This document shows, one piece after another, positions 1-64,000 of a DNA stretch of 64,000 nt. The number at the start of each line of letters is the position of its first letter. Within the stretch, counting starts at the first letter, position 1. Under the pieces are notes generated by a model, which did not search any database, was not told the origin of the DNA, and saw nothing but the letters and a program-made list of their open reading frames with translations. The stretch is from positions 27,592,001 through 27,656,000 of the forward strand of contig NC_087251.1 of NCBI RefSeq assembly GCF_037042905.1. The letters run 5' to 3'. This DNA comes from Lytechinus pictus. Lineage: Eukaryota. A program made the position numbers and the translations under genes.

Positions 1-552
1 ATCATTTAACAATTTTGGGGCAGACAAGGAACAGTTATTCATTTTTTTAAACCAGCTTTGGTTAAACATGTAGCAAGGAACTGCAGTGATGATCATTTTG
101 ATCAAATTATCATAATTAATTTAGTCCATTGTACTTCTTTTCTTTTCCAATAACCAATATCTACGTGGATAATCAGATATCTACAGAGTCAACTATTTAG
201 CCTAGTGACATTTAGTTATGGTATGATCAGACACTATAGGCCACACAGTCACGTAACATCTTGGATCTGCCTACATGCGTGTGCTTATAAGAGATTGTCG
301 AGGCGGATGCATTAACTTGGCATTCATCTATACTGCCATTGTTTTGCGATAAGACATGAATGTGTTAGACTAAACAGAGAGATGAACATTTGGTTAGGGC
401 TGCTGACAGACGAAGAGTCAGAATTGTTTGATTTAAACACGCCAAGGAAAGCTCTTTATAGGGGTGATGAGAGAAGGAGATCTCTACTGAGTACTGGAGA
501 AATGTCTAATTAACCCATGGGATGCGCTTTGATTCGATATCCCGATCGGAGA

Positions 553-761
553 GCACGACGTTTTTGGAACCTTAGCGGAAGTTTAGCATTCAAATCATTA
601 GGATGGCGTCTGAAATTCAAACGCCTGACGCTCTTAGAACCTTAGCATAAGTTTAGTATTCAAATTATCAGGATGGCATCTGTCATTCAAAGGCACGACG
701 CTTCCTTGTGGATCCTTGGCATGATCTAAGTATTGAAATTATTCGGTTGGCATCGAAATTC
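553..761. repeat. Diverged tandem repeat, 3 copies of a ~70-bp unit
   Basis: Units start at 553, 623 and 693 (gcacgacg/gcctgacg ... gaaccttagc ... aagtttag.attcaaat.at.aggatggc.tctg..attcaa). The array ends where the element at 763 begins. Confidence 0.85.
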
Positions 762-762
762 G

Positions 763-1942
763 TTTTTGTCTCGCCTGCGTAGCGGAGCGAGACATAGGTA
801 TCACTATTTCCGGCGTCGGCGTCGTCGTCGTCAACAATTGTGTTGTACACCCAATAACTTTCTATAGCTTCGAGGTGGGATCACCAAATTCATACCAGAG
901 GTCCATCTCCTGAAGGCACAGGTCAAGTTCGAATATGAGTCAAATTGGAATAAGGTCAAAGGTCAATGAACTTTCCATGACTGGCACTGTGCTGTGTTGT
1001 ACACATAATAACTTTGTAAACCCAATAACTTTCTATAGCTTCGAGGTGGGATCACCAAATTCATACCAGAGGTCCATCTCCTGAAGGCACAGGTCAAGTT
1101 CGAATATGAGTCAAATTGGAATAAGGTCAAAGGTCAAAGGTCAATGAACTTTCCATGACTGGCACTGTGCTGTGTTGTACACATAATAACTTTCTATATC
1201 TTCGAGGTTGGATCACCAAATTCATACCAGAGGTCCATTTCCTGAAGGCACAGGTCAAGTTCGAATATGAGTCGAATTTGAATAAGGTCAAAGGTCAATG
1301 AACTTTCCATGACTGGCACTGTGATGTGTTGTACACATAATAACTTTCTATATCTTCGAGGTGGGATCACCAAATTCATACCAGATGTCCATCTCCTAAA
1401 GGCACAGGTCAAGTTCGATTATGAGTCGAATTTGAATAAGGTCAAAGGTCAATGAACTTTCCATGACTGGCATTGTGCTGTGTTGTACACACAATAACTT
1501 TGTATAGCTTCGAGGTGAGATCGCCAAATTCATAACAGAGGTCCATCTCTTGAAGGTGCAGGCCAAGTTCAAATGTGAGCCGAATTTGAATAAGGTCAAA
1601 GGTCAATGAACTTTCCATGACTGGCACTGTGCTTTGTTGTACACATAATAACTTTTTATATCTTCGAGGTAGGATTGCCAAATTCAAACAAGAGGTCCAT
1701 CTTTTGAAGGTGCAGGTCAAGTTCGAATGTGAGTTGAATTTGATTAAGGTCAAAGGTCAATGAACTTTCCATGACTGGCACTGCTGTGTTGTACACACAA
1801 TAACTTTCTATAGCTTCGAGGTGGGATCGCCAAACTCGTAACAGAGGTCCATCTAAATCATATAGCATACATGTAGTTTTGACATGCAGTCTCTTCATGA
1901 CTGCAATATGCAGGCGAGACAACGCTTGGCGTTTGCCTTGTT
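763..1942 (+). mobile_element. Non-autonomous Helentron-associated element (DINE-1/HINE type), family A
   Basis: T-run at 763, then sub-terminal IR tgtctcgcctgc (767-778) with a partial inverted copy gcgagaca (787-794). A (GTC)n microsatellite follows at 811-832, then an internal tandem array. The 3' end has IR gcaggcgagaca (1910-1921), hairpin aacgc-ttg-gcgtt (1921-1933) and terminus cttgtt. This order matches the described HINE architecture. Confidence 0.85.
841..1854. repeat. Satellite array inside HINE-A: 154-bp monomer, 6 full copies plus a partial 7th
   Basis: The aataact anchor recurs at 853, 1007, (1024, a 17-bp local duplication), 1185, 1339, 1493, 1647 and 1799. Confidence 0.97.
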
Positions 1943-4500
1943 AAACTTTGTTTTTTTATGATGAAATGGAAGGAAACCAGCTTTCACGAAAAGTGAACAT
2001 AGGGACACTCAATTGCATAACATTAATAACACAAATCTTATATATTCGAATACAAAACGACAAACTTATATCAGTTAACAAGTATCAATTTACTTTTTAA
2101 TGCGATCCTCAACAGCTCAAATTGACAACATTGAATGAAAATATCAAGAGTGTGTTTCCTTCCGTAAGCATCATCTCTTAACACACACCATGCATAATCC
2201 CCTTACTATATACATGGAGAAATATATTTCACTTGTCATTATGGTTCAAGGGGTACAAAGCTCAAAAGAAAATAAGGAATGATAATTATATGATAATAAA
2301 GTAATGCATATTTGTTTTATATTATGGCTAAGAAGAGTCAATACGATCGCTACATCGACCTCTGAATTTATATTTGCCATATTCAAGGGAAAAAACCCAT
2401 CCAATTATCTGTTTCGTTGCACCGTTAACTATTTATTATCCATTTATTCATAACCACATGTGTCGTATTATTTTTTACACTCTTTGCATATACAGACTGA
2501 GAGAAACTTTATCAAACGTAGGATCCATTTTCTCGGACTCGGGGCAATGATTTCACATCTTCATACGATGGTAGTGGGGAGAGAAAGGAGGAACGGTAAG
2601 GAGGAGAATCGGACGAAAAGAAGGCGGAGGAGGAAGAAGGCAAGGTAAGAAGTAAGACAGGTAGAGTGTTTTCAATATTATTTTATACAGATAATTACTA
2701 CCAGGTACACATATTGTGAGAAAAAAATGAGAGAGAGGAAGATGAGAAAGAGTGAATGAGTGAGATGGATAGAGACAGAGAGGGATGGAGATCCAGGAGA
2801 ATAAGTAAAATAACAATTGGTTTGCCGTGTTTTAAATGGTATCAAACAGCAAAAAAAAAAAGAATGGTAACTTATCGTTTATGCTTCATTATCAAAAAAC
2901 CAATGTATAAATAATTTCATGACTCTTTACTGTCCACGGATACACGATGCGTTTTGATAGGGGGTTAGGCGAAGAAAGTTTTGTTCTTATTGAAAAATAA
3001 AGATTGTATACTTCAACCGGATTTCGTTTGATTAAATCTTTCTTTCTTCGGACTTTTTATACCACTTTTCTCTCTTTATTATTTGTTTACTCACTTAAAA
3101 ATTCATCGGCAAGTCGCCCCCAGTCACTTTACGCCACCCAATTCAACAACGGTGGGGGGGGGGGGGGCACTGGCTTAGGGCAAGTGCTAAATTCCCACCC
3201 CCTTCCGATATCTGACACCGGTAGCTTATTAAGTCATTAGATTTAAATGTCAATTTATTTTTTTCCCTCTATTTTCCTTTCATCGCACCTGAAAATGTCG
3301 CGTCAGTTCTTATACATTTTTTTTTTCGCGCATATTTTAAACAAAACATTATATTTAGTATTTCAATTATTTCATGCCTCTCTTTAATGAGATCATTTTT
3401 TTTCAACATAGTGTTATTTAATACAATGCAAACCCTTTAAATTATTTGTTAGTTGGAAAATTACGTCACATGTCATTTAGTGCTATTAAGGAAATGGTAT
3501 TCAAGAAATCGATAGAAACCATGACGCTAATTGGCTGCTCATTACAAACGTTATGCTGCATTGTCATAGAACAAGGTCGTTGGCGGTCAAACTGTTACAC
3601 GAAACCCAAACAAATCAATATCACGTCAGGACCAAAATATATTGCTCAATTTCCCATTTGTAATCATTTTCAGCCCTTTTTTCTCATGTAAAATCTTAAT
3701 GTCTTTTTTCATTTCAATTCGCATAATTTTCTTTCTCAAAACCTTACTTTTTTAAACACTTGCCGTAGAGACATCAATCTGTCGCTCTGTCGAGAAGAGG
3801 GTTTCGAAAGAATTTTGTTCAGAAAGGCTATCACGAGGTACGAATCAAAATGGAACGAGAAGCCAGAGGGCGATTTGCGTGGTGGGCGAAGCGAAGAAGA
3901 ATAAGACGTTATTAACGGCCCATCAAGTGACTAGTATATATTTGGCCTCAGGAAAATTGGTCAAATGGTAATAAATACTACGTCATCAAGATTCGTCAAT
4001 TACTTTAGAGGCTATTTCAAAGAAATAAAACGTTTCTGTCGTTTTTGCCAAGGGACACAGATTTATTGGGGGTGGCTTATTTATCGCTACGTGATTTTTT
4101 CCCGTCGTAATTGAGATAGGTTAATGCGTCATTTACCCTGGACAGAAGAAGGTAGATCGTTCTCTCCATTTTATTTTTTTGTCTCTTTTACAAACAGATC
4201 CCAAAGACAAATTATAGCCATAGTAGCTTTCGTGAAGGAGCAGTTTTCGAGTTTTCGTATAGGACTTGTCCTGAACCCTTGCCTAATTTATAGAATTAAT
4301 GACGATAGTAGATAGTAAATAGTAGATTTAGATATTACGTAGAACATTCAATTTTTGCAATGACATGATAACGAAAATATTCAAAATCATGTATACCAAA
4401 TGTGCAGGATTTAAAGCGAAAGTTTAACCAAAACCGACGTATACCTAAAACGTAAGCCCACGCCCCTCCCTTTGATACACCAAAGCGTACAAACTAGGTG

Positions 4501-4654
4501 CAGTGGAATCGTGGCAGATGAGTTTCAACCCCCTCCACTTTTTTTTTAATAATCGTGTACAAAACATAAAAATTACCAACTCATGACTTCATGAGTGGTC
4601 AACCCCCCTACTTTTGGCTCAGCCCCCACTTTCAAAATCATTCCGCTGCCCCTG
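4501..4654. mobile_element. Degenerate short MITE with C-tract and CAG..CCCCTG ends
   Basis: Ends in ttccgctgcccctg and carries repeated ccccc(c)acttt motifs. The left end is degenerate and there is no clear TSD. Confidence 0.4.
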
Positions 4655-6302
4655 AATGACCATGACCCTTTAGATGTTCTGTTAATTCAACAACATGACT
4701 TCATGAGTATTTTCCTTTAATCAAGGCTAGACTACTTCAAGTTTTGATGGGGGAGAAATGAAAATATTACTAGCTTGTTACTGACGATCTTCGTTTATTT
4801 GCATAAGGTATGTGTTGTCACAAGGCTTGGCCGGTCGCAATTCGCTCTTCGCGTGCTTCAGATCTTCCAACAATCAACGCGAGTCATGTAAGAGCACGTG
4901 ATAGAATGTGAACTTAAGTCAGGTGATCATCATGGGTATCACGCGACGTCATCACATGATTGACAGGATACAAAAATGCCCATGTCATTTGAAGGTCAAT
5001 TATGCAAATGTCTGCAAAGCTATTATGTAAACCATGATTTAAAACCGGCCTTTATATCTAACGAGAAATCCATATTACATAGGACAATCATTCAGAACGT
5101 ACAATAAGGTGTGTAAAGTAACATGTTAATGAGCTCTTTCTTCGTTGAAATTTTAAACTTTTTATTCATCTAAAAGACATTTTAAATACAAAATGAATAA
5201 ATAAAATGTAATCCCAAATATCCGTAGAGATAATTATGTTCTGAACTTAAAAAAGTTGGAATTATTAAATGAAAAATAACTTTTCAGTAATTTTGTAAAA
5301 ATTGATATGAAATCCATAAACCTATAAAATATGAATGGGATAGCATCAACAAATCAATTATTATAATGCTATGTATTTTCATTAAAAAAAACCGTCGTTG
5401 CCATCGCCTGACAGCTCAGCTGACGCCATAACACAATGATAACTCGTCTCTTACAGCGCATGGTATTTTGTCCATTCCGACTCCGAAGCAATTCATATCT
5501 GTTTGGAAAGGGATTTGTAGAAATATTTATATTGCAATTTAGAGAAGTATGATGAAAATATGCTATATGAGTCCTCTCTATAGGCCCGGCTCATATTGGT
5601 GACATTTTGCTCACAGTAACCGAAGAAGCAATACAATTGCAATGTAGCATTATTGGAGAGGATATGTATATGCCTGAGTATGTGTGCGTGGGGGGGGGGG
5701 TGGGGGTTGGTCTAGGGGTTACTATGTGAGTTTGTGTGCAGAAAGTAGCCGTATTCTAAAATAATGACTGTTGCGTGCGTGGTCGTATTTGCACAGCATT
5801 TCCTGTTAACGTAATGTAGTAATGTTGACATCACTTGGAGAATACTTACTTATATCACGCAATAGCAAACACCGAGAGAAGTTTGAACAGAAATGTAACT
5901 CATCATTTTAACAGAATTTCATCGATTTCGATGTACCGCCGCCACAGCGCCATATTTACGTTATTCCTACATCGAATTGATTAGAAATATTAAATGGAAG
6001 CCGTTTCTGAATTTGCTTAATCATTTCGGAATAGACCCATGTTCGTTTAGGATCCACATTTCATGATTCTGTCACTCTTTATATCCTTCATCTCATCACA
6101 ACCCTCTATTATAAAGACTTAGCATGTTATAAGTGGATGGTCATTCTTGGGCTACTTTAAGTTGTCAGACCCAATCTTTCTAATGTTCTCATTACCCCCA
6201 CCCCCCTTCTCCGACTCCCTCTCTCACTGTCTCACCCTCTCTTAATCTCTCTGTGAGGATACATGACAACTTCACATCTTACACAGATAGTGTATATAAC
6301 AC

Positions 6303-6484
6303 CAGGCGGGTGTTTCATAAAGCTGCTCGTAAAGTTACGCACAACTCTACGCACGACTGGAACATGCTCTTAGGTCCTAAATGAATAACATAGGGATGTA
6401 TCACCTATATAGCACAAGAAGGGGTTACCAGTTGTGCGTTAGGTCATTCGTATCTTACGAACATCTTTATGAAACACCCCCCTG
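6303..6484. mobile_element. MITE, PIF/Harbinger-like
   Basis: Imperfect TIR of about 30 bp: caggcgggtgtttcataaagctgctcgtaa / ttacgaacatctttatgaaacacccccctg, with CWG at both ends. The superfamily call is inference. Confidence 0.75.
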
Positions 6485-6909
6485 AATTGGCAAGAAAGTC
6501 ATGGACTACATAACTTTATCCCCTCTTTCTGCCTGTCTCTTATCCCACTTTTTTTTTCTTTCTTTCTCCATTATCACCATATTCCCACACTACCCTCTGT
6601 CTTACTCTGTATCTACCTTCCATTTCGACCCCCTCCACTTCTCCTCCTACAACCATTCCCTCTCCATTCATCGCTTCTGAATATACCCCCCATCCCATGT
6701 ATCATCTCTTTTCACAATAAGCGGGTCGATTCTTCTTTTGAACATACCCTGTAAAGGTTCGCCTACACTCGGCATTGATATCAAACCCCTTTCAGTCTCT
6801 TTATGTTTTTTTTTTCGATGCCTGGTATTTCAGCTACGCCTTTTTGTCCTTGGAATTTCCCCGGAGACGCATAAGAAGCACCTTTTATTTTTAGCATCGG
6901 CATTCAGTA

Positions 6910-7110
6910 CACTCTAAAAAAGGTTTACACAATATTGGGTTAATTGGGAACATGCATGCTGGTTGGGTAAAAAGATACCCAATATTTGGTTAATTTTACG
7001 CAATGTTGTGTTGAAATAGCCCAATATGGGGTGAAAAAATACCCAGCAAACATGCATGTTCCCTTTTTACTCAATATTGGGTAGAATTTTACTCAGTGTT
7101 TTTTAGAGTG
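6910..7110. mobile_element. MITE with CACTCTAAAAA TIRs flanked by TA
   Basis: ta|cactctaaaaaa ... ttttttagagtg|ta, with internal inverted gggaacatgcatg / catgcatgttccc and repeated cccaatattggg-like motifs. Confidence 0.88.
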
Positions 7111-7648
7111 TAGTATCGATATTCCGCGCTCTTAGTCAATGACGGGAAAAATGTGATCTGAATATGCTGTAAGATGGATGTACCTTCTATGACGAAATCT
7201 ATCGAAAACACATATTGCCGGTGTTCTATCGAAAATATATATTTTAACGTTCACCCCTTTAACATGTCTTGTTAGAATCTAAACAGGTTTCGTACTTCAA
7301 ACATGGAGATCAAACGATTATTGAGCGTAATTGAAATCGGCCTTATCAAAGATGGAACATTGAATTATTTCGAATATAAGCCTTTCTTATTTGATGTTGT
7401 TTTTTAAAATCTAATTCTACCTTAATTTCATCAACTTCATTTGAATGAATTTATGTTTCGAGAGATGTTAACCTTATCAAAATGCAATTGATTCTAGAAA
7501 TCATCGCGTTGAAATTATACTATAATGGAATTTTGTGCTTCTGCTCATGTTTTGATTCAAGACTGTAAGTTTAATGATAAACTTTGTAATACATGGAAGG
7601 AAAATTAAACCTTTTTTGTATCACTGTTTGTCACTATCACTATTTTTA

Positions 7649-7888
7649 CACTGTATATAAACTATGGTGTTAAAACTGACACCAGTTGGTGTTAATAGGG
7701 GCCCACACCCTGAGGTATTAAAATTACACCCTAGAGATTGGACATAACGCCGAAGAGTGTAAATGTAACTACAAAATGTGTTGTAATAACACCTGTAGTG
7801 TTAAACTAACACTGGCAATATAACACCGGTGTAAAATAACTGATGTGGTCCTCTATGTACACCGGTTAACACGACAGTTTTTGCTGTG
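7649..7888. mobile_element. MITE with CAC..GTG ends flanked by TA
   Basis: ta|cactgtat ... gtttttgctgtg|ta, with internal repeated ggtgtt/aacacc motifs in both orientations. Confidence 0.7.
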
Positions 7889-9742
7889 TATATATATACG
7901 CCTTCTTCCATATATACATAATTTACATAATGTATTTTACATTCGTGGTTTTTGTACTACATTCATGATATTATTGATTTGTATATTCTCTATAAAAATG
8001 GATGAAATGTCAATCGGAATAAAACAAATGTTTAATTAAGTTGAATTGAATCACGGAAAGTTTAAATTATGTTTTCCGTCTTCCTCTTTTGGGACTGATA
8101 TGATTTTCTTTGGGGCCTATTTTAAGGGTAAGAAAAGGATTATCCGCATTCTGCAAAGACATATACAATATATCATGAAGAGAGAGGGAGAGAGAGAGAG
8201 AGGGGGATGAGAAATGGAGAGAGAGAAAGAGAGAAAGAGGGTGAGAGAAACTCTACTCTACTAGTGATAAGAGGCGCCGTGAGAATCGACCGGTTTGTGG
8301 TGTAAACCAGTTGTATTTAGTTGTTGGTGATGAAAACGCCGGAAGAGTTTGGTCTAGAGCAGACGACGTGTCTGTTCCGATGATTCTATGAATTCACACG
8401 TCTTGCATGCAAATTAGTCACATTCCCATTCATACAAGAATGAATGAAAACCGAGTCTGTGAATATTATTTTGGGGAGAAATAATACGTGTCGCTCACAA
8501 TAACTGGGAAAATCTTAGATTAACAGCGACAGTAGTGCAATAATTGTATTACTTACTGTCAAATTTTGTAGTTCGATAACCAGTAATCTTTCTCCTCTCA
8601 GTGATTTCAATAATAGATTACGCAAATGTACCTACAATACGAAATAGACAGGAACTCCATTCGATAAAAATGATAGAAATGTGGCCATATTTGTAACTGA
8701 AATTTGAAGAAAATGATCTTCGAATTGCAACACTGGTCAGTCATTATTTTATCATAGAAATGTTGTTGCATACCGTTTGTAGCAGTATCTTTGTATGAAA
8801 TTTCACCACATTATAATGTAAATCGTTTAATTCTCATACATCAATATATTCTAGGATTGAATCTTTTTAAGCAGGCCATTGGTGAAATGAACATTATAAA
8901 TCGCTAAAAGAACTCATCGTGTATCTATTTCAAAAGAGTATACATCATTAAAGTTACCCCGAACTGTAATTGCCAGAGGGAGGGCATTATTTTGTAGGCC
9001 TTCAAAGTGGTGCGTCAAGAAAACTGAGATTTAAGTACCAAGAATTCTCCTTTGTGGCACCAGTCTTCTATTTACTATCCCGGTGTAAAGAAGATCGTAT
9101 TCTTTATCTAGAATTTCTAAGATAAAAGCTGGCAAAGTAAACATTCTTTAACTCCAATCTCACGCAGGCCTGCTCTATTGGGAGACCCTACCCCAGACAG
9201 GCTACATTCATCCACACTCCAAAGAACTTCCAAAATGCAGGGATACAAAATGCACAGGAAACGCCTCTAGGCAGATTGGGGCACCCGACATCATAGCCGA
9301 AAGATTAATTGAAACCAACTTGGTTTCTCGAATGAAGATTGGAAAGTGTGAGAGGAGGATAAGAAACAGAGTACACCGGAAGTAGACGGAGGATAATGTG
9401 TCTAGTTTTTAAGACTTGGTTCCTCAAAGAAAGTGTGAAAGAAAGTGTCAAGTCGAGAACATGATATTGAACATCAATTTTAACAAAACATTGTCTTGTT
9501 TATGTATTCAACTTTCACAAATGTATGTTCTTTTTATTTCACATGATCTCTACGCATGTTTCTAACATTTTGTTTGAAAAATTAAATTGTATCATTTAGA
9601 CAGGAGCAGCGTCAGGGTATTTGGACGATGTGTCCAAGCACTCTATTTCATTATTCGAAATCCTTTTATCTTCTTCCTCCTTTTTTCTACTTGTGTGTTT
9701 TTATAATTGAAAAAAATCATAAGGGCGGTCGCAGTTCACACT

Positions 9743-10046
9743 CATGACCCTGGGAAATGGGGGAGCTGGGGGTGCTGAAGCACCGCCTAAAATTTCTTTT
9801 GGGTGCTGCGTGTATTATCCTCCGTAGGCAGCACCCCCAGGTATCCTGGAAGATGTGTACAAATTGAAAAATGTAACCATTATGGCTTTCGTTTTGTAGT
9901 GAAACCTCTCCCCTTGTTTCTTTGCTTTTCAAATTTGTCGGGACCAATTTGATCTCCATTTTGTAGTCAAAACCTTCTTCTTTTTTTTTTTGCTTTTGAA
10001 ATTTACATCAGCACCCCCAGTAAAAAAAATCGTTCCCAGGGCCCTG
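9743..10046. mobile_element. hAT-like MITE
   Basis: TIR catgaccctgggaa / ttcccagggccctg (12/14 match). Degenerate 8-bp flanking repeat ttcacact / ttcacccg. Internal gggggtgctg / cagcaccccc motifs. Confidence 0.7.
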
Positions 10047-13000
10047 TTCACCCGCCCTCTTCGTTGGCATCTCGAGTCTTGAGCGTGTGTATCTGCTGTC
10101 TATGACAAAGGATGTCAGTCACTCAGTATATGCTTCTCTTTATAAAGTAATCCGCGAGAAAGAAATAAGAGTGCTGAACTATCTATCTATTTCATGTTCT
10201 CACACTTTGTATTTCATATCCTTTATTGCCTTTGTTATAAATTTAGTATATGAATTTGTTTATATCCTTGAAACTCATTACAATATTCAACAAAATGATA
10301 TAAAAAGGAGAGACAATAAACGGTCTATAATATGATCCAAAATTTGTATTAATGCGGAAATTAGGACAGATTGCATGAAAGTGGATATTATGAGGAATGC
10401 ACCGTAAAACTTGGATAAGTTTTATAAGGCGGGTCAATATGAAGAAGTATACCTGTCGGCAAATAGATAAATCAAGGAAGAAATTGAACAACATCAAACA
10501 CCAAGGAATCAAAGAGAGTTAAAAGAGGAGTAATGAAAATGTGAATAGAAGGCAAAACTTGGGGTGGTATGATTCCGACGAAAAACGCACGCCAAGCTGT
10601 CTGCGATCTGAGATATCCTTTGGTGTTTATGCGCCAAATTCATGACCCGCGGAATCAAAATTCCTAAGCATGAGCAAGATTGCAAGAAATATGTCATGTG
10701 GAAGAAAGACAAGGGCCAAGGGCTAGCTTGGCCCAGATTTCATTAATACCCCTATACGACATGTGTCTCCATTTTACATAAACCCCTGTTTAAATGTTTT
10801 AGCCTTTCCCCATCATGCTCTAATATTTGTGATATGTCAACCTAGTTATGATTAAAACGCCACGCGGTAACAATAGTAGCCTTCCCCAGCATTATGATTA
10901 TAACTTTATTAATTTCAATCTTCTCTCAAATTCATGGCATGCAATTTTATCCAGGAATATGTGATTTTCTGGGAAGATATTTTGCTTCCATTTCGTGAAG
11001 ATCTTGATCATTATGTTGAGGAAATACATTTTTGTTCTAAATTGTATACTATAGTATTCTGGTACCGAAGTAAGTCGGTCTAAATTTACCCCTTTCCCTC
11101 CTCTAGCACTTCAGCAATTTATTTCATTCTTCATAATCATGAGCAACATTCTTAACAATTCCTAGCAATTGATTTGATTCTTTACAAAGAGGACACCCCC
11201 AGCAAATCCAATGAAAATATCAAATATCGACCACATCTTGTGCATGTCAGTCATAATTTATGAGACTAATATTTTTGATGTGTTGCAAAGACTAATCGCG
11301 TGTAAATATTATTTATCAGGTTTATAATTGAACTCCCCCTAATCACATTGTTACCAAATGGCGTTTACGTCATAAGTCTGATTTGATGGGGTATGATTAA
11401 TCGGTTCCCATGGTAACGATAATATTTGGAGATTCCGGGAACGACAACATTTTCGCCATGACAATTAATAAACCAGAATAGCTGAGTATACCTTAAGGAA
11501 TTTACCTTAAGGAGGAAAGAAAATGAAATCTGTCCCCATAATGGTTTCTACCAAATATTGCTTGAAAATAACTTCATATCTTCTAAAGATTGAAGAAATG
11601 AAGTAAAAAAAACAAGAAAGAAAAAAAGGCAGCGGTAAAATTACGAGTACTCTTAGCCAATGCCAACCTTCTGTTTTGAAAGCTGCAAAGTTGCATTAAA
11701 AAAAGCAAGATGCAATCAGTGTGGCATTGAGTCGCGCCTCCTATGGTGCAAAATTGCACCTCTTTTCCCTATATAGAGTGTAGAGTCTTTGTCGCAAATA
11801 GACCATGAAGCCCACCTTGACCTCTCAAGATTTGCAAGATATATTTTTTTGAGCTTTTTTTTTTGGGGGGGGTTGTATAAGTTTATAAATATACATATCA
11901 TAATGATGGAGTTTACCTCTTCCCCTTAACTCTTTTTTTTTTTGGGAATGTCACTTTCCCATTATGACAGATAGTTTTAAATATCACTGTTGTAAAAGAT
12001 TTTCTGTTTGAATAGAAAAGGTCAGATTGCGTGTTCATCATATAAATACTAAGTTATGGTAATCCATTCATTTTAAAAGTGATAGGAGAAGGAAAGAAGG
12101 GCGATTAAAAAAAGTATTGAAAAGAAAGGAAGAGGGGGAAGGAACTGTGAAAAAAAATAGAAACTGTAATAGAACATGTAGAAAGGACGTCATTTTCCTT
12201 GATGTCATGGTATCATATCTCTAAGATAAGGTTTCCATGAAAAGTTACAATTAATGGCAAAGCGAAAATCGATGGTAATGCTTTATCCAACCGGGTCCTG
12301 GACTTAGACAATTTATGGAAAGAGAAAGAAGGATATTTATTTTATGTGTGAACATTTGGAATAACTAAAACAGTGGATAAAACACATTGATATGCAGATA
12401 AAATGTGTGATGAATAAAAAAATGAGAGATGTAGAGGTGGAGAGAGGTGAAGAGGAGGGAAGGATGGAAAGATAGAAAGAGTGGAATGCACACGGCGCTT
12501 ATAATGTACTCCCAGTAGCGTGACAAGAGTTAGACGTGAAGAAGGTGAATGCCCTCTGGAAAATAACCAAACCATCTTGACCTCCTTGCCTTGTCCTGGG
12601 CAATGATGCCATAGATACCGGTAGCCATAGCCACCTAGGATGTTGATCAATCTCAGTTATGTTAAGAGGCGGGACCAGGTTCTCGTGAAAAGGGGACCGT
12701 TGGGATTCTCATTCATCCCCACAAGCAAGCAAAAGGAAAAGAATGAGAGGAGAAAGAAGAGAGATGCCTTTCTGATGACTATTTTCTTTTAAAGGAATAC
12801 GTTTCCCATTTTCTTCACAGGGTGGGATAGCGGGTGGGGGGATGCTGTGGGCCAATTTGAAGAAAATGAAATATTTTCAGAATTCTTGCTTTCAGAGGGA
12901 ATGATTTTGTTTTATGCAAAAAAAATATAACAAGAGAATATCAAGATGTAGGAGGGGTGCTTGAAAAGGGCCCTTTCGTACAATCATTAATTTTATTTGC

Positions 13001-16000
13001 TTTCCTGTCTGATATTTTGACAGCACTAGTGAACAGTTTAAAACTTTGCATAATTAGAGCTCAAATTTGATTATCATGTAACCGAAAAACAAGGTGGGAC
13101 TGTTCTAAAATGCTTTTAATTCAGTTTTTTTTTGACGGGAGGGGATTAGGAGCTTCACCACTTCGGAGGCAGGCTACTTCGTGGTGTGTCATTCTTAATG
13201 TGTCAGAATTAAGGGTTCGTGTCATACCACAGGCATTTCTGACCCGCAGTGTAAATTTGTTGGAATTGTGTTATGGCGGGAATCCGCTGTTGTAAACATC
13301 GTCTGGCGTAGGCTATCATTATTACTAACTTAAAACTATGTAACCTATGCCGTATGATATACAGCTATTGAATATGAAATTATATTGATGATTATTGATT
13401 TTGATATTCATTGATGGAATGCAATTTTGTGGCAAATATGCTATAAAGAATATAAAAGCAATTGGTAATTTGAAGAAAAAAAAGCGCTTTACATATTATT
13501 TTTGTATTCCAATAAAGCAGTTATTATTGATCCATAACAACAGAAACATTATATACACCCACATACCTACACAAACACCCACACACCATTATATCCTCTA
13601 ACATCTTCAGGCTTAAAAAAAATCAATTCAATAATGGTATTTTATATCACAAATTCATACATACGTATCGCAGCCAAATGACTGATATTTTGACACGCTT
13701 CCACGAACTCTCCATCACATTACATTTCAAATTATAGAAGACAGTGCGTAGATAATTACAGTAGCATGATACCATTATACATTCAAACATTATGAGGAAA
13801 ATAAATTTTATTCCAAATTCTAAAAATCTAATCTGATACATTAATCAAAATTGCATATAATAATTGTTAAAAATTACCAATCCTAAAAGTTAACACATTA
13901 ATATAAAAAAAATCTTAACGAAAAATGCAATATTACATTAAATTAATGGTGTAAAATAGTGAAGGTATAATTACTATTAAAGTGTATTACATGGATAGAC
14001 ATATTGAGAATTAATTGTGAATCTTATCTATAAATTGTGAATCTTATCATAAAAGGTATTGCACTATTTTGGAATTTCTTTGTTTTGCCGCTAACTTGTT
14101 TATATTTCAGTTCTTTCCAAAGCATGTATCTAGATTAACAAGAGTTTGAATTGGGTGCTAAAAAAATGTAAGCAGATTACAGCCACTATTATGATATCGC
14201 AGAATATTATGAAGAATAAGCTTATCAAAGCAAGTGATAAAGGCGAAGATGTGAAAAACAAAGAAAATGAGACAGGATTAGAGTAACGAGGGATGATGAT
14301 TCTGATCAACAAACACGCAATATGAAAACTATCAACAATTCTAAGATCTCTAGAAAAGTAAAAATGAAAATATGTTTCATTTTCTTTTCCGCAAGACGAA
14401 AATGAACAGTTTCGTATTAATTTCTTTTCGTAATTTTAATTCATCAATTAGATTATTTCACCATTTTTTCTTTAATTTCGTTTCTACACGATCTGTTCGT
14501 AATATGATGAACTCAAATTTGATAATTCAAGTCATAATTATCTGAAATCATCTCATAATCTTGAAAATGGTTTTATGTCCTTATACCATTTTACAATATT
14601 TGATCAACCAGCTGTGCTGTAAAGCTGTGCAAAACCCACCGTACCATGATTAAACGGGGAATTTCCCTGCAAATTTAATCTAAATTCCCCTTCAGTCATC
14701 TTGGCAGAAGAAAATATGAAACCGGGGCCCCTCTTAGAATGCTTATTACAAGAAAAAATAAAATTGCTGAGAGCAATATTAGTCTCTCAAGAGCTTCTTC
14801 AGAGTATCTTTTCCCAATCGTCTTTATTCTAAGTTATCTGTTGCTCGGGGCATTTCCCCTTCATTTGCATAGTGTTTACACTCGAAAACTCATGATGAAG
14901 TATCACATTAATGGGCGAGCACAGGGGTGGAATGATGACGCAATGCAATATCGCATACAAAATGAGCGAAAATTGTTTGAACCTGTCGAAAGAAACGTAT
15001 ATAGCACCTACTTGCTACTGTTGATAAGATGGACTATTTGATTTTACAGAATATCTCCTAATTTTACGCACGTTTACCTGAATTTTGAAGCATATTTGGG
15101 GGTATAGGAGTGAATTTTAAAAAACACTTTGTAACTTTATTGATTTTTAAATAAATCCAGATCGGCAGTCAATGCTTACTACCAAATTCTAGATTAAGAT
15201 TTTAACATTTTTAAAGGTTGAAGATTCGAATCTGAATTATTCGATATTTAAGAATAAATACTTAGATTCAAATTGTATCAAGCATTCAACTGGTCACTGT
15301 AACCAAAGCAGATCGTTATTCAATTTTTTTCTAATCAATGTACATAAGATTGTAGGACTAAAAGTTGTCACGATGATAACTGAGTCAACAAACTCAACTC
15401 GCTATATATACGTCTTCATAACAAACTGATTTAGTTACTACCTTAACAATTTGCGAATGTGTGCCGAACCAATAGTCGCAGGTGTATGGGTGTGTAGACC
15501 TGCTTTCATTATTCACGGGATACTCGTCCGAAGGAATAGGTGCGTCTATACGAAGTTTTAGTAATATTTTTTTACGAAACGAAAAAAAAAATTGTACACG
15601 CGTACAAAAATTAATCCCTAATTCTTATATCTCAATTACAATAAGTATTTTACACGGACATCGAATATTGTTGTGTTAATGATTTTCACATGTGGAGAGG
15701 ACTACAATTCTGTTTTATTTTACCATGTTTACCCATTACAACGTTATATGCAGTGTTCGTCCAAAGCTTACTTTCATTAGAAAAAAAATATTGAATTTAA
15801 ATACATGTAAATTATTAAATGTCATTAAATCAGAGCCTTGCTGCTCAAAATCGATTAATGTGAGTATGTAAATATATTTGTGAGTCTTTATTAACTGTTA
15901 TTGAATAGTATTTGCTCGAATACCTTTTTACCTAATCATGTTAATGGTAATAGTCCCCAAGAGCGAGAGTTGGATGATAAATCGCTTGTATAGACGTCCT

Positions 16001-18147
16001 TCTTAAGCACTTTCATCTCTCATTAGGAAAGTCAAATACGTTCCAGTCAGGTCACACCCTCGATATACACCGCCAAACCTACTTCAGTCATAATTCAAAT
16101 ACCGATAACTGCTTTGCCATTCGCATCAATGTGTTCAAGTTGGTCGTCTGGTCAGGATCGATCTTCTCGGTGTGCCCGGGGTATGGGGGTAAGAGCAGCA
16201 CCCTTCCCATTTGCACACAAGCGTGACGGGTTAGAGTGAGAAATGGCATGTCCATGAAATTCACTCTTTATCATTTAAATATTTCATGATGATACTGGCA
16301 GCGGAGAGCGTCTTGGGAACAGATCTCTTTGGAATACAAGAGAAATGTATTTTCTGCAAAGGAGGAGGAATATATAGAATAATTTCTCACCTTTTGAGTA
16401 TTGCAGTCAAGGGCAATTGCTTCTATGCTCTAAACTTTCCAAATGAATAAAGTGAATAGTGTATACCATGTATTTCCCCCCAGTGAGTGGTTAGATTTAC
16501 ATCATGTAGTATGTGTTACTTTTGTTATAGTGCACGGTTGTGTATTTTCAATATTGATCCTGTGCTGTATGAGTATAGTATGGTATAATCGTCTCATTTT
16601 TCATTTGCCTGAAATGGCGTATACTGTATTAATCTGAAAATTAAATGATATTACTTAAAGAGGCGCCTCACTACTCAGACAATGAGAATGATATATTGTT
16701 CAACTTGTCATCGAATGAATTCCCTCATTTTTGTGTCAGTCTTAAGCAAATCCTTCGTCATAATGCTCGAATGGGGTTTGATGTATGTATCCTACCAAGA
16801 ATTCAACTTATATTCATTTTCAATTACAATCAAAATTATGCTCAGAATCAGTTTCTTATAGATCCATTTTAAAGAGCAATTCATCGTAAAAGGGTCCATT
16901 GTTACATTACTTGTATTCAATTGTAGATCTAGATTCAAGGCCCAGGCCATGTCTTTCAGATGGTGACGTATAGGCGTAAATGAATTATACTTGATTGATA
17001 CGGTCTGTAAACCCAATTGCCCCCCAACAAAAAAAAAACAAAAAAAAACATTAAAACAAAACAGAGCGTTGATTTTACCAAAATTTAAACCCATGCATAT
17101 CCTTCATTTAAAAATACAATAACGTACTTAGATTGATATCGATATTATCATCAACAAATCACAGTCTTTTTTATTTTGGGTCATATTTCATTTCATTCGA
17201 AAATGAAGAATGGATTAGCGAAAATATTAAAGATAATCGACATGGCAGTAAGCTAAATATTGCATCAGGGAACATTTTTTTAATGAAAGTTGCACGCCTC
17301 GTAAATATGAGTACATTTTTTAGATAGCAGATAGTTTGGAACATTAAATCAGGAAAAGGGCTCTTTTTTGTCAAAGGCCTTAGTGATCTTAGATAGCTCC
17401 TATGTGAAACTAAATCCTGACCGAAAGGAACAAGCGATATGTCTTTACCACAAAACGAGATTTCTCTTCAAGAAGATATTTTTCCCACGCACCTGTCATA
17501 TTTTTCATTCAAACAACAAATCTCATTTTATACGATGCTGAAGAAGATTTCGAACATGTTCTTAGCATCACGGCCACACAATGTCAATCCACATGGTCAT
17601 ACAATGATAGCAAGAGATGCATTAAGCTTTAATTGACTTCATTGTTTATACCAAGTGATATGCCCAAGGATAGAAGTGCTCACTTAAAATAGGATGACTG
17701 ATGGAGACATATTAGCTGCCTGGAAAATGTCAAATCGTATTTTGTCTCAATTAAAGTAAAATTTGAAGTAACCAATGCATCGATGGATCTTAGCATAATA
17801 CATGAAGGATACGCTTACAGTCTGCGGTAGAGAATCGAACTGAAATTTTAATTCCAGTTGGGTATTAATTCAGCGCCTTATGAAGATAACTTTTTGCAAT
17901 TTGATTGTAAGAGTTTAGTCGTCAACCGCATATAATACACTTCAATTTCATATTTTATTATGATCGATTCAATCAGGTACAAAGTGATTAGATTGGTATA
18001 CCCAGACCTGGGTATACCAATCCGTGTATAAAGCCTTTGGAATAATGTTTCTTTAAAAAATGAAATGGTAAAGAACTTAAGAAACATTTTTATATGTTTA
18101 CTAGATTCTATCCACAGTAATCTTTCATGCAAGGTAGATTTGCCTCA

Positions 18148-18173
18148 GATATATATATATATATATATATATA
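18148..18173. repeat. (AT)n microsatellite
   Basis: Read directly from the sequence. Confidence 0.95.
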
Positions 18174-18464
18174 TTACACTGGTGATCGGGCGCTGATCCT
18201 AGAAGGGGGCGCAAAGGAGGCACATTCCCTCTTTTTACTAAAAGTTGTACACCTTGATGAGAAGTGACACCCTTCCCCGTCCCCTGGAATTGAGGATGCA
18301 AAACGGCCTGTTTTCTATAACGACCTGTTTCTTTTGCTTGTCTGAATTGTTTACGTCTTTGTTTTTTTTTTTTTATAACTCTTCTTGTAAAAAATCATCA
18401 ATTTTATGTGCCCCCTTCCATCATGAAATCATCGTTCTGCCCCTGATAACGCATTACCCCCATA

Positions 18465-18651
18465 CATGGGGCTGTTTCATAAAGCTGTTCGTAAGTTAAT
18501 AGCTACTTTAAGAACGACTGGTGATCCTTTCTTACGCGCTAAACCATCGCCAATGAACATTTTGGTACATACCATTTACCACAAGAAATGATCACAAGTC
18601 GGTCTTAAAGTCGCTCTTAACTTACGAACAGCTTAATGAAAAACCCACATG
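18465..18651. mobile_element. MITE, PIF/Harbinger-like, related to 6303-6484
   Basis: TIR gggctgtttcataaagctgttcgtaagttaa / ttaacttacgaacagcttaatgaaaaaccc. It shares tgtttcataaagctg.tcgtaa and acgactgg with the 6303 element. Confidence 0.75.
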
Positions 18652-18991
18652 ACAATAAAGCCTCTCATGATAAGTTTAATATTTGTCTCAGACATAACAG
18701 AATTAGCATAATTATCTATTCATTTTGCAATTAGGGCCGTTTTCATTACAGACCAAGTAATATTTGAATAGACGCGTATTGATGGTTCTTTTCTAGTTAA
18801 TTAAGAATGATTAATTTTGAAAGAGAACATGTTCAGCAAGTTGCCTGATAGTCTGAAGGTTATCTAGGCCTCAAGGTTCATTGATCTCGAAATTCGATAT
18901 TCTAAATACATAAATTGTCTTTGCCAATAGTGGTCCCTATTTGATAAATGGTATAATCAAAGCAATGTAACGCGCTGGACTATAACCCTTA

Positions 18992-19187
18992 CACTCTTAA
19001 AAATGTTGGGCAACATACGGTCCACACAACAATTGGTTAAAACTTTATCCAATTCTGGGTAGTTTTACACCAATAATGTGTGCTTTGGGTGAAAACTACA
19101 CATTATTGGTGTAAAACTACCCAGAATTGGATAAAGTTTTAACCAATTGTTGTGTGGACCGTATGTTGCCCAACATTTTTAAGAGTG
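18992..19187. mobile_element. Fold-back MITE with perfect long inverted arms, flanked by TA
   Basis: 18990-19081 is the exact reverse complement of 19098-19189 (92 bp including the TA), with a 16-bp spacer. Confidence 0.95.
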
Positions 19188-19621
19188 TACATGTATATAA
19201 CTATCTGTGTAGGAATCCTGGATATGAGCTTTAATTTATAGTTGATAGGATACTGCTTGATATTACCTGGGGGCGATGTGACACCTCTCGAAATTCAGTG
19301 CAAATTTCGCGTTTCATGAATTTGTGTACACCATAGCAAATATTCATTTAACTTATAGCTATATCATTATAGCCTGGCTGTGGTGATATACATATAATAA
19401 GTAATCCATTTGAATATGTTTACAAGAAAATTTGACTAAAACAATAATATTGATATTAAAGTATTAATTCATCAATGGTAACCTATTTATAATTATGTAA
19501 TATGATTATATACTGTACATTAGTATTATTTTCAATGTTAATGAGTTAACGTTTATTGTCACGACAATACAACTTGTACTATTATATAATTATATTATAA
19601 CGTATCGAATTAAGTAATTCC

Positions 19622-20514
19622 ATTAACTTTTTTGGTGTCACATTGGATAATCTTTTGAGTTTTAAGTACCATATGATAACTGTATTACATAAGATAAGTA
19701 GGAATACTGGTTTAATTTACAAACTTAAGCATAGTTTACTTCATAAAAATCTGATAACTCTATACCATTCCATAATTTTCCCTTATTGCAATACTGTCTG
19801 GGCTACCAATGTAACCTCATGTGAATTGGACTCAATATTCAAAATTCAAAAGAATTGTTTACCTAGCACCATCCGCACCTTTATTTAAGAAATTGTCTTT
19901 ACTTAATATAGATGATATTAATAGGCAAGAACTCGCAATATTTATGTATAAGTACAAGAAGAGGTTATTACCCACTCCTTTTCAGATCTTTTTCAATACA
20001 ATAATCAAGTTCATAATCATAATACCCGTTCTTCCAATAAATTTCATTTATGGTCTATCAAGTCTAGTCACGAAGCTAAATCATTGAGTTATGTAGGTCC
20101 CAAACAATGGAATGAGATTCCCCAAATAATAACTAATTCACAATTTATATCATCCTTTAGAAAACAGTACAAAATTTTTCTAGTAAATGATTATTAATTT
20201 TCGCAGTTGATATCAATGCATTACTTGTACCATATCTACCCCCCCCCTCCCTTCGATTCGTGTCTTTTTGTATTCTTTGTTGTTGTTTTTTCCTCCTTTT
20301 TCCTACATTGTATTTACTATAATGATATGACATTCTGTGTTTTTTTTACTTAATATTGTTGTCGTTTTACTATGTTTTTGCGATCCAGCCTTACAGGTTT
20401 CTTATAACCTTCATGGAAAGTCATGCAATTTACTTTATTATCTAATCACATTATTTGATGTTTCTTTGTATTTTTATCCTATTTTGCGAAATAAAGATTG
20501 AATTGAATTGAATT
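19622..20514 (+). mobile_element. 5'-truncated, frameshifted non-LTR retrotransposon (L2/Crack/CR1 group): ORF2 C-terminus and 3' UTR
   Basis: Translated fragments across frameshifts: FFGVTLDNLLSFKYH..KISRNTGLIYKLK..LYHSIIFPY.CNTVWA, APSAPLFKKLSLLNIDDI..FMYKY and HNHNTR..GPKQWNEIP..SFRKQYK, with a stop at 20195-20197. AATAAA at 20490 is followed by a (TTGAA)n tail. Confidence 0.9.
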
Positions 20515-21389
20515 ATTATAGAGAGAGCTTTTTGATAAAATGTTGAAAACGTTTGAAAATCTGAACCCGCAAATTGACAGCCGTAGATCTATATAATTAT
20601 ACTAACCCATCTTCCCCCTCTTATCTATACACATCTCCCTTCTTCTTCCTCATCCTCTCTTCCTGACCCTCTCTTCCTCCCCCATCCCCTCTCTCCCTCT
20701 TGCTTTCCAATTAACCGGTATTTCATTCAATTTTTTCCTCCCGACCTCCTTTGACTCTCCTTGTCCCCTTATATCCGTTTTATGTAATATTTCAATGCCA
20801 CTTTTCTAGTTCAAAATTCAGAATTTAAAAGCACAGATGGTACGTGCTCAGAATAATAAAAATACGTTTTAAGGTAACTTGATACCAAGGCTATATATCT
20901 ATCTTATCGGGAAAGGAAAGGGGGAAATGGAGGACGTTTCTGCATTTTCCAAGAAGAGGATAACAAAAAAAGGGGACATTGACTTACCTCATCTTATTTC
21001 ATACTTGAGCTCTAGACCTTGGAGAAAAATTCCATTAAGATAATTGTCTTAGATCGCGATGAAATAAGATCTTGAGAGCGAGACATATTAAAACCATATA
21101 TTCCGTTTATCCTCGTTCATTCAACTCTGAAAAATAAAGTCTTCAAATGTCAGCTGGTAAAAATATTGCGGTTTGTGAATTAAAACTGTGACTACTAATA
21201 AAATATACTTTCCATATTTCATTTTTTATCCTGACTGAAACTCTCTAAAATATGATTAAAAAAAAAAAAAAAATTTCTTTATAAACACAATAGTTGTCAT
21301 TTGAATAAAATCGTTATCCCATTCCAACATTGAGGCAGATTTATTGCTTCTTTAAAATTGTGCTTATCACCTGGACTAAGAAGTGATAC

Positions 21390-21518
21390 ACAGGCATCTT
21401 GTCGGTGACTTTCACCGACAGATTTGCTCTGAGCCAATCAGATGCAAGGATTTCAGCCGCTTGTAACAGCTAGAATGTGAAAATCACTTACTATTTTGTT
21501 TCGTGAAATGCTCCCCTG
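21390..21518. mobile_element. Partial Harbinger-like MITE containing a CCAAT box
   Basis: Right end tttcgtgaaatgctcccctg resembles the other Harbinger-like ends. Internal hairpin tgtcggtga-ctt-tcaccgaca and agccaatcag. Confidence 0.45.
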
Positions 21519-22436
21519 GACGGAGGAGGTTTTGAGGAATCCAGGGAAGAGTCATGACAAGTACCTGCACTTTCTAAAATAACTGGATTTTTCTTTCTGA
21601 GTAATATTGATGTGAATTGAAAAGGTGGAAGAAATTACCTAGTAATGACTTCATTTTCTTCTTTATTAAATCATTAATTGTCCTTTATGGAACTTTTATA
21701 ACAGATTAGCATTTGACGTTAATTTGAATTCTACCAGTATATGAGCATTATTTGTAGCACGGAGGTGTTGGTTTCGCTTTGCCAGCCTCATCACCTCAAT
21801 TACCAAGAGGGAATCAGTTATGGATGGTGAGAAATTATTACCCCCTTAGTACTATAGTAGAGCACTTTCTTAGGAGTGAATGAACTGAATATCATTCACA
21901 TTAATGCATTATTTGGCAACAAAGTGGAACCAAGATACAATATCTCTAGAACTTATTAGTGACAAGTGACACATGCATCCTATCTTTTAAGTTAGTGTGG
22001 TATGAGTTCAATTTAAACATACACTAATGAGAGTGTGTGAAACTAGAATGTAATGAAATGAAATGATAAAATGATGAAATAAAGCAACCTAACAAAAAGG
22101 TCAAATCGATGTCATACAGAATGATCTTTCGATCATTATACTTTATCCAACATGCCTATAATTATAATTTCAATTTGGCACCCGCATTATATGAGGTGCA
22201 CCTATCACGTCTGGAAAGCATCTACTCTGAGTTGAAATGGTCTTTTGGTGGAGAAATTGATGCTACTTTTTTAGATTGTGAGCGAAATTCGTGTAAGGGG
22301 GGATTTAGAAAGGATGATTATGATTGACCTCTTTTGTCTTAATTATGAAATTATACAATAATATCTGGATTGGAACTTCACATCTAACACTGATCGTGAA
22401 TATTGGTAACACCAGACGTGCTATTTTGAATAATTT

Positions 22437-22812
22437 ATCTCTCTTTTTTTTCTTCTGTCTTTCTATAACTGTCACCCTCTCTCGGTATTTATTTACCTCT
22501 TTCTCCACCTTTCCCCTTTATAACTCTATTTTCTTTCTCTTGTTTATTTCTCTCTCTCTCTATCTCCCATTTTGTTCTGACATTTCTCTCCTCGCTCTCA
22601 ATTGCCCTTGTCTTATACTCGTTCACCTTGAATGGTGCGCCTCTCTTACAATTTAACTTATAATATTTTTGCCTTTTATTTTACCCTTTCTGGTCCCCCT
22701 TCCCCATCTCCCTATATAACTCTCCCCTTCTCGCTCTCTCTCTCTCTCTGTATTTTCTCTTTCTCTATCTGCATCCCCTCCTCTACTTCTCCCCATCCCT
22801 TTTAACCCCTTT
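22437..22812. repeat. Pyrimidine-rich (CT) low-complexity tract
   Basis: Read directly. Similar tracts occur at about 2575-2800, 6520-6710, 8178-8250, 20610-20770, 24590-24720 and 44710-44965. Confidence 0.8.
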
Positions 22813-23301
22813 AATTCAATATCAAGAGAAGATACCATTTCACACCCTTTTCCCCGATATGTACCATATATCCAAGCATTTTAAACATCGAACATGCATT
22901 ATGAGCCCGAGGTTAAAACTTTGAATATTGACTTTCATATGTACAGTATATCCCTTTCTATAATTTTTCAGTTTGTTACGAATACTCCCTAGCCCACTTC
23001 AAGCGTCTTGACATGCTTGAAGGGATGGGTTAAGGCATGTAAAGAATGTCACGTGATTATTTCCTTGTACGTGAAAACCTCGCCGTGGTGTCGACTGTAT
23101 GGAGGAAACTATTCCACATGAAACGATGGACTTGATTTTCTTCTTGTAATAAGATTATCGGTGATGAGGGTTTAATGGGCGACAGTCGTAGCACAGAATG
23201 CGCCAGAAAGCGGCACGAACTTCTTCTGATGTTTCAGGAGGTATTTCGACGGGGTTTCATGAAGTTGGTATCAAAAGAGGTCATTATCGTGGCGAGGCTG
23301 T

Positions 23302-23610
23302 AGTAGCCTCGTTCAGACCTGGGATCATGGTCGGAGTAAAATTATATTATGCATGGATTAAAATTTCAAAGATATTTATCTTATCACGAGCCAGACGTGT
23401 TTTGGTAGGAGGGAAATTCGGAGGAAGCCCAGACGGAGTATAGTCGGAGTATTGCCCGCGCGTCTAGACAGAGTTACTCCGACCTTCATCCGACTAAGAT
23501 ACTCCTGGAAACCAGCAGGTAGGAGGGAGGGAGTTGATAAATATCTTTGGGATTTTAATCCATGTTTATCAGAAATTTACTCCGACTACACAGGTCTGAA
23601 CGAGGCTACT
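23302..23610. mobile_element. MITE with (AG)TAGCCTCGTTCAGACCTG TIRs
   Basis: Perfect 20-bp TIR agtagcctcgttcagacctg / caggtctgaacgaggctact, extending imperfectly to about 80 bp. Internal gtcggagta / tactccgac repeats. Confidence 0.9.
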
Positions 23611-25857
23611 GTCTTATCACGCTTTTCATAATCTCTTATCACAACAGGTGAGCGACAATTGCATTGAGGAGATTAGCCCGCAATATATAACGATAAATAT
23701 GGCTTTTTTTTAAAGAGGGAAACCAAATAGTTTCGATAAATGATTTGTCAAAATTTCTGCTGAATCTGTCGGCATTTCGTTGTTGTTTATGCTTGAATTC
23801 CCACGTAAAACTTGTTCTAATGCTTGTCAAGACATATTTACACGTATAAAGCGATAACCAGAAAAACAACGAAATAAAAAGAAAAAAGAATTTTGCTAGT
23901 GTGTCGTTGGATAAAGTAATACAATAAATTACAGGCAAACATAGCAAAATGTAAACTGTGCATGTCTACATTTTAACGACATTAAACTCAAGTGAGCAAA
24001 ATTGTGGGCAATGGAGCGACCAAAAGAAAATTCGATTCTAATTCCCAAGATAGAAAAGATTAAAAAGACGCATTGAAGCGGTAGGATTTATAAGTCGATG
24101 AAATTCTGAAATATTACTGAAGTATCATCGAGCCGTAAGACAATTTGTCTCAATTCTGCATTAAACCATCAGTCAAAAGGCGGGATCCTTTGCAGCATAA
24201 CTTTTAATAATGAAACAACATCCACCACTACCACATGACATAATAATGTTGGGATCGTATAAATGCGAAATGCTCTGCTTCAGCAACTGCAGTTTCTAAT
24301 AAGGGTATAAATTGAAATGGATATACACTTTCTTCATGTTTTAATCATTCTTAGATTGATGGTATAGTTGTCTTACGGGAAATCAGCCGAGAAGATAGAG
24401 AATTGTATCAGCAAGAGATGCTGGAAATGGGGCGATAAAAAAACTCTGAAACTATGTCACAGTCGAGCAGAGCGGATGTAGTCACATGATTTTATCAATT
24501 TCGTCACGAAATGTGTAATGAAGGATCTCTAACTCTCAGTAGACCAGATAAATCACGTAGACTTATTTTGATTGCATGATATAAAAAAGGATATGTATTT
24601 CTCATCTCATTCTCCCCGTTTTCAATATTTCTCTCTCTCTCTCTCCTTCCTAATCCTCTCTCTATACCCTCCCCGAATCCATCCATTCCCCTCACCCCCC
24701 CCCCCTCTTTCTCTTTGGCTCTTTAGATCCATTTTGTACTCTCATTCCTCTCGACTCAATTGTTGCAAAAACAGCGTCCTCAAATGTGTTTTACTCGATT
24801 CTACTACAGGGAATGTTAACACTGCAACGCAGAACGCTTTCAAAAACATAAAATACGTATTGCCAAATGCTCTTCATGTCAATTAGCAACCAAGAAGATT
24901 TTGTCGGAAATTGGTGAATCAAAACAGCAGTTTCGTCCTGGACTTTGGTCAAAGTAACGACGAATTTGCATATTATCGTCAGCTCCAAAACCAAAGACGA
25001 ACTGCTGTTCCGGTTCACCAATTTTCGACAAAGAATTCCCACCTGCCATTGTCAGCTGATGAACATTTTCAATCCGTTTACTGTTTTCTGAAATTCGTTT
25101 TGCGTGGCGGTGTGAAAACTCGCTACAATGTCGTCTTCTGACACAGTTGGTGTTCAACTTCTCCAACGCACCTATAACCTCTTCAAGAAACAGACTCAAC
25201 GCCCCAGGGAGCAAAATGTAAATGCTTTGTAGGACTTGTAACAATTTTTTTTGTGCTGCACTCTAAAAAATACCGTCTGGTAACCCAATTCGTCTCTCGT
25301 TGAATGCTCAAAAACTGTCATTTTAAAGTCAAGTGTGCTCTTTCTTTTTTTTCTCACTTTCTTTCTACTCAAAACTCAGAACAAAGAGTTATTTTTTAAT
25401 GTTTCTTTTGTAAAGATATTTGATCCTTGTTTCTCCTTATGGGTTTCTTGAATGCCCGCTTTAGGTGAAGTCTGTTGGACCGCCACTCTTACTTGTATAA
25501 GATTGCCTTTAGGCGGTCTTCAGTTGAACCAAGGGAACATACCACGTCGTGCATTGAAGAAGTTTGTTATTATCTCTGATGAAATACTCCGGTAAAGTCA
25601 GTGTGCGCCAATTGATTGAATGAAAAGAGAATCTTAAAAAAATTTCCCCTCATGTATCTACACATTGATGTTTCTTTCATTAATAAGATTTAGTAAAAAG
25701 GTCATTGCAATGGTGGTATTCGTTTTCCCATTGTTAGATACATGGCACATGAAATAGATTTACGGTAGATATCGAACTAGTTTCTCTCCCCTGTATGTCT
25801 GGTTCATACTAAACCGTGCTGCGAAATCACGTTCCTTCTTTGACATTCAGACGTGTG

Positions 25858-25861
<4 letters not shown>

Positions 25862-25918
<57 letters not shown>
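25862..25918. repeat. (AT)n microsatellite, ~57 bp
   Basis: Read directly from the sequence. Confidence 0.99.
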
Positions 25919-25920
<2 letters not shown>

Positions 25921-28900
25921 TATGCTATGATGATGTTGGTGTCTGTTTCTCTTTGTTGAATATGCCAGAGACAGGAAACGGATCTGAAGTAGAAATGAAA
26001 CCAGTCTTTCTTTCTCTGTCCCTCTTTCTCTCTTCTAAAGAAGAAAAACAAGAAAGAAGAAAAAGAGGGGAAAGAAGAAGAGGATGAGGACAGTGGTGGT
26101 GGAGTTGGTGGAGCGGAAGAAAAAAGGAATATAAGAAAATGAAGAAACGAATAAGATCACAAACCGTCTTGCAGCTTGTCTCCACATTCGGTAAATCTTC
26201 CGTTCACCTGTTCGCTTGGTCAATGAGATGCGCAATTCCCCATTTGTCTTTACCTCATTCTATCTAGCAGGGACGAAAGGTGGTTCTTGCACCAGTTTCA
26301 CAAGGGAAATCTACTCTGATTTCAGGTTACTTTTAGAAGTGGACAAACTTAAGATGAATGTATCAATTAAGTTTTGACGAAAAAAACATTAAGGAATAAC
26401 AGATTTGTGCATTTTCTAAGTTTTACTTTTTATGACATCACATGCAAGAATCTTCCCTATGATGTCTAATTCAAATTCCATGAAGTACTATTATTGCCAT
26501 AAATTTCAGACCAGCCTGTGTCTCTTCCCCCGACTACGGAAGAATTCATATTTCTAATCCCGCGATTACACTTTAGATCAGTAATACTCCCCTGTACCAT
26601 GGCATGAAATCACACCTATGCGGTTTGGTGGTATCTAAAATGCCTAACGCGAAGTAAAAATAAACCCTGAACAAGAAATTTGCCATGTTTTCTTGATTGC
26701 TCTGTTACTTGAAGTGATTCAGCTAGCAATTTGTTTTCTAGAAGATGAACAAATGTGACATGAATGTATATATTTCAGCGAAAATACATATATATATTTC
26801 TTCCTGATGGTAACTTAATTGAATGTATAATCTTCTATAACCTTCACGTGAACTATTTTTCTATTTCTGTTACAATTTAGTATTTCACTTTAACTTTTTC
26901 TGTTACGATTTAGTATTGATTTCAATACTCAGACTGAGGTGATTCGTTAACTAGCAGCAGTGTTTGTTAGATTATTGATTACAGAAGATACATACATTAA
27001 TGTATTCTACTGAAATGACATTAATTATAACTAGATCATTTAACCTAAAATACTAGTAATTACATTAATCTTTAAAAAGATATATAATCTAACTTCTGAC
27101 AGCCCTTTTATCAAATGGGTGGTATGTTCTATTTTCTAACATCGACAGCCACTCAACCAACAAAGTTGACTCACCGCTAAATATAATTATTGACTTTCTC
27201 TGTTTATTTTTTTATTCAAAGCTCCGGTTACAGCAGATACTTTAAAACCGAATTCGTCATGGATGTACAAATAAAAACAACAAGCAAATAATTCAAAACT
27301 TTTTCCCTTTTCCGTTCTACTCCAGAAGTTCTGTTATCACCTGTTTAATGCTAGCAGCAAGATACTCTTCGTGAAATTCTTAAATAGAATCTAATGTACT
27401 ATGTGTATACTCGATCGCACGGCTTTTTTTTAACACAAGAAGATATCGAACCCTTGCGGGAAAGCGCTGCTTAAAATGAAAGCCTCACACCGGAATGGTT
27501 TTATCGACAAATTTATCCCCAGAGGTGTATTTAGGCACCGCTGGATGAGAAACCCTAATGTTCGGGACGGGGGACGTTTTGAATCTTTCTGCTGGAAAGC
27601 AGATGTAATTGCGCAACGACCTACAATCGGTAGCATTTGGATACCCTAGGCCTGATTTATAGATCAACCGTGAGAGGAACGACTTGAAGAAAGGTCAGGT
27701 GCACTTTATTCTTGGATATCTTAATAAACTAGAATACTTAACCATTTCCCTTTTCATCAAGAAAGTAGGCCAATGTAATGTTAGTGACGTTTATGGTGAG
27801 ATGTAGGGCGAGGTGGCTATGAAATTTTCATAAATGCTTTTGAATGGCGCGACCTCGAATTTCATCATCATGAGTGAAAACGGGAAATGACCGTTGATAA
27901 TTAATCTGAACATAGTCTATAAAAGGGAGACACAGAATAGACAGAGCTGTGGAGAAGAGGGGTGTAGAGGGGTTTGGGGTTGCATAGTGACTATGTATTA
28001 TGCTCTCAACTAAAAGCGCCAATTTCATTTTATTACGTCGTGAAAATATGTTATACGGTAGGTTTATTGTCATTTTCATACATTGAATGAAACAGTAGCC
28101 AAGTGTCACAAGTGTCAGTGCATCTTTTCTTTACCCTTTTTTTAACAATAAAATCACATTACTTACTAACATATGCATCGATTGAAATGGTGGTATGTTG
28201 TCGTTTCAGTTATTCTTCAGCAAAAGACTTTGAGTATATGTTTAACTAATTCTAACCCTATTGAACACAAATCTGCTTAAGAATAACTAAATGCTTCCAA
28301 AAATACTCCATCGTTTGTAAAGGAGTTTCTGTATGAAACGAATATACAAACTTCTTCATACATTTCCTCGTTATGATTATATATCCTTTACTTTTTGTAG
28401 AAATAAATGCAGAGATAATAAAAATAAATTAAGGTGTCGACTGTCGTATTTTTTTTTCAAATCCCAAATCTTAAATTGATACCGATTCGTAATATTTTAT
28501 TTCAGATGATTTCAACATGAGTCTGTTTTCGACCCAAAAAATGTTGCAACGCCTTTCTAGAGGATAGAGAGCCCACATACTTTAAAAATTAAAAATCCAG
28601 CAACCATATTACTATGGTTATCCTGATTGATTTGTTTACATTCATACCGATGTCTGTTTCACTGCCTCTATACCCTAAGGAAATCATATTTATAAATAGC
28701 ATGTTGAGATGACGAAAATAGATGGGTATGATAGCTAGCATTATAAGGCGGGCCTAATAAGGGTGACCCCCGCGGCTTGCCGTTCCGTCTTTCAATTCAC
28801 TGCTCTCCCTCTCGATCCGTCTTTTACTGCAAAACGATGAGGCTATTTCCTCTGGATATTTCTAGATTTATGTTGATATGTTGATAGCCTCAAGCGGCTA

Positions 28901-30714
28901 AAGATCTAAAAATGTGATCCAATACTTCTGTATAACGTATAAAAGACGGTTGGCAGGTGTCTAATACTAGTGGTAGGAGATAGAATCACGTGAAAATTAA
29001 CTGATAGAGTGTACTAATGTCAGTTTTAGATAATTATTTATGACCTAAATGTCATGCATATAAAACGCAAATTTACTGGTGTAGAGGTGATGTCAGCATT
29101 TATTTATTTTTTGTAAGCGTTTTTAACTCTGAAATGCTGCATTATACTAGGGCTAGTGTCAAGCGAGAGGCAAATGAAACGTAAACTATAATGTGCAAAC
29201 AAAGAAACAAAAAATACATTCTTGTATTTAATTTCTTGTACCCCCTAGGAAAAAAAAGGTCAGTGATATCGTGAAGGAAAATGTATTCATTAATTTTGTG
29301 CGAACAAAGCAACCGATTACTAGAAACAAGTGGATATTCTCTCCATCGCTTGCTTCGCTCACTTGTTCAAACAGAATGACTGCAATAGTCATGTATAATT
29401 AATTTGAGACTCTTTAAAGAAAATGTATTATTTAGATATCTCATTTTCCCTCGTATACGCTCAAATATCGGATTTTAAAAGAAACACAGAAAATATACAT
29501 ATATTCCATAGGTTTCGGAGAGCCATATTGAATATATTTTGATGACGAAATTACAATTTCGCCAAGTGTTTGTCGTTTTCCGGCTGCGCTGACAAGCAAG
29601 ATGGAATAAAGTTGTCTGAATTTGCAAACCTGTCCCTCATTCATTCGGTGTACATGTATCAATATCTACAACAAACAATTTATAGACAAGGGTCGAGAAG
29701 GGGCAATTTTTGGTTAATGGGAGAACTCGAAGGTGACCTTGACACCTATTAGACATCCTATACATAATAATCGGATGTCAATCTTCTTTTAGTTAAAGCA
29801 ATATGTTTTTGTTAGAAGCCCTTGGTCAAACAATAAACAAACAATAATAAACAAACACTCATCTCCAAATTAAAAAGATATTTGTTCGGATCACACACGG
29901 GCTTTTATGATTTTGTATTTATAATTGTATTGTTCTTCACGGAGGTTATCAGTGAAGACGTATAAGGTTTCGCTATTACTCTTCACCTTGTCGCATACAT
30001 GGTATAGTTGTTTTGTCCAGCTGATAATAAACGTAGTCATGGTAATTTAGATAAAGAGTGTACCGAGGAGCGTCACGGTCATAAACAGTAGCCATTTCAT
30101 CCACTTACTCTCATTCATTAACGAGTGAATAATGCCAGATTGTTTTTTTTTTCACGATGTAGGCGATACCCATCCCATCTCATCGCTGCGCCATGTCAGT
30201 ATCATTAAGCTATTGCATAGATGTGAATTATATTCTCGTCACTTTTCCGCTTTATTCTATGAATTTTGAAAGAGTAATATTCTAAGTTTACATGTAGATA
30301 GAAGATATAAGTGGCATTGGAGCTGAATTCCGTTGTGAAATCATTTCTGGTCTTTTTTTATGATAGCGATGCTAACTGCATTGTGTATTTCTCTAGTGAT
30401 TCTGATCCTTAGTAACTTTGAATCTGACTGGATGCACGGGAACTTCAAGGTCTAGTTTAACATCGTACTCGGCGAGAAGAAGGAATCACTTCTGTCCTTT
30501 GAATGTTCATGCCAGTCAGTCAGATCTTTGGCAAAGTTTAAAGAGCCTTACTGACTTTAGATGAAATTCAGGTGATAAAGTGATGTTGATAACCCAAACG
30601 TATTCTTTATTACCGCTTCTTTACTCACAAATGTCTTGAGTCGATACCCAAAATACCGTAAGACACCGAAAGACACCTAAGTAACGGAGGACACTGAGAT
30701 CATCACTAATCAGA

Positions 30715-30921
30715 ATGAACACGTGCAAAGATTACATATTATTTATAAAAAGAATAGAACTGGGAATCGCCTTTGTTTTTATTACGACAACCCTGCTCTT
30801 TATTCTTGGCTGTCCACGATTCCGACAACGCCATCACATTTTCCCATTCAACCTCGCTCTTGCTGATCTGGTTGGTGTAGTAATCTACGTCATTGTCGAG
30901 GTAAAAAGGATAAGGAATCAG
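30715..30921 (+). CDS. Exon 1 of orphan rhodopsin-class (class A) GPCR: N-terminus, TM1, TM2
   Basis: ATG at 30715, hydrophobic TM1 (LGIAFVFITTTLLFILG) and TM2 motif FNLALADL. Phase-0 donor CAG|gtgagg at 30921/30922. An alternative in-phase donor GAG|gtaaaa lies at 30900/30901. Confidence 0.88.
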
Positions 30922-31601
30922 GTGAGGTATTCCCTATCTTCGTGACATGATTTTTGTTTTCTTTTGATGTTCTCCAAAATAATGTTTCTCAGGAAATGTC
31001 TTTGTGTGTGTGTGTGTTTTAGAGATGGCAAGAAAGGTTAAAACAGGAATGACATTTTTCCCCCAAGGAGTAACCTCTGAAGCCGTATGTTTCATATTTG
31101 TGTGTAGGCCTACTGTTGATCGAAAAGAAATTATGAAATAGAGTATGGAAGTGATAATGTCATATTTTATCGTGACAGCATCGCATTCATTGCAAACGTG
31201 AATCCTACAATCAGGTTTTGTCCAGCGGTTTGTGCCTTAAACTTGCGTTGTTAGCGACCATTGCAATCTGAGATGCAAATTTGAAACTGCTTTTTTTTTA
31301 TAGATACGTCATGCCTCTCTACCCCATGGTACCAGTGATCTGTCCTCGATCGACTTCAATTAAATTAAGATTTAGAAAACAGTTGTTTCAATGAAATATT
31401 TCAGGATATTGCCCAGTAGGATTTGGCTAATGCGATTTATTTATGTATTTTCTTTATTCATCAGAAGAATATAGCGCCTCTGGGAATCCAATAAACAAGG
31501 AGAAAGTTTGTATGCGTACTTAGAAGATGTAATAATTTTCCATTCATTAATCTGTAATCGTAATATGAAACTATGAGTGTTATGTACTTTGTCTTTCACA
31601 G
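30922..31601 (+). other. GT-AG intron (680 bp, phase 0) of the GPCR gene
   Basis: Begins gtgagg and ends tactttgtctttcacag. Joining keeps the frame (…RIRNQ|VGSPV…) and gives 277 aa. Confidence 0.8.
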
Positions 31602-32228
31602 GTGGGGAGTCCGGTAATTACCGATGTCCTCATACCCGCGGTATATTCTTCACTTCTGGTGTCCAATATCAGTGTCCTATTAGTAGCTGTTTACCGATTC
31701 ATCACCATCAAGGTAGATCCTTTCGGCGTCAAGAACATCATCACCACCACCCGATGTGTCCTTTGTTGCATCGGTTCCTGGATCTTTGCAGGGTTGCTGG
31801 CCCTCCTATACAAGAGAACTCTTCACTATCACGTGATTCCGTTCTACACCACCACCATATCCCTAACAACGACCTCCATATGTTACGTTTTCATTTACCG
31901 CTCCGTTGCCAAGGTGTCTTCTGATGGCAACAGCCAGCTGGACGAACGCAAGAAGGAGAACCAACGGGTCTTGCGAACATTCTTGATGATTCTTGGCACC
32001 ACTGTTTTCTTCTCGCTGTACCCCATGGGCTTGTGGTTATACCTCAGTCGAAATTTGATGTCTGATCTCAGTCCGTGTTATATCCTTACAGAGGAGTTAG
32101 TCATCACGACCAATTGGATATCCAACTGCATCATCTACTGGTGGAGACTCAGGGAGTTTCGCGACATGATCTTTGTTTGGACAAGGCGTTGTAGCGCCAC
32201 CGTACGTGCTCATGCAGTTGTATCTTAA
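31602..32228 (+). CDS. Exon 2 of orphan rhodopsin-class GPCR: TM3-TM7 and helix 8
   Basis: Longest ORF in the window, with raised GC. TM3 end VAVYRF (DRY equivalent), TM4 Trp (IGSW), TM5 CYVFIY, basic ICL3 RKKENQRVLRT, TM6 FFSLYP, TM7 NCIIY (NPxxY equivalent) and helix 8 REFR. Stop TAA at 32226-32228. Confidence 0.93.
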   Translation: MGSPVITDVLIPAVYSSLLVSNISVLLVAVYRFITIKVDPFGVKNIITTTRCVLCCIGSWIFAGLLALLYKRTLHYHVIPFYTTTISLTTTSICYVFIYRSVAKVSSDGNSQLDERKKENQRVLRTFLMILGTTVFFSLYPMGLWLYLSRNLMSDLSPCYILTEELVITTNWISNCIIYWWRLREFRDMIFVWTRRCSATVRAHAVVS

Positions 32229-32242
32229 CTGATCTGAGCAAA

Positions 32243-32405
32243 AATAAATCTCTTAACTTTACAACTCAACGTCGATCGGTCGATTATTAAATTATGTGAT
32301 TTCCAAAGATCAAACGGATACAGCTAACGGTTACAGTAGGCAACGGTATAAGCTATCATCGTTGCGTATCTCTCATCTCCTTAGATCCTGCACGGGATCA
32401 ATAAA
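32243..32405 (+). terminator. Candidate polyadenylation signals of the GPCR gene
   Basis: AATAAA at 32243-32248 and 32400-32405, downstream of the stop. The hexamer is common in AT-rich DNA. Confidence 0.4.
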
Positions 32406-33083
32406 GAAATATACCTCACAAAATATAAAAAAATATCTATAACGAAGAAACAAAACGATGTAAAACCCACGATGGATTGCACATATTGGGAGGAAGAAAG
32501 AAACAACTGATTATACTTTTTCCCCAATAGCCCAACCTAAGTTTGTGTTATGTAGGCGTACCTACACTACATAGGCCGTGGGTTCTTGAATTCGTTCAAT
32601 TGGCTTAGTGTACGAAACTGATAGAATAACCAACAGAACATATCTTTTCATGCCAGTAGTCATCATATTTCTTTGATAATCCCACAAATATCAATTACTT
32701 GGAATATTACTCGGGAATTTCCAATAGGAAACTAAACTCTTGATCAACCGTTGCACAAATTTGATGTATTATGTACATTATATCTCGATATTATCATTCA
32801 TGTTTTCTCCTTTTTTTCAGAAGAGTGTGCCCCTAATTCCGCCAGACACGCCACGGTGTTAGCTGGAGAGCCGACATGTCATGAATAGTTCCTTAAGTAG
32901 TCTAGATTACCCCCAATGTGTACAGATTTAGCATGCGTGGGCAAGGCGCGGTTCAAAATATAATTGGACGCCCTTAAGGCCGTTCTCAATTTCTTAACCC
33001 GCCGAAATGTTAGTTTTTCATCATCCATGCTCGTTCAGGATTTACATTCTCTAATCCCATCTCATTGTGTTCTAAGCAACTTA

Positions 33084-33275
33084 CACTCTAAAAATATTTA
33101 GCCAATATTGGTTGGAGAGAGCACACGCATGTTTGTCATGTTTGTTGGATAAAAAAAAAATCGTTTTGAATTGCGTGAAAACATACCCAAGAAACATGTT
33201 TTCTTTTGCCAGCAATATCCATGCTCTTTTTATCCGATACTGGGTAAATTTGTTACCCAACTTTTGTTTACAGTG
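33084..33275. mobile_element. Diverged MITE related to 6910-7110
   Basis: ta|cactctaaaaa ... tttacagtg. Shares ccaatattgg, gcatgtttg, atacccaa and gggtaaa motifs. Confidence 0.7.
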
Positions 33276-33600
33276 TGAAAAGGTTAACATGATTAATGTA
33301 TTGGAATTTCAATAAAGCGATCCATATTCAACCTAAATACAAATTTTGTAACAGATGTTTATGCAGAGGAAATGTACAGGGTTATATTTTCTACATTTTT
33401 TCACGATTGTAATTTTACTGGATACATGTTTATCTAGCTCTTACTGATATCGAAATAACTTAATAATTTCCTGTCGTTCAATCAGAAAGTCAATAATAAT
33501 TATCAGCATGAGTTGTTAAAATATTTTTATCTTCGATATTTTGGTTCTATTTTTTCGAAAGAAACAAATTCTTTATAAAAACAAGTTTGGAAATAACATT

Positions 33601-33892
33601 CAGTGGCCCGTGTCCTGACTCCGACTTTAACTATAGCTAGACAATTGCCATACAAATCTCCAACACTAACAGTACATATTAATTTACCGCCTGAATTGAC
33701 ACTCAAATCATTGACTGATCAATAACTAAAATAGTTTTATTCACCATTAACATATGAAGAAAGAAAACAGTAAACACACAGACAAAAGAATATACGATGT
33801 AAAGAAAATTGTGGAATTGTCGGCTTCCTATAACTTTAGCACGCAGTTATATCATAAACTAGGTTAAATTGGATTTCAGAATAGGGACTAGT
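33601..33892. mobile_element. Degenerate Harbinger-like MITE
   Basis: Weak inverted ends ggcccgtgtcctgac / ttcagaatagggac. Recognised by resemblance only. Confidence 0.4.
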
Positions 33893-34336
33893 GAGCTCAA
33901 ATAGGAGAAATATTCATACATTCGAGGACGCAATTTAATATTTTCCTTTCAACGAACGGAATAAACTACCCATGAAGATGAAAGATACAGAACCATGAAT
34001 AGAGCCGCAAAGAATTTACAATTTGTACATCTTGACAGCTGTTGAGCTGCTTGAAGTATCAGCTTTCCAAAACAAAATTCATTACAGCTAACTAGATTTT
34101 AAATTCTTCCAGTGAATATATTTCTTTGAAACAAACGTAAGAATTGGAAATAATGTGAAAATATCATGTATACATTAATTTATAGAATTCTTAAAACGGT
34201 TGTCTTTTTATTACTACAAAAGGTTTAGGTAAAAATTGCAGATTGTGATACGTTGGTGTAGGATTTTTATGCCCCCGCAGACGAAGTCCGGAGGGGGCAT
34301 TAAGCGTTGCCCCTGTCCGTCCGTCCGTCTCTCGAC

Positions 34337-35035
34337 TTGGTTTCCGCGCAATAACTCCAAAAATATTTAATGGATTTTAAATTGTTTTGATGTGTAGGTA
34401 GATGAAACCAAAATACAGGCTAAGTTCGAATTCGGAGTCCGCAGGTCAAAGGTCACGGCTCATTAAATATGCGAGTTGGTTTCCGCGCAATAACTCGAAA
34501 AATATGAAATGGATTTTAAAAATTGTTGGTGTGTAGGTAGCCTATCCGATATGCGTCGGGCTAGTGGGCAAACTACTGACGGGCGAGGGCTTCGCCCTCG
34601 CCCGTCAGTCTGCTTCGCGCGACCAGTAACTTACCCACTATAGCCCGGCGCATATCAGATAGGCTATAGTGTGTAGGTAGATGGCACCAAAATACAGGCT
34701 TAGTTCGAATTCGGAGTCTGCAAGTCAAAGGTCACAGCTCATTAAACATGCGAGTTGGTTTCCGCACAATAACTCGAACCATATTTAATGGATTTTAAAG
34801 ATTTTTCGTGTGTAGGTAGATGACACATAAATACAGGCTAAGTTCGAATTCAGAGTCCGCAGGTCAAAGGTCACGGCTCATTAAATATGCGAGTTGGTTT
34901 ACGCGCAATAACTCGAAAAATATTTAATGGATTTTAAAGACTTTTCGTGTGTAGGTAGATGACACCTAAATACAGGCTAAGTTTGAATTCGGAGTCCGCA
35001 GGTCAAAGGTTACAGCTCATATATGCGAGTTGGTT
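34337..35035. repeat. Satellite array inside HINE-B: 139-bp monomer x4, second monomer interrupted
   Basis: aataact anchor at 34350, 34489, 34768 and 34907 (spacings 139, 279, 139). Confidence 0.96.
34538..34668. mobile_element. Small fold-back MITE nested in HINE-B
   Basis: TIR tagcctatccgatatgcgtcgggcta / tagcccggcgcatatcagataggcta (24/26). Direct repeat gtgtgtagg at 34529-34537 and 34669-34677. The insertion adds exactly 140 bp to the monomer. Confidence 0.9.
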
Positions 35036-36395
35036 CAAAGGTCTAAACTTGTTAATTATATGTATGCATATTGGTTTCTGCACGATATTAAGTTCAATCA
35101 TATTGAATGAATTTCTGATCGCGTTAAGCGGGGACATATGTGTCCTTCGGACACGTCAAATTTCTAGTTTGAATATTTGTTTTTATTGAGTGCTTATGTA
35201 AAAAATGAAAAATGTGGATACATCGAGAAATTACTAAGTAACAAGTAAGTAACAAGATTTTAAAGACGGTGGATAAAGTAATTTCATTGAAATTGAATAC
35301 TGGTAAGCGAGCGATGATTGAGACTGGTTTTTTTTTCGCCTGATTTGTAACACACATTGCAATGATTCAAGTAATCGTAAGAATTTGATTTTTTAACATA
35401 GATGACAAAGAATTTCATGTAATACTTCTGAAATAGTTTTTACATGCACCAATTCACTCACACACCCACAACCCCTCCCCACACACAATATATATATTTG
35501 TTACAGAGATCACAAAATATTCCAGAGGCTTGTCCTTTGCCGCTCAAAATATCACTTTATTCAGTGATAATATTATGTTAGTGGGATAGCTCGTTGACAG
35601 GTGTACAGGGGCAGATGTTTTAAAATTTTGAATAAAACTTATTTCTAAAGTAATCGAGTGGTGTTTATTAGAGATATGCGTGAATTCAATTAACGAAACG
35701 AGAGAGTTTACGCATAAGATCAATTTAGAGATATTTTACGTTTCCCTTGAGTGTGATAATGAGAAACAAAGTTACGAGTATAGATGAAAAGGAAAATGGT
35801 ATATGGCACCTTCACTTTCTCGTTATACGACGAGCATCATGTCATCATCAGGAAAGTTGAAAGAAAAACATGCATGTCAACATTTCACGCATGTCAGTCA
35901 TTACGCTTGAATGGGCGCCCTGGGGAAACATCGCTAATAAAGTAAAAAGAGAGAAGAAAATGGGGTGAATTAATATTACTAATGTCCCCTTGCCAAGTCA
36001 CGAATTACTAAAGAGCATCTCACTATATACGTGTGGGAGAATTAGAACGGAGAACAAGATGGCTGCCATGCCCAAGGCGTTAAGTTTCAATCTAGTTATT
36101 CCATACAGATCGCCTCATGTACTCGGAAAATAATGCCAGTTTGACGCGTATGGCTGTATATTATCTCATTATACGTGTATTAGATTAGTACTTCTGACAT
36201 TTAGGTGATTTTCATGTTACATGTTACCTCTACTCGATTTCAAAGACTACGTATGATGTAAAGCTTCTTTAAATTGATATTGTGTATAAGTACTTGTCTT
36301 CTTAGTCCTCTAAGACGAAAATGGCCTGAGAAATCATAAAATTTCGTATTTGAGGTATAATTTTTCAAGGTCATCATGTCAGGTGTCACTTTGAT

Positions 36396-36620
36396 ACACT
36401 GTAAAACATAAAGTGCTGAATTCAGAATTTTTTGAGCTTGTATGGTGACTATACACTTCGGTGTGTTTATTTTCAACAGACTGGGTGCTAAAACATCGCG
36501 TGATGTTGGCTTACTACATTCAGCAACTAAGGTGTGTAAAGCACCCTGAGTGCTGAAAAGCAGCACCCGAGGTGTAGTCCCAATACAGGCTCATAAAGTG
36601 ATGAATTTAGCACCGTATGT
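36396..36620. mobile_element. Partial TA-flanked CACTGTAAAA MITE (right end missing)
   Basis: ta|cactgtaaaa start. Inverted gactatacacttcggtg / cacccgaggtgtagtc and repeated gtgctgaa / cagcac motifs. Confidence 0.55.
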
Positions 36621-37288
36621 CCCAGAAAGAGAATCTTTAAATTTTATTTCATGATGTTGAATTATTCTATCAAGTGATTATTGTACTTCGGAATTAACGG
36701 TACATTGATTTCTCCAGAATATTTTTTCTAAAATTACCTCTCTCCAAACTTGGAGAGAAAGATTCTTGACGTAGATGAGAGATTGTTTAATTACTCTCTT
36801 CATTAAAATATCAATTTTTTCGAACAGTCATAGATAAATTATGGACAATCGTGTGTGAGTTTGATGGTTTGCCATTAATAGACACGCAAATCAATTTAGT
36901 CAAACATTTTTGTGACGGTTATTCAAAATTAATGCTATGTCCTAGTTTTTAAACATGTATTCTGATTTTGTTGATTTGGAATATGAATCATTCAAACAGA
37001 TATACACATTTACCTCCAACTTTTGATTATTGCATGTAATTATTTCAAATCTTTAATATTTGATTTTAATCACACTCATTGAATTAAATAAAGATTTTTC
37101 TTGTCAGCATTTTTTCATGGATTCCTTCGATATACATTGTAATAAAAAACCCATTCATTTTATTTTATTTATTGTACTTTCACTGATGATTATCATTTTT
37201 ATGTTCTGAGTTATTGTTGCTGTGTTTCTTTCTGTGCCAAATGCTTTTTATCGTTTAATCGCCATATTTTTTTACAATTGCACACCTA

Positions 37289-37548
37289 CACTGTTAGAAA
37301 ATTTATCCTTAAAATAAAAGAAGTTCCTGCAGCAGAGTCTCGAGAACCCCTGTAATCTTACCAGATTGCGTAATCTTACAGGAATTTGGTATTTGGTGTA
37401 TGTAACCTTACAAATTTCCTTAAAGAAAACACCCTTTCCCCTTTTTAAACAGACCTGTTCTGTTAAATTGCAGGAAAATTCCTGCTTTATGAATTTACAA
37501 AATGATTCTGTTATTGCTTTCTGTAAAATCAGGTTTTTTTTAACAGTG
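37289..37548. mobile_element. MITE with CACTGTTA TIRs flanked by TA, copy 1
   Basis: ta|cactgttagaaaa ... ttttttaacagtg|ta. A highly similar copy lies at 61747-62047. Confidence 0.92.
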
Positions 37549-37567
37549 TAGTTTACAATAATGCACA

Positions 37568-37697
37568 TAGCATTTTCATTTATTTCAAAGCAGGATAAAA
37601 GGGCAATGTTAGATTAATGCCTTGCTCGCGGGCAGAGGTGCTGCGGCCGCGGATCGAACCCCGGACTTTCCATGTATAGCCAGGCGCCGTAGATCAT
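37568..37697 (-). mobile_element. tRNA-derived SINE (short, 5' end eroded)
   Basis: The minus strand reads ..atctacggcgcctggctatacatggaaagtccggGGTTCGATCCgcggccgcagcacc..gcgagcaaggca..aaataaatg. The B box is at 37651-37660 and is followed by a non-tRNA body and an AATAAA tail. Confidence 0.8.
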
Positions 37698-38959
37698 TAT
37701 AACTATGATAATAAGCTTACACTGTCGATTGCAGCAGGTAAGGGTATTTCGTAAAACACACATTGAAATAATAACAGTCATATAAATTCAACAATATTAC
37801 AGAGCAGTTCATTTATTTGTATCTATAAGTCATGTTTGATGGGTCCCTACATGAATAATTGTGAAGGGAAAATGACAGTTTCCTGCATTTTTGTCAATCT
37901 CGAGTACTATAGGTACCTTTTGTGCTTACATGGAATTTGTGTTTAATAAATCTTAACTTCATAACAGTTACTTTAGACTTCCCTTGCATCCTCACTGACC
38001 TGCCTTTATAATAAAAAGAAATGTTTGTATAGGGGGGGGGGGGAACTATCCCTCTGAAATTCAGATATTTTTTTTTTATAACCCCGCTTTTGCTACTTTT
38101 TCGATTTTATTTGTATTATGATACCTGAAATTGTATTATGATGCGCCTTGTGTACATTCGGGCGAACTGTTGAAGTTCGACCACGCTTGGCAGAGTATCG
38201 GTTGCGCCTGATCGCGTGACACAGGAGAGATAACCTTGATCGACCGATCATGATCTCGATTTCTCTCATGTAGACATACATAAGGAACTATAGGGGTTGT
38301 GTGTGAGAGAGAGGTGGGGTGGGGTCCGTGCGTAACATCGCTCCTAATTGTGCCATAACATCAATTGTGATTATGAACGTTACTAATCGATAATCCTCGT
38401 CAGGCTTGAAATATGAACTCATTTTCCTCCTTCTTCTCTCTCTTCCTTCTCTTTATTTTCTCTCGCTCTCTATTTCACACTCTTATTCACACACAACCAC
38501 GCACACGCTCTCTCACACACAAACAGGAACCCACACAAACCAACATGCACATTAACTACATCTCTATTTTCTGTCTCAATGCACCTAACACACACGATAC
38601 ACGCTGTTTTACACCCATTTTTATTTTCTGTTTCTTTTAGCATTTATTATATTTTGCTTAACAGATCAATTATTATCTCAAAACATTTCCATGCGAACAA
38701 CTCAAAATAAGATTGCAAACGTACACAAACATATACACAAATTAGTAACATTTTGTATAATATTAGTTAATCAATCGTCTCGAGACTCGAAAATTTCAAA
38801 ACAAAGGATACATAATACATTCCTATTTAATGCGTCCATCACTTTCTTTACAAAGCTCCACCCCTACATCTACTTGGATTCGTCTTGTTCAATCTCTTTC
38901 TACCCCTTTGTTTTGACGAATGCAACGATTCGCCGTTGTGATACTACTTGCAGACGACA

Positions 38960-39557
38960 GAGTTCCATTTGCGCATGCGTCATTTCTGATTCATTACTCT
39001 CCGATGCAATCTGCACCGACGACGCCGGAGGATTGGTTGCTAAACTTGTTCGATTCGTTGTTCCTTCACTCGCGGGAAGCTACCGGCCATGTTCGCTCAC
39101 AACTCGCACGCTTTCTGGCACAGCTTGTTTTCACAGCCCTCTGAGAGAAAATACAAGGAAATTATCAAACATAAAATAGCAGCACAGCGAAAATCACAGT
39201 TGCGAAGGTAGACCTATCGATTTGTTGACATTGGAGCCGTGGAATCACGCTAAATGCGTGCTCATTTGCTGTGGCACTGATTTGTTTTTGTTGGATGGCA
39301 AACATTATTTTTGCATCTGTGATTATTTCAAAAGTGTATAAAGTGGTCGCATGACGAGGGATCCATAACTTATTGATTAATATGAATATAACTGTTGGAT
39401 TATTATGTTGTGAGTAACTCGACATCTACATCGGTCTATCTGGTGCCATTTACACTAACTCTAGCCTGGATTGATGGAATGAATAGTTATTTCTTCTTGT
39501 GTTTCCATAGTGGCGAAATCTGAATAACTTGAAACTTTTTACATTGTTAAGGTAAGT
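38960..39557 (+). promoter_or_regulatory. Candidate promoter and non-coding first exon
   Basis: Locally CpG-richer, with tgcgcatgcgt (NRF1/P3A2-like) at 38970 and a consensus donor AAG|gtaagt at 39551/39552. No convincing ORF. Confidence 0.3.
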
Positions 39558-39803
39558 GCCCTTTCATGCGATTTTTACTTGGAACAGTTACCTTTTCAGC
39601 TTTTTTGTCACGGTATTGTCAGGTGTAGATCCGAAAACAGCCAGTTCGTGGAAACTTCAAGAATGATTAAAATTCGATATTTGCAATTCTTGTTAGATTT
39701 TTATAAGCTCGTGATTTTGATTGTGAAACCTATGACCTGTAGATGATGCATTCATAAATTGCCATCATGGAGAATATTATAAACATAGGAAACTCGTATC
39801 AGG
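39527..39803 (+). repeat. Diverged direct repeat, copy 1 (copy 2 at 45734-45959)
   Basis: Collinear shared blocks: tgaaact.tttacattgtta.ggtaagt, ttaccttttcagct, gaatgattaa, attcgatatttgcaatt, tataagctcgtgattt, gtgaaacctatgacctg and tcatggagaatatta. Confidence 0.85.
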
Positions 39804-41753
39804 ATGTGTGTAGACCTTGTTTTCGATATTCAATATACTCATGAAAGTCTATTCATTTTATTTCCGTGTTCATATATTCTCCTATAAATACTATTAGAAC
39901 GTAGGATAGTCATGTTCCCTATAGTATCCATTCACATCTGCTAAGCGTTTTTCAATAATTGATGTTACATCTCACCGAAAAAAGGGATTGTCATTTATTC
40001 TTGTTGCCAGAACTAAGTACCATATCCTACGCAATCTATATAAATCTGATAGCGGAGCACTTTTTTTAATTACAAAATTCCATGACATTTCTGAAATCAG
40101 GTTAAAGTTCAAGTTCAACATGTTATCAAAATGCCGCAATCCTCCGCTGATCATGTTAATCATTGATAATGACAGCGATTTTCTTTTTATCAAACTTCCT
40201 TTCATTTGATTATTTTTCCCACGCATCAGGATGAAAAAAACATACGATTTCAAGGCAATTTTGCTTCGTTTCGGAACTTATTGCGAGCACAACAAACAAT
40301 AATATTTGTAACGAAAATCTTAAAAATGGAAATGCCGCTACGACTTTCTGAATTATGTATGCATTGCGGTTGTGCTGAATTTGCTTGATTGGTCATTTAT
40401 GAAGAAGACAACGGGATCATTCGGAACTATGTTTATAGTCTAGTTATGCTCCCATAAAAATAGCAAATGAAAGATATCTTTGGTGACAACGACAACAAAT
40501 TGGATTTTAACTATGAATAGCTGTAATAATATAATTTTACTACTCACCTTATCACGCTTGAATTCTGGTAATTTTTAGCTCACAAAGATTTCCTGAAAAT
40601 TCAGTATGCATCTTCATAGTGAGATATCAATCTTGATTTTCTGAGAAGTCTATATAATTGATATTAAGAACTTGTTTGGCTTGTACCCAAGAAATAAAAA
40701 TTTCACGACGAATAGTACTGTGGTGTATTTGGAAACAAACCAAACGTTCCAGATCTATAGCCAGCAAGCCCAGCATGATTCCAAAATGACATCATTGGTC
40801 TATGTCAGTCGCGAACTATAGAGGTAAAAACTCAGAAATCCTTCGCTTCTGACAATGACGTTGATAATAATTATGGGGATGGTGATGATTCCCAGTGTTA
40901 TTATTTCATCGTAAATCTGTTTAAGAAAGATTTAAAGATGCAGAATCGTTAGAAATATTCCCAAAGAGTATGTTTAGGTGTTTTGATATGTAAGCAACCT
41001 AAAACTAGAATATATCGGGGCTTTTTTTTTAATAAAGACGATTTATTTCCCATGAATATTGATATTTTGATAGGCGAAAAGAAATATTTTTGTCTATGCT
41101 CAATTTAAAAAGAGTTCAAGAGAATAAGAGGTAAAGAGTTTTTTAAAAGGGAAATCTTGAAAAAAATGAGTATAAAATTTGATGAATGCAAATGAAAACT
41201 GTGCATCACAAAGACTTTACATTGCCGTACTATATTGTATCACGTTCAATCCGTTGGTTATGGAATTTACAAATTCAATCTTAAACTGTGCTTAAGATCC
41301 AAGAAGGCTCTACAGAGAAAAGAAAATGAAACTCCCCGAGGCGGGAAAAGAAACCTGTCTCTCATCAAAAAGTAATGAAGTCTTCTTCCAACACGCATCA
41401 TGACTGCTGTAGATCCATTTTAATAACCCAAGAGAACTCCTTTAATGCATGGTGATGTAATATATTAGTTGGTGATAATTGGTTGCATAGCCTGGGGGCT
41501 TTCCCAGTCCTATATTGCATGGGGCACGGAGACATTTAATTTTAAAAGCAATTCCAAATTGGTATAGGAGAATCAAATGGATTTCAAAGGCAGTATCCAA
41601 AGACGCCCTTTCCAAATTGATATTTTGACCCGGGAATACTGTTCTTTATTGTTTGGTGTCTAGTCTTAAAAATTGAAATCTGGTGTTCGAGGTTGCATTC
41701 CCCTAATGAGTGACGAGAGTAAAAGTCAGTAGGCCTGCTCAGATGCATTTTGA

Positions 41754-42296
41754 AGGGGTACTCCGAGCTGAAAATAATCAAGTTTGAATTAAATGGAGTA
41801 AAATTCACACAGCAAAATGCTGAAAATTTTGACAAAATCTGGGTGATAACAAATAACAGAGTTACTGAATGTTAAAGTCTAGCAATATTTTGTTAAACAG
41901 ATGCACATCGTCTTGAATATTCATTAGGTTAGCTGATGATGTCACATCCCATCTTTTCTTTTTCTTATGTTATTACATGAAATCACATTTATTTCACATT
42001 TTCATCCGTGTGTATATGATATGTCTCCCTTATAAAAAATCTGACGCAGTAACTCATTTTAAATCCCATTTTTAAAAAGTTCTTGGAGGTAAAAAAAGAA
42101 CGAGTGGGATATCATCATTTTGATCATCGAGTATTCATGAAGACATGCATATAACTGTTTCTCCCAAATAATGCAAATCTTAAAAATGACACAGCTTTTT
42201 ATTCCTTGTCAGATCTTGATGAAGTTTTCAGTGATTTGCTTGGCTAATTTCCGTTTATCTATTGAAATCATATTATTTTCAGCCTTTGGCTCCCGT
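41754..42296. mobile_element. Degenerate Kolobok-like MITE
   Basis: ttga|aggggtactccgagctgaaaataat ... attattttcagcctttggctcccgt|ttga: imperfect TIRs with TTAA-like flanks. Confidence 0.6.
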
Positions 42297-43034
42297 TTGA
42301 TCTCTTGCTAAAAAATATAATTACTCTACAGTTATAAAACTAGCAAAACACAAATGTTACTAGCTCTATTCACAAGTCATGATGTGACATGAAGGTAAAA
42401 TACTAGAGAAAGTGGTGGTGCAAGTAGTAACAAAAAAACAACAACTAACGAATAAGATTAATATATGACTAAACACGCTCTTCGGAATCACGGTTCATTG
42501 TATTGTTTTAGGAGCACAAAACCCACACAAAATTGCAACTAAAAATTGCTTTTGCATCTCTTCTTACAATATATTTTAATGAAAGATTCTCAAAATGTAA
42601 CCCCTTCCAATCTTCAGTAAGGTACATACAACAGCTTGAATAGACTTCGAAAAGCAATCAGCTAAAATACCAAATATATTTCTCCCTTCATGGTCTAACC
42701 CACAATGATGTATTACATTGGGTGAAGTGACGCATGCCATGCCAGAATTCTTATCCCCCTCCTTTTCTTATGCTTTTCATATTCTCTTCTTCTCTTTTTC
42801 ATCATTCTCTCGTTCTCTCTTTCTTACCGGAAAGAGAGATTGATAGAGTTAGAGAGGAGAGTAAATCGTTCCCGGTCACTGATAGACGTACATTAAAGAA
42901 TGAGTGAGTAAACAGAGGGCTTGTAGAGGCAAGATGCAGAGTGCGGTGCCCCCTTTTTTTTGCATGTGTTATCCCGACTCTTCATGTTTCACAGAGGATA
43001 AGGGAGAGAAAGAAAGAGAGAGAAAAAGTATATG

Positions 43035-43061
43035 TGAGAGAGAGAGAGAGAGAGAGAGAGA
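43035..43061. repeat. (GA)n microsatellite
   Basis: Read directly from the sequence. Confidence 0.95.
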
Positions 43062-44622
43062 TACAACGATATCACTCCTTCATCAACATTAATCTTGATT
43101 CGGAACGAACCCCCTTTTTTTTTACTCCGCCCACAACCTCTCCGATTTTATTGACGGAATTCTGTTGTCTAATTTTATTTTGAAGAGGTTTCCGTGACTC
43201 ACAGTATGCCCAAGACATCTTCTACATTATGATATCGCGTGAAAATACAATTGTGTATGTATTAGTATTTATCAGGATAATTATAAGTTAACTCGACATG
43301 CACTGCAGCTCCATTTGGCAAATTATTATTTCATAAAATATCGTAATTCTGGATTAAGTCTCACATCCTCTCTCAAAACAATCTTAATCTATCAAAAGTT
43401 AAACGGGTGATGTTCTTTAAAAGCTATTATCTGGACATTTTTTGTCTGGATATATTTGCCGGTGTATCTAACTTAGATGTAAAACAAGTATGTAAAACAA
43501 CAAATTTTATGCCTTTTCATTCACAAATTATCCATTTAAAAATGTAGATACACATTGTTTGTGCCCACAGATGTCAACATACTGGGTTCACAAACACGTC
43601 CTTATGTTAATAGCACGTGGGCCTACCACTAAAAGTGTTCTTGCAATAACCGAATAGACTCTTGAGACTTTCTTTTTGACAAGGAATGTATTACTAAACA
43701 TTCTGGAGAGACAAAATGTGTGATTTTGTGTACGTATACCGTTCAAAATAAATCCCGAAGAGCAAAACATCAATCAGATTAAGTGATACACTACGATACA
43801 CAGTCATTAAGAGGGGTGCGCTGCATCCGCACTCCCAAACTGCGGTTTTGGCGCCATCGGCGGACAACGGTGTATAGTTGCCCCGAGGGCGAAGAAACCT
43901 GTACTGGCCCCTGTCAATAATCCATCGGTTATTGTAGCCTCGGATGGCTGATATCCGAGTATCAATCAGACCTATAGGGGTTTGTATCTCCAAGATTGGT
44001 TCTCCTTACCATTGGATGGTCATCAGTTTACCTGAGTTTCATCTTCGTGTACTGGTCCCTCGCTTCATCCCATACCGATCTCGTCTCACCTTCCAAAAAT
44101 CATTCTCCTTCGTCCTTCAGGCCGGTTTCTCCATCCTTTCTGTGAAGCATTTTGGCCCAATCGCCGTCATATCCTGTCCGTAAATTGATCAGCTTTGACC
44201 ATGAGGCAGTCATTAGTCATTACCAACCCATCTCCATTTCCCGTCGGTATGCTGGGGTATATTTTCCACAATCTATTTCTAATCTCTTTCCAATATGCGA
44301 TGTGTTCATTTTGAACCACATGAATTATAAATTGTGAAGCTGAGACAAGCACGAAAGTATCAGAACATAAAAATAGTATCCATGGTCGTTAGTCGACTAA
44401 GTTTTCTATTTTGAAAAGATGTATTTTTCCTTCTTTGAAAAGCAAGCGAGAGCGAGATAATTGTGTTTTGCTATATAAGAATTTCAAAGGTATCCTCTTC
44501 TTTCACTGTATTTGACAGAGTTCACCTTTAATGGTTATTCTATTTTATCAGTGGAGAAAAAGTTCCTCGATTAGTTTTTTGACTATCAGCTGAATAAAGC
44601 TATTCTCTGTTCCTATATTTCG

Positions 44623-44624
<2 letters not shown>

Positions 44625-44703
<79 letters not shown>
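44625..44703. repeat. (AT)n microsatellite, ~79 bp
   Basis: Read directly from the sequence. Confidence 0.99.
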
Positions 44704-44709
<6 letters not shown>

Positions 44710-45733
44710 TCCTCTATCGTGCCCCTCTCTTTCTATGTCCGTCTCTCTCTCCCTCTCCTACCCACACACACGTTCGTTCTCTCCGTTTTGTATCCCTATC
44801 CTACTTTATCTTCATGTTTTTCGCTCATTTCTCTTCATTTTCATGCTCATTTCTCTTCATTTTTATTTCCTTTTTTTTTCTCTGTCTTTACACATTTCTT
44901 CTCTATAACTTCCTGCCTCTCACCCTCTCTCTTCCACTTTCTCTCCCCTGTATCAGTCTTCTCTTGATAATTTTATCACATGGCCACCTGAGGTCGTCTG
45001 GATAGAGGCGTGTATTTGACAGGCTATCGATGATACCTCAACCCAGGGAATTCCGTCTCCGTTTTCATTAACTAAAGTGATTTCACTTTATTGGTCAAAC
45101 TCCCCTCTTTTGCTTAAAAGGCTCCCTAAAAAGATGTAATAGGACTCTAGATGGCATTCAAAAATTGATATATATAGCAAGTTATTCCTTTCAGCATGCT
45201 CCGACAGCCTTTCTTTGATTCTTACTTGAATATTTATTTAATTCTCTTTAACCGTGGCTTCTTTCCCTTTTGATTCTTCTTTTATCTTATCTTCGTGTGT
45301 TTAATTGTAAATCATTTTGCTTAATGATTCATTTATGTTTAAATATAAACATGTCGTGTGCAATGTGGACCGTTTGCATTACACAGTAAAAACACTGTTG
45401 AAAACGCTGTTTAGTGTTCACTATATACAGTGTATATTAAATTTGCAGTTGTTCTTTAACAGTTTAAACAACCATCCCTATCATATTAAAGAGTTCATAT
45501 TTTTTATTGAAAATTGAACATTGTTGTTTTAAGAAATTAATATTAGACTACTGTGAGGTTCATATTGATAGCATTGTATTAAATTTTAAAATCGTGAAAT
45601 ATAATTATCTACAATCTGATAGTATATCAATCCTCTTCCGAGTCATATTACAAGTTTCACAAGCATACTTGTAATATGTATATGATAATGTCATATCTAA
45701 CACCTTACAACCGATTGTTTGGCTAGCTTTGCT

Positions 45734-45959
45734 AAGTTGAAACTATTTACATTGTTAGGGTAAGTCCTTTTGGCTCATTTTACTTGCATCAATTACCTTT
45801 TCAGCTGTTTTTTCACTGCTTAAAAGAATGATTAATATAGTATTCGATATTTGCAATTTTTTTTCTTTTCTATAAGCTCGTGATTTAGTGAAACCTATGA
45901 CCTGCATTTTTATATTGATATCATGGAGAATATTAGCGAGATCGAGAACTCATGTATCA
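45734..45959 (+). repeat. Diverged direct repeat, copy 2 of 39527-39803
   Basis: Same blocks in the same order, including gtaagt at 45760-45765. It lacks about 45 bp present in copy 1. Confidence 0.85.
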
Positions 45960-48860
45960 AAACTTGTAGCTCTTAAAATCGATCCTAAAAGCACACATTT
46001 TTAGTTCCATAAAATTGAATATGTCCATTAAATTTTAATTATCGTCGACTCGGATATCTCGTTTCGTGTACTCTTGGCATTTTAATTTATGTGAAAATAA
46101 AACCACAATACCATAAACAGAATTCAAATTTAAGTTACAAAATGCTCACAACAAATTGCGCATGCGCTTAAATCGTTCCCCTCTCCATGATAATGAATGT
46201 TAAATGTTACATACAAAAAGTCACGTCCAACTATATCTCGAGTGCAGATCTCAAAATATTCACAGTAACCTCGTTCTACATAAAATATATCGTGCAGAGA
46301 ATGTAATTAGTCTATTAACATTTTGTTTCTTTTGAAAAGAACGGAATAGATATATCTATCTTTGTTATCGGACCAAGGGACCCTAGCTGTATGCGTCTAG
46401 ATGAATTGTAATTATTGAATACTAAACGTTCACCTGGTTATCTATATTGTCGTTGGTAGAAGAAACGTGGTCAGACGTATCATTTTTGTGTTTTTTGTAT
46501 AGCTTAAAATAAGTGCTAAGAAATGTAGAATCTTCAAGATATTTAGGGGTGGGGTCAGTTACATGTATATTACAAGTCATTCACACGTTACTCACATTCA
46601 CAGTTGAAAGATTTCGTATTCTTCAAAATTCATTTGTAAAGTTATTGTGATTCGAATCCCATGTGATTGGAATTCAGGTTATTTACCTTGTTTTCATGTT
46701 CAAAGTAATAATTTATCGTTTTATACTGTTTTATTGTTACTGATAATTGGCGCCTCATAAATGCTATATATTATTATTATGTTAACGCTCATCGTAGATT
46801 TCGATTACTGATTAACGTCGGGAAACAATATTAACTTTGCCAAAACTGTTCCCCCTTTCTTTTGAATTGTCATTAGGATTATAACGGGGATAAATCAATT
46901 CTGCCGTAACTGTAAGCGTGCATTTCATAAGACAAAGCCGAGTTCGTGTTGCTATAACGGGTTTCTGTCAGCCGATGACTTGGTGCAAACAAGCAAATAG
47001 CAATTCTATTTAAGAAAATCTCGGATTGAGAAGAGAGCAGGCGATCGGCCATAAAACCCCGTCTGCTATTTTCCGCTCATTAAGTCTTTAATTGATGGAG
47101 AGCAACTACCTGTTTTGGCTTTTATGGACGCTCTTGAGACGAACGAGAAGTGATGGAGTAAGTAAACTCATCTGCTCGTGTCCGGCAGACCGGTTTATAT
47201 TGTGATGAATGTTAACTCTGGCCAAGCTTAATTAAGTTTTATTTCATTTTGGAGCGTCATCTACTCTCAAATGAGTTGAGGTAAACACTAAGTGATAGGC
47301 ATACGTGGATATTATATGAGATGAACTCTTGGTTGTTAATGATTTGAAGGATATACTGTAATGAGTCCTGCTGTATTACTTTTAGGACAAACATGTTTTC
47401 TTGTTCATGGCAATGCTTCCTACATGGTACTTATCAAAATGAGAATCAAACTTGCATACATATTGAGATGAAATATTTGAAGTAATTTCCTCGGCTTCAG
47501 CTTTGATTAACTTATTTCTTAGAGCACTATATTTAATTCGCCCGAAGCTATGGGCGAGCTGGCTGATTTTTTTTTACAAGAGTTTTAACTGAATTTCAAC
47601 TGCAGTATATGGATATAATATATTTGAGAAACTAATTGTGTGTCACTACACATCTTTTTTTAAGAAGATACTCCACCAACTCTTTCTAATGTCCGTACAG
47701 TTGAGGCGCCATCCCGATAACCCTGACCAATGCCATGCAACCTCTTTCCCAATATTAAGCAATCCTTCGAGTATGTTAAAGAGTGCATGGGGTCTAACAA
47801 ACGCTCAATCAAGGTTGATCCCTTCAGTTTAAGTCGGCAGGAACTCAATTAAGTGACGAATCCCGGGGCCGAGGGATTGATTGAGCCCAGTACCCAAACG
47901 TACATTCATGTCGATCTTTGCCATTTTCGGCGAATATTTTCTGCCACCTTGATGATTCTATAGCATCTCTGATGATCAACATCCAACAACGACTGGAAGC
48001 GGAAGACTCTTCAGCTCGCGAGGTGCGTTTTGACGAAATTCTTAATTTCCTGCCGCGTCGTTTTGATTTATGTCGTTCCGGTAATTGTCGCTGGAGGAAG
48101 ACTTTTCTCGCTCATGTTCATGCTCACAGACACAATTGTTTGTAGTTTTAATGTTAGCATCGATTGGCACTAGAAGGGGTCCGAAACAGTTGTTCCGATG
48201 GAGATAAATGAATATAAACAATTGGCGAGATGCCTAATTAGTTCTCAGTGCTCAATCAGTCTATTTTTTCTGCAGGCACAAAACGGCAAAACATATGCTT
48301 TATTTCCATTTAAGATTGAAGAAGATTGTTTGCCCTCAAAAGGCATATGGATGTTGTTTGAACCATTCCGATACTTGAAACAGGTGATAGGAAATTCGAA
48401 TCCTGGTATTACCAATGCAATCTCCAAAAATGCTAATGATTTTCCTTTTTTCTTCTTCAGTATCTATTATTGGAATCTTAAGTTTTCTTATGAGTTATGA
48501 TAGACTGAGTCATATCTTATAACATGTAAGATTGAGAATGGAAATTTAAAAAAATTCTCAGACCTTGTTTTTCTAACAAAAAGATTAGAAGACAAAATGC
48601 TGTCCTATCGGAAGGTAAATTTTAACTGATAATCCTAACTGTTTTTGGAATTGCTGCACTTCAAATTTCAGGGATGTAACTTATTATATATAATAATCGG
48701 CTATGAAGAAAATTATGATTTTCCGTATATTGTATAAAACAATCAAAATAGTCATTTTAAAGCATGGTTTAACAAAAATATGTGATAGTTTGATATTGAT
48801 TTTATTTTTATTATTGGATAAGGACGAATATCATATGATTTGTTTAATTTTTTAAAATCG

Positions 48861-49155
48861 TTTTTTTTTTTTTTTTTTTTTTTTTTTAGTGTTTCGTTTA
48901 TTTTGAAACCAATCGATTCATTGTTTAGATTTTAGTGTATATATTTTTTTGGTTGGTTAGTCTTTTTCAATTCTTTTTGGTTCTATATTTAGATATAAGT
49001 GAATATTTAATTTGTGCTATTGATTATGTAAATATTACTGATTCAATTATATTAATTATAATAAATTGTATATTATGACAGGGCAGTTGCGGAAAGCAGT
49101 TTCGAAAGTGACATTGCCACCCTGTATAAATAAAACTACAAATACATAAATAAAT
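48861..49155 (+). mobile_element. Probable 3' UTR remnant of a non-LTR retroelement
   Basis: Poly-T and T-rich tract, then stem-loop acagggcagttgc..cattgccaccctgt, AATAAA and a (TAAA)n tail. Confidence 0.45.
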
Positions 49156-50009
49156 ATGGATAGTAAGAAGTCAACTATAGATCAGATGCTAGCAAAACGT
49201 TATATGAGATGCTTAAATTAACAAAAGACTGATGGATGTTAAAGACACAATATTAAAATCATTATTGCACCCCTCTGCAACGCTTGTTTGATTTGATCGG
49301 TGTTTCATCATTTTATTTGATATTTGCACGATACCATCAAACTATTCCGTTCGACACACGACCTCGGATATGACAATCATTATCTCACCAATCGTGTGTA
49401 TAATGCTATAATAATCGGATATCGACCGGAATTTGCACCGATTGTCTGGATTAACGCCACACGTGCCATAAGGATGAACTCCCAAGATCCCGTGCCGTTC
49501 TCACGCACGCGAAGATTGTGTGCGTGAGTATAGTGCGTGGATGTGAGCGTGTGCGTGGTGCTCGCAGTGCTCGCATTTTCAACGGGTTATCACCGCAGTG
49601 CGCAGTGTCCTTCGGGCTCGAATTTGTCTACTTGTGGGTGTAAATATACCTGGGGAAAATTACCTGGGAATGTAAACAGTCCGACTCTCGTCAAGTTTTG
49701 ATATCAAGTATGTATAATGTATCATACTGGATCATCTTTCGAAGTGTGAAACAATTGGGAATTTGATGTTAGGTGGATGCTTCTCAGGTGTTTAACATGT
49801 ATAATATGAAACTGGATGTGATGTTGGTTTGCTATTTCGGTAGTACGAGTACTTCCCGCTTATTTCTATCTGCGAACTTGAACATCCAATGACAAGGGCA
49901 TTGGGATACGTCATCGAGACACCTTTGTTTACGATTGAATCGCTTCTTTGATGATATGTCACTCAGCAGTTTGGTGAGAAATACCCTTCATTTTCCTATG
50001 CGTTTTCCT

Positions 50010-50168
50010 AGTATTTTTATTTGTTTCCCTAGTATCATTATTGATATCAATTGTGAACGACAAGCGTTAAATTTGAATAATTTTAAGAAAGTATTTTTGT
50101 ATTTGTTTCCTTAGTATTATCATTGAGATCGATTGTATATTGTGAACGACAAGCGTTAAATTGGAATA
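50010..50168. repeat. Tandem duplication of ~75-80 bp
   Basis: agtattttt..atttgtttcc.tagtat..attga.atc.attg..tgtgaacgacaagcgttaaatt.gaata occurs twice. Confidence 0.9.
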
Positions 50169-51784
50169 CTTCATGTTTTCTTCCATTCCTATTTGAATTT
50201 AACACGCATCAACCCTGCTTAATGACTCCCTTTCCATGAACCACAATTAAGTGGTGAAATTAAGTAAGTTCTTCCATCGATATCACAGGCCATATATTTC
50301 ATAATAACGACTTTTCTTTGTATACATCATTCTTCCATGATATTTACATTCTTTAGAATTCGTAGTACTTTATCTACCGCAAAACTATTGTGTAGTGAAG
50401 GGCGAAGTAGAATGATTATATTCGATGTAACTTTTCAGCTCATGGACCCAATATTCTTCTTTCTATCTTTGTGCTTGTACTTTTCGGCGTCACCATGAAT
50501 GGCGTTCATCGATTCGCTTTTTTTCTTCTATCACGTGGTGCCGATGGGTAAAAAATGAAGATATATATTGCAATATAAACTATGCAAGAAACTTTATTTT
50601 CCACGGCTGCCAGGTCGCCTTTCTTTGTAAATTGGTTGGCAATTTAACGAGCCGGGCTTCATCAAATTACGCAAATCGGAAAAAGGAGGCTTCTCCCGAA
50701 TGGAGGAGCGTGTTTAAGCCGAAGTGTGTTGGTTTTAAAAGAAAAATTCATTAAGCTCAGCGAAAACTTGTCCTGGGGATGGAGCTCAGAGCGCTTTGTT
50801 ATGTTATTGGCAGTGTAGGCCATGTAACAAGACCTCGTAGAGGCCCGAAGCAGCGAAGTTGAGTAAACAAAATGAGACGGCGGGGTTGTGAGAATATAAT
50901 AACTGATTAAATACTGCCTGAGTAAATAAGGACTCAAATTTGGGGACTGGAAAGTTTGCCGATATGCTTAAAGATTTTTTTTGTACAATACAGAGACAAG
51001 AGCATGTTAGCCCTCATGTCTCAACCTCTGATTCTTTTCTTTCTGTCATCAGCATCGAACTGTCAAATATTATTTGTTTTGACACGATAATCACCTTTTA
51101 TAACCATTAAGGGTGAAAAGGGTGTGACCACTTCGTGCAGAATTAAAGACATTGGCATTCTCTTTGCTTAGTTAAGTGCATTTTTAAGTTTTCATGTCAA
51201 TATGCATTTGATCCTAATATTTTCAGAAGTTAAAGATTTTATTTATTTTATGCAAGACGTGAACATCTAAAGCGGTGAACTTCGTTGATAGCAGACAATG
51301 ATACGACCTGTCTTTATTTTCCCTGTATTCAATGCTGAGATTACTTTTGTTCATTGACCATGTTGACTGTATATGCTCTTTAGTGTGTAACAAGGCAATT
51401 TCTACTCTTTGCCAATGTCAAGATCTATATTCCATCTGAGTAATAGAATATAATTCTCAGTATTTTCACCCCCTTATTTTCTATATATTTTACTTATCAG
51501 TTGATAGTTCATTATTTTTCATATTACAATATATTATCGTTCGACGGGCTTGACCAATGAGTACTGTATTCCATCTGAGCGCAAAGCAGCCTGAATTGTC
51601 ATGTTCTCTTAGTATTACCAATGAATATTTTGATATTTCAAACCATGGTTTATTTCCCATTTAAATGGTGTGATTTTCTCTTTTAATTCTGATTTAATTT
51701 TTTTTTTAAATAATATGGGAATGGATAAGTATACAAATCTATAAATCACCGTTAGGGCTCTCCGTACCCGCAAAACGGACTTAA

Positions 51785-52714
51785 GGACGTTCCACAGTTA
51801 TGTTTGTGCGCGTTATGATCTGCGCATAGTTTACACTCTGCGCGCTGACGTCACAATGGATGAACAGGTGATTAATTAGCTGCGGGTATGTGCTGATTTT
51901 TCTCATCTTCTGCACTTTAACTGCAGATCAGATGCGTTATTTCATGAAGCTAAAAAATTGAATTATTCCATGAACCATTCAAAAAAAGATTCTCTACAAT
52001 TTCAAAATACTTTACTCTGCAGTGCTGCCAAGAATCACGAATATTACCCCGAGTTTGAATAAATGGTAGAGTGGTTTTGATTTTTTCTTCACATAGATAC
52101 AAAGCATTCGGCGCATTTTTGGTGTTTTAAAAAGCATATTTGCTCTAATAAAAATACTGATAGTTTAAAAACAAGCACATGAACCCCTATTTTTTAATGT
52201 TTGTTCCTCTTAGGTATACCTTCCTCTACAACTCTACAAATTTTGGTGAAAATGACATGGATTATGAATAAAGTGCAGCATTTATTGTACTTTTGTACTT
52301 TTGTTACTGAAATTTTTTAGATTGGGATTTTGTTATCTTTTACGCCATTTTTAAGAACTGACAGTGCTGTTAAACTTAAAATTGCAAACAAATAGCACTA
52401 TAAATATATTTTCCATTCTAACGATACAATTATTAACTCTCTTGCGAAATTTGATGACTTTTTCATGTATTTTGACTGAGTAATACAGGTTTAAACTCAT
52501 TGTAGTAATCTTGGGCGGTCTAAAAATGCCAAATTCTTTTGAATGCGCAATTCTTAAGAATATCAATTTGGGTGAACTTTGAAGTTCTATAGCAAAAAAT
52601 CAAGCACATGGACCTATGTTAATTTTTGCATATTTCGAATATTAAGGTTCTAAAGTATCTATGTGCAAAGTTTGGTGAAAATGACATGGATTTCACTTTA
52701 ACTGTGGAACGTCC
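51785..52714. mobile_element. Non-autonomous Kolobok-like DNA transposon (930 bp)
   Basis: Perfect 16-bp TIR ggacgttccacagtta / taactgtggaacgtcc, flanked by TTAA at 51781-51784 and 52715-52718. Purine-initial TIRs with TTAA fit Kolobok better than piggyBac (CCY ends). Confidence 0.9.
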
Positions 52715-55700
52715 TTAAGAGAAAAACGCGGTTAGTCCAAATCGCTCACGTCTGGTTTTCCGTGTTATTTTTATAAAGGAGAGCAGCAAATCCCACGATT
52801 TGCCAACAAAACATTGTGCTGCGACATAAAAGACTTGTTATAAATGCCGAATATGCATCTTTCATCCAATTTTGTGACGGCATGATGGATCATTATCAGT
52901 CAATAGTGAGACTGATAATACCCATTGAATATAATAGAAAGGGAATTATGCGAATAGTCTTCTGCCATACTTGTTAACCCTGTGTTGTTAAGCCTAGTTT
53001 TCCTTTTTTCTCTTTCTCATGATCATCGTAAATATGAAAACCAATCCAAGTTTTAGCATTTCCCTCAGAATTATAATTGATCTTGTTCACTTTGCAGTCC
53101 CTCGGAAAGTAAACAATATTCAGTGCATCAAATAAAACTCCTTTCAAAGTTAAATCCTGGTGGGAAAAAGGTAACTTTCATCAAAGCATTTTGCTATAAA
53201 ACATGCACATTACTGTATCGGGTATTTTACTTCAGTCGTTTTCATTGTATGTCAATCCCTTTTCATATGTTAGTGATAATGTTTTCATCGTATTAATTGT
53301 TTTATCCTGAAGTTAATTTGTACTCGTGCGAGAACAATATGGTGGTTGGCTCGACTTATAGTTATACTTATAGCACACCCAACATGCAAGTCTAAAAATA
53401 ATGTGTAATAATATTGAGGTAATAATTCAAACAGTACACTCTGTACACTTTACTTATATTTTTCACAGCTTTGCCTTCCTCACTGAGTGAGATCCTCAAA
53501 CAAAGCATAGACGATTGTTGTATTCACGTTAATGAACACCACTTTATTGGTGCCCCACTTTTTACATGCACAAAAAAAATATTCATTTCGGCCATCATAA
53601 ACTCGCGCATATTCTTTTATTCGTCTCCAATCTCTTCACCTTTCGGCCCAATTTTTAACCTATTTACTCGATATTCTTGTTTAGATATGTCTCTGAAGCC
53701 AATGTCCATCTCCTCTTTCTTCAGTCTCCTCCATCTATGCTTTAATGAACGATCATTCATCGGTTTATCTAGGCCAGTGTGTTTCGTTTCACCTCTTAAA
53801 TGCGACGTATGTTGGAGGCACCCATTTGCGCATGCAAAATGCTCTCCCTGACATTTGGTATAGTTTACATTGTGGCGGGGCAAAAGCACTGGTCGTGGAT
53901 CAATACCCCTTCTTTTAAGAACGACTAAAGATAAATACCCCCCCCCAAAAAAAAAAAAAATTTACCAAATACCGAAAGGCTTTTATAAATTTAGTTCTAT
54001 ACGCTATCTCATTTGTCATTCAGACAAACTTTCTTTCACCAAAAGAAAACTCAAAATTGAAGTAGAATTTAGGTTATGGGAATTTAGTGATGTGTGTAGC
54101 ACTGCATGAATGATACTTCAAAACACAAGTTTGATGCTGTCCTGTGCGATGGGGGGGGGGGGGACATAACATTTATTCCTAAAATATTTTGGGGGCTTTT
54201 GCGTATATTTCAGTCTTTAATATCAAACTTCATCATTGTTCCTAGTCTGTTTTATACGATCTTTTTCTGAAGTTTTTTTTATAACCATACTATTTATAGT
54301 CATAATACCTAAAGTAACACCAGTAAGAACCGGAAAGGCAGTGACTGTGGAAGTCTTGTCTCGGCCGCCCCAACCATCCTTTCCACTAACGTACAGGCTA
54401 CACCCCTGAAAGGTAACTCTCTCCCAGTCCAGCTGAATTGCTACGTCACATCATTCCAACACATGAGCTTATCTAAACCAGCGTGTCAACCATGGGCCAA
54501 ATATTAATGATCACAATTCAAACATCTTAGAGCTCTCGGCGGGAGTGTAAGCGTTTCAATGTGGGTCAAACGGCCTGTCAAACTTTCCCTTATACACGGC
54601 AGAAAGGGCAATTCAATTGCAAAGGAAAATCATCTAACTTGGATATGAATTCCCCTCAGAAACCAAATGCCAAGTGCGAATTAAGCAGATTATCCTAGAA
54701 ATTACTGGTCTACGTTGCAAACTGTGAAATAGAATACGACATTTAGCCCTTGGTTGGATAAATAGACTATGGCTTATTTAGGTTGGGAATTGTTTAATAT
54801 CGAGCTTTTAATTCCTGAATCACTTCTTGAAAATATGGCTTGCAGGGTTCGCAGTATTCTGATTTTCATGATTTTATCGGTTCCATGCACAATTAAAAGA
54901 ATTGAAAGGACTTAGGGTTTGAATATAAATTCTTGCATTAACGTAGTCTTCCACCAGTGTACCTGGAGCTTCCATTTATTACCAAGTTTTGCAGTTTAGC
55001 TGGTAAATTGGGCCATTTGCATAAAATGAATGTAAATTGCCTTAAAGCTATGCTCGAAATTTTCCAGCATCGGTTACTATACGAGTTCACCGGTTTGCTT
55101 AAGTGTCGCGTAAGAAAAGCTGCGCTTGCCTTCATTTGGCCTTATGGCCATAGGCTTTTCTCTGTTTCGGCAGCTCGTATACGTTGATTTACAGAATGGG
55201 CAAGTTAACACTGCCCAATAGTTTAAGTTTCCTTCAAGACAGAGCAGCACTATTTAGAGGCTATTAATGCAAATGTGGGACTCCTTGCAGAGAATTACTG
55301 TTATGGCAACTCTTATGTTAAAGGTAGGACATATCAATGTGTTTTTATGCATTAAACTGCAAATCAATATAAAGAATTATTAGGTAGTTACATTGGTGTA
55401 ACCATGAATACATACTCTAGGTAATGTGTTCAAGGTCTGTTAAACCTGACTTGGTTAATTACATAATACAACTTGATAAATTATTGAGATATATACACTT
55501 CCATGCATTAGAACAAATCTGATAATTGAGAGTGTGAACACTCAATCTTTCATATTTATAATTGCTACCGGCTGAGATATATGCTAACAACATCAATCTC
55601 TTCATAAAAAGACCTTTCTGACGTTGTCCAATAGATCCGATTTGTTTGCGGTATTTCAACTCGACGGCGTCTCCACTCCCGATTGAATGACGGTAAATTG

Positions 55701-58700
55701 CTCTTTTCAACCGTTTTTCTTAAAGGTATTCTTAAAGATGAAAAAATTTGAAGAAAACTGAGCGCTAGGTAGATTGAAGACCCTTCACAATAGAAAGGAA
55801 AAAATGGGCCAGTTTACAATATCATTCCGCGCTCCATCTCCTCGTGGGTATCGTGTTCTGTTGGCATGGCAACCATATTTGAACAAAGTGATGCTCGTTC
55901 GGATTCTTCTTCGATGTTGGCACGTACTCGTGCTTGCTCTTTTCTATTCTTCCATCTCTTCTTTTAAATTTGAATCGCCATATCCAGAAGCTGCGCATTG
56001 TACAGGTTGAATTGGCGTACGCCCCTCCGCATATCAAACGCGTTATATCTTTACCACTTTGGTGGGGATATAGAGTTGCAATGGCACGAGAATCTAGGTT
56101 AAAAGGCTGGGAGAGTTTAAAACTTGTATACAATTCCATGCAATGAAGATGAAACATCTGCAGATGAAGCTGAAGTGCACATGCAGGCAGCATTATGCGG
56201 GTGTGATCTCTATCGGTCCTTTTTGCGTGATTGGTAGATAGAGAGAGAATGATAGAAAGACGGACAGAACAGCAGATAAAAGTTTTGATATCTGAAGCTT
56301 TGAAATGAAATCGGTTAGCATTTGCAATTGCTTTCACATCTAAATGGTCTAAGTATTATACATAATCTGTCAATCACCTTGTAATCTTTATATTTGTTTC
56401 TTATCATGGTTGTATTTGGAACATGCGTCTCATTTCCCTATTATTTAATGACAGAAAATATTGTTTTACTGCAGTAGTCATCATCAATATTATAGTATTC
56501 TGTATATTTCAATTAGGGCTAAGCGGAATACAGCTTTGTTTCTCAATTATGATTTAATCTGCATTTTTATTCTGCACTTATTTTTATCTCAGTTTCTATT
56601 TTCAAATTTACAGTATGATTGTTTATGTCTCCGTTGTTACTGTTGAGAAATTGGGAATGAAATTAATTAATCTTTTTGCAGACAGCAAAACATTCGTAGA
56701 CAGAATTAGATATACATGGGCATGATTGCCTGTTTTTATTAGACAGAAAGTAATAGAAAGGTTTCATAAGTGTTTTAAGATCAACAATGTCCAGATGAAT
56801 GTTAGATGAATAGTGAGAAAATTTCGAGTCTGAACAGGGAAGCGTTGCATTGAAACACCCCTCCTTAATTTTAAGATTGTCTGTGATATCAAGTCATCAG
56901 CATGATGCTACTGGGCACCCAGATAGGATAGTGCAACGGTCTTCGGTTACTCACCATCGATAAAAGCAAAACACCGATATTGTTTACAATCTGGAGCCAA
57001 AACAATCAGCAATGGTATTGTCTGAATCATTTTCCCCCTTGCACCACTCAAAGCAATATTTGATTATTCTTTATTCCGTTAACCTGCAGCTCAAATTCTA
57101 TCCAGATACTGAAAATACGATCCGCCAATGTTGCGCTCAAACACAGATGTACTTGATTATGCAAGGCACGAAATTAGTCGGAATATATGAAGCATTTCAT
57201 TGACGTATGGATTGCCAAAACGGGTAACGAATATGATCTCGTTATGTCAAGAGTCTCATAAAAGTGTCAATTCAGCAGCAAAATGTGAATCGCTGAATTT
57301 ATTATCGAGCTTTATGATATTGTTGATGAAATGAACGTGTTTTCAAAGCAAATTCGTGATTTCATATGCATAAGAGGATTTCTCGTATATGTTAGGGTTA
57401 GCTGTTCCCTGCATGATCCACGTGATTGTGATTATGAAACAAAGTGAGATTAAATATTCATATCTAATATCGAAAGTAATACAATGAGGAAGTAGTATTT
57501 GATGTCATTGCAGATGTTACTGAAATATTGAAAATGATTTATAATTCTCTCGTAGACCGTCGTGAAAGAATCTACATGACATATTTCTTGTTCATTTAAA
57601 TACAAAACAAAGGAATATTTCACATAAATTCTACACCAATATAACGTGAAAGATTCGCAAAAGAGAAATGTTTTTCATAAAACCATATATTTTTCATCTC
57701 TCATACAACCTGCCTATGGAGAAAATTACCCCAACTTTCTTTTCTAATCAAATATTGATTAAAATATATGGGGACACCCCTTACTCTTAAAACGTGACAT
57801 GTCAATGGCTATATGAAATCCCATGGCGGGTAGATCAATACAGTCATCTTGAATCAACAAAGCAACATTGTTCAGTAATAGTGGCAGATACATGAACACT
57901 GTCCCACCTTGTTTATTGCTTTGTAATTGATAATAAAACAAAATTAACCCATCCGAAATCTGGGTCATATTTGGATAATTCTTACCAAAGATGTATCAGT
58001 ATGGTTATTCTTCTTGATAAGCCTACGTAGTCATGGTATTTCTTCAATAGTTTCCGTGATAGGTCCTCTGAAATTCTGAGAACTGCTGTACAGATTGACT
58101 TTGTGGACCACGTTTTCATTTTATCATGGTTCTAAGAAATTAAATGAAATCAAATATAAAGAATAAAGCCCAAAATCTTAAAGAGAGAAATCTAACTAAA
58201 TGGCTTCATTCGGAAGACTTTTCAATTCAAGTCCAAGTTACTATTTTCCACGTTGCTTTTTCATATTGGGTTAAAGTTCAGGTGGAATCACACGGTTTCG
58301 AGGCCAAATTGATTCAGAAATCTAATCGATTTTATGTCAGAATAGAGATGAAGCCCATTTTCAATCACTTTGATTCTACATGTAGAGAAATGAAAGTGTA
58401 CTTTGGTTGTCGAAAGATAAACGACAGAAACACACACACACAAACAAACAACAAACCAACAACGAGAAAGATATAAGAATCTGGTGACACTAACTTTCGT
58501 TGAATTTTTTTAAGTGCGTAGTGTGTTTACAGGGTGGAACTTCGATATCTTCAACCTTTGCTGAAATAAAACCTTCTTTAAAGCAGATATCGAGAAGATA
58601 AGAACAGTGATACTCTGTAAACAACTGAACATTAGTCGGTTACTGCTGGCTATTTGTCACACTCCGTGAAGATCAGCTTTTACGTTATGAGATCTGCGAA

Positions 58701-59459
58701 GCGATAACATTGGCGGGAGGATAGGTTGTCCACTCAGAATGTTACGCTATCTCGTAATTGTACTGAAGCCAGTCTTCTCTAAAATACATTTTAGGATAGC
58801 CTGCGTAATGTCATGGTGTTTGGAGTCGGTTACATTGTAACGTAATTGTAACTAACACAGGGACGTCCTTCTTGAAAGTTGAGTATACATCAGCCAGATC
58901 TTATCCACGAATTCTAGGAAAATATAGAAACATTCACCGGTTCATTTCCTTTTAATTCTCTCTCTCTCTTCCTTCTCCCACTCCTCCGTCTTCCCTCTTC
59001 TTTTTCTTCTTTCCCTGTTCAAGGTTGAGAAAGACATGGTATCCTGGGGAAATTCAAGCGATTCATACTTAATGTGCACCTGGTCTGATCGGTAGATCAT
59101 GAGACGCATTTGCATTGGACCGTTCGATTTTCGGAGGAGACTAATTATCAATGGCCATTACTTGATACAGTGCCACCCCGATCATTTGGGTTGATACGAT
59201 ACCATCGGTACGGCTGGTTATCGATCCGCTAGCGCAGCTGAATGAGCAATCCGAAATGATAGAAGGAGGGATGGGGTCCTGAAACAGTCAAGGGAATTCA
59301 TCACTTGATGAGTTTATTCCATTATTACGAGTTTGACCATTAACTTATTTGATGATTTCAAGTTTGATGGTGAAACTGGATGCTGGTGTCCGGACTATAT
59401 TAGCACCATGCATGCGCAAACACTCGACCTGAAATGAAGTGGGTGCTGGGACTGACGTC

Positions 59460-59604
59460 ACGACGTGTTTATCCATCAGTTGTTTTATTTGTTTTATCCG
59501 ACGGGGCTGCCATTGTGACAGACCTTCTCAGCCAATCAACATCAAGGAAAGCCGTCAGATCTGACAACTTGTCAGACAGCAAATGTTGATGGAACACTCC
59601 CCAG
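59460..59604. mobile_element. Degenerate Harbinger-like MITE containing a CCAAT box
   Basis: Right end ttgatggaacactccccag, internal ctcagccaatca and palindrome tctgacaa-c-ttgtcaga. Resembles 21390-21518. Confidence 0.5.
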
Positions 59605-61746
59605 GTAATGAGTCATGTACAGATTTCCATCGGAGAAATTTCCACGGGAGGAAAAGTATGGAACCCATTTTGTCGCCTGCTGCAGGATAGTTGTTAAAGG
59701 CTAAATACAAAATAATATTTGAAGCATTTTCCCAAAAAGATTATCAATGCAAAAAAAAGAATTCTACACACCTTTCATTGCCGCAGGTTAATTTCCGATT
59801 TACCGATCTTATCGACTAGTTACCTCTGTCTTAACTTATTCACAAGTGAATATTTTCATTTTCAAGACGCTAGTTAATATCGTAATGATTTCCTTAGAAT
59901 GGATAAGATATATTTTTTCTTATCAACGCATTCGTATCAATCTTTAAACTGTGTAAAATATAGAAGAGCATTTTAGATTTTTGTGTCTATACTTTAAAAC
60001 GTTGTTCTGAAAGCAAACACTTCCGAGGAAATCAAGCACGCGACTGGTCGGACTGGATGTAATACTGAGGTCATGCAAGTGAATATAGAAAACGATCATA
60101 CATTAGGAGCAAACATTTTAATGTTTAATGTATATACGTGTGTGTTTTATCTTGAAGTGTTTGCTGATCCATCTCCAGACCTTTGCCATAATGATACCTC
60201 TAGCCTCCCAAGAAATATGAGATCTCGAGTGTGTAAGAAGCTCTTGATATGCATTTCACCGGTCGGGGTTTCAGAGACGAGATAAGGAATATATCATGTA
60301 GATTTATTAGATTAAGATTGATTCTGTTTGAGATTAATTGATATATCTGCTTGCCGCTTTTCTCGTTCGAGAGCTCTTATCCCATATAGCTTGGTTGGCA
60401 GATTCGAAAAGAGCAAAGAGATATGTTCACATTGCTTCAACTATTTCGGTATCGTATCTGATGAGAGGTAAATAAATGTTTCATTTCATAGTTTAAAACA
60501 TTTTGAGATACATCTCGTTAATATTCATTTTAATATGTTTGTTTGCGTTCATGCCTATGCAAACCTGATTTTTCATAGCATAATTTCAGCCCAAGTGCAT
60601 AAAATTATATACAGTTTTAGATTCTACCACGTCCGAAAAAGGAAGAAAGAATAGGTATCGTGGTAAAGTGTATACCAAGATGTTATACGTAATGATATTA
60701 CGCATTACACAATGTTTAGAACAGTAAACACTAATGACAAATAATCTTATAAGGGATCTATCTTATATAATTATGGCAAATGCATATTGGCGAACCAAGA
60801 GTTGCGCTCGTCTTCTAACGTCCATTGAATTTTGAACATAAATGTACCAGTTTGCAGATTTCTTTAAGAATCTTCGTCATTAGTTTCGAAAGGCTATCCC
60901 ATTTATGTTTGTGAGCATGAATCTTGGATAGCATCTCTACCATGTCTACCAAAGATGAACGACAAAAGCGAAATCATTTGTCTCCATTGTCGGATAACTT
61001 TCGAACTTATTTCATTGGTTTTACACGATACTCGTAAAAATTGCCAATTTTGAAATATATATGCTAGTCTTACTCACAGTGATCAATTTTTTTCAAACAT
61101 ATATTTTTTTCATAACTTCCATATTCCTTATCCACTTTCTTTCAAACTTCTACCATCCCGTTTCTATCATTCTTCTCCTTCCACACATTTACTTTTCTAG
61201 TAAGAGTGGATTGCCCTTTAATATGTGTACTGTGTGGTGAGGATTGGCAAGTTTGGTATGTTAAGGGTTTACATATAGTCGTAGATGTTCTCTATCCAGC
61301 AGTGAGAGACACAGTGATCGATCAAAATATCACCGGACCGTACGACATAAACACAATCCCTGGAGAAAAAATAAATGGCCGTTTGTGGAGGAAACATCGT
61401 CCATTATTGATGCCACTCAAGGGCCCTTTTTCCTCACGTTCAGATTACTCTACTTTTTTTTGCTCATCCCTAACAAATTTCATGTTTTAAAGAAAGAATT
61501 TACAGTGAACACTTATATTCCTTATACAGATGTCCGTTTTTTCATACTTGATAATGTTAACATTTAGGCCCTAATTTATTTTACTTGTCATTATTCGAAT
61601 TAATTCATGAGAAAGCGTTAGTTTACCGTTAAATGTTAAATGTATGGCCTTGTAGACTCGCTCTTTGCTATACAGCACTCATGTTTTGATTTTTTTTCAA
61701 TTCAATTCATTTCGATGATGATAATTCTTTGGAAAGTGCATACATA

Positions 61747-62047
61747 CACTGTTAGAAAATTTATCCTTAAAATAAAAGAACTTCCTGCAGCAAAGTCTCG
61801 AGAACACCTGTAATCTTACCAGATTGCGTAATCTTACATTATATCATGTAAAATTACAGGATATTGGTATTTGGTGTATGGAACCTTACAAATTTCTTTT
61901 TATAAAACACCCTTTTCCCCTTTTTAAACAGACCTGTTCTGTTAAATTGCAGAAAAATTCCTGTTTTATGAATTTGCAGAATGATTCTGTTATTGCTTTC
62001 TGCAAAATCTTCTTTTTTTTCTGTAAAATCAGTTTTTTAAAACAATG
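61747..62047. mobile_element. MITE with CACTGTTA TIR, copy 2 of the 37289 family
   Basis: Near-identical to 37289-37548, with two extra ~20-bp blocks and a mutated right end (aacaatg|ca). Confidence 0.92.
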
Positions 62048-64000
62048 CAATATTATGGCTGAACTGGTATTCAGCTCGATTATATCGCCTTTCTCAATCA
62101 TATTACATTTCATCATATTAATCAAAATCATGAATGTATGGGATAGACATAGACACATAAAAAATGCACAGCCCTATTTATAATTGGAATTTGATGGAAA
62201 ATAATGAATTATTGATTAAATGTCATAGTGAATTCTAATAATTTAATTAGAATACATCGTCACATTTAAACAGGCCTATTTAAGTACCAATCCATAATTT
62301 ATGAAATATTTAACTAAAGATTTAAAATAAAATTACATTCAAAATTAATGTATAATTCAAATTTGCAATACTATAGTAAAGAGAAAGCTTGATGAAATGG
62401 ATTGCGCGGAAAGGCATATCGATACCTAATATGAGAATGAAAAAACATTTTCATATATATTTTTGTGAACTGATAAAGAGTTATATTGCACTCTTTATCT
62501 CATATCTAACCAGTTCGTTCATTTCTATCCTAAGATTGTATTTATCATTATATACAGATTATTTGGCTCACCGTATTATATTTAATGAGGAAAAAATCAT
62601 CTTTTAAAGATTGAATCAACAAAAAATATCACTTTGAAATTTTCCCTCTCGCCAGCCAGTTTCTTATCTTGCAAACCCGAGAACTCGCACGGTGTGTTAT
62701 TCCAAACCCCTTCTTGGCTTGGGCCTTGGCAGGCGGGACGTCTACCATTCCATTTCCCTCGCTTCCGCGTGGCCCGATTTCTGGCGGGAAACCAACCCTG
62801 CAGTTCTTTAATGTTAGAGTACATCATGACCTTTATTGGATGTAAGAAATCTGATCAACTGATTACCTGTGATAGAAAGAGATACATCAGGATTCGAAAG
62901 ATGGAGATCGAGGGTAAACGATTTTTCTATAGTCTCCGCTAATCTAGGATAAACACACAACCTGATTGTGTTACCGCCACGAACACGAATTACGAGAGAG
63001 AAAGAACTGGGCCTATACCCAGTGATATTTTGGCGATGAATGTGTTTCATAATATGCCTCGAGAGTGAAATCAAGTCTTTAAAATATGAAATTTCATGCT
63101 GCACATGTTTGATTACTTTTCGATCTGATGTTTCGCGATGAAATTCGACTTTTATATTAAAGACAGTGATTTTTTAATGTGTACACGGGCGGGATGAAAT
63201 CCTATATGTTCGTATTGGTTTTGATTTTTAAAGTTGTTCCATCGAGCTTAAACTTATCGATTTGTTACCGAGTCTCTACTTTTATCAGCCGTTTTTCTAG
63301 AAATAGCTCATTAATATACTGTTCACTATAAAAATCAAGAAATTTGCTTACATGAACAATATCATCATACTCGTACCCATTCTATACAATTGCATCGCCT
63401 TCTTTGAAAAAATGAAAGTATCAAAGTGCGCCATTTCAACACTTACACAAAAATATATTCTCAGATTCAGAGTGCTATGAATTTCAAAGAATCTTCAATT
63501 ATATTTGAAAAATTTGTAAATATCCCAAGTCAAATAAAATCACTTGGGCTTTAAGATTATGCAAACGATCCACCAGACCACCTTGACAGGTTATATTTTC
63601 CTAATGAAGAGCACCGGAGCGCATCATCTTCGTTACCTGGGTATAATGTGGGAAAAGGGTTTGAGATGCATTAAAAGGAGAAAGGAAGCTCTGAAGACTG
63701 TGTAAACACCCTCTCCCGTGGGACCTGTTTTGAAAAGGCCAGCAAATAAGCTCTCTGGACCAATACCAATGTTAGAGGGCGTATGGGGTAGAAGAGTGAA
63801 GAGGGGTTGTGGTGAAGTCGGGAATGATGATGCGGACACTTAACATATTTAGATCTTAGGATTCCTGATGTTTCCGACCATATATAAGGCATTGGATTCA
63901 TCATTCTTGTTATCTCTATACAATTAAAGGAGACATCTAATTATGTCTTATATTGATTGATCTGAAGTCGACTCATAAACCCCTACTTCTACGCCCGTAA

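Follow-up and report, generated by a model that had tools for sequence, protein, structure and literature searches.

The window analysed here, 64,000 nucleotides of Lytechinus pictus DNA, contains two elements with differing central satellite monomers that share short boxes, and the question it raises is why these boxes should lie at equal distances in both. The elements, HINE-A and HINE-B, are non-autonomous Helentrons (HINEs) of a Lytechinus sea urchin: each has subTIRs, a 5' inverted repeat (IR), a 3' stem-loop, a GTCY-type microsatellite and central tandem repeats, and each is bordered on both sides by T runs in the window sequence.

HINE-A extends over 763..1942 of the forward strand, on which all features below lie unless otherwise stated, and reads from other HINE-A copies part from the window sequence at 762/763. 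Its 16 bp 5' subTIR (766..781) is the inverse of the 3' subTIR (1907-1922) with one mismatch, and an inner inverted repeat (787..794) folds back onto the subTIR in a hairpin; folding of 762-812 gave z -3.9. A (GTC/GGC) microsatellite (811..832), with length variants among the reads, is followed by an array (845..1854) of six complete 154-bp-type monomers and a truncated seventh from about 1800, and a hairpin with a 5-bp stem, identified from sequence and folding, lies at 1921-1933. The truncation point recurs in other copies (reads with a loose end behind 908), a 17-bp partial duplication is present near 1008, and the only frames in the array are two stop-to-stop frames of 94-104 aa on the minus strand.

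HINE-B (34264..35169, ends taken from the sequence) has the same layout: 11 bp subTIRs with one mismatch (34268-34278 and 35128-35138), an inner inverted repeat (34293-34300; folding of 34262-34312 gave z -2.5), a (GTCC)3 GTCT microsatellite (34315..34330), an array of four 139-bp monomers (34333..35035) followed by a degenerate partial copy to about 35120, and a 3' hairpin with a 6-bp stem (35140-35154), again from sequence and folding. The second monomer is interrupted by an inserted element of 129 bp with TIRs of about 26 bp (34538..34666, no strand assigned).

Distances within the monomers are given relative to the anchor, AAGTTCGA, as position 0. In the first HINE-A monomer core box I (AATAACT) occupies 853..859, i.e. 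-72 to -66; a box at -39 (886..891) reads AAATTC, and AAAYTT in foreign families; AGGT lies at -26 (899..902), as it also does in 28/112 foreign loci; and core box II (ACAGGTCAAGTTCGAAT) occupies 918..934, with the anchor starting at 925. A DR1 follows at 953..965, made of two rungs of a 7-bp AGGTCA ladder that has three rungs at 1124-1143. In HINE-B box I starts at 34351, 34490, 34769 and 34908, the anchor at 34422, 34701, 34840 and 34979, and the DR1 at 34443, 34722, 34861 and 35000.

The original prediction was that the two monomers share their boxes at identical spacing. This holds for the stretch from ATAACT to CAGG and AAGTTCGA: ATAACT lies 71 bp upstream of the anchor in all intact monomers of both elements, the ATAACT-to-CAGG distance is 65 in 6/6 complete HINE-A monomers and 3/4 HINE-B monomers, the spacers between AATAACT and ACAGG at 860-917 and 34914-34971 are both 58 bp as claimed, and AGGT..AT does lie at the same offset, 26 bp upstream of AAGTTCGA. 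In the exceptional monomer (34490 to 34695) the distance is 140 bp longer, an excess made up of the 129-bp inserted element and an 11-bp duplication. The identity of spacing does not extend downstream, as CAGG and the DR1 are 34 bp apart in HINE-A and 27 bp in HINE-B, and GAGTC, also said to be at identical spacing, is displaced by one base. Nor is the DR1 perfect in both: it is in 6/6 HINE-A monomers but in only 2/4 HINE-B monomers, the copy at 35000-35012 having one mismatch. The monomers do differ over most of their length, with 18-21 of the 58 spacer positions identical against 14.6 expected from composition; the spacers are therefore faintly homologous rather than unrelated. The local alignment of HINE-A and HINE-B scored 125, a value reached by 0/2000 shuffles (mean 73.9, sd 9.9, max 121), and 11 sites in the window match AGGTCAAAGGTCA with ≤1 mismatch where 0.13 would be expected, every one of them within the two arrays.

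The register is not confined to the sea urchin. Five foreign repeat families, with identities of 29-65%, have the same arrangement of ~80 bp without gaps: a box resembling ATAACT at -71, AAAYTT at -39, at -26 often AGGT, and AAGTTCGA at 0. The box at -39, overlooked in the original prediction, is the best-conserved block of columns outside the search pattern; its mean pairwise identity over seven families is 0.65, compared with 0.34-0.40 in the spacers. A gap-free profile built from four foreign families only, with the search-pattern letters left out, placed the true position 1st of 308 offsets in a HINE-A monomer and 1st of 278 in a HINE-B monomer, and its scores were matched by 4 and 1 per 20000 shuffles, respectively. 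When each family was left out in turn the best offset was 0 in 7/7 families, a figure that overstates the rule because the five foreign profile families were picked for looking in register; 17/21 family pairs aligned best at offset 0. The spacing does vary: F4, a family of 5 loci, is displaced by about -6, and of 51 loci that do not belong to the seed families 16 scored positive, with 5 of these at offset 0 and the other 11 off by 1-7 bp. Exact ATAACT at -71 occurs in only 5/112 foreign loci. The core spacing is not absolute, and the box letters drift.

The foreign loci came from metagenomes (n = 120, selected for DR1, about 70 of them from one group of assemblies by hand count). GT-type microsatellites lie 40-170 bp upstream in 75/113 loci compared with 63/570 control windows, mostly ending 71-90 bp upstream of the anchor, and subTIR pairs were found in 7/29 loci compared with 0/29 when shuffled. 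Foreign elements mostly hold a single core directly after the 5' microsatellite, so that in the satellites the monomers appear to be the element's own core repeated in tandem. Among 22 genome-contig loci, four short contigs (L144, L146, L148, L159) are repeat DNA with the module and L156 is a repeat with the ladder only; the remainder resemble chance or bacterial 7-mer runs. Viral contigs gave 16 chance-looking matches, none at the window spacing and none with DR1, plus one within a phage gene and 11 without element context. The other top gap-free profile matches in the window (51781, 51916, 49498, 21373, 54426, 26333) are not HINEs. Profiles of the foreign families run against the window with nhmmer gave nothing significant (best E 0.82), and only the gap-free profile regained the register.

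Cg_HINEs of the Pacific oyster (Vojvoda Zeljko et al. 2020, PMC7492417) have, according to the portion of that paper available to us, the same 5' subTIR, IR, GTCY microsatellite, 3' subTIR, hairpin, 140-180-bp central repeats and T-rich target. By hand count from the supplementary array table, the core is present in clusters CL8 and CL9, in the register seen in the sea urchin: upstream of AAGTTCGA, CL9 (row 7) has CGCTCT at -75, GGATTTT at -50 and AAATTT at -39, and CL8 (row 326) has TTTCCG at -81, CT at -67, AAATTT at -39 and AGGT at -26. The available text describes these two clusters as unrelated to any other element, reports two conserved segments common to CL1/2/10/13 and the otherwise dissimilar CL4, and proposes no cross-phylum core or spacing rule (PMC7492417). 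The predicted fixed-spacing module spread by HINEs is thus supported, and more widely than foreseen, in five foreign families and in oyster CL8/CL9. We found no description of the register, or of receptor binding on HINEs, in open-licence papers.

Three results bear on the form of the core signal. There is no secondary structure shared across families on either strand, and the monomers on their own show no more folding than shuffled sequence does (z -1.2 to +0.3), which indicates that the core signal is not a hairpin. The suggested nucleosome-scale phasing was not apparent in a low-powered comparison of seven families (10-11 bp periodicity, p = 0.20). A tRNA-derived SINE or Pol III type 2 unit was rejected, with 0 ARAGORN matches and 0 Rfam matches at gathering thresholds. 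SINE superfamilies (CORE, V, Deu/Nin, Meta), which are non-autonomous, tRNA-headed retroelements with unrelated ends, have a short conserved central domain that recurs across phyla; the HINE core is likewise a short internal, cross-phylum segment of non-autonomous elements, but has no tRNA or Rfam match and conserves its spacing more than its letters.

Conservation between families was not mirrored among copies within a family. Over columns outside the search pattern (box II plus DR1), the cross-family conserved columns of F37 copies scored 0.81 compared with 0.78 for the others (p 0.18), those of F33 0.85 compared with 0.86 and those of F40 0.92 compared with 0.90; among the HINE-A variants listed, 5/37 box positions and 14/58 spacer positions are variable (p 0.29). 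The expected advantage of boxes over spacers therefore exists between families only, and within families boxes decay like spacers. The constraint acts between families, probably through transposition and not through host selection on copies, and because of this pattern the best fit, among the roles originally suggested, is a cis-signal for transposition or amplification.

On balance we favour a reading in which the HINE-A and HINE-B monomers derive from one ancient core of ~80 bp that serves mobilisation as a protein platform set by its spacing, the ladder being accessory. The homology of the core, its register and its position are observed, and from them we infer an order of events. HINEs would have carried the core just inside the 5' end, after the microsatellite, and its tandem duplication together with neighbouring DNA would have given rise to the two satellites. 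The core would act as double-stranded DNA offering three or four short protein contacts, at about -71, -39, -26 and 0, and mobilisation by the machinery of a helper Helentron, or by a host cofactor, would depend on it. Only source elements with the spacing intact would found new families, and inserted copies would decay freely. The AGGTCA ladder would be a lineage-variable accessory that grows and shrinks by 7 bp and may bind nuclear receptors, and would not be required.

Other HINE-like elements offer partial parallels. In Drosophila, DINE-1 elements may have a similar box layout after the microsatellite. The parts of Yang and Barbash (2008, PMC2374699) and Thomas et al. (2014, PMC4067079) available to us describe DINE-1 with HINE anatomy and a ~90-bp core kept across 12 species and proposed to be important for transposition; unlike the core described here, that one contains, in its block A, a (TA)4 repeat and is reported only in Diptera, and the central repeats of DINE-1 are called non-homologous between species. 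The Drosophila IR and core are missing from mite HINEs according to the same partial text (PMC4067079), so no core is required by every HINE. Pearl, DTC84 and Tsp of bivalves and a sea urchin (Satovic and Plohl 2013, PMC3879986) are alike in having core repeats adjoining a tetranucleotide microsatellite, one truncated end, uneven monomer variability and 57-63% between-species similarity; the accessible portion of that paper describes no fixed-register boxes or half-site ladder and deems only a dinucleotide target conserved across all.

An unlikely alternative, although the best placed of its competitors, is that the elements are mobile nuclear-receptor arrays, i.e. that AGGTCA-type half-sites are the functional unit and that host receptors bound to them tether, silence or activate the element. 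COUP-TF, TR2/TR4, RXR and HNF4 bind the DR1 AGGTCA-N-AGGTCA; GCNF, NR5A and ERR bind DR0 and TCAAGGTCA. Strict half-sites occur at 15.4 per kb in HINE-A and 6.7 in HINE-B compared with 0.52 in the rest of the window, 24/24 of them on one strand; foreign loci have 2-7 within 52 bp downstream of the anchor, with TCAAGGTCA in 91/120 and DR0 in 81/120. In families F37 and F33 the stretch upstream of the pattern has extra half-sites, which face both ways (13-20 per kb compared with 1.5 in the flanks), but F40, F19 and F4 have none there. None of the 13 DR1 positions is variable among HINE-A copies (40 of 54 variants listed), but the family-specific linker after it is as invariant, at 1/41 in the same set. 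The locus set was itself selected for DR1, which arises from any tandem duplication of the 7-mer, and ladders of 3-4 rungs also occur in bacterial genomes without these receptors (L138, L149, L153). The idea that the DR1 is the conserved heart of the module fails, as its distance varies in 7-bp steps (gaps of 6, 13, 20 etc. in 89/120 loci) and oyster arrays are essentially without it: the array table holds 1 match to AGGTCAAAGG and 2 to CCTTTGACCT compared with 224 to CAAGTTCGAA and 257 to TTCGAACTTG. Oyster CL8 and CL9 therefore retain the core without the DR1 ladder, making it dispensable. Judged by sequence, the DR1 belongs to an AGGTCA ladder of 7-bp rungs that is prone to slippage, and is apparently an optional add-on to the core. 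High-copy repeats with half-sites of this type do recruit receptors elsewhere, as partly available papers report for HNF4 and DR2 sites borne by Alu (PMC3252374, PMC1785376) and for TCAGGG variant repeats that bring COUP-TF2 and TR4 to ALT telomeres (PMC3518223); binding was shown there and is only predicted for HINEs, whose half-sites are carried by rolling-circle DNA elements of invertebrates.

We consider it quite improbable that the core works as an RNA element or directional promoter, its spacing serving transcription of its own strand or RNA stabilisation. In RNA run X24, 1734 of 8.7 million raw reads fell on 756-1006 of HINE-A, over 99% on one strand; first-mate depth over the monomer was about 1130-1300 on the minus strand compared with 0-5 on the plus strand, and at the 5' end about 300 compared with 2. 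That several loci lie behind this RNA is indicated by the existence of two 5' subfamilies and by upstream flanks that are heterogeneous (85 and 129 reads, with agreement of 0.45 and 0.52). Marine metagenome RNA runs whose shares fell below 0.2 are left aside here. One-strand RNA sits outside what a purely DNA-level role of the core explains. The signal comes, however, from one run whose organism is not the best DNA holder, has no sharp start or end within 756-1006, and mostly runs on into the flank at the 5' end, and its strand bias may come from sea urchin gene orientation or strand-specific decay. Around insertions in foreign hosts, the exons nearby are on the element strand in 7/11 loci with Pfam matches (290/879 candidate frames scanned) and flank skews are balanced (37/77), so a strong insertion orientation bias was not seen there. 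The Pol III B box consensus ends in C, which GTTCGA lacks; the core, as noted, matches no tRNA or Rfam entry. A related clam element yielded no complete A and B boxes, according to the accessible part of PMC3879986.

We return to the platform for mobilisation after one further explanation, a neutral relic of a common ancestor (by descent or horizontal transfer) whose boxes are what has yet to mutate and whose equal spacing reflects few indels and search ascertainment: the residual A/B spacer identity, the drifting letters and shifted families, the lack of box-specific conservation within families and the anchoring of the searches on boxes all agree with it, but zero net indel over 72 bp at only 29-54% identity, in an echinoderm, a bivalve and at least 3 sets of assemblies, would be hard to obtain without constraint, and the register was regained both in columns outside the search pattern and in oyster sequences lacking half of it, so we hold it very doubtful.

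The mobilisation platform bears on two questions left open in the available parts of PMC7492417 and PMC2374699, i.e. whether HINE central repeats are captured or intrinsic, and which internal sequences Helentrons need. A core in register between sea urchin, oyster and other animals argues for an intrinsic origin, and the sameness of the spacing in the related elements that oysters and other animals carry suggests that elements probably need it to spread. The shared core unites satellite families published as unrelated, its register can serve as a profile in searches for HINEs that have diverged strongly, and four short boxes, with the distances between them, are named as targets for mutation. 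A far-reaching version, which we would not expect to hold in full, is that bilaterian HINEs share an unrecognised spacing-constrained core which, in those lineages where the AGGTCA ladder is present, attracts orphan nuclear receptors of the host and gives rise to strand-specific RNA, that many invertebrate satellites are its tandem copies, and that rolling-circle elements have thereby seeded thousands of receptor-responsive sites in marine animal genomes. Should the ladder bind receptors, or account for the one-strand RNA, a high-copy element would have a regulatory part in a model embryo.

The two tandem arrays in the window, at about 845-1854 (period 154) and at 34333-35035 (period 139), lie in two putative non-autonomous Helentrons on the forward strand, HINE-A (763-1942) and HINE-B (34264-35169). 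As read from the sequence, the 5' part of each element comprises a subTIR, an inner inverted repeat and a GTC-type microsatellite; the array then follows and terminates in a partial monomer, the 3' part consists of a subTIR plus a short hairpin, and T runs lie outside. This anatomy fits the published definition in the accessible parts of PMC7492417 and PMC4067079, and on that basis the carriers of both arrays are HINEs. Three coded organisms carry HINE-A at high copy. Immediately 5' of HINE-A (553-770) there are ∼3 diverged copies of a 70-bp unit with, by eye, no kinship to the monomers. A rhodopsin-type GPCR exon or gene (31569-32228, forward strand) precedes HINE-B by ∼2 kb in the same orientation; its 219-residue frame shares 97% identity with a GPCR-family protein of Lytechinus variegatus, which places the window in a Lytechinus sea urchin. 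Elsewhere the window contains a 97-bp inverted repeat (18990-19189; 98% perfect, 6-nt loop), a nearby 69-bp inverted pair (18465-18651) related to 6416-6490, a dispersed repeat pair ∼91% alike and 24.5 kb apart (37266-37541 and 61724-62020), and forward-strand frames that by eye resemble the decayed terminal part of a LINE reverse transcriptase (19601-20087).

The original observation was that the two monomers share boxes at identical spacing through to a perfect DR1 site (AGGTCA-N-AGGTCA). The 58-bp spacers were as claimed, and A-B monomer similarity exceeded that of 2000/2000 shuffles. The spacing to box II was constant in all six HINE-A monomers and in three of the four HINE-B monomers; in the fourth, the distance is broken by a 129-bp element and an 11-bp duplication. 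This non-autonomous element (34538-34666) has ∼26-bp inverted ends (starting TAG, finishing CTA), which we take to resemble those of Academ transposons, and an inner hairpin; the accompanying duplication has one mismatch. The identical spacing ends at box II, as the distance from CAGG to DR1 is 34 bp in HINE-A vs 27 bp in HINE-B, and DR1 is perfect in only two of the four HINE-B copies. We use the term core for the ∼80-bp register from box I (position -71) to the anchor, a motif within box II (position 0).

Metagenome contigs were scanned for AAGTTCGA followed by DR1, with all upstream sequence kept out of the pattern, and at least 120 loci were found, about 70 of them (hand count) supplied by one assembly group. 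Flanking exons (LIM, NACHT, C2H2, SHPRH, BOP1 and others) mark the hosts as eukaryotic and animal-like. A GT-type microsatellite ends shortly 5' of the anchor in 75 of the 113 loci listed (control 63/570), mostly 71-90 bp before it, and subTIR pairs were present in 7 of the 29 loci examined (control 0). Six clusters among the loci listed have at least four members. Among nine loci from families F40, F37, F33 and F4, the first three families carry a single module copy, which immediately follows the microsatellite. Families F37, F33, F40 and F19 fitted both window monomers best at zero shift, with 34-54% identity; F4 was offset by -6 and F23 was mixed. An extra family, on short contigs of the genome-contig scan, is in register and forms tandem arrays. 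The same scan gave short contigs of eukaryote-like repeat DNA with AGGTCA ladders (L144, L146, L148, L156 and L159), which are binned in two bacterial genome assemblies and are probably contamination.

A gap-free profile built from four foreign families only placed the true register at rank 1 of 308 offsets for one A monomer and rank 1 of 278 for one B monomer; with spacer columns only, the true register ranked first and second, respectively. Leave-one-out gave offset 0 in 7/7 families, these having been preselected for seeming in register. Among 51 loci outside the chosen families, 16 scored positively, i.e. five at offset 0 and 11 shifted by 1-7 bp. The top conserved block outside the search pattern was AAAYTT at -39 (0.65, vs 0.34-0.40 for spacers), which is missing from the boxes originally listed; box I reached 0.50 against the same spacers.

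In the array table of the Pacific oyster HINEs (Cg_HINE), CAAGTTCGAA has 224 and 257 occurrences, counting the motif or its inverse, mainly in clusters CL8 and CL9 among the rows listed. By hand counts on two rows, CL9 has CGCTCT at -75 (as F37), GGATTTT at -50 (as HINE-B) and AAATTT at -39, after which 10/11 letters agree with HINE-A, while CL8 has TTTCCG at -81 (as HINE-B), CT at -67, AAATTT at -39 and AGGT at -26. In the available part of PMC7492417, CL8 and CL9, which by these hand counts carry the core, are classed as without relation to other elements; the same source reports two conserved segments common to CL1/2/10/13 and CL4. CgiSat08 and CgiSat01b (Cg170) have the core's CT-to-AAAYTT distance of 28 bp (hand count) and are a weaker lead as further carriers. 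Many AGGTCA/TGACCT half-sites, including DR0 pairs, occur without an evident core in CL6 (PMC7492417) and CgiSat21 (PMC8268682), in the portions seen of both sources. Already described are HINEs with central repeats, conserved segments common to some monomers, and a conserved core in Drosophila (PMC7492417, PMC2374699, PMC3879986, each in part); the accessible parts of PMC8268682, PMC11136912 and PMC8615465 contain nothing on this core module. Neither a gap-free core common to echinoderm and bivalve HINEs nor tandem amplification of the core as monomer source was found in searches covering the texts and some of the supplements of open-licence papers.

DR1 behaves differently from the core, being near-absent from the oyster array table (1 and 2 matches). 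Of the 120 loci listed, 89 have a gap between AAGTTCGA and DR1 that equals 6 modulo 7 (expected about 19), a rule with which the window gaps of 13 and 20 agree; ladders in foreign loci mix DR0 and DR1 among 2-7 half-sites, and the ladder of one A monomer has grown by a rung. DR1 is thus one section of a ladder with 7-bp steps, altered by slippage. AGGTCA-type 7-mer runs are present in bacterial genomes too. A mobile nuclear-receptor array, in which host receptors bind the AGGTCA half-sites, is unlikely in our estimation; half-site density is 13-30x the window background, all on one strand, and makes the predicted binding plausible, given the half-site specificities of such receptors. ALT telomeres are a precedent for receptor binding on repeats (PMC3518223, seen in part).

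In one raw RNA run (X24, coded organism B), >99% of the RNA depth over the HINE-A 5' end and monomer (756-1006) was on one strand. These reads, about 200 per million, come from two or more subfamilies and from several flanks or loci, with no sharp start in this single run. Assuming a library of the usual type, this RNA would be the element's own strand, entering from upstream. An active promoter, biased insertion and strand-specific decay are all possible causes; strong orientation bias near genes was not seen in the foreign hosts.

In F37, F33 and F40 the columns conserved across families were not better kept among copies than other columns, and among HINE-A copies in four runs 5/37 box positions were variable vs 14/58 spacer positions (p 0.29); among 40 of the 54 variant rows DR1 was invariant, and so was the family-specific linker. 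No common fold of the core was found in the monomers examined, and no 10-11-bp rhythm of conserved positions was found. Because there is neither a shared fold nor such a rhythm, we lean slightly towards the simplest mechanism, spaced protein contacts on double-stranded DNA; short contacts of this kind would underlie the fixed distances of the core. As the core is conserved between families without conservation among copies, it may be filtered at amplification of the element, not at retention of insertions by the host.
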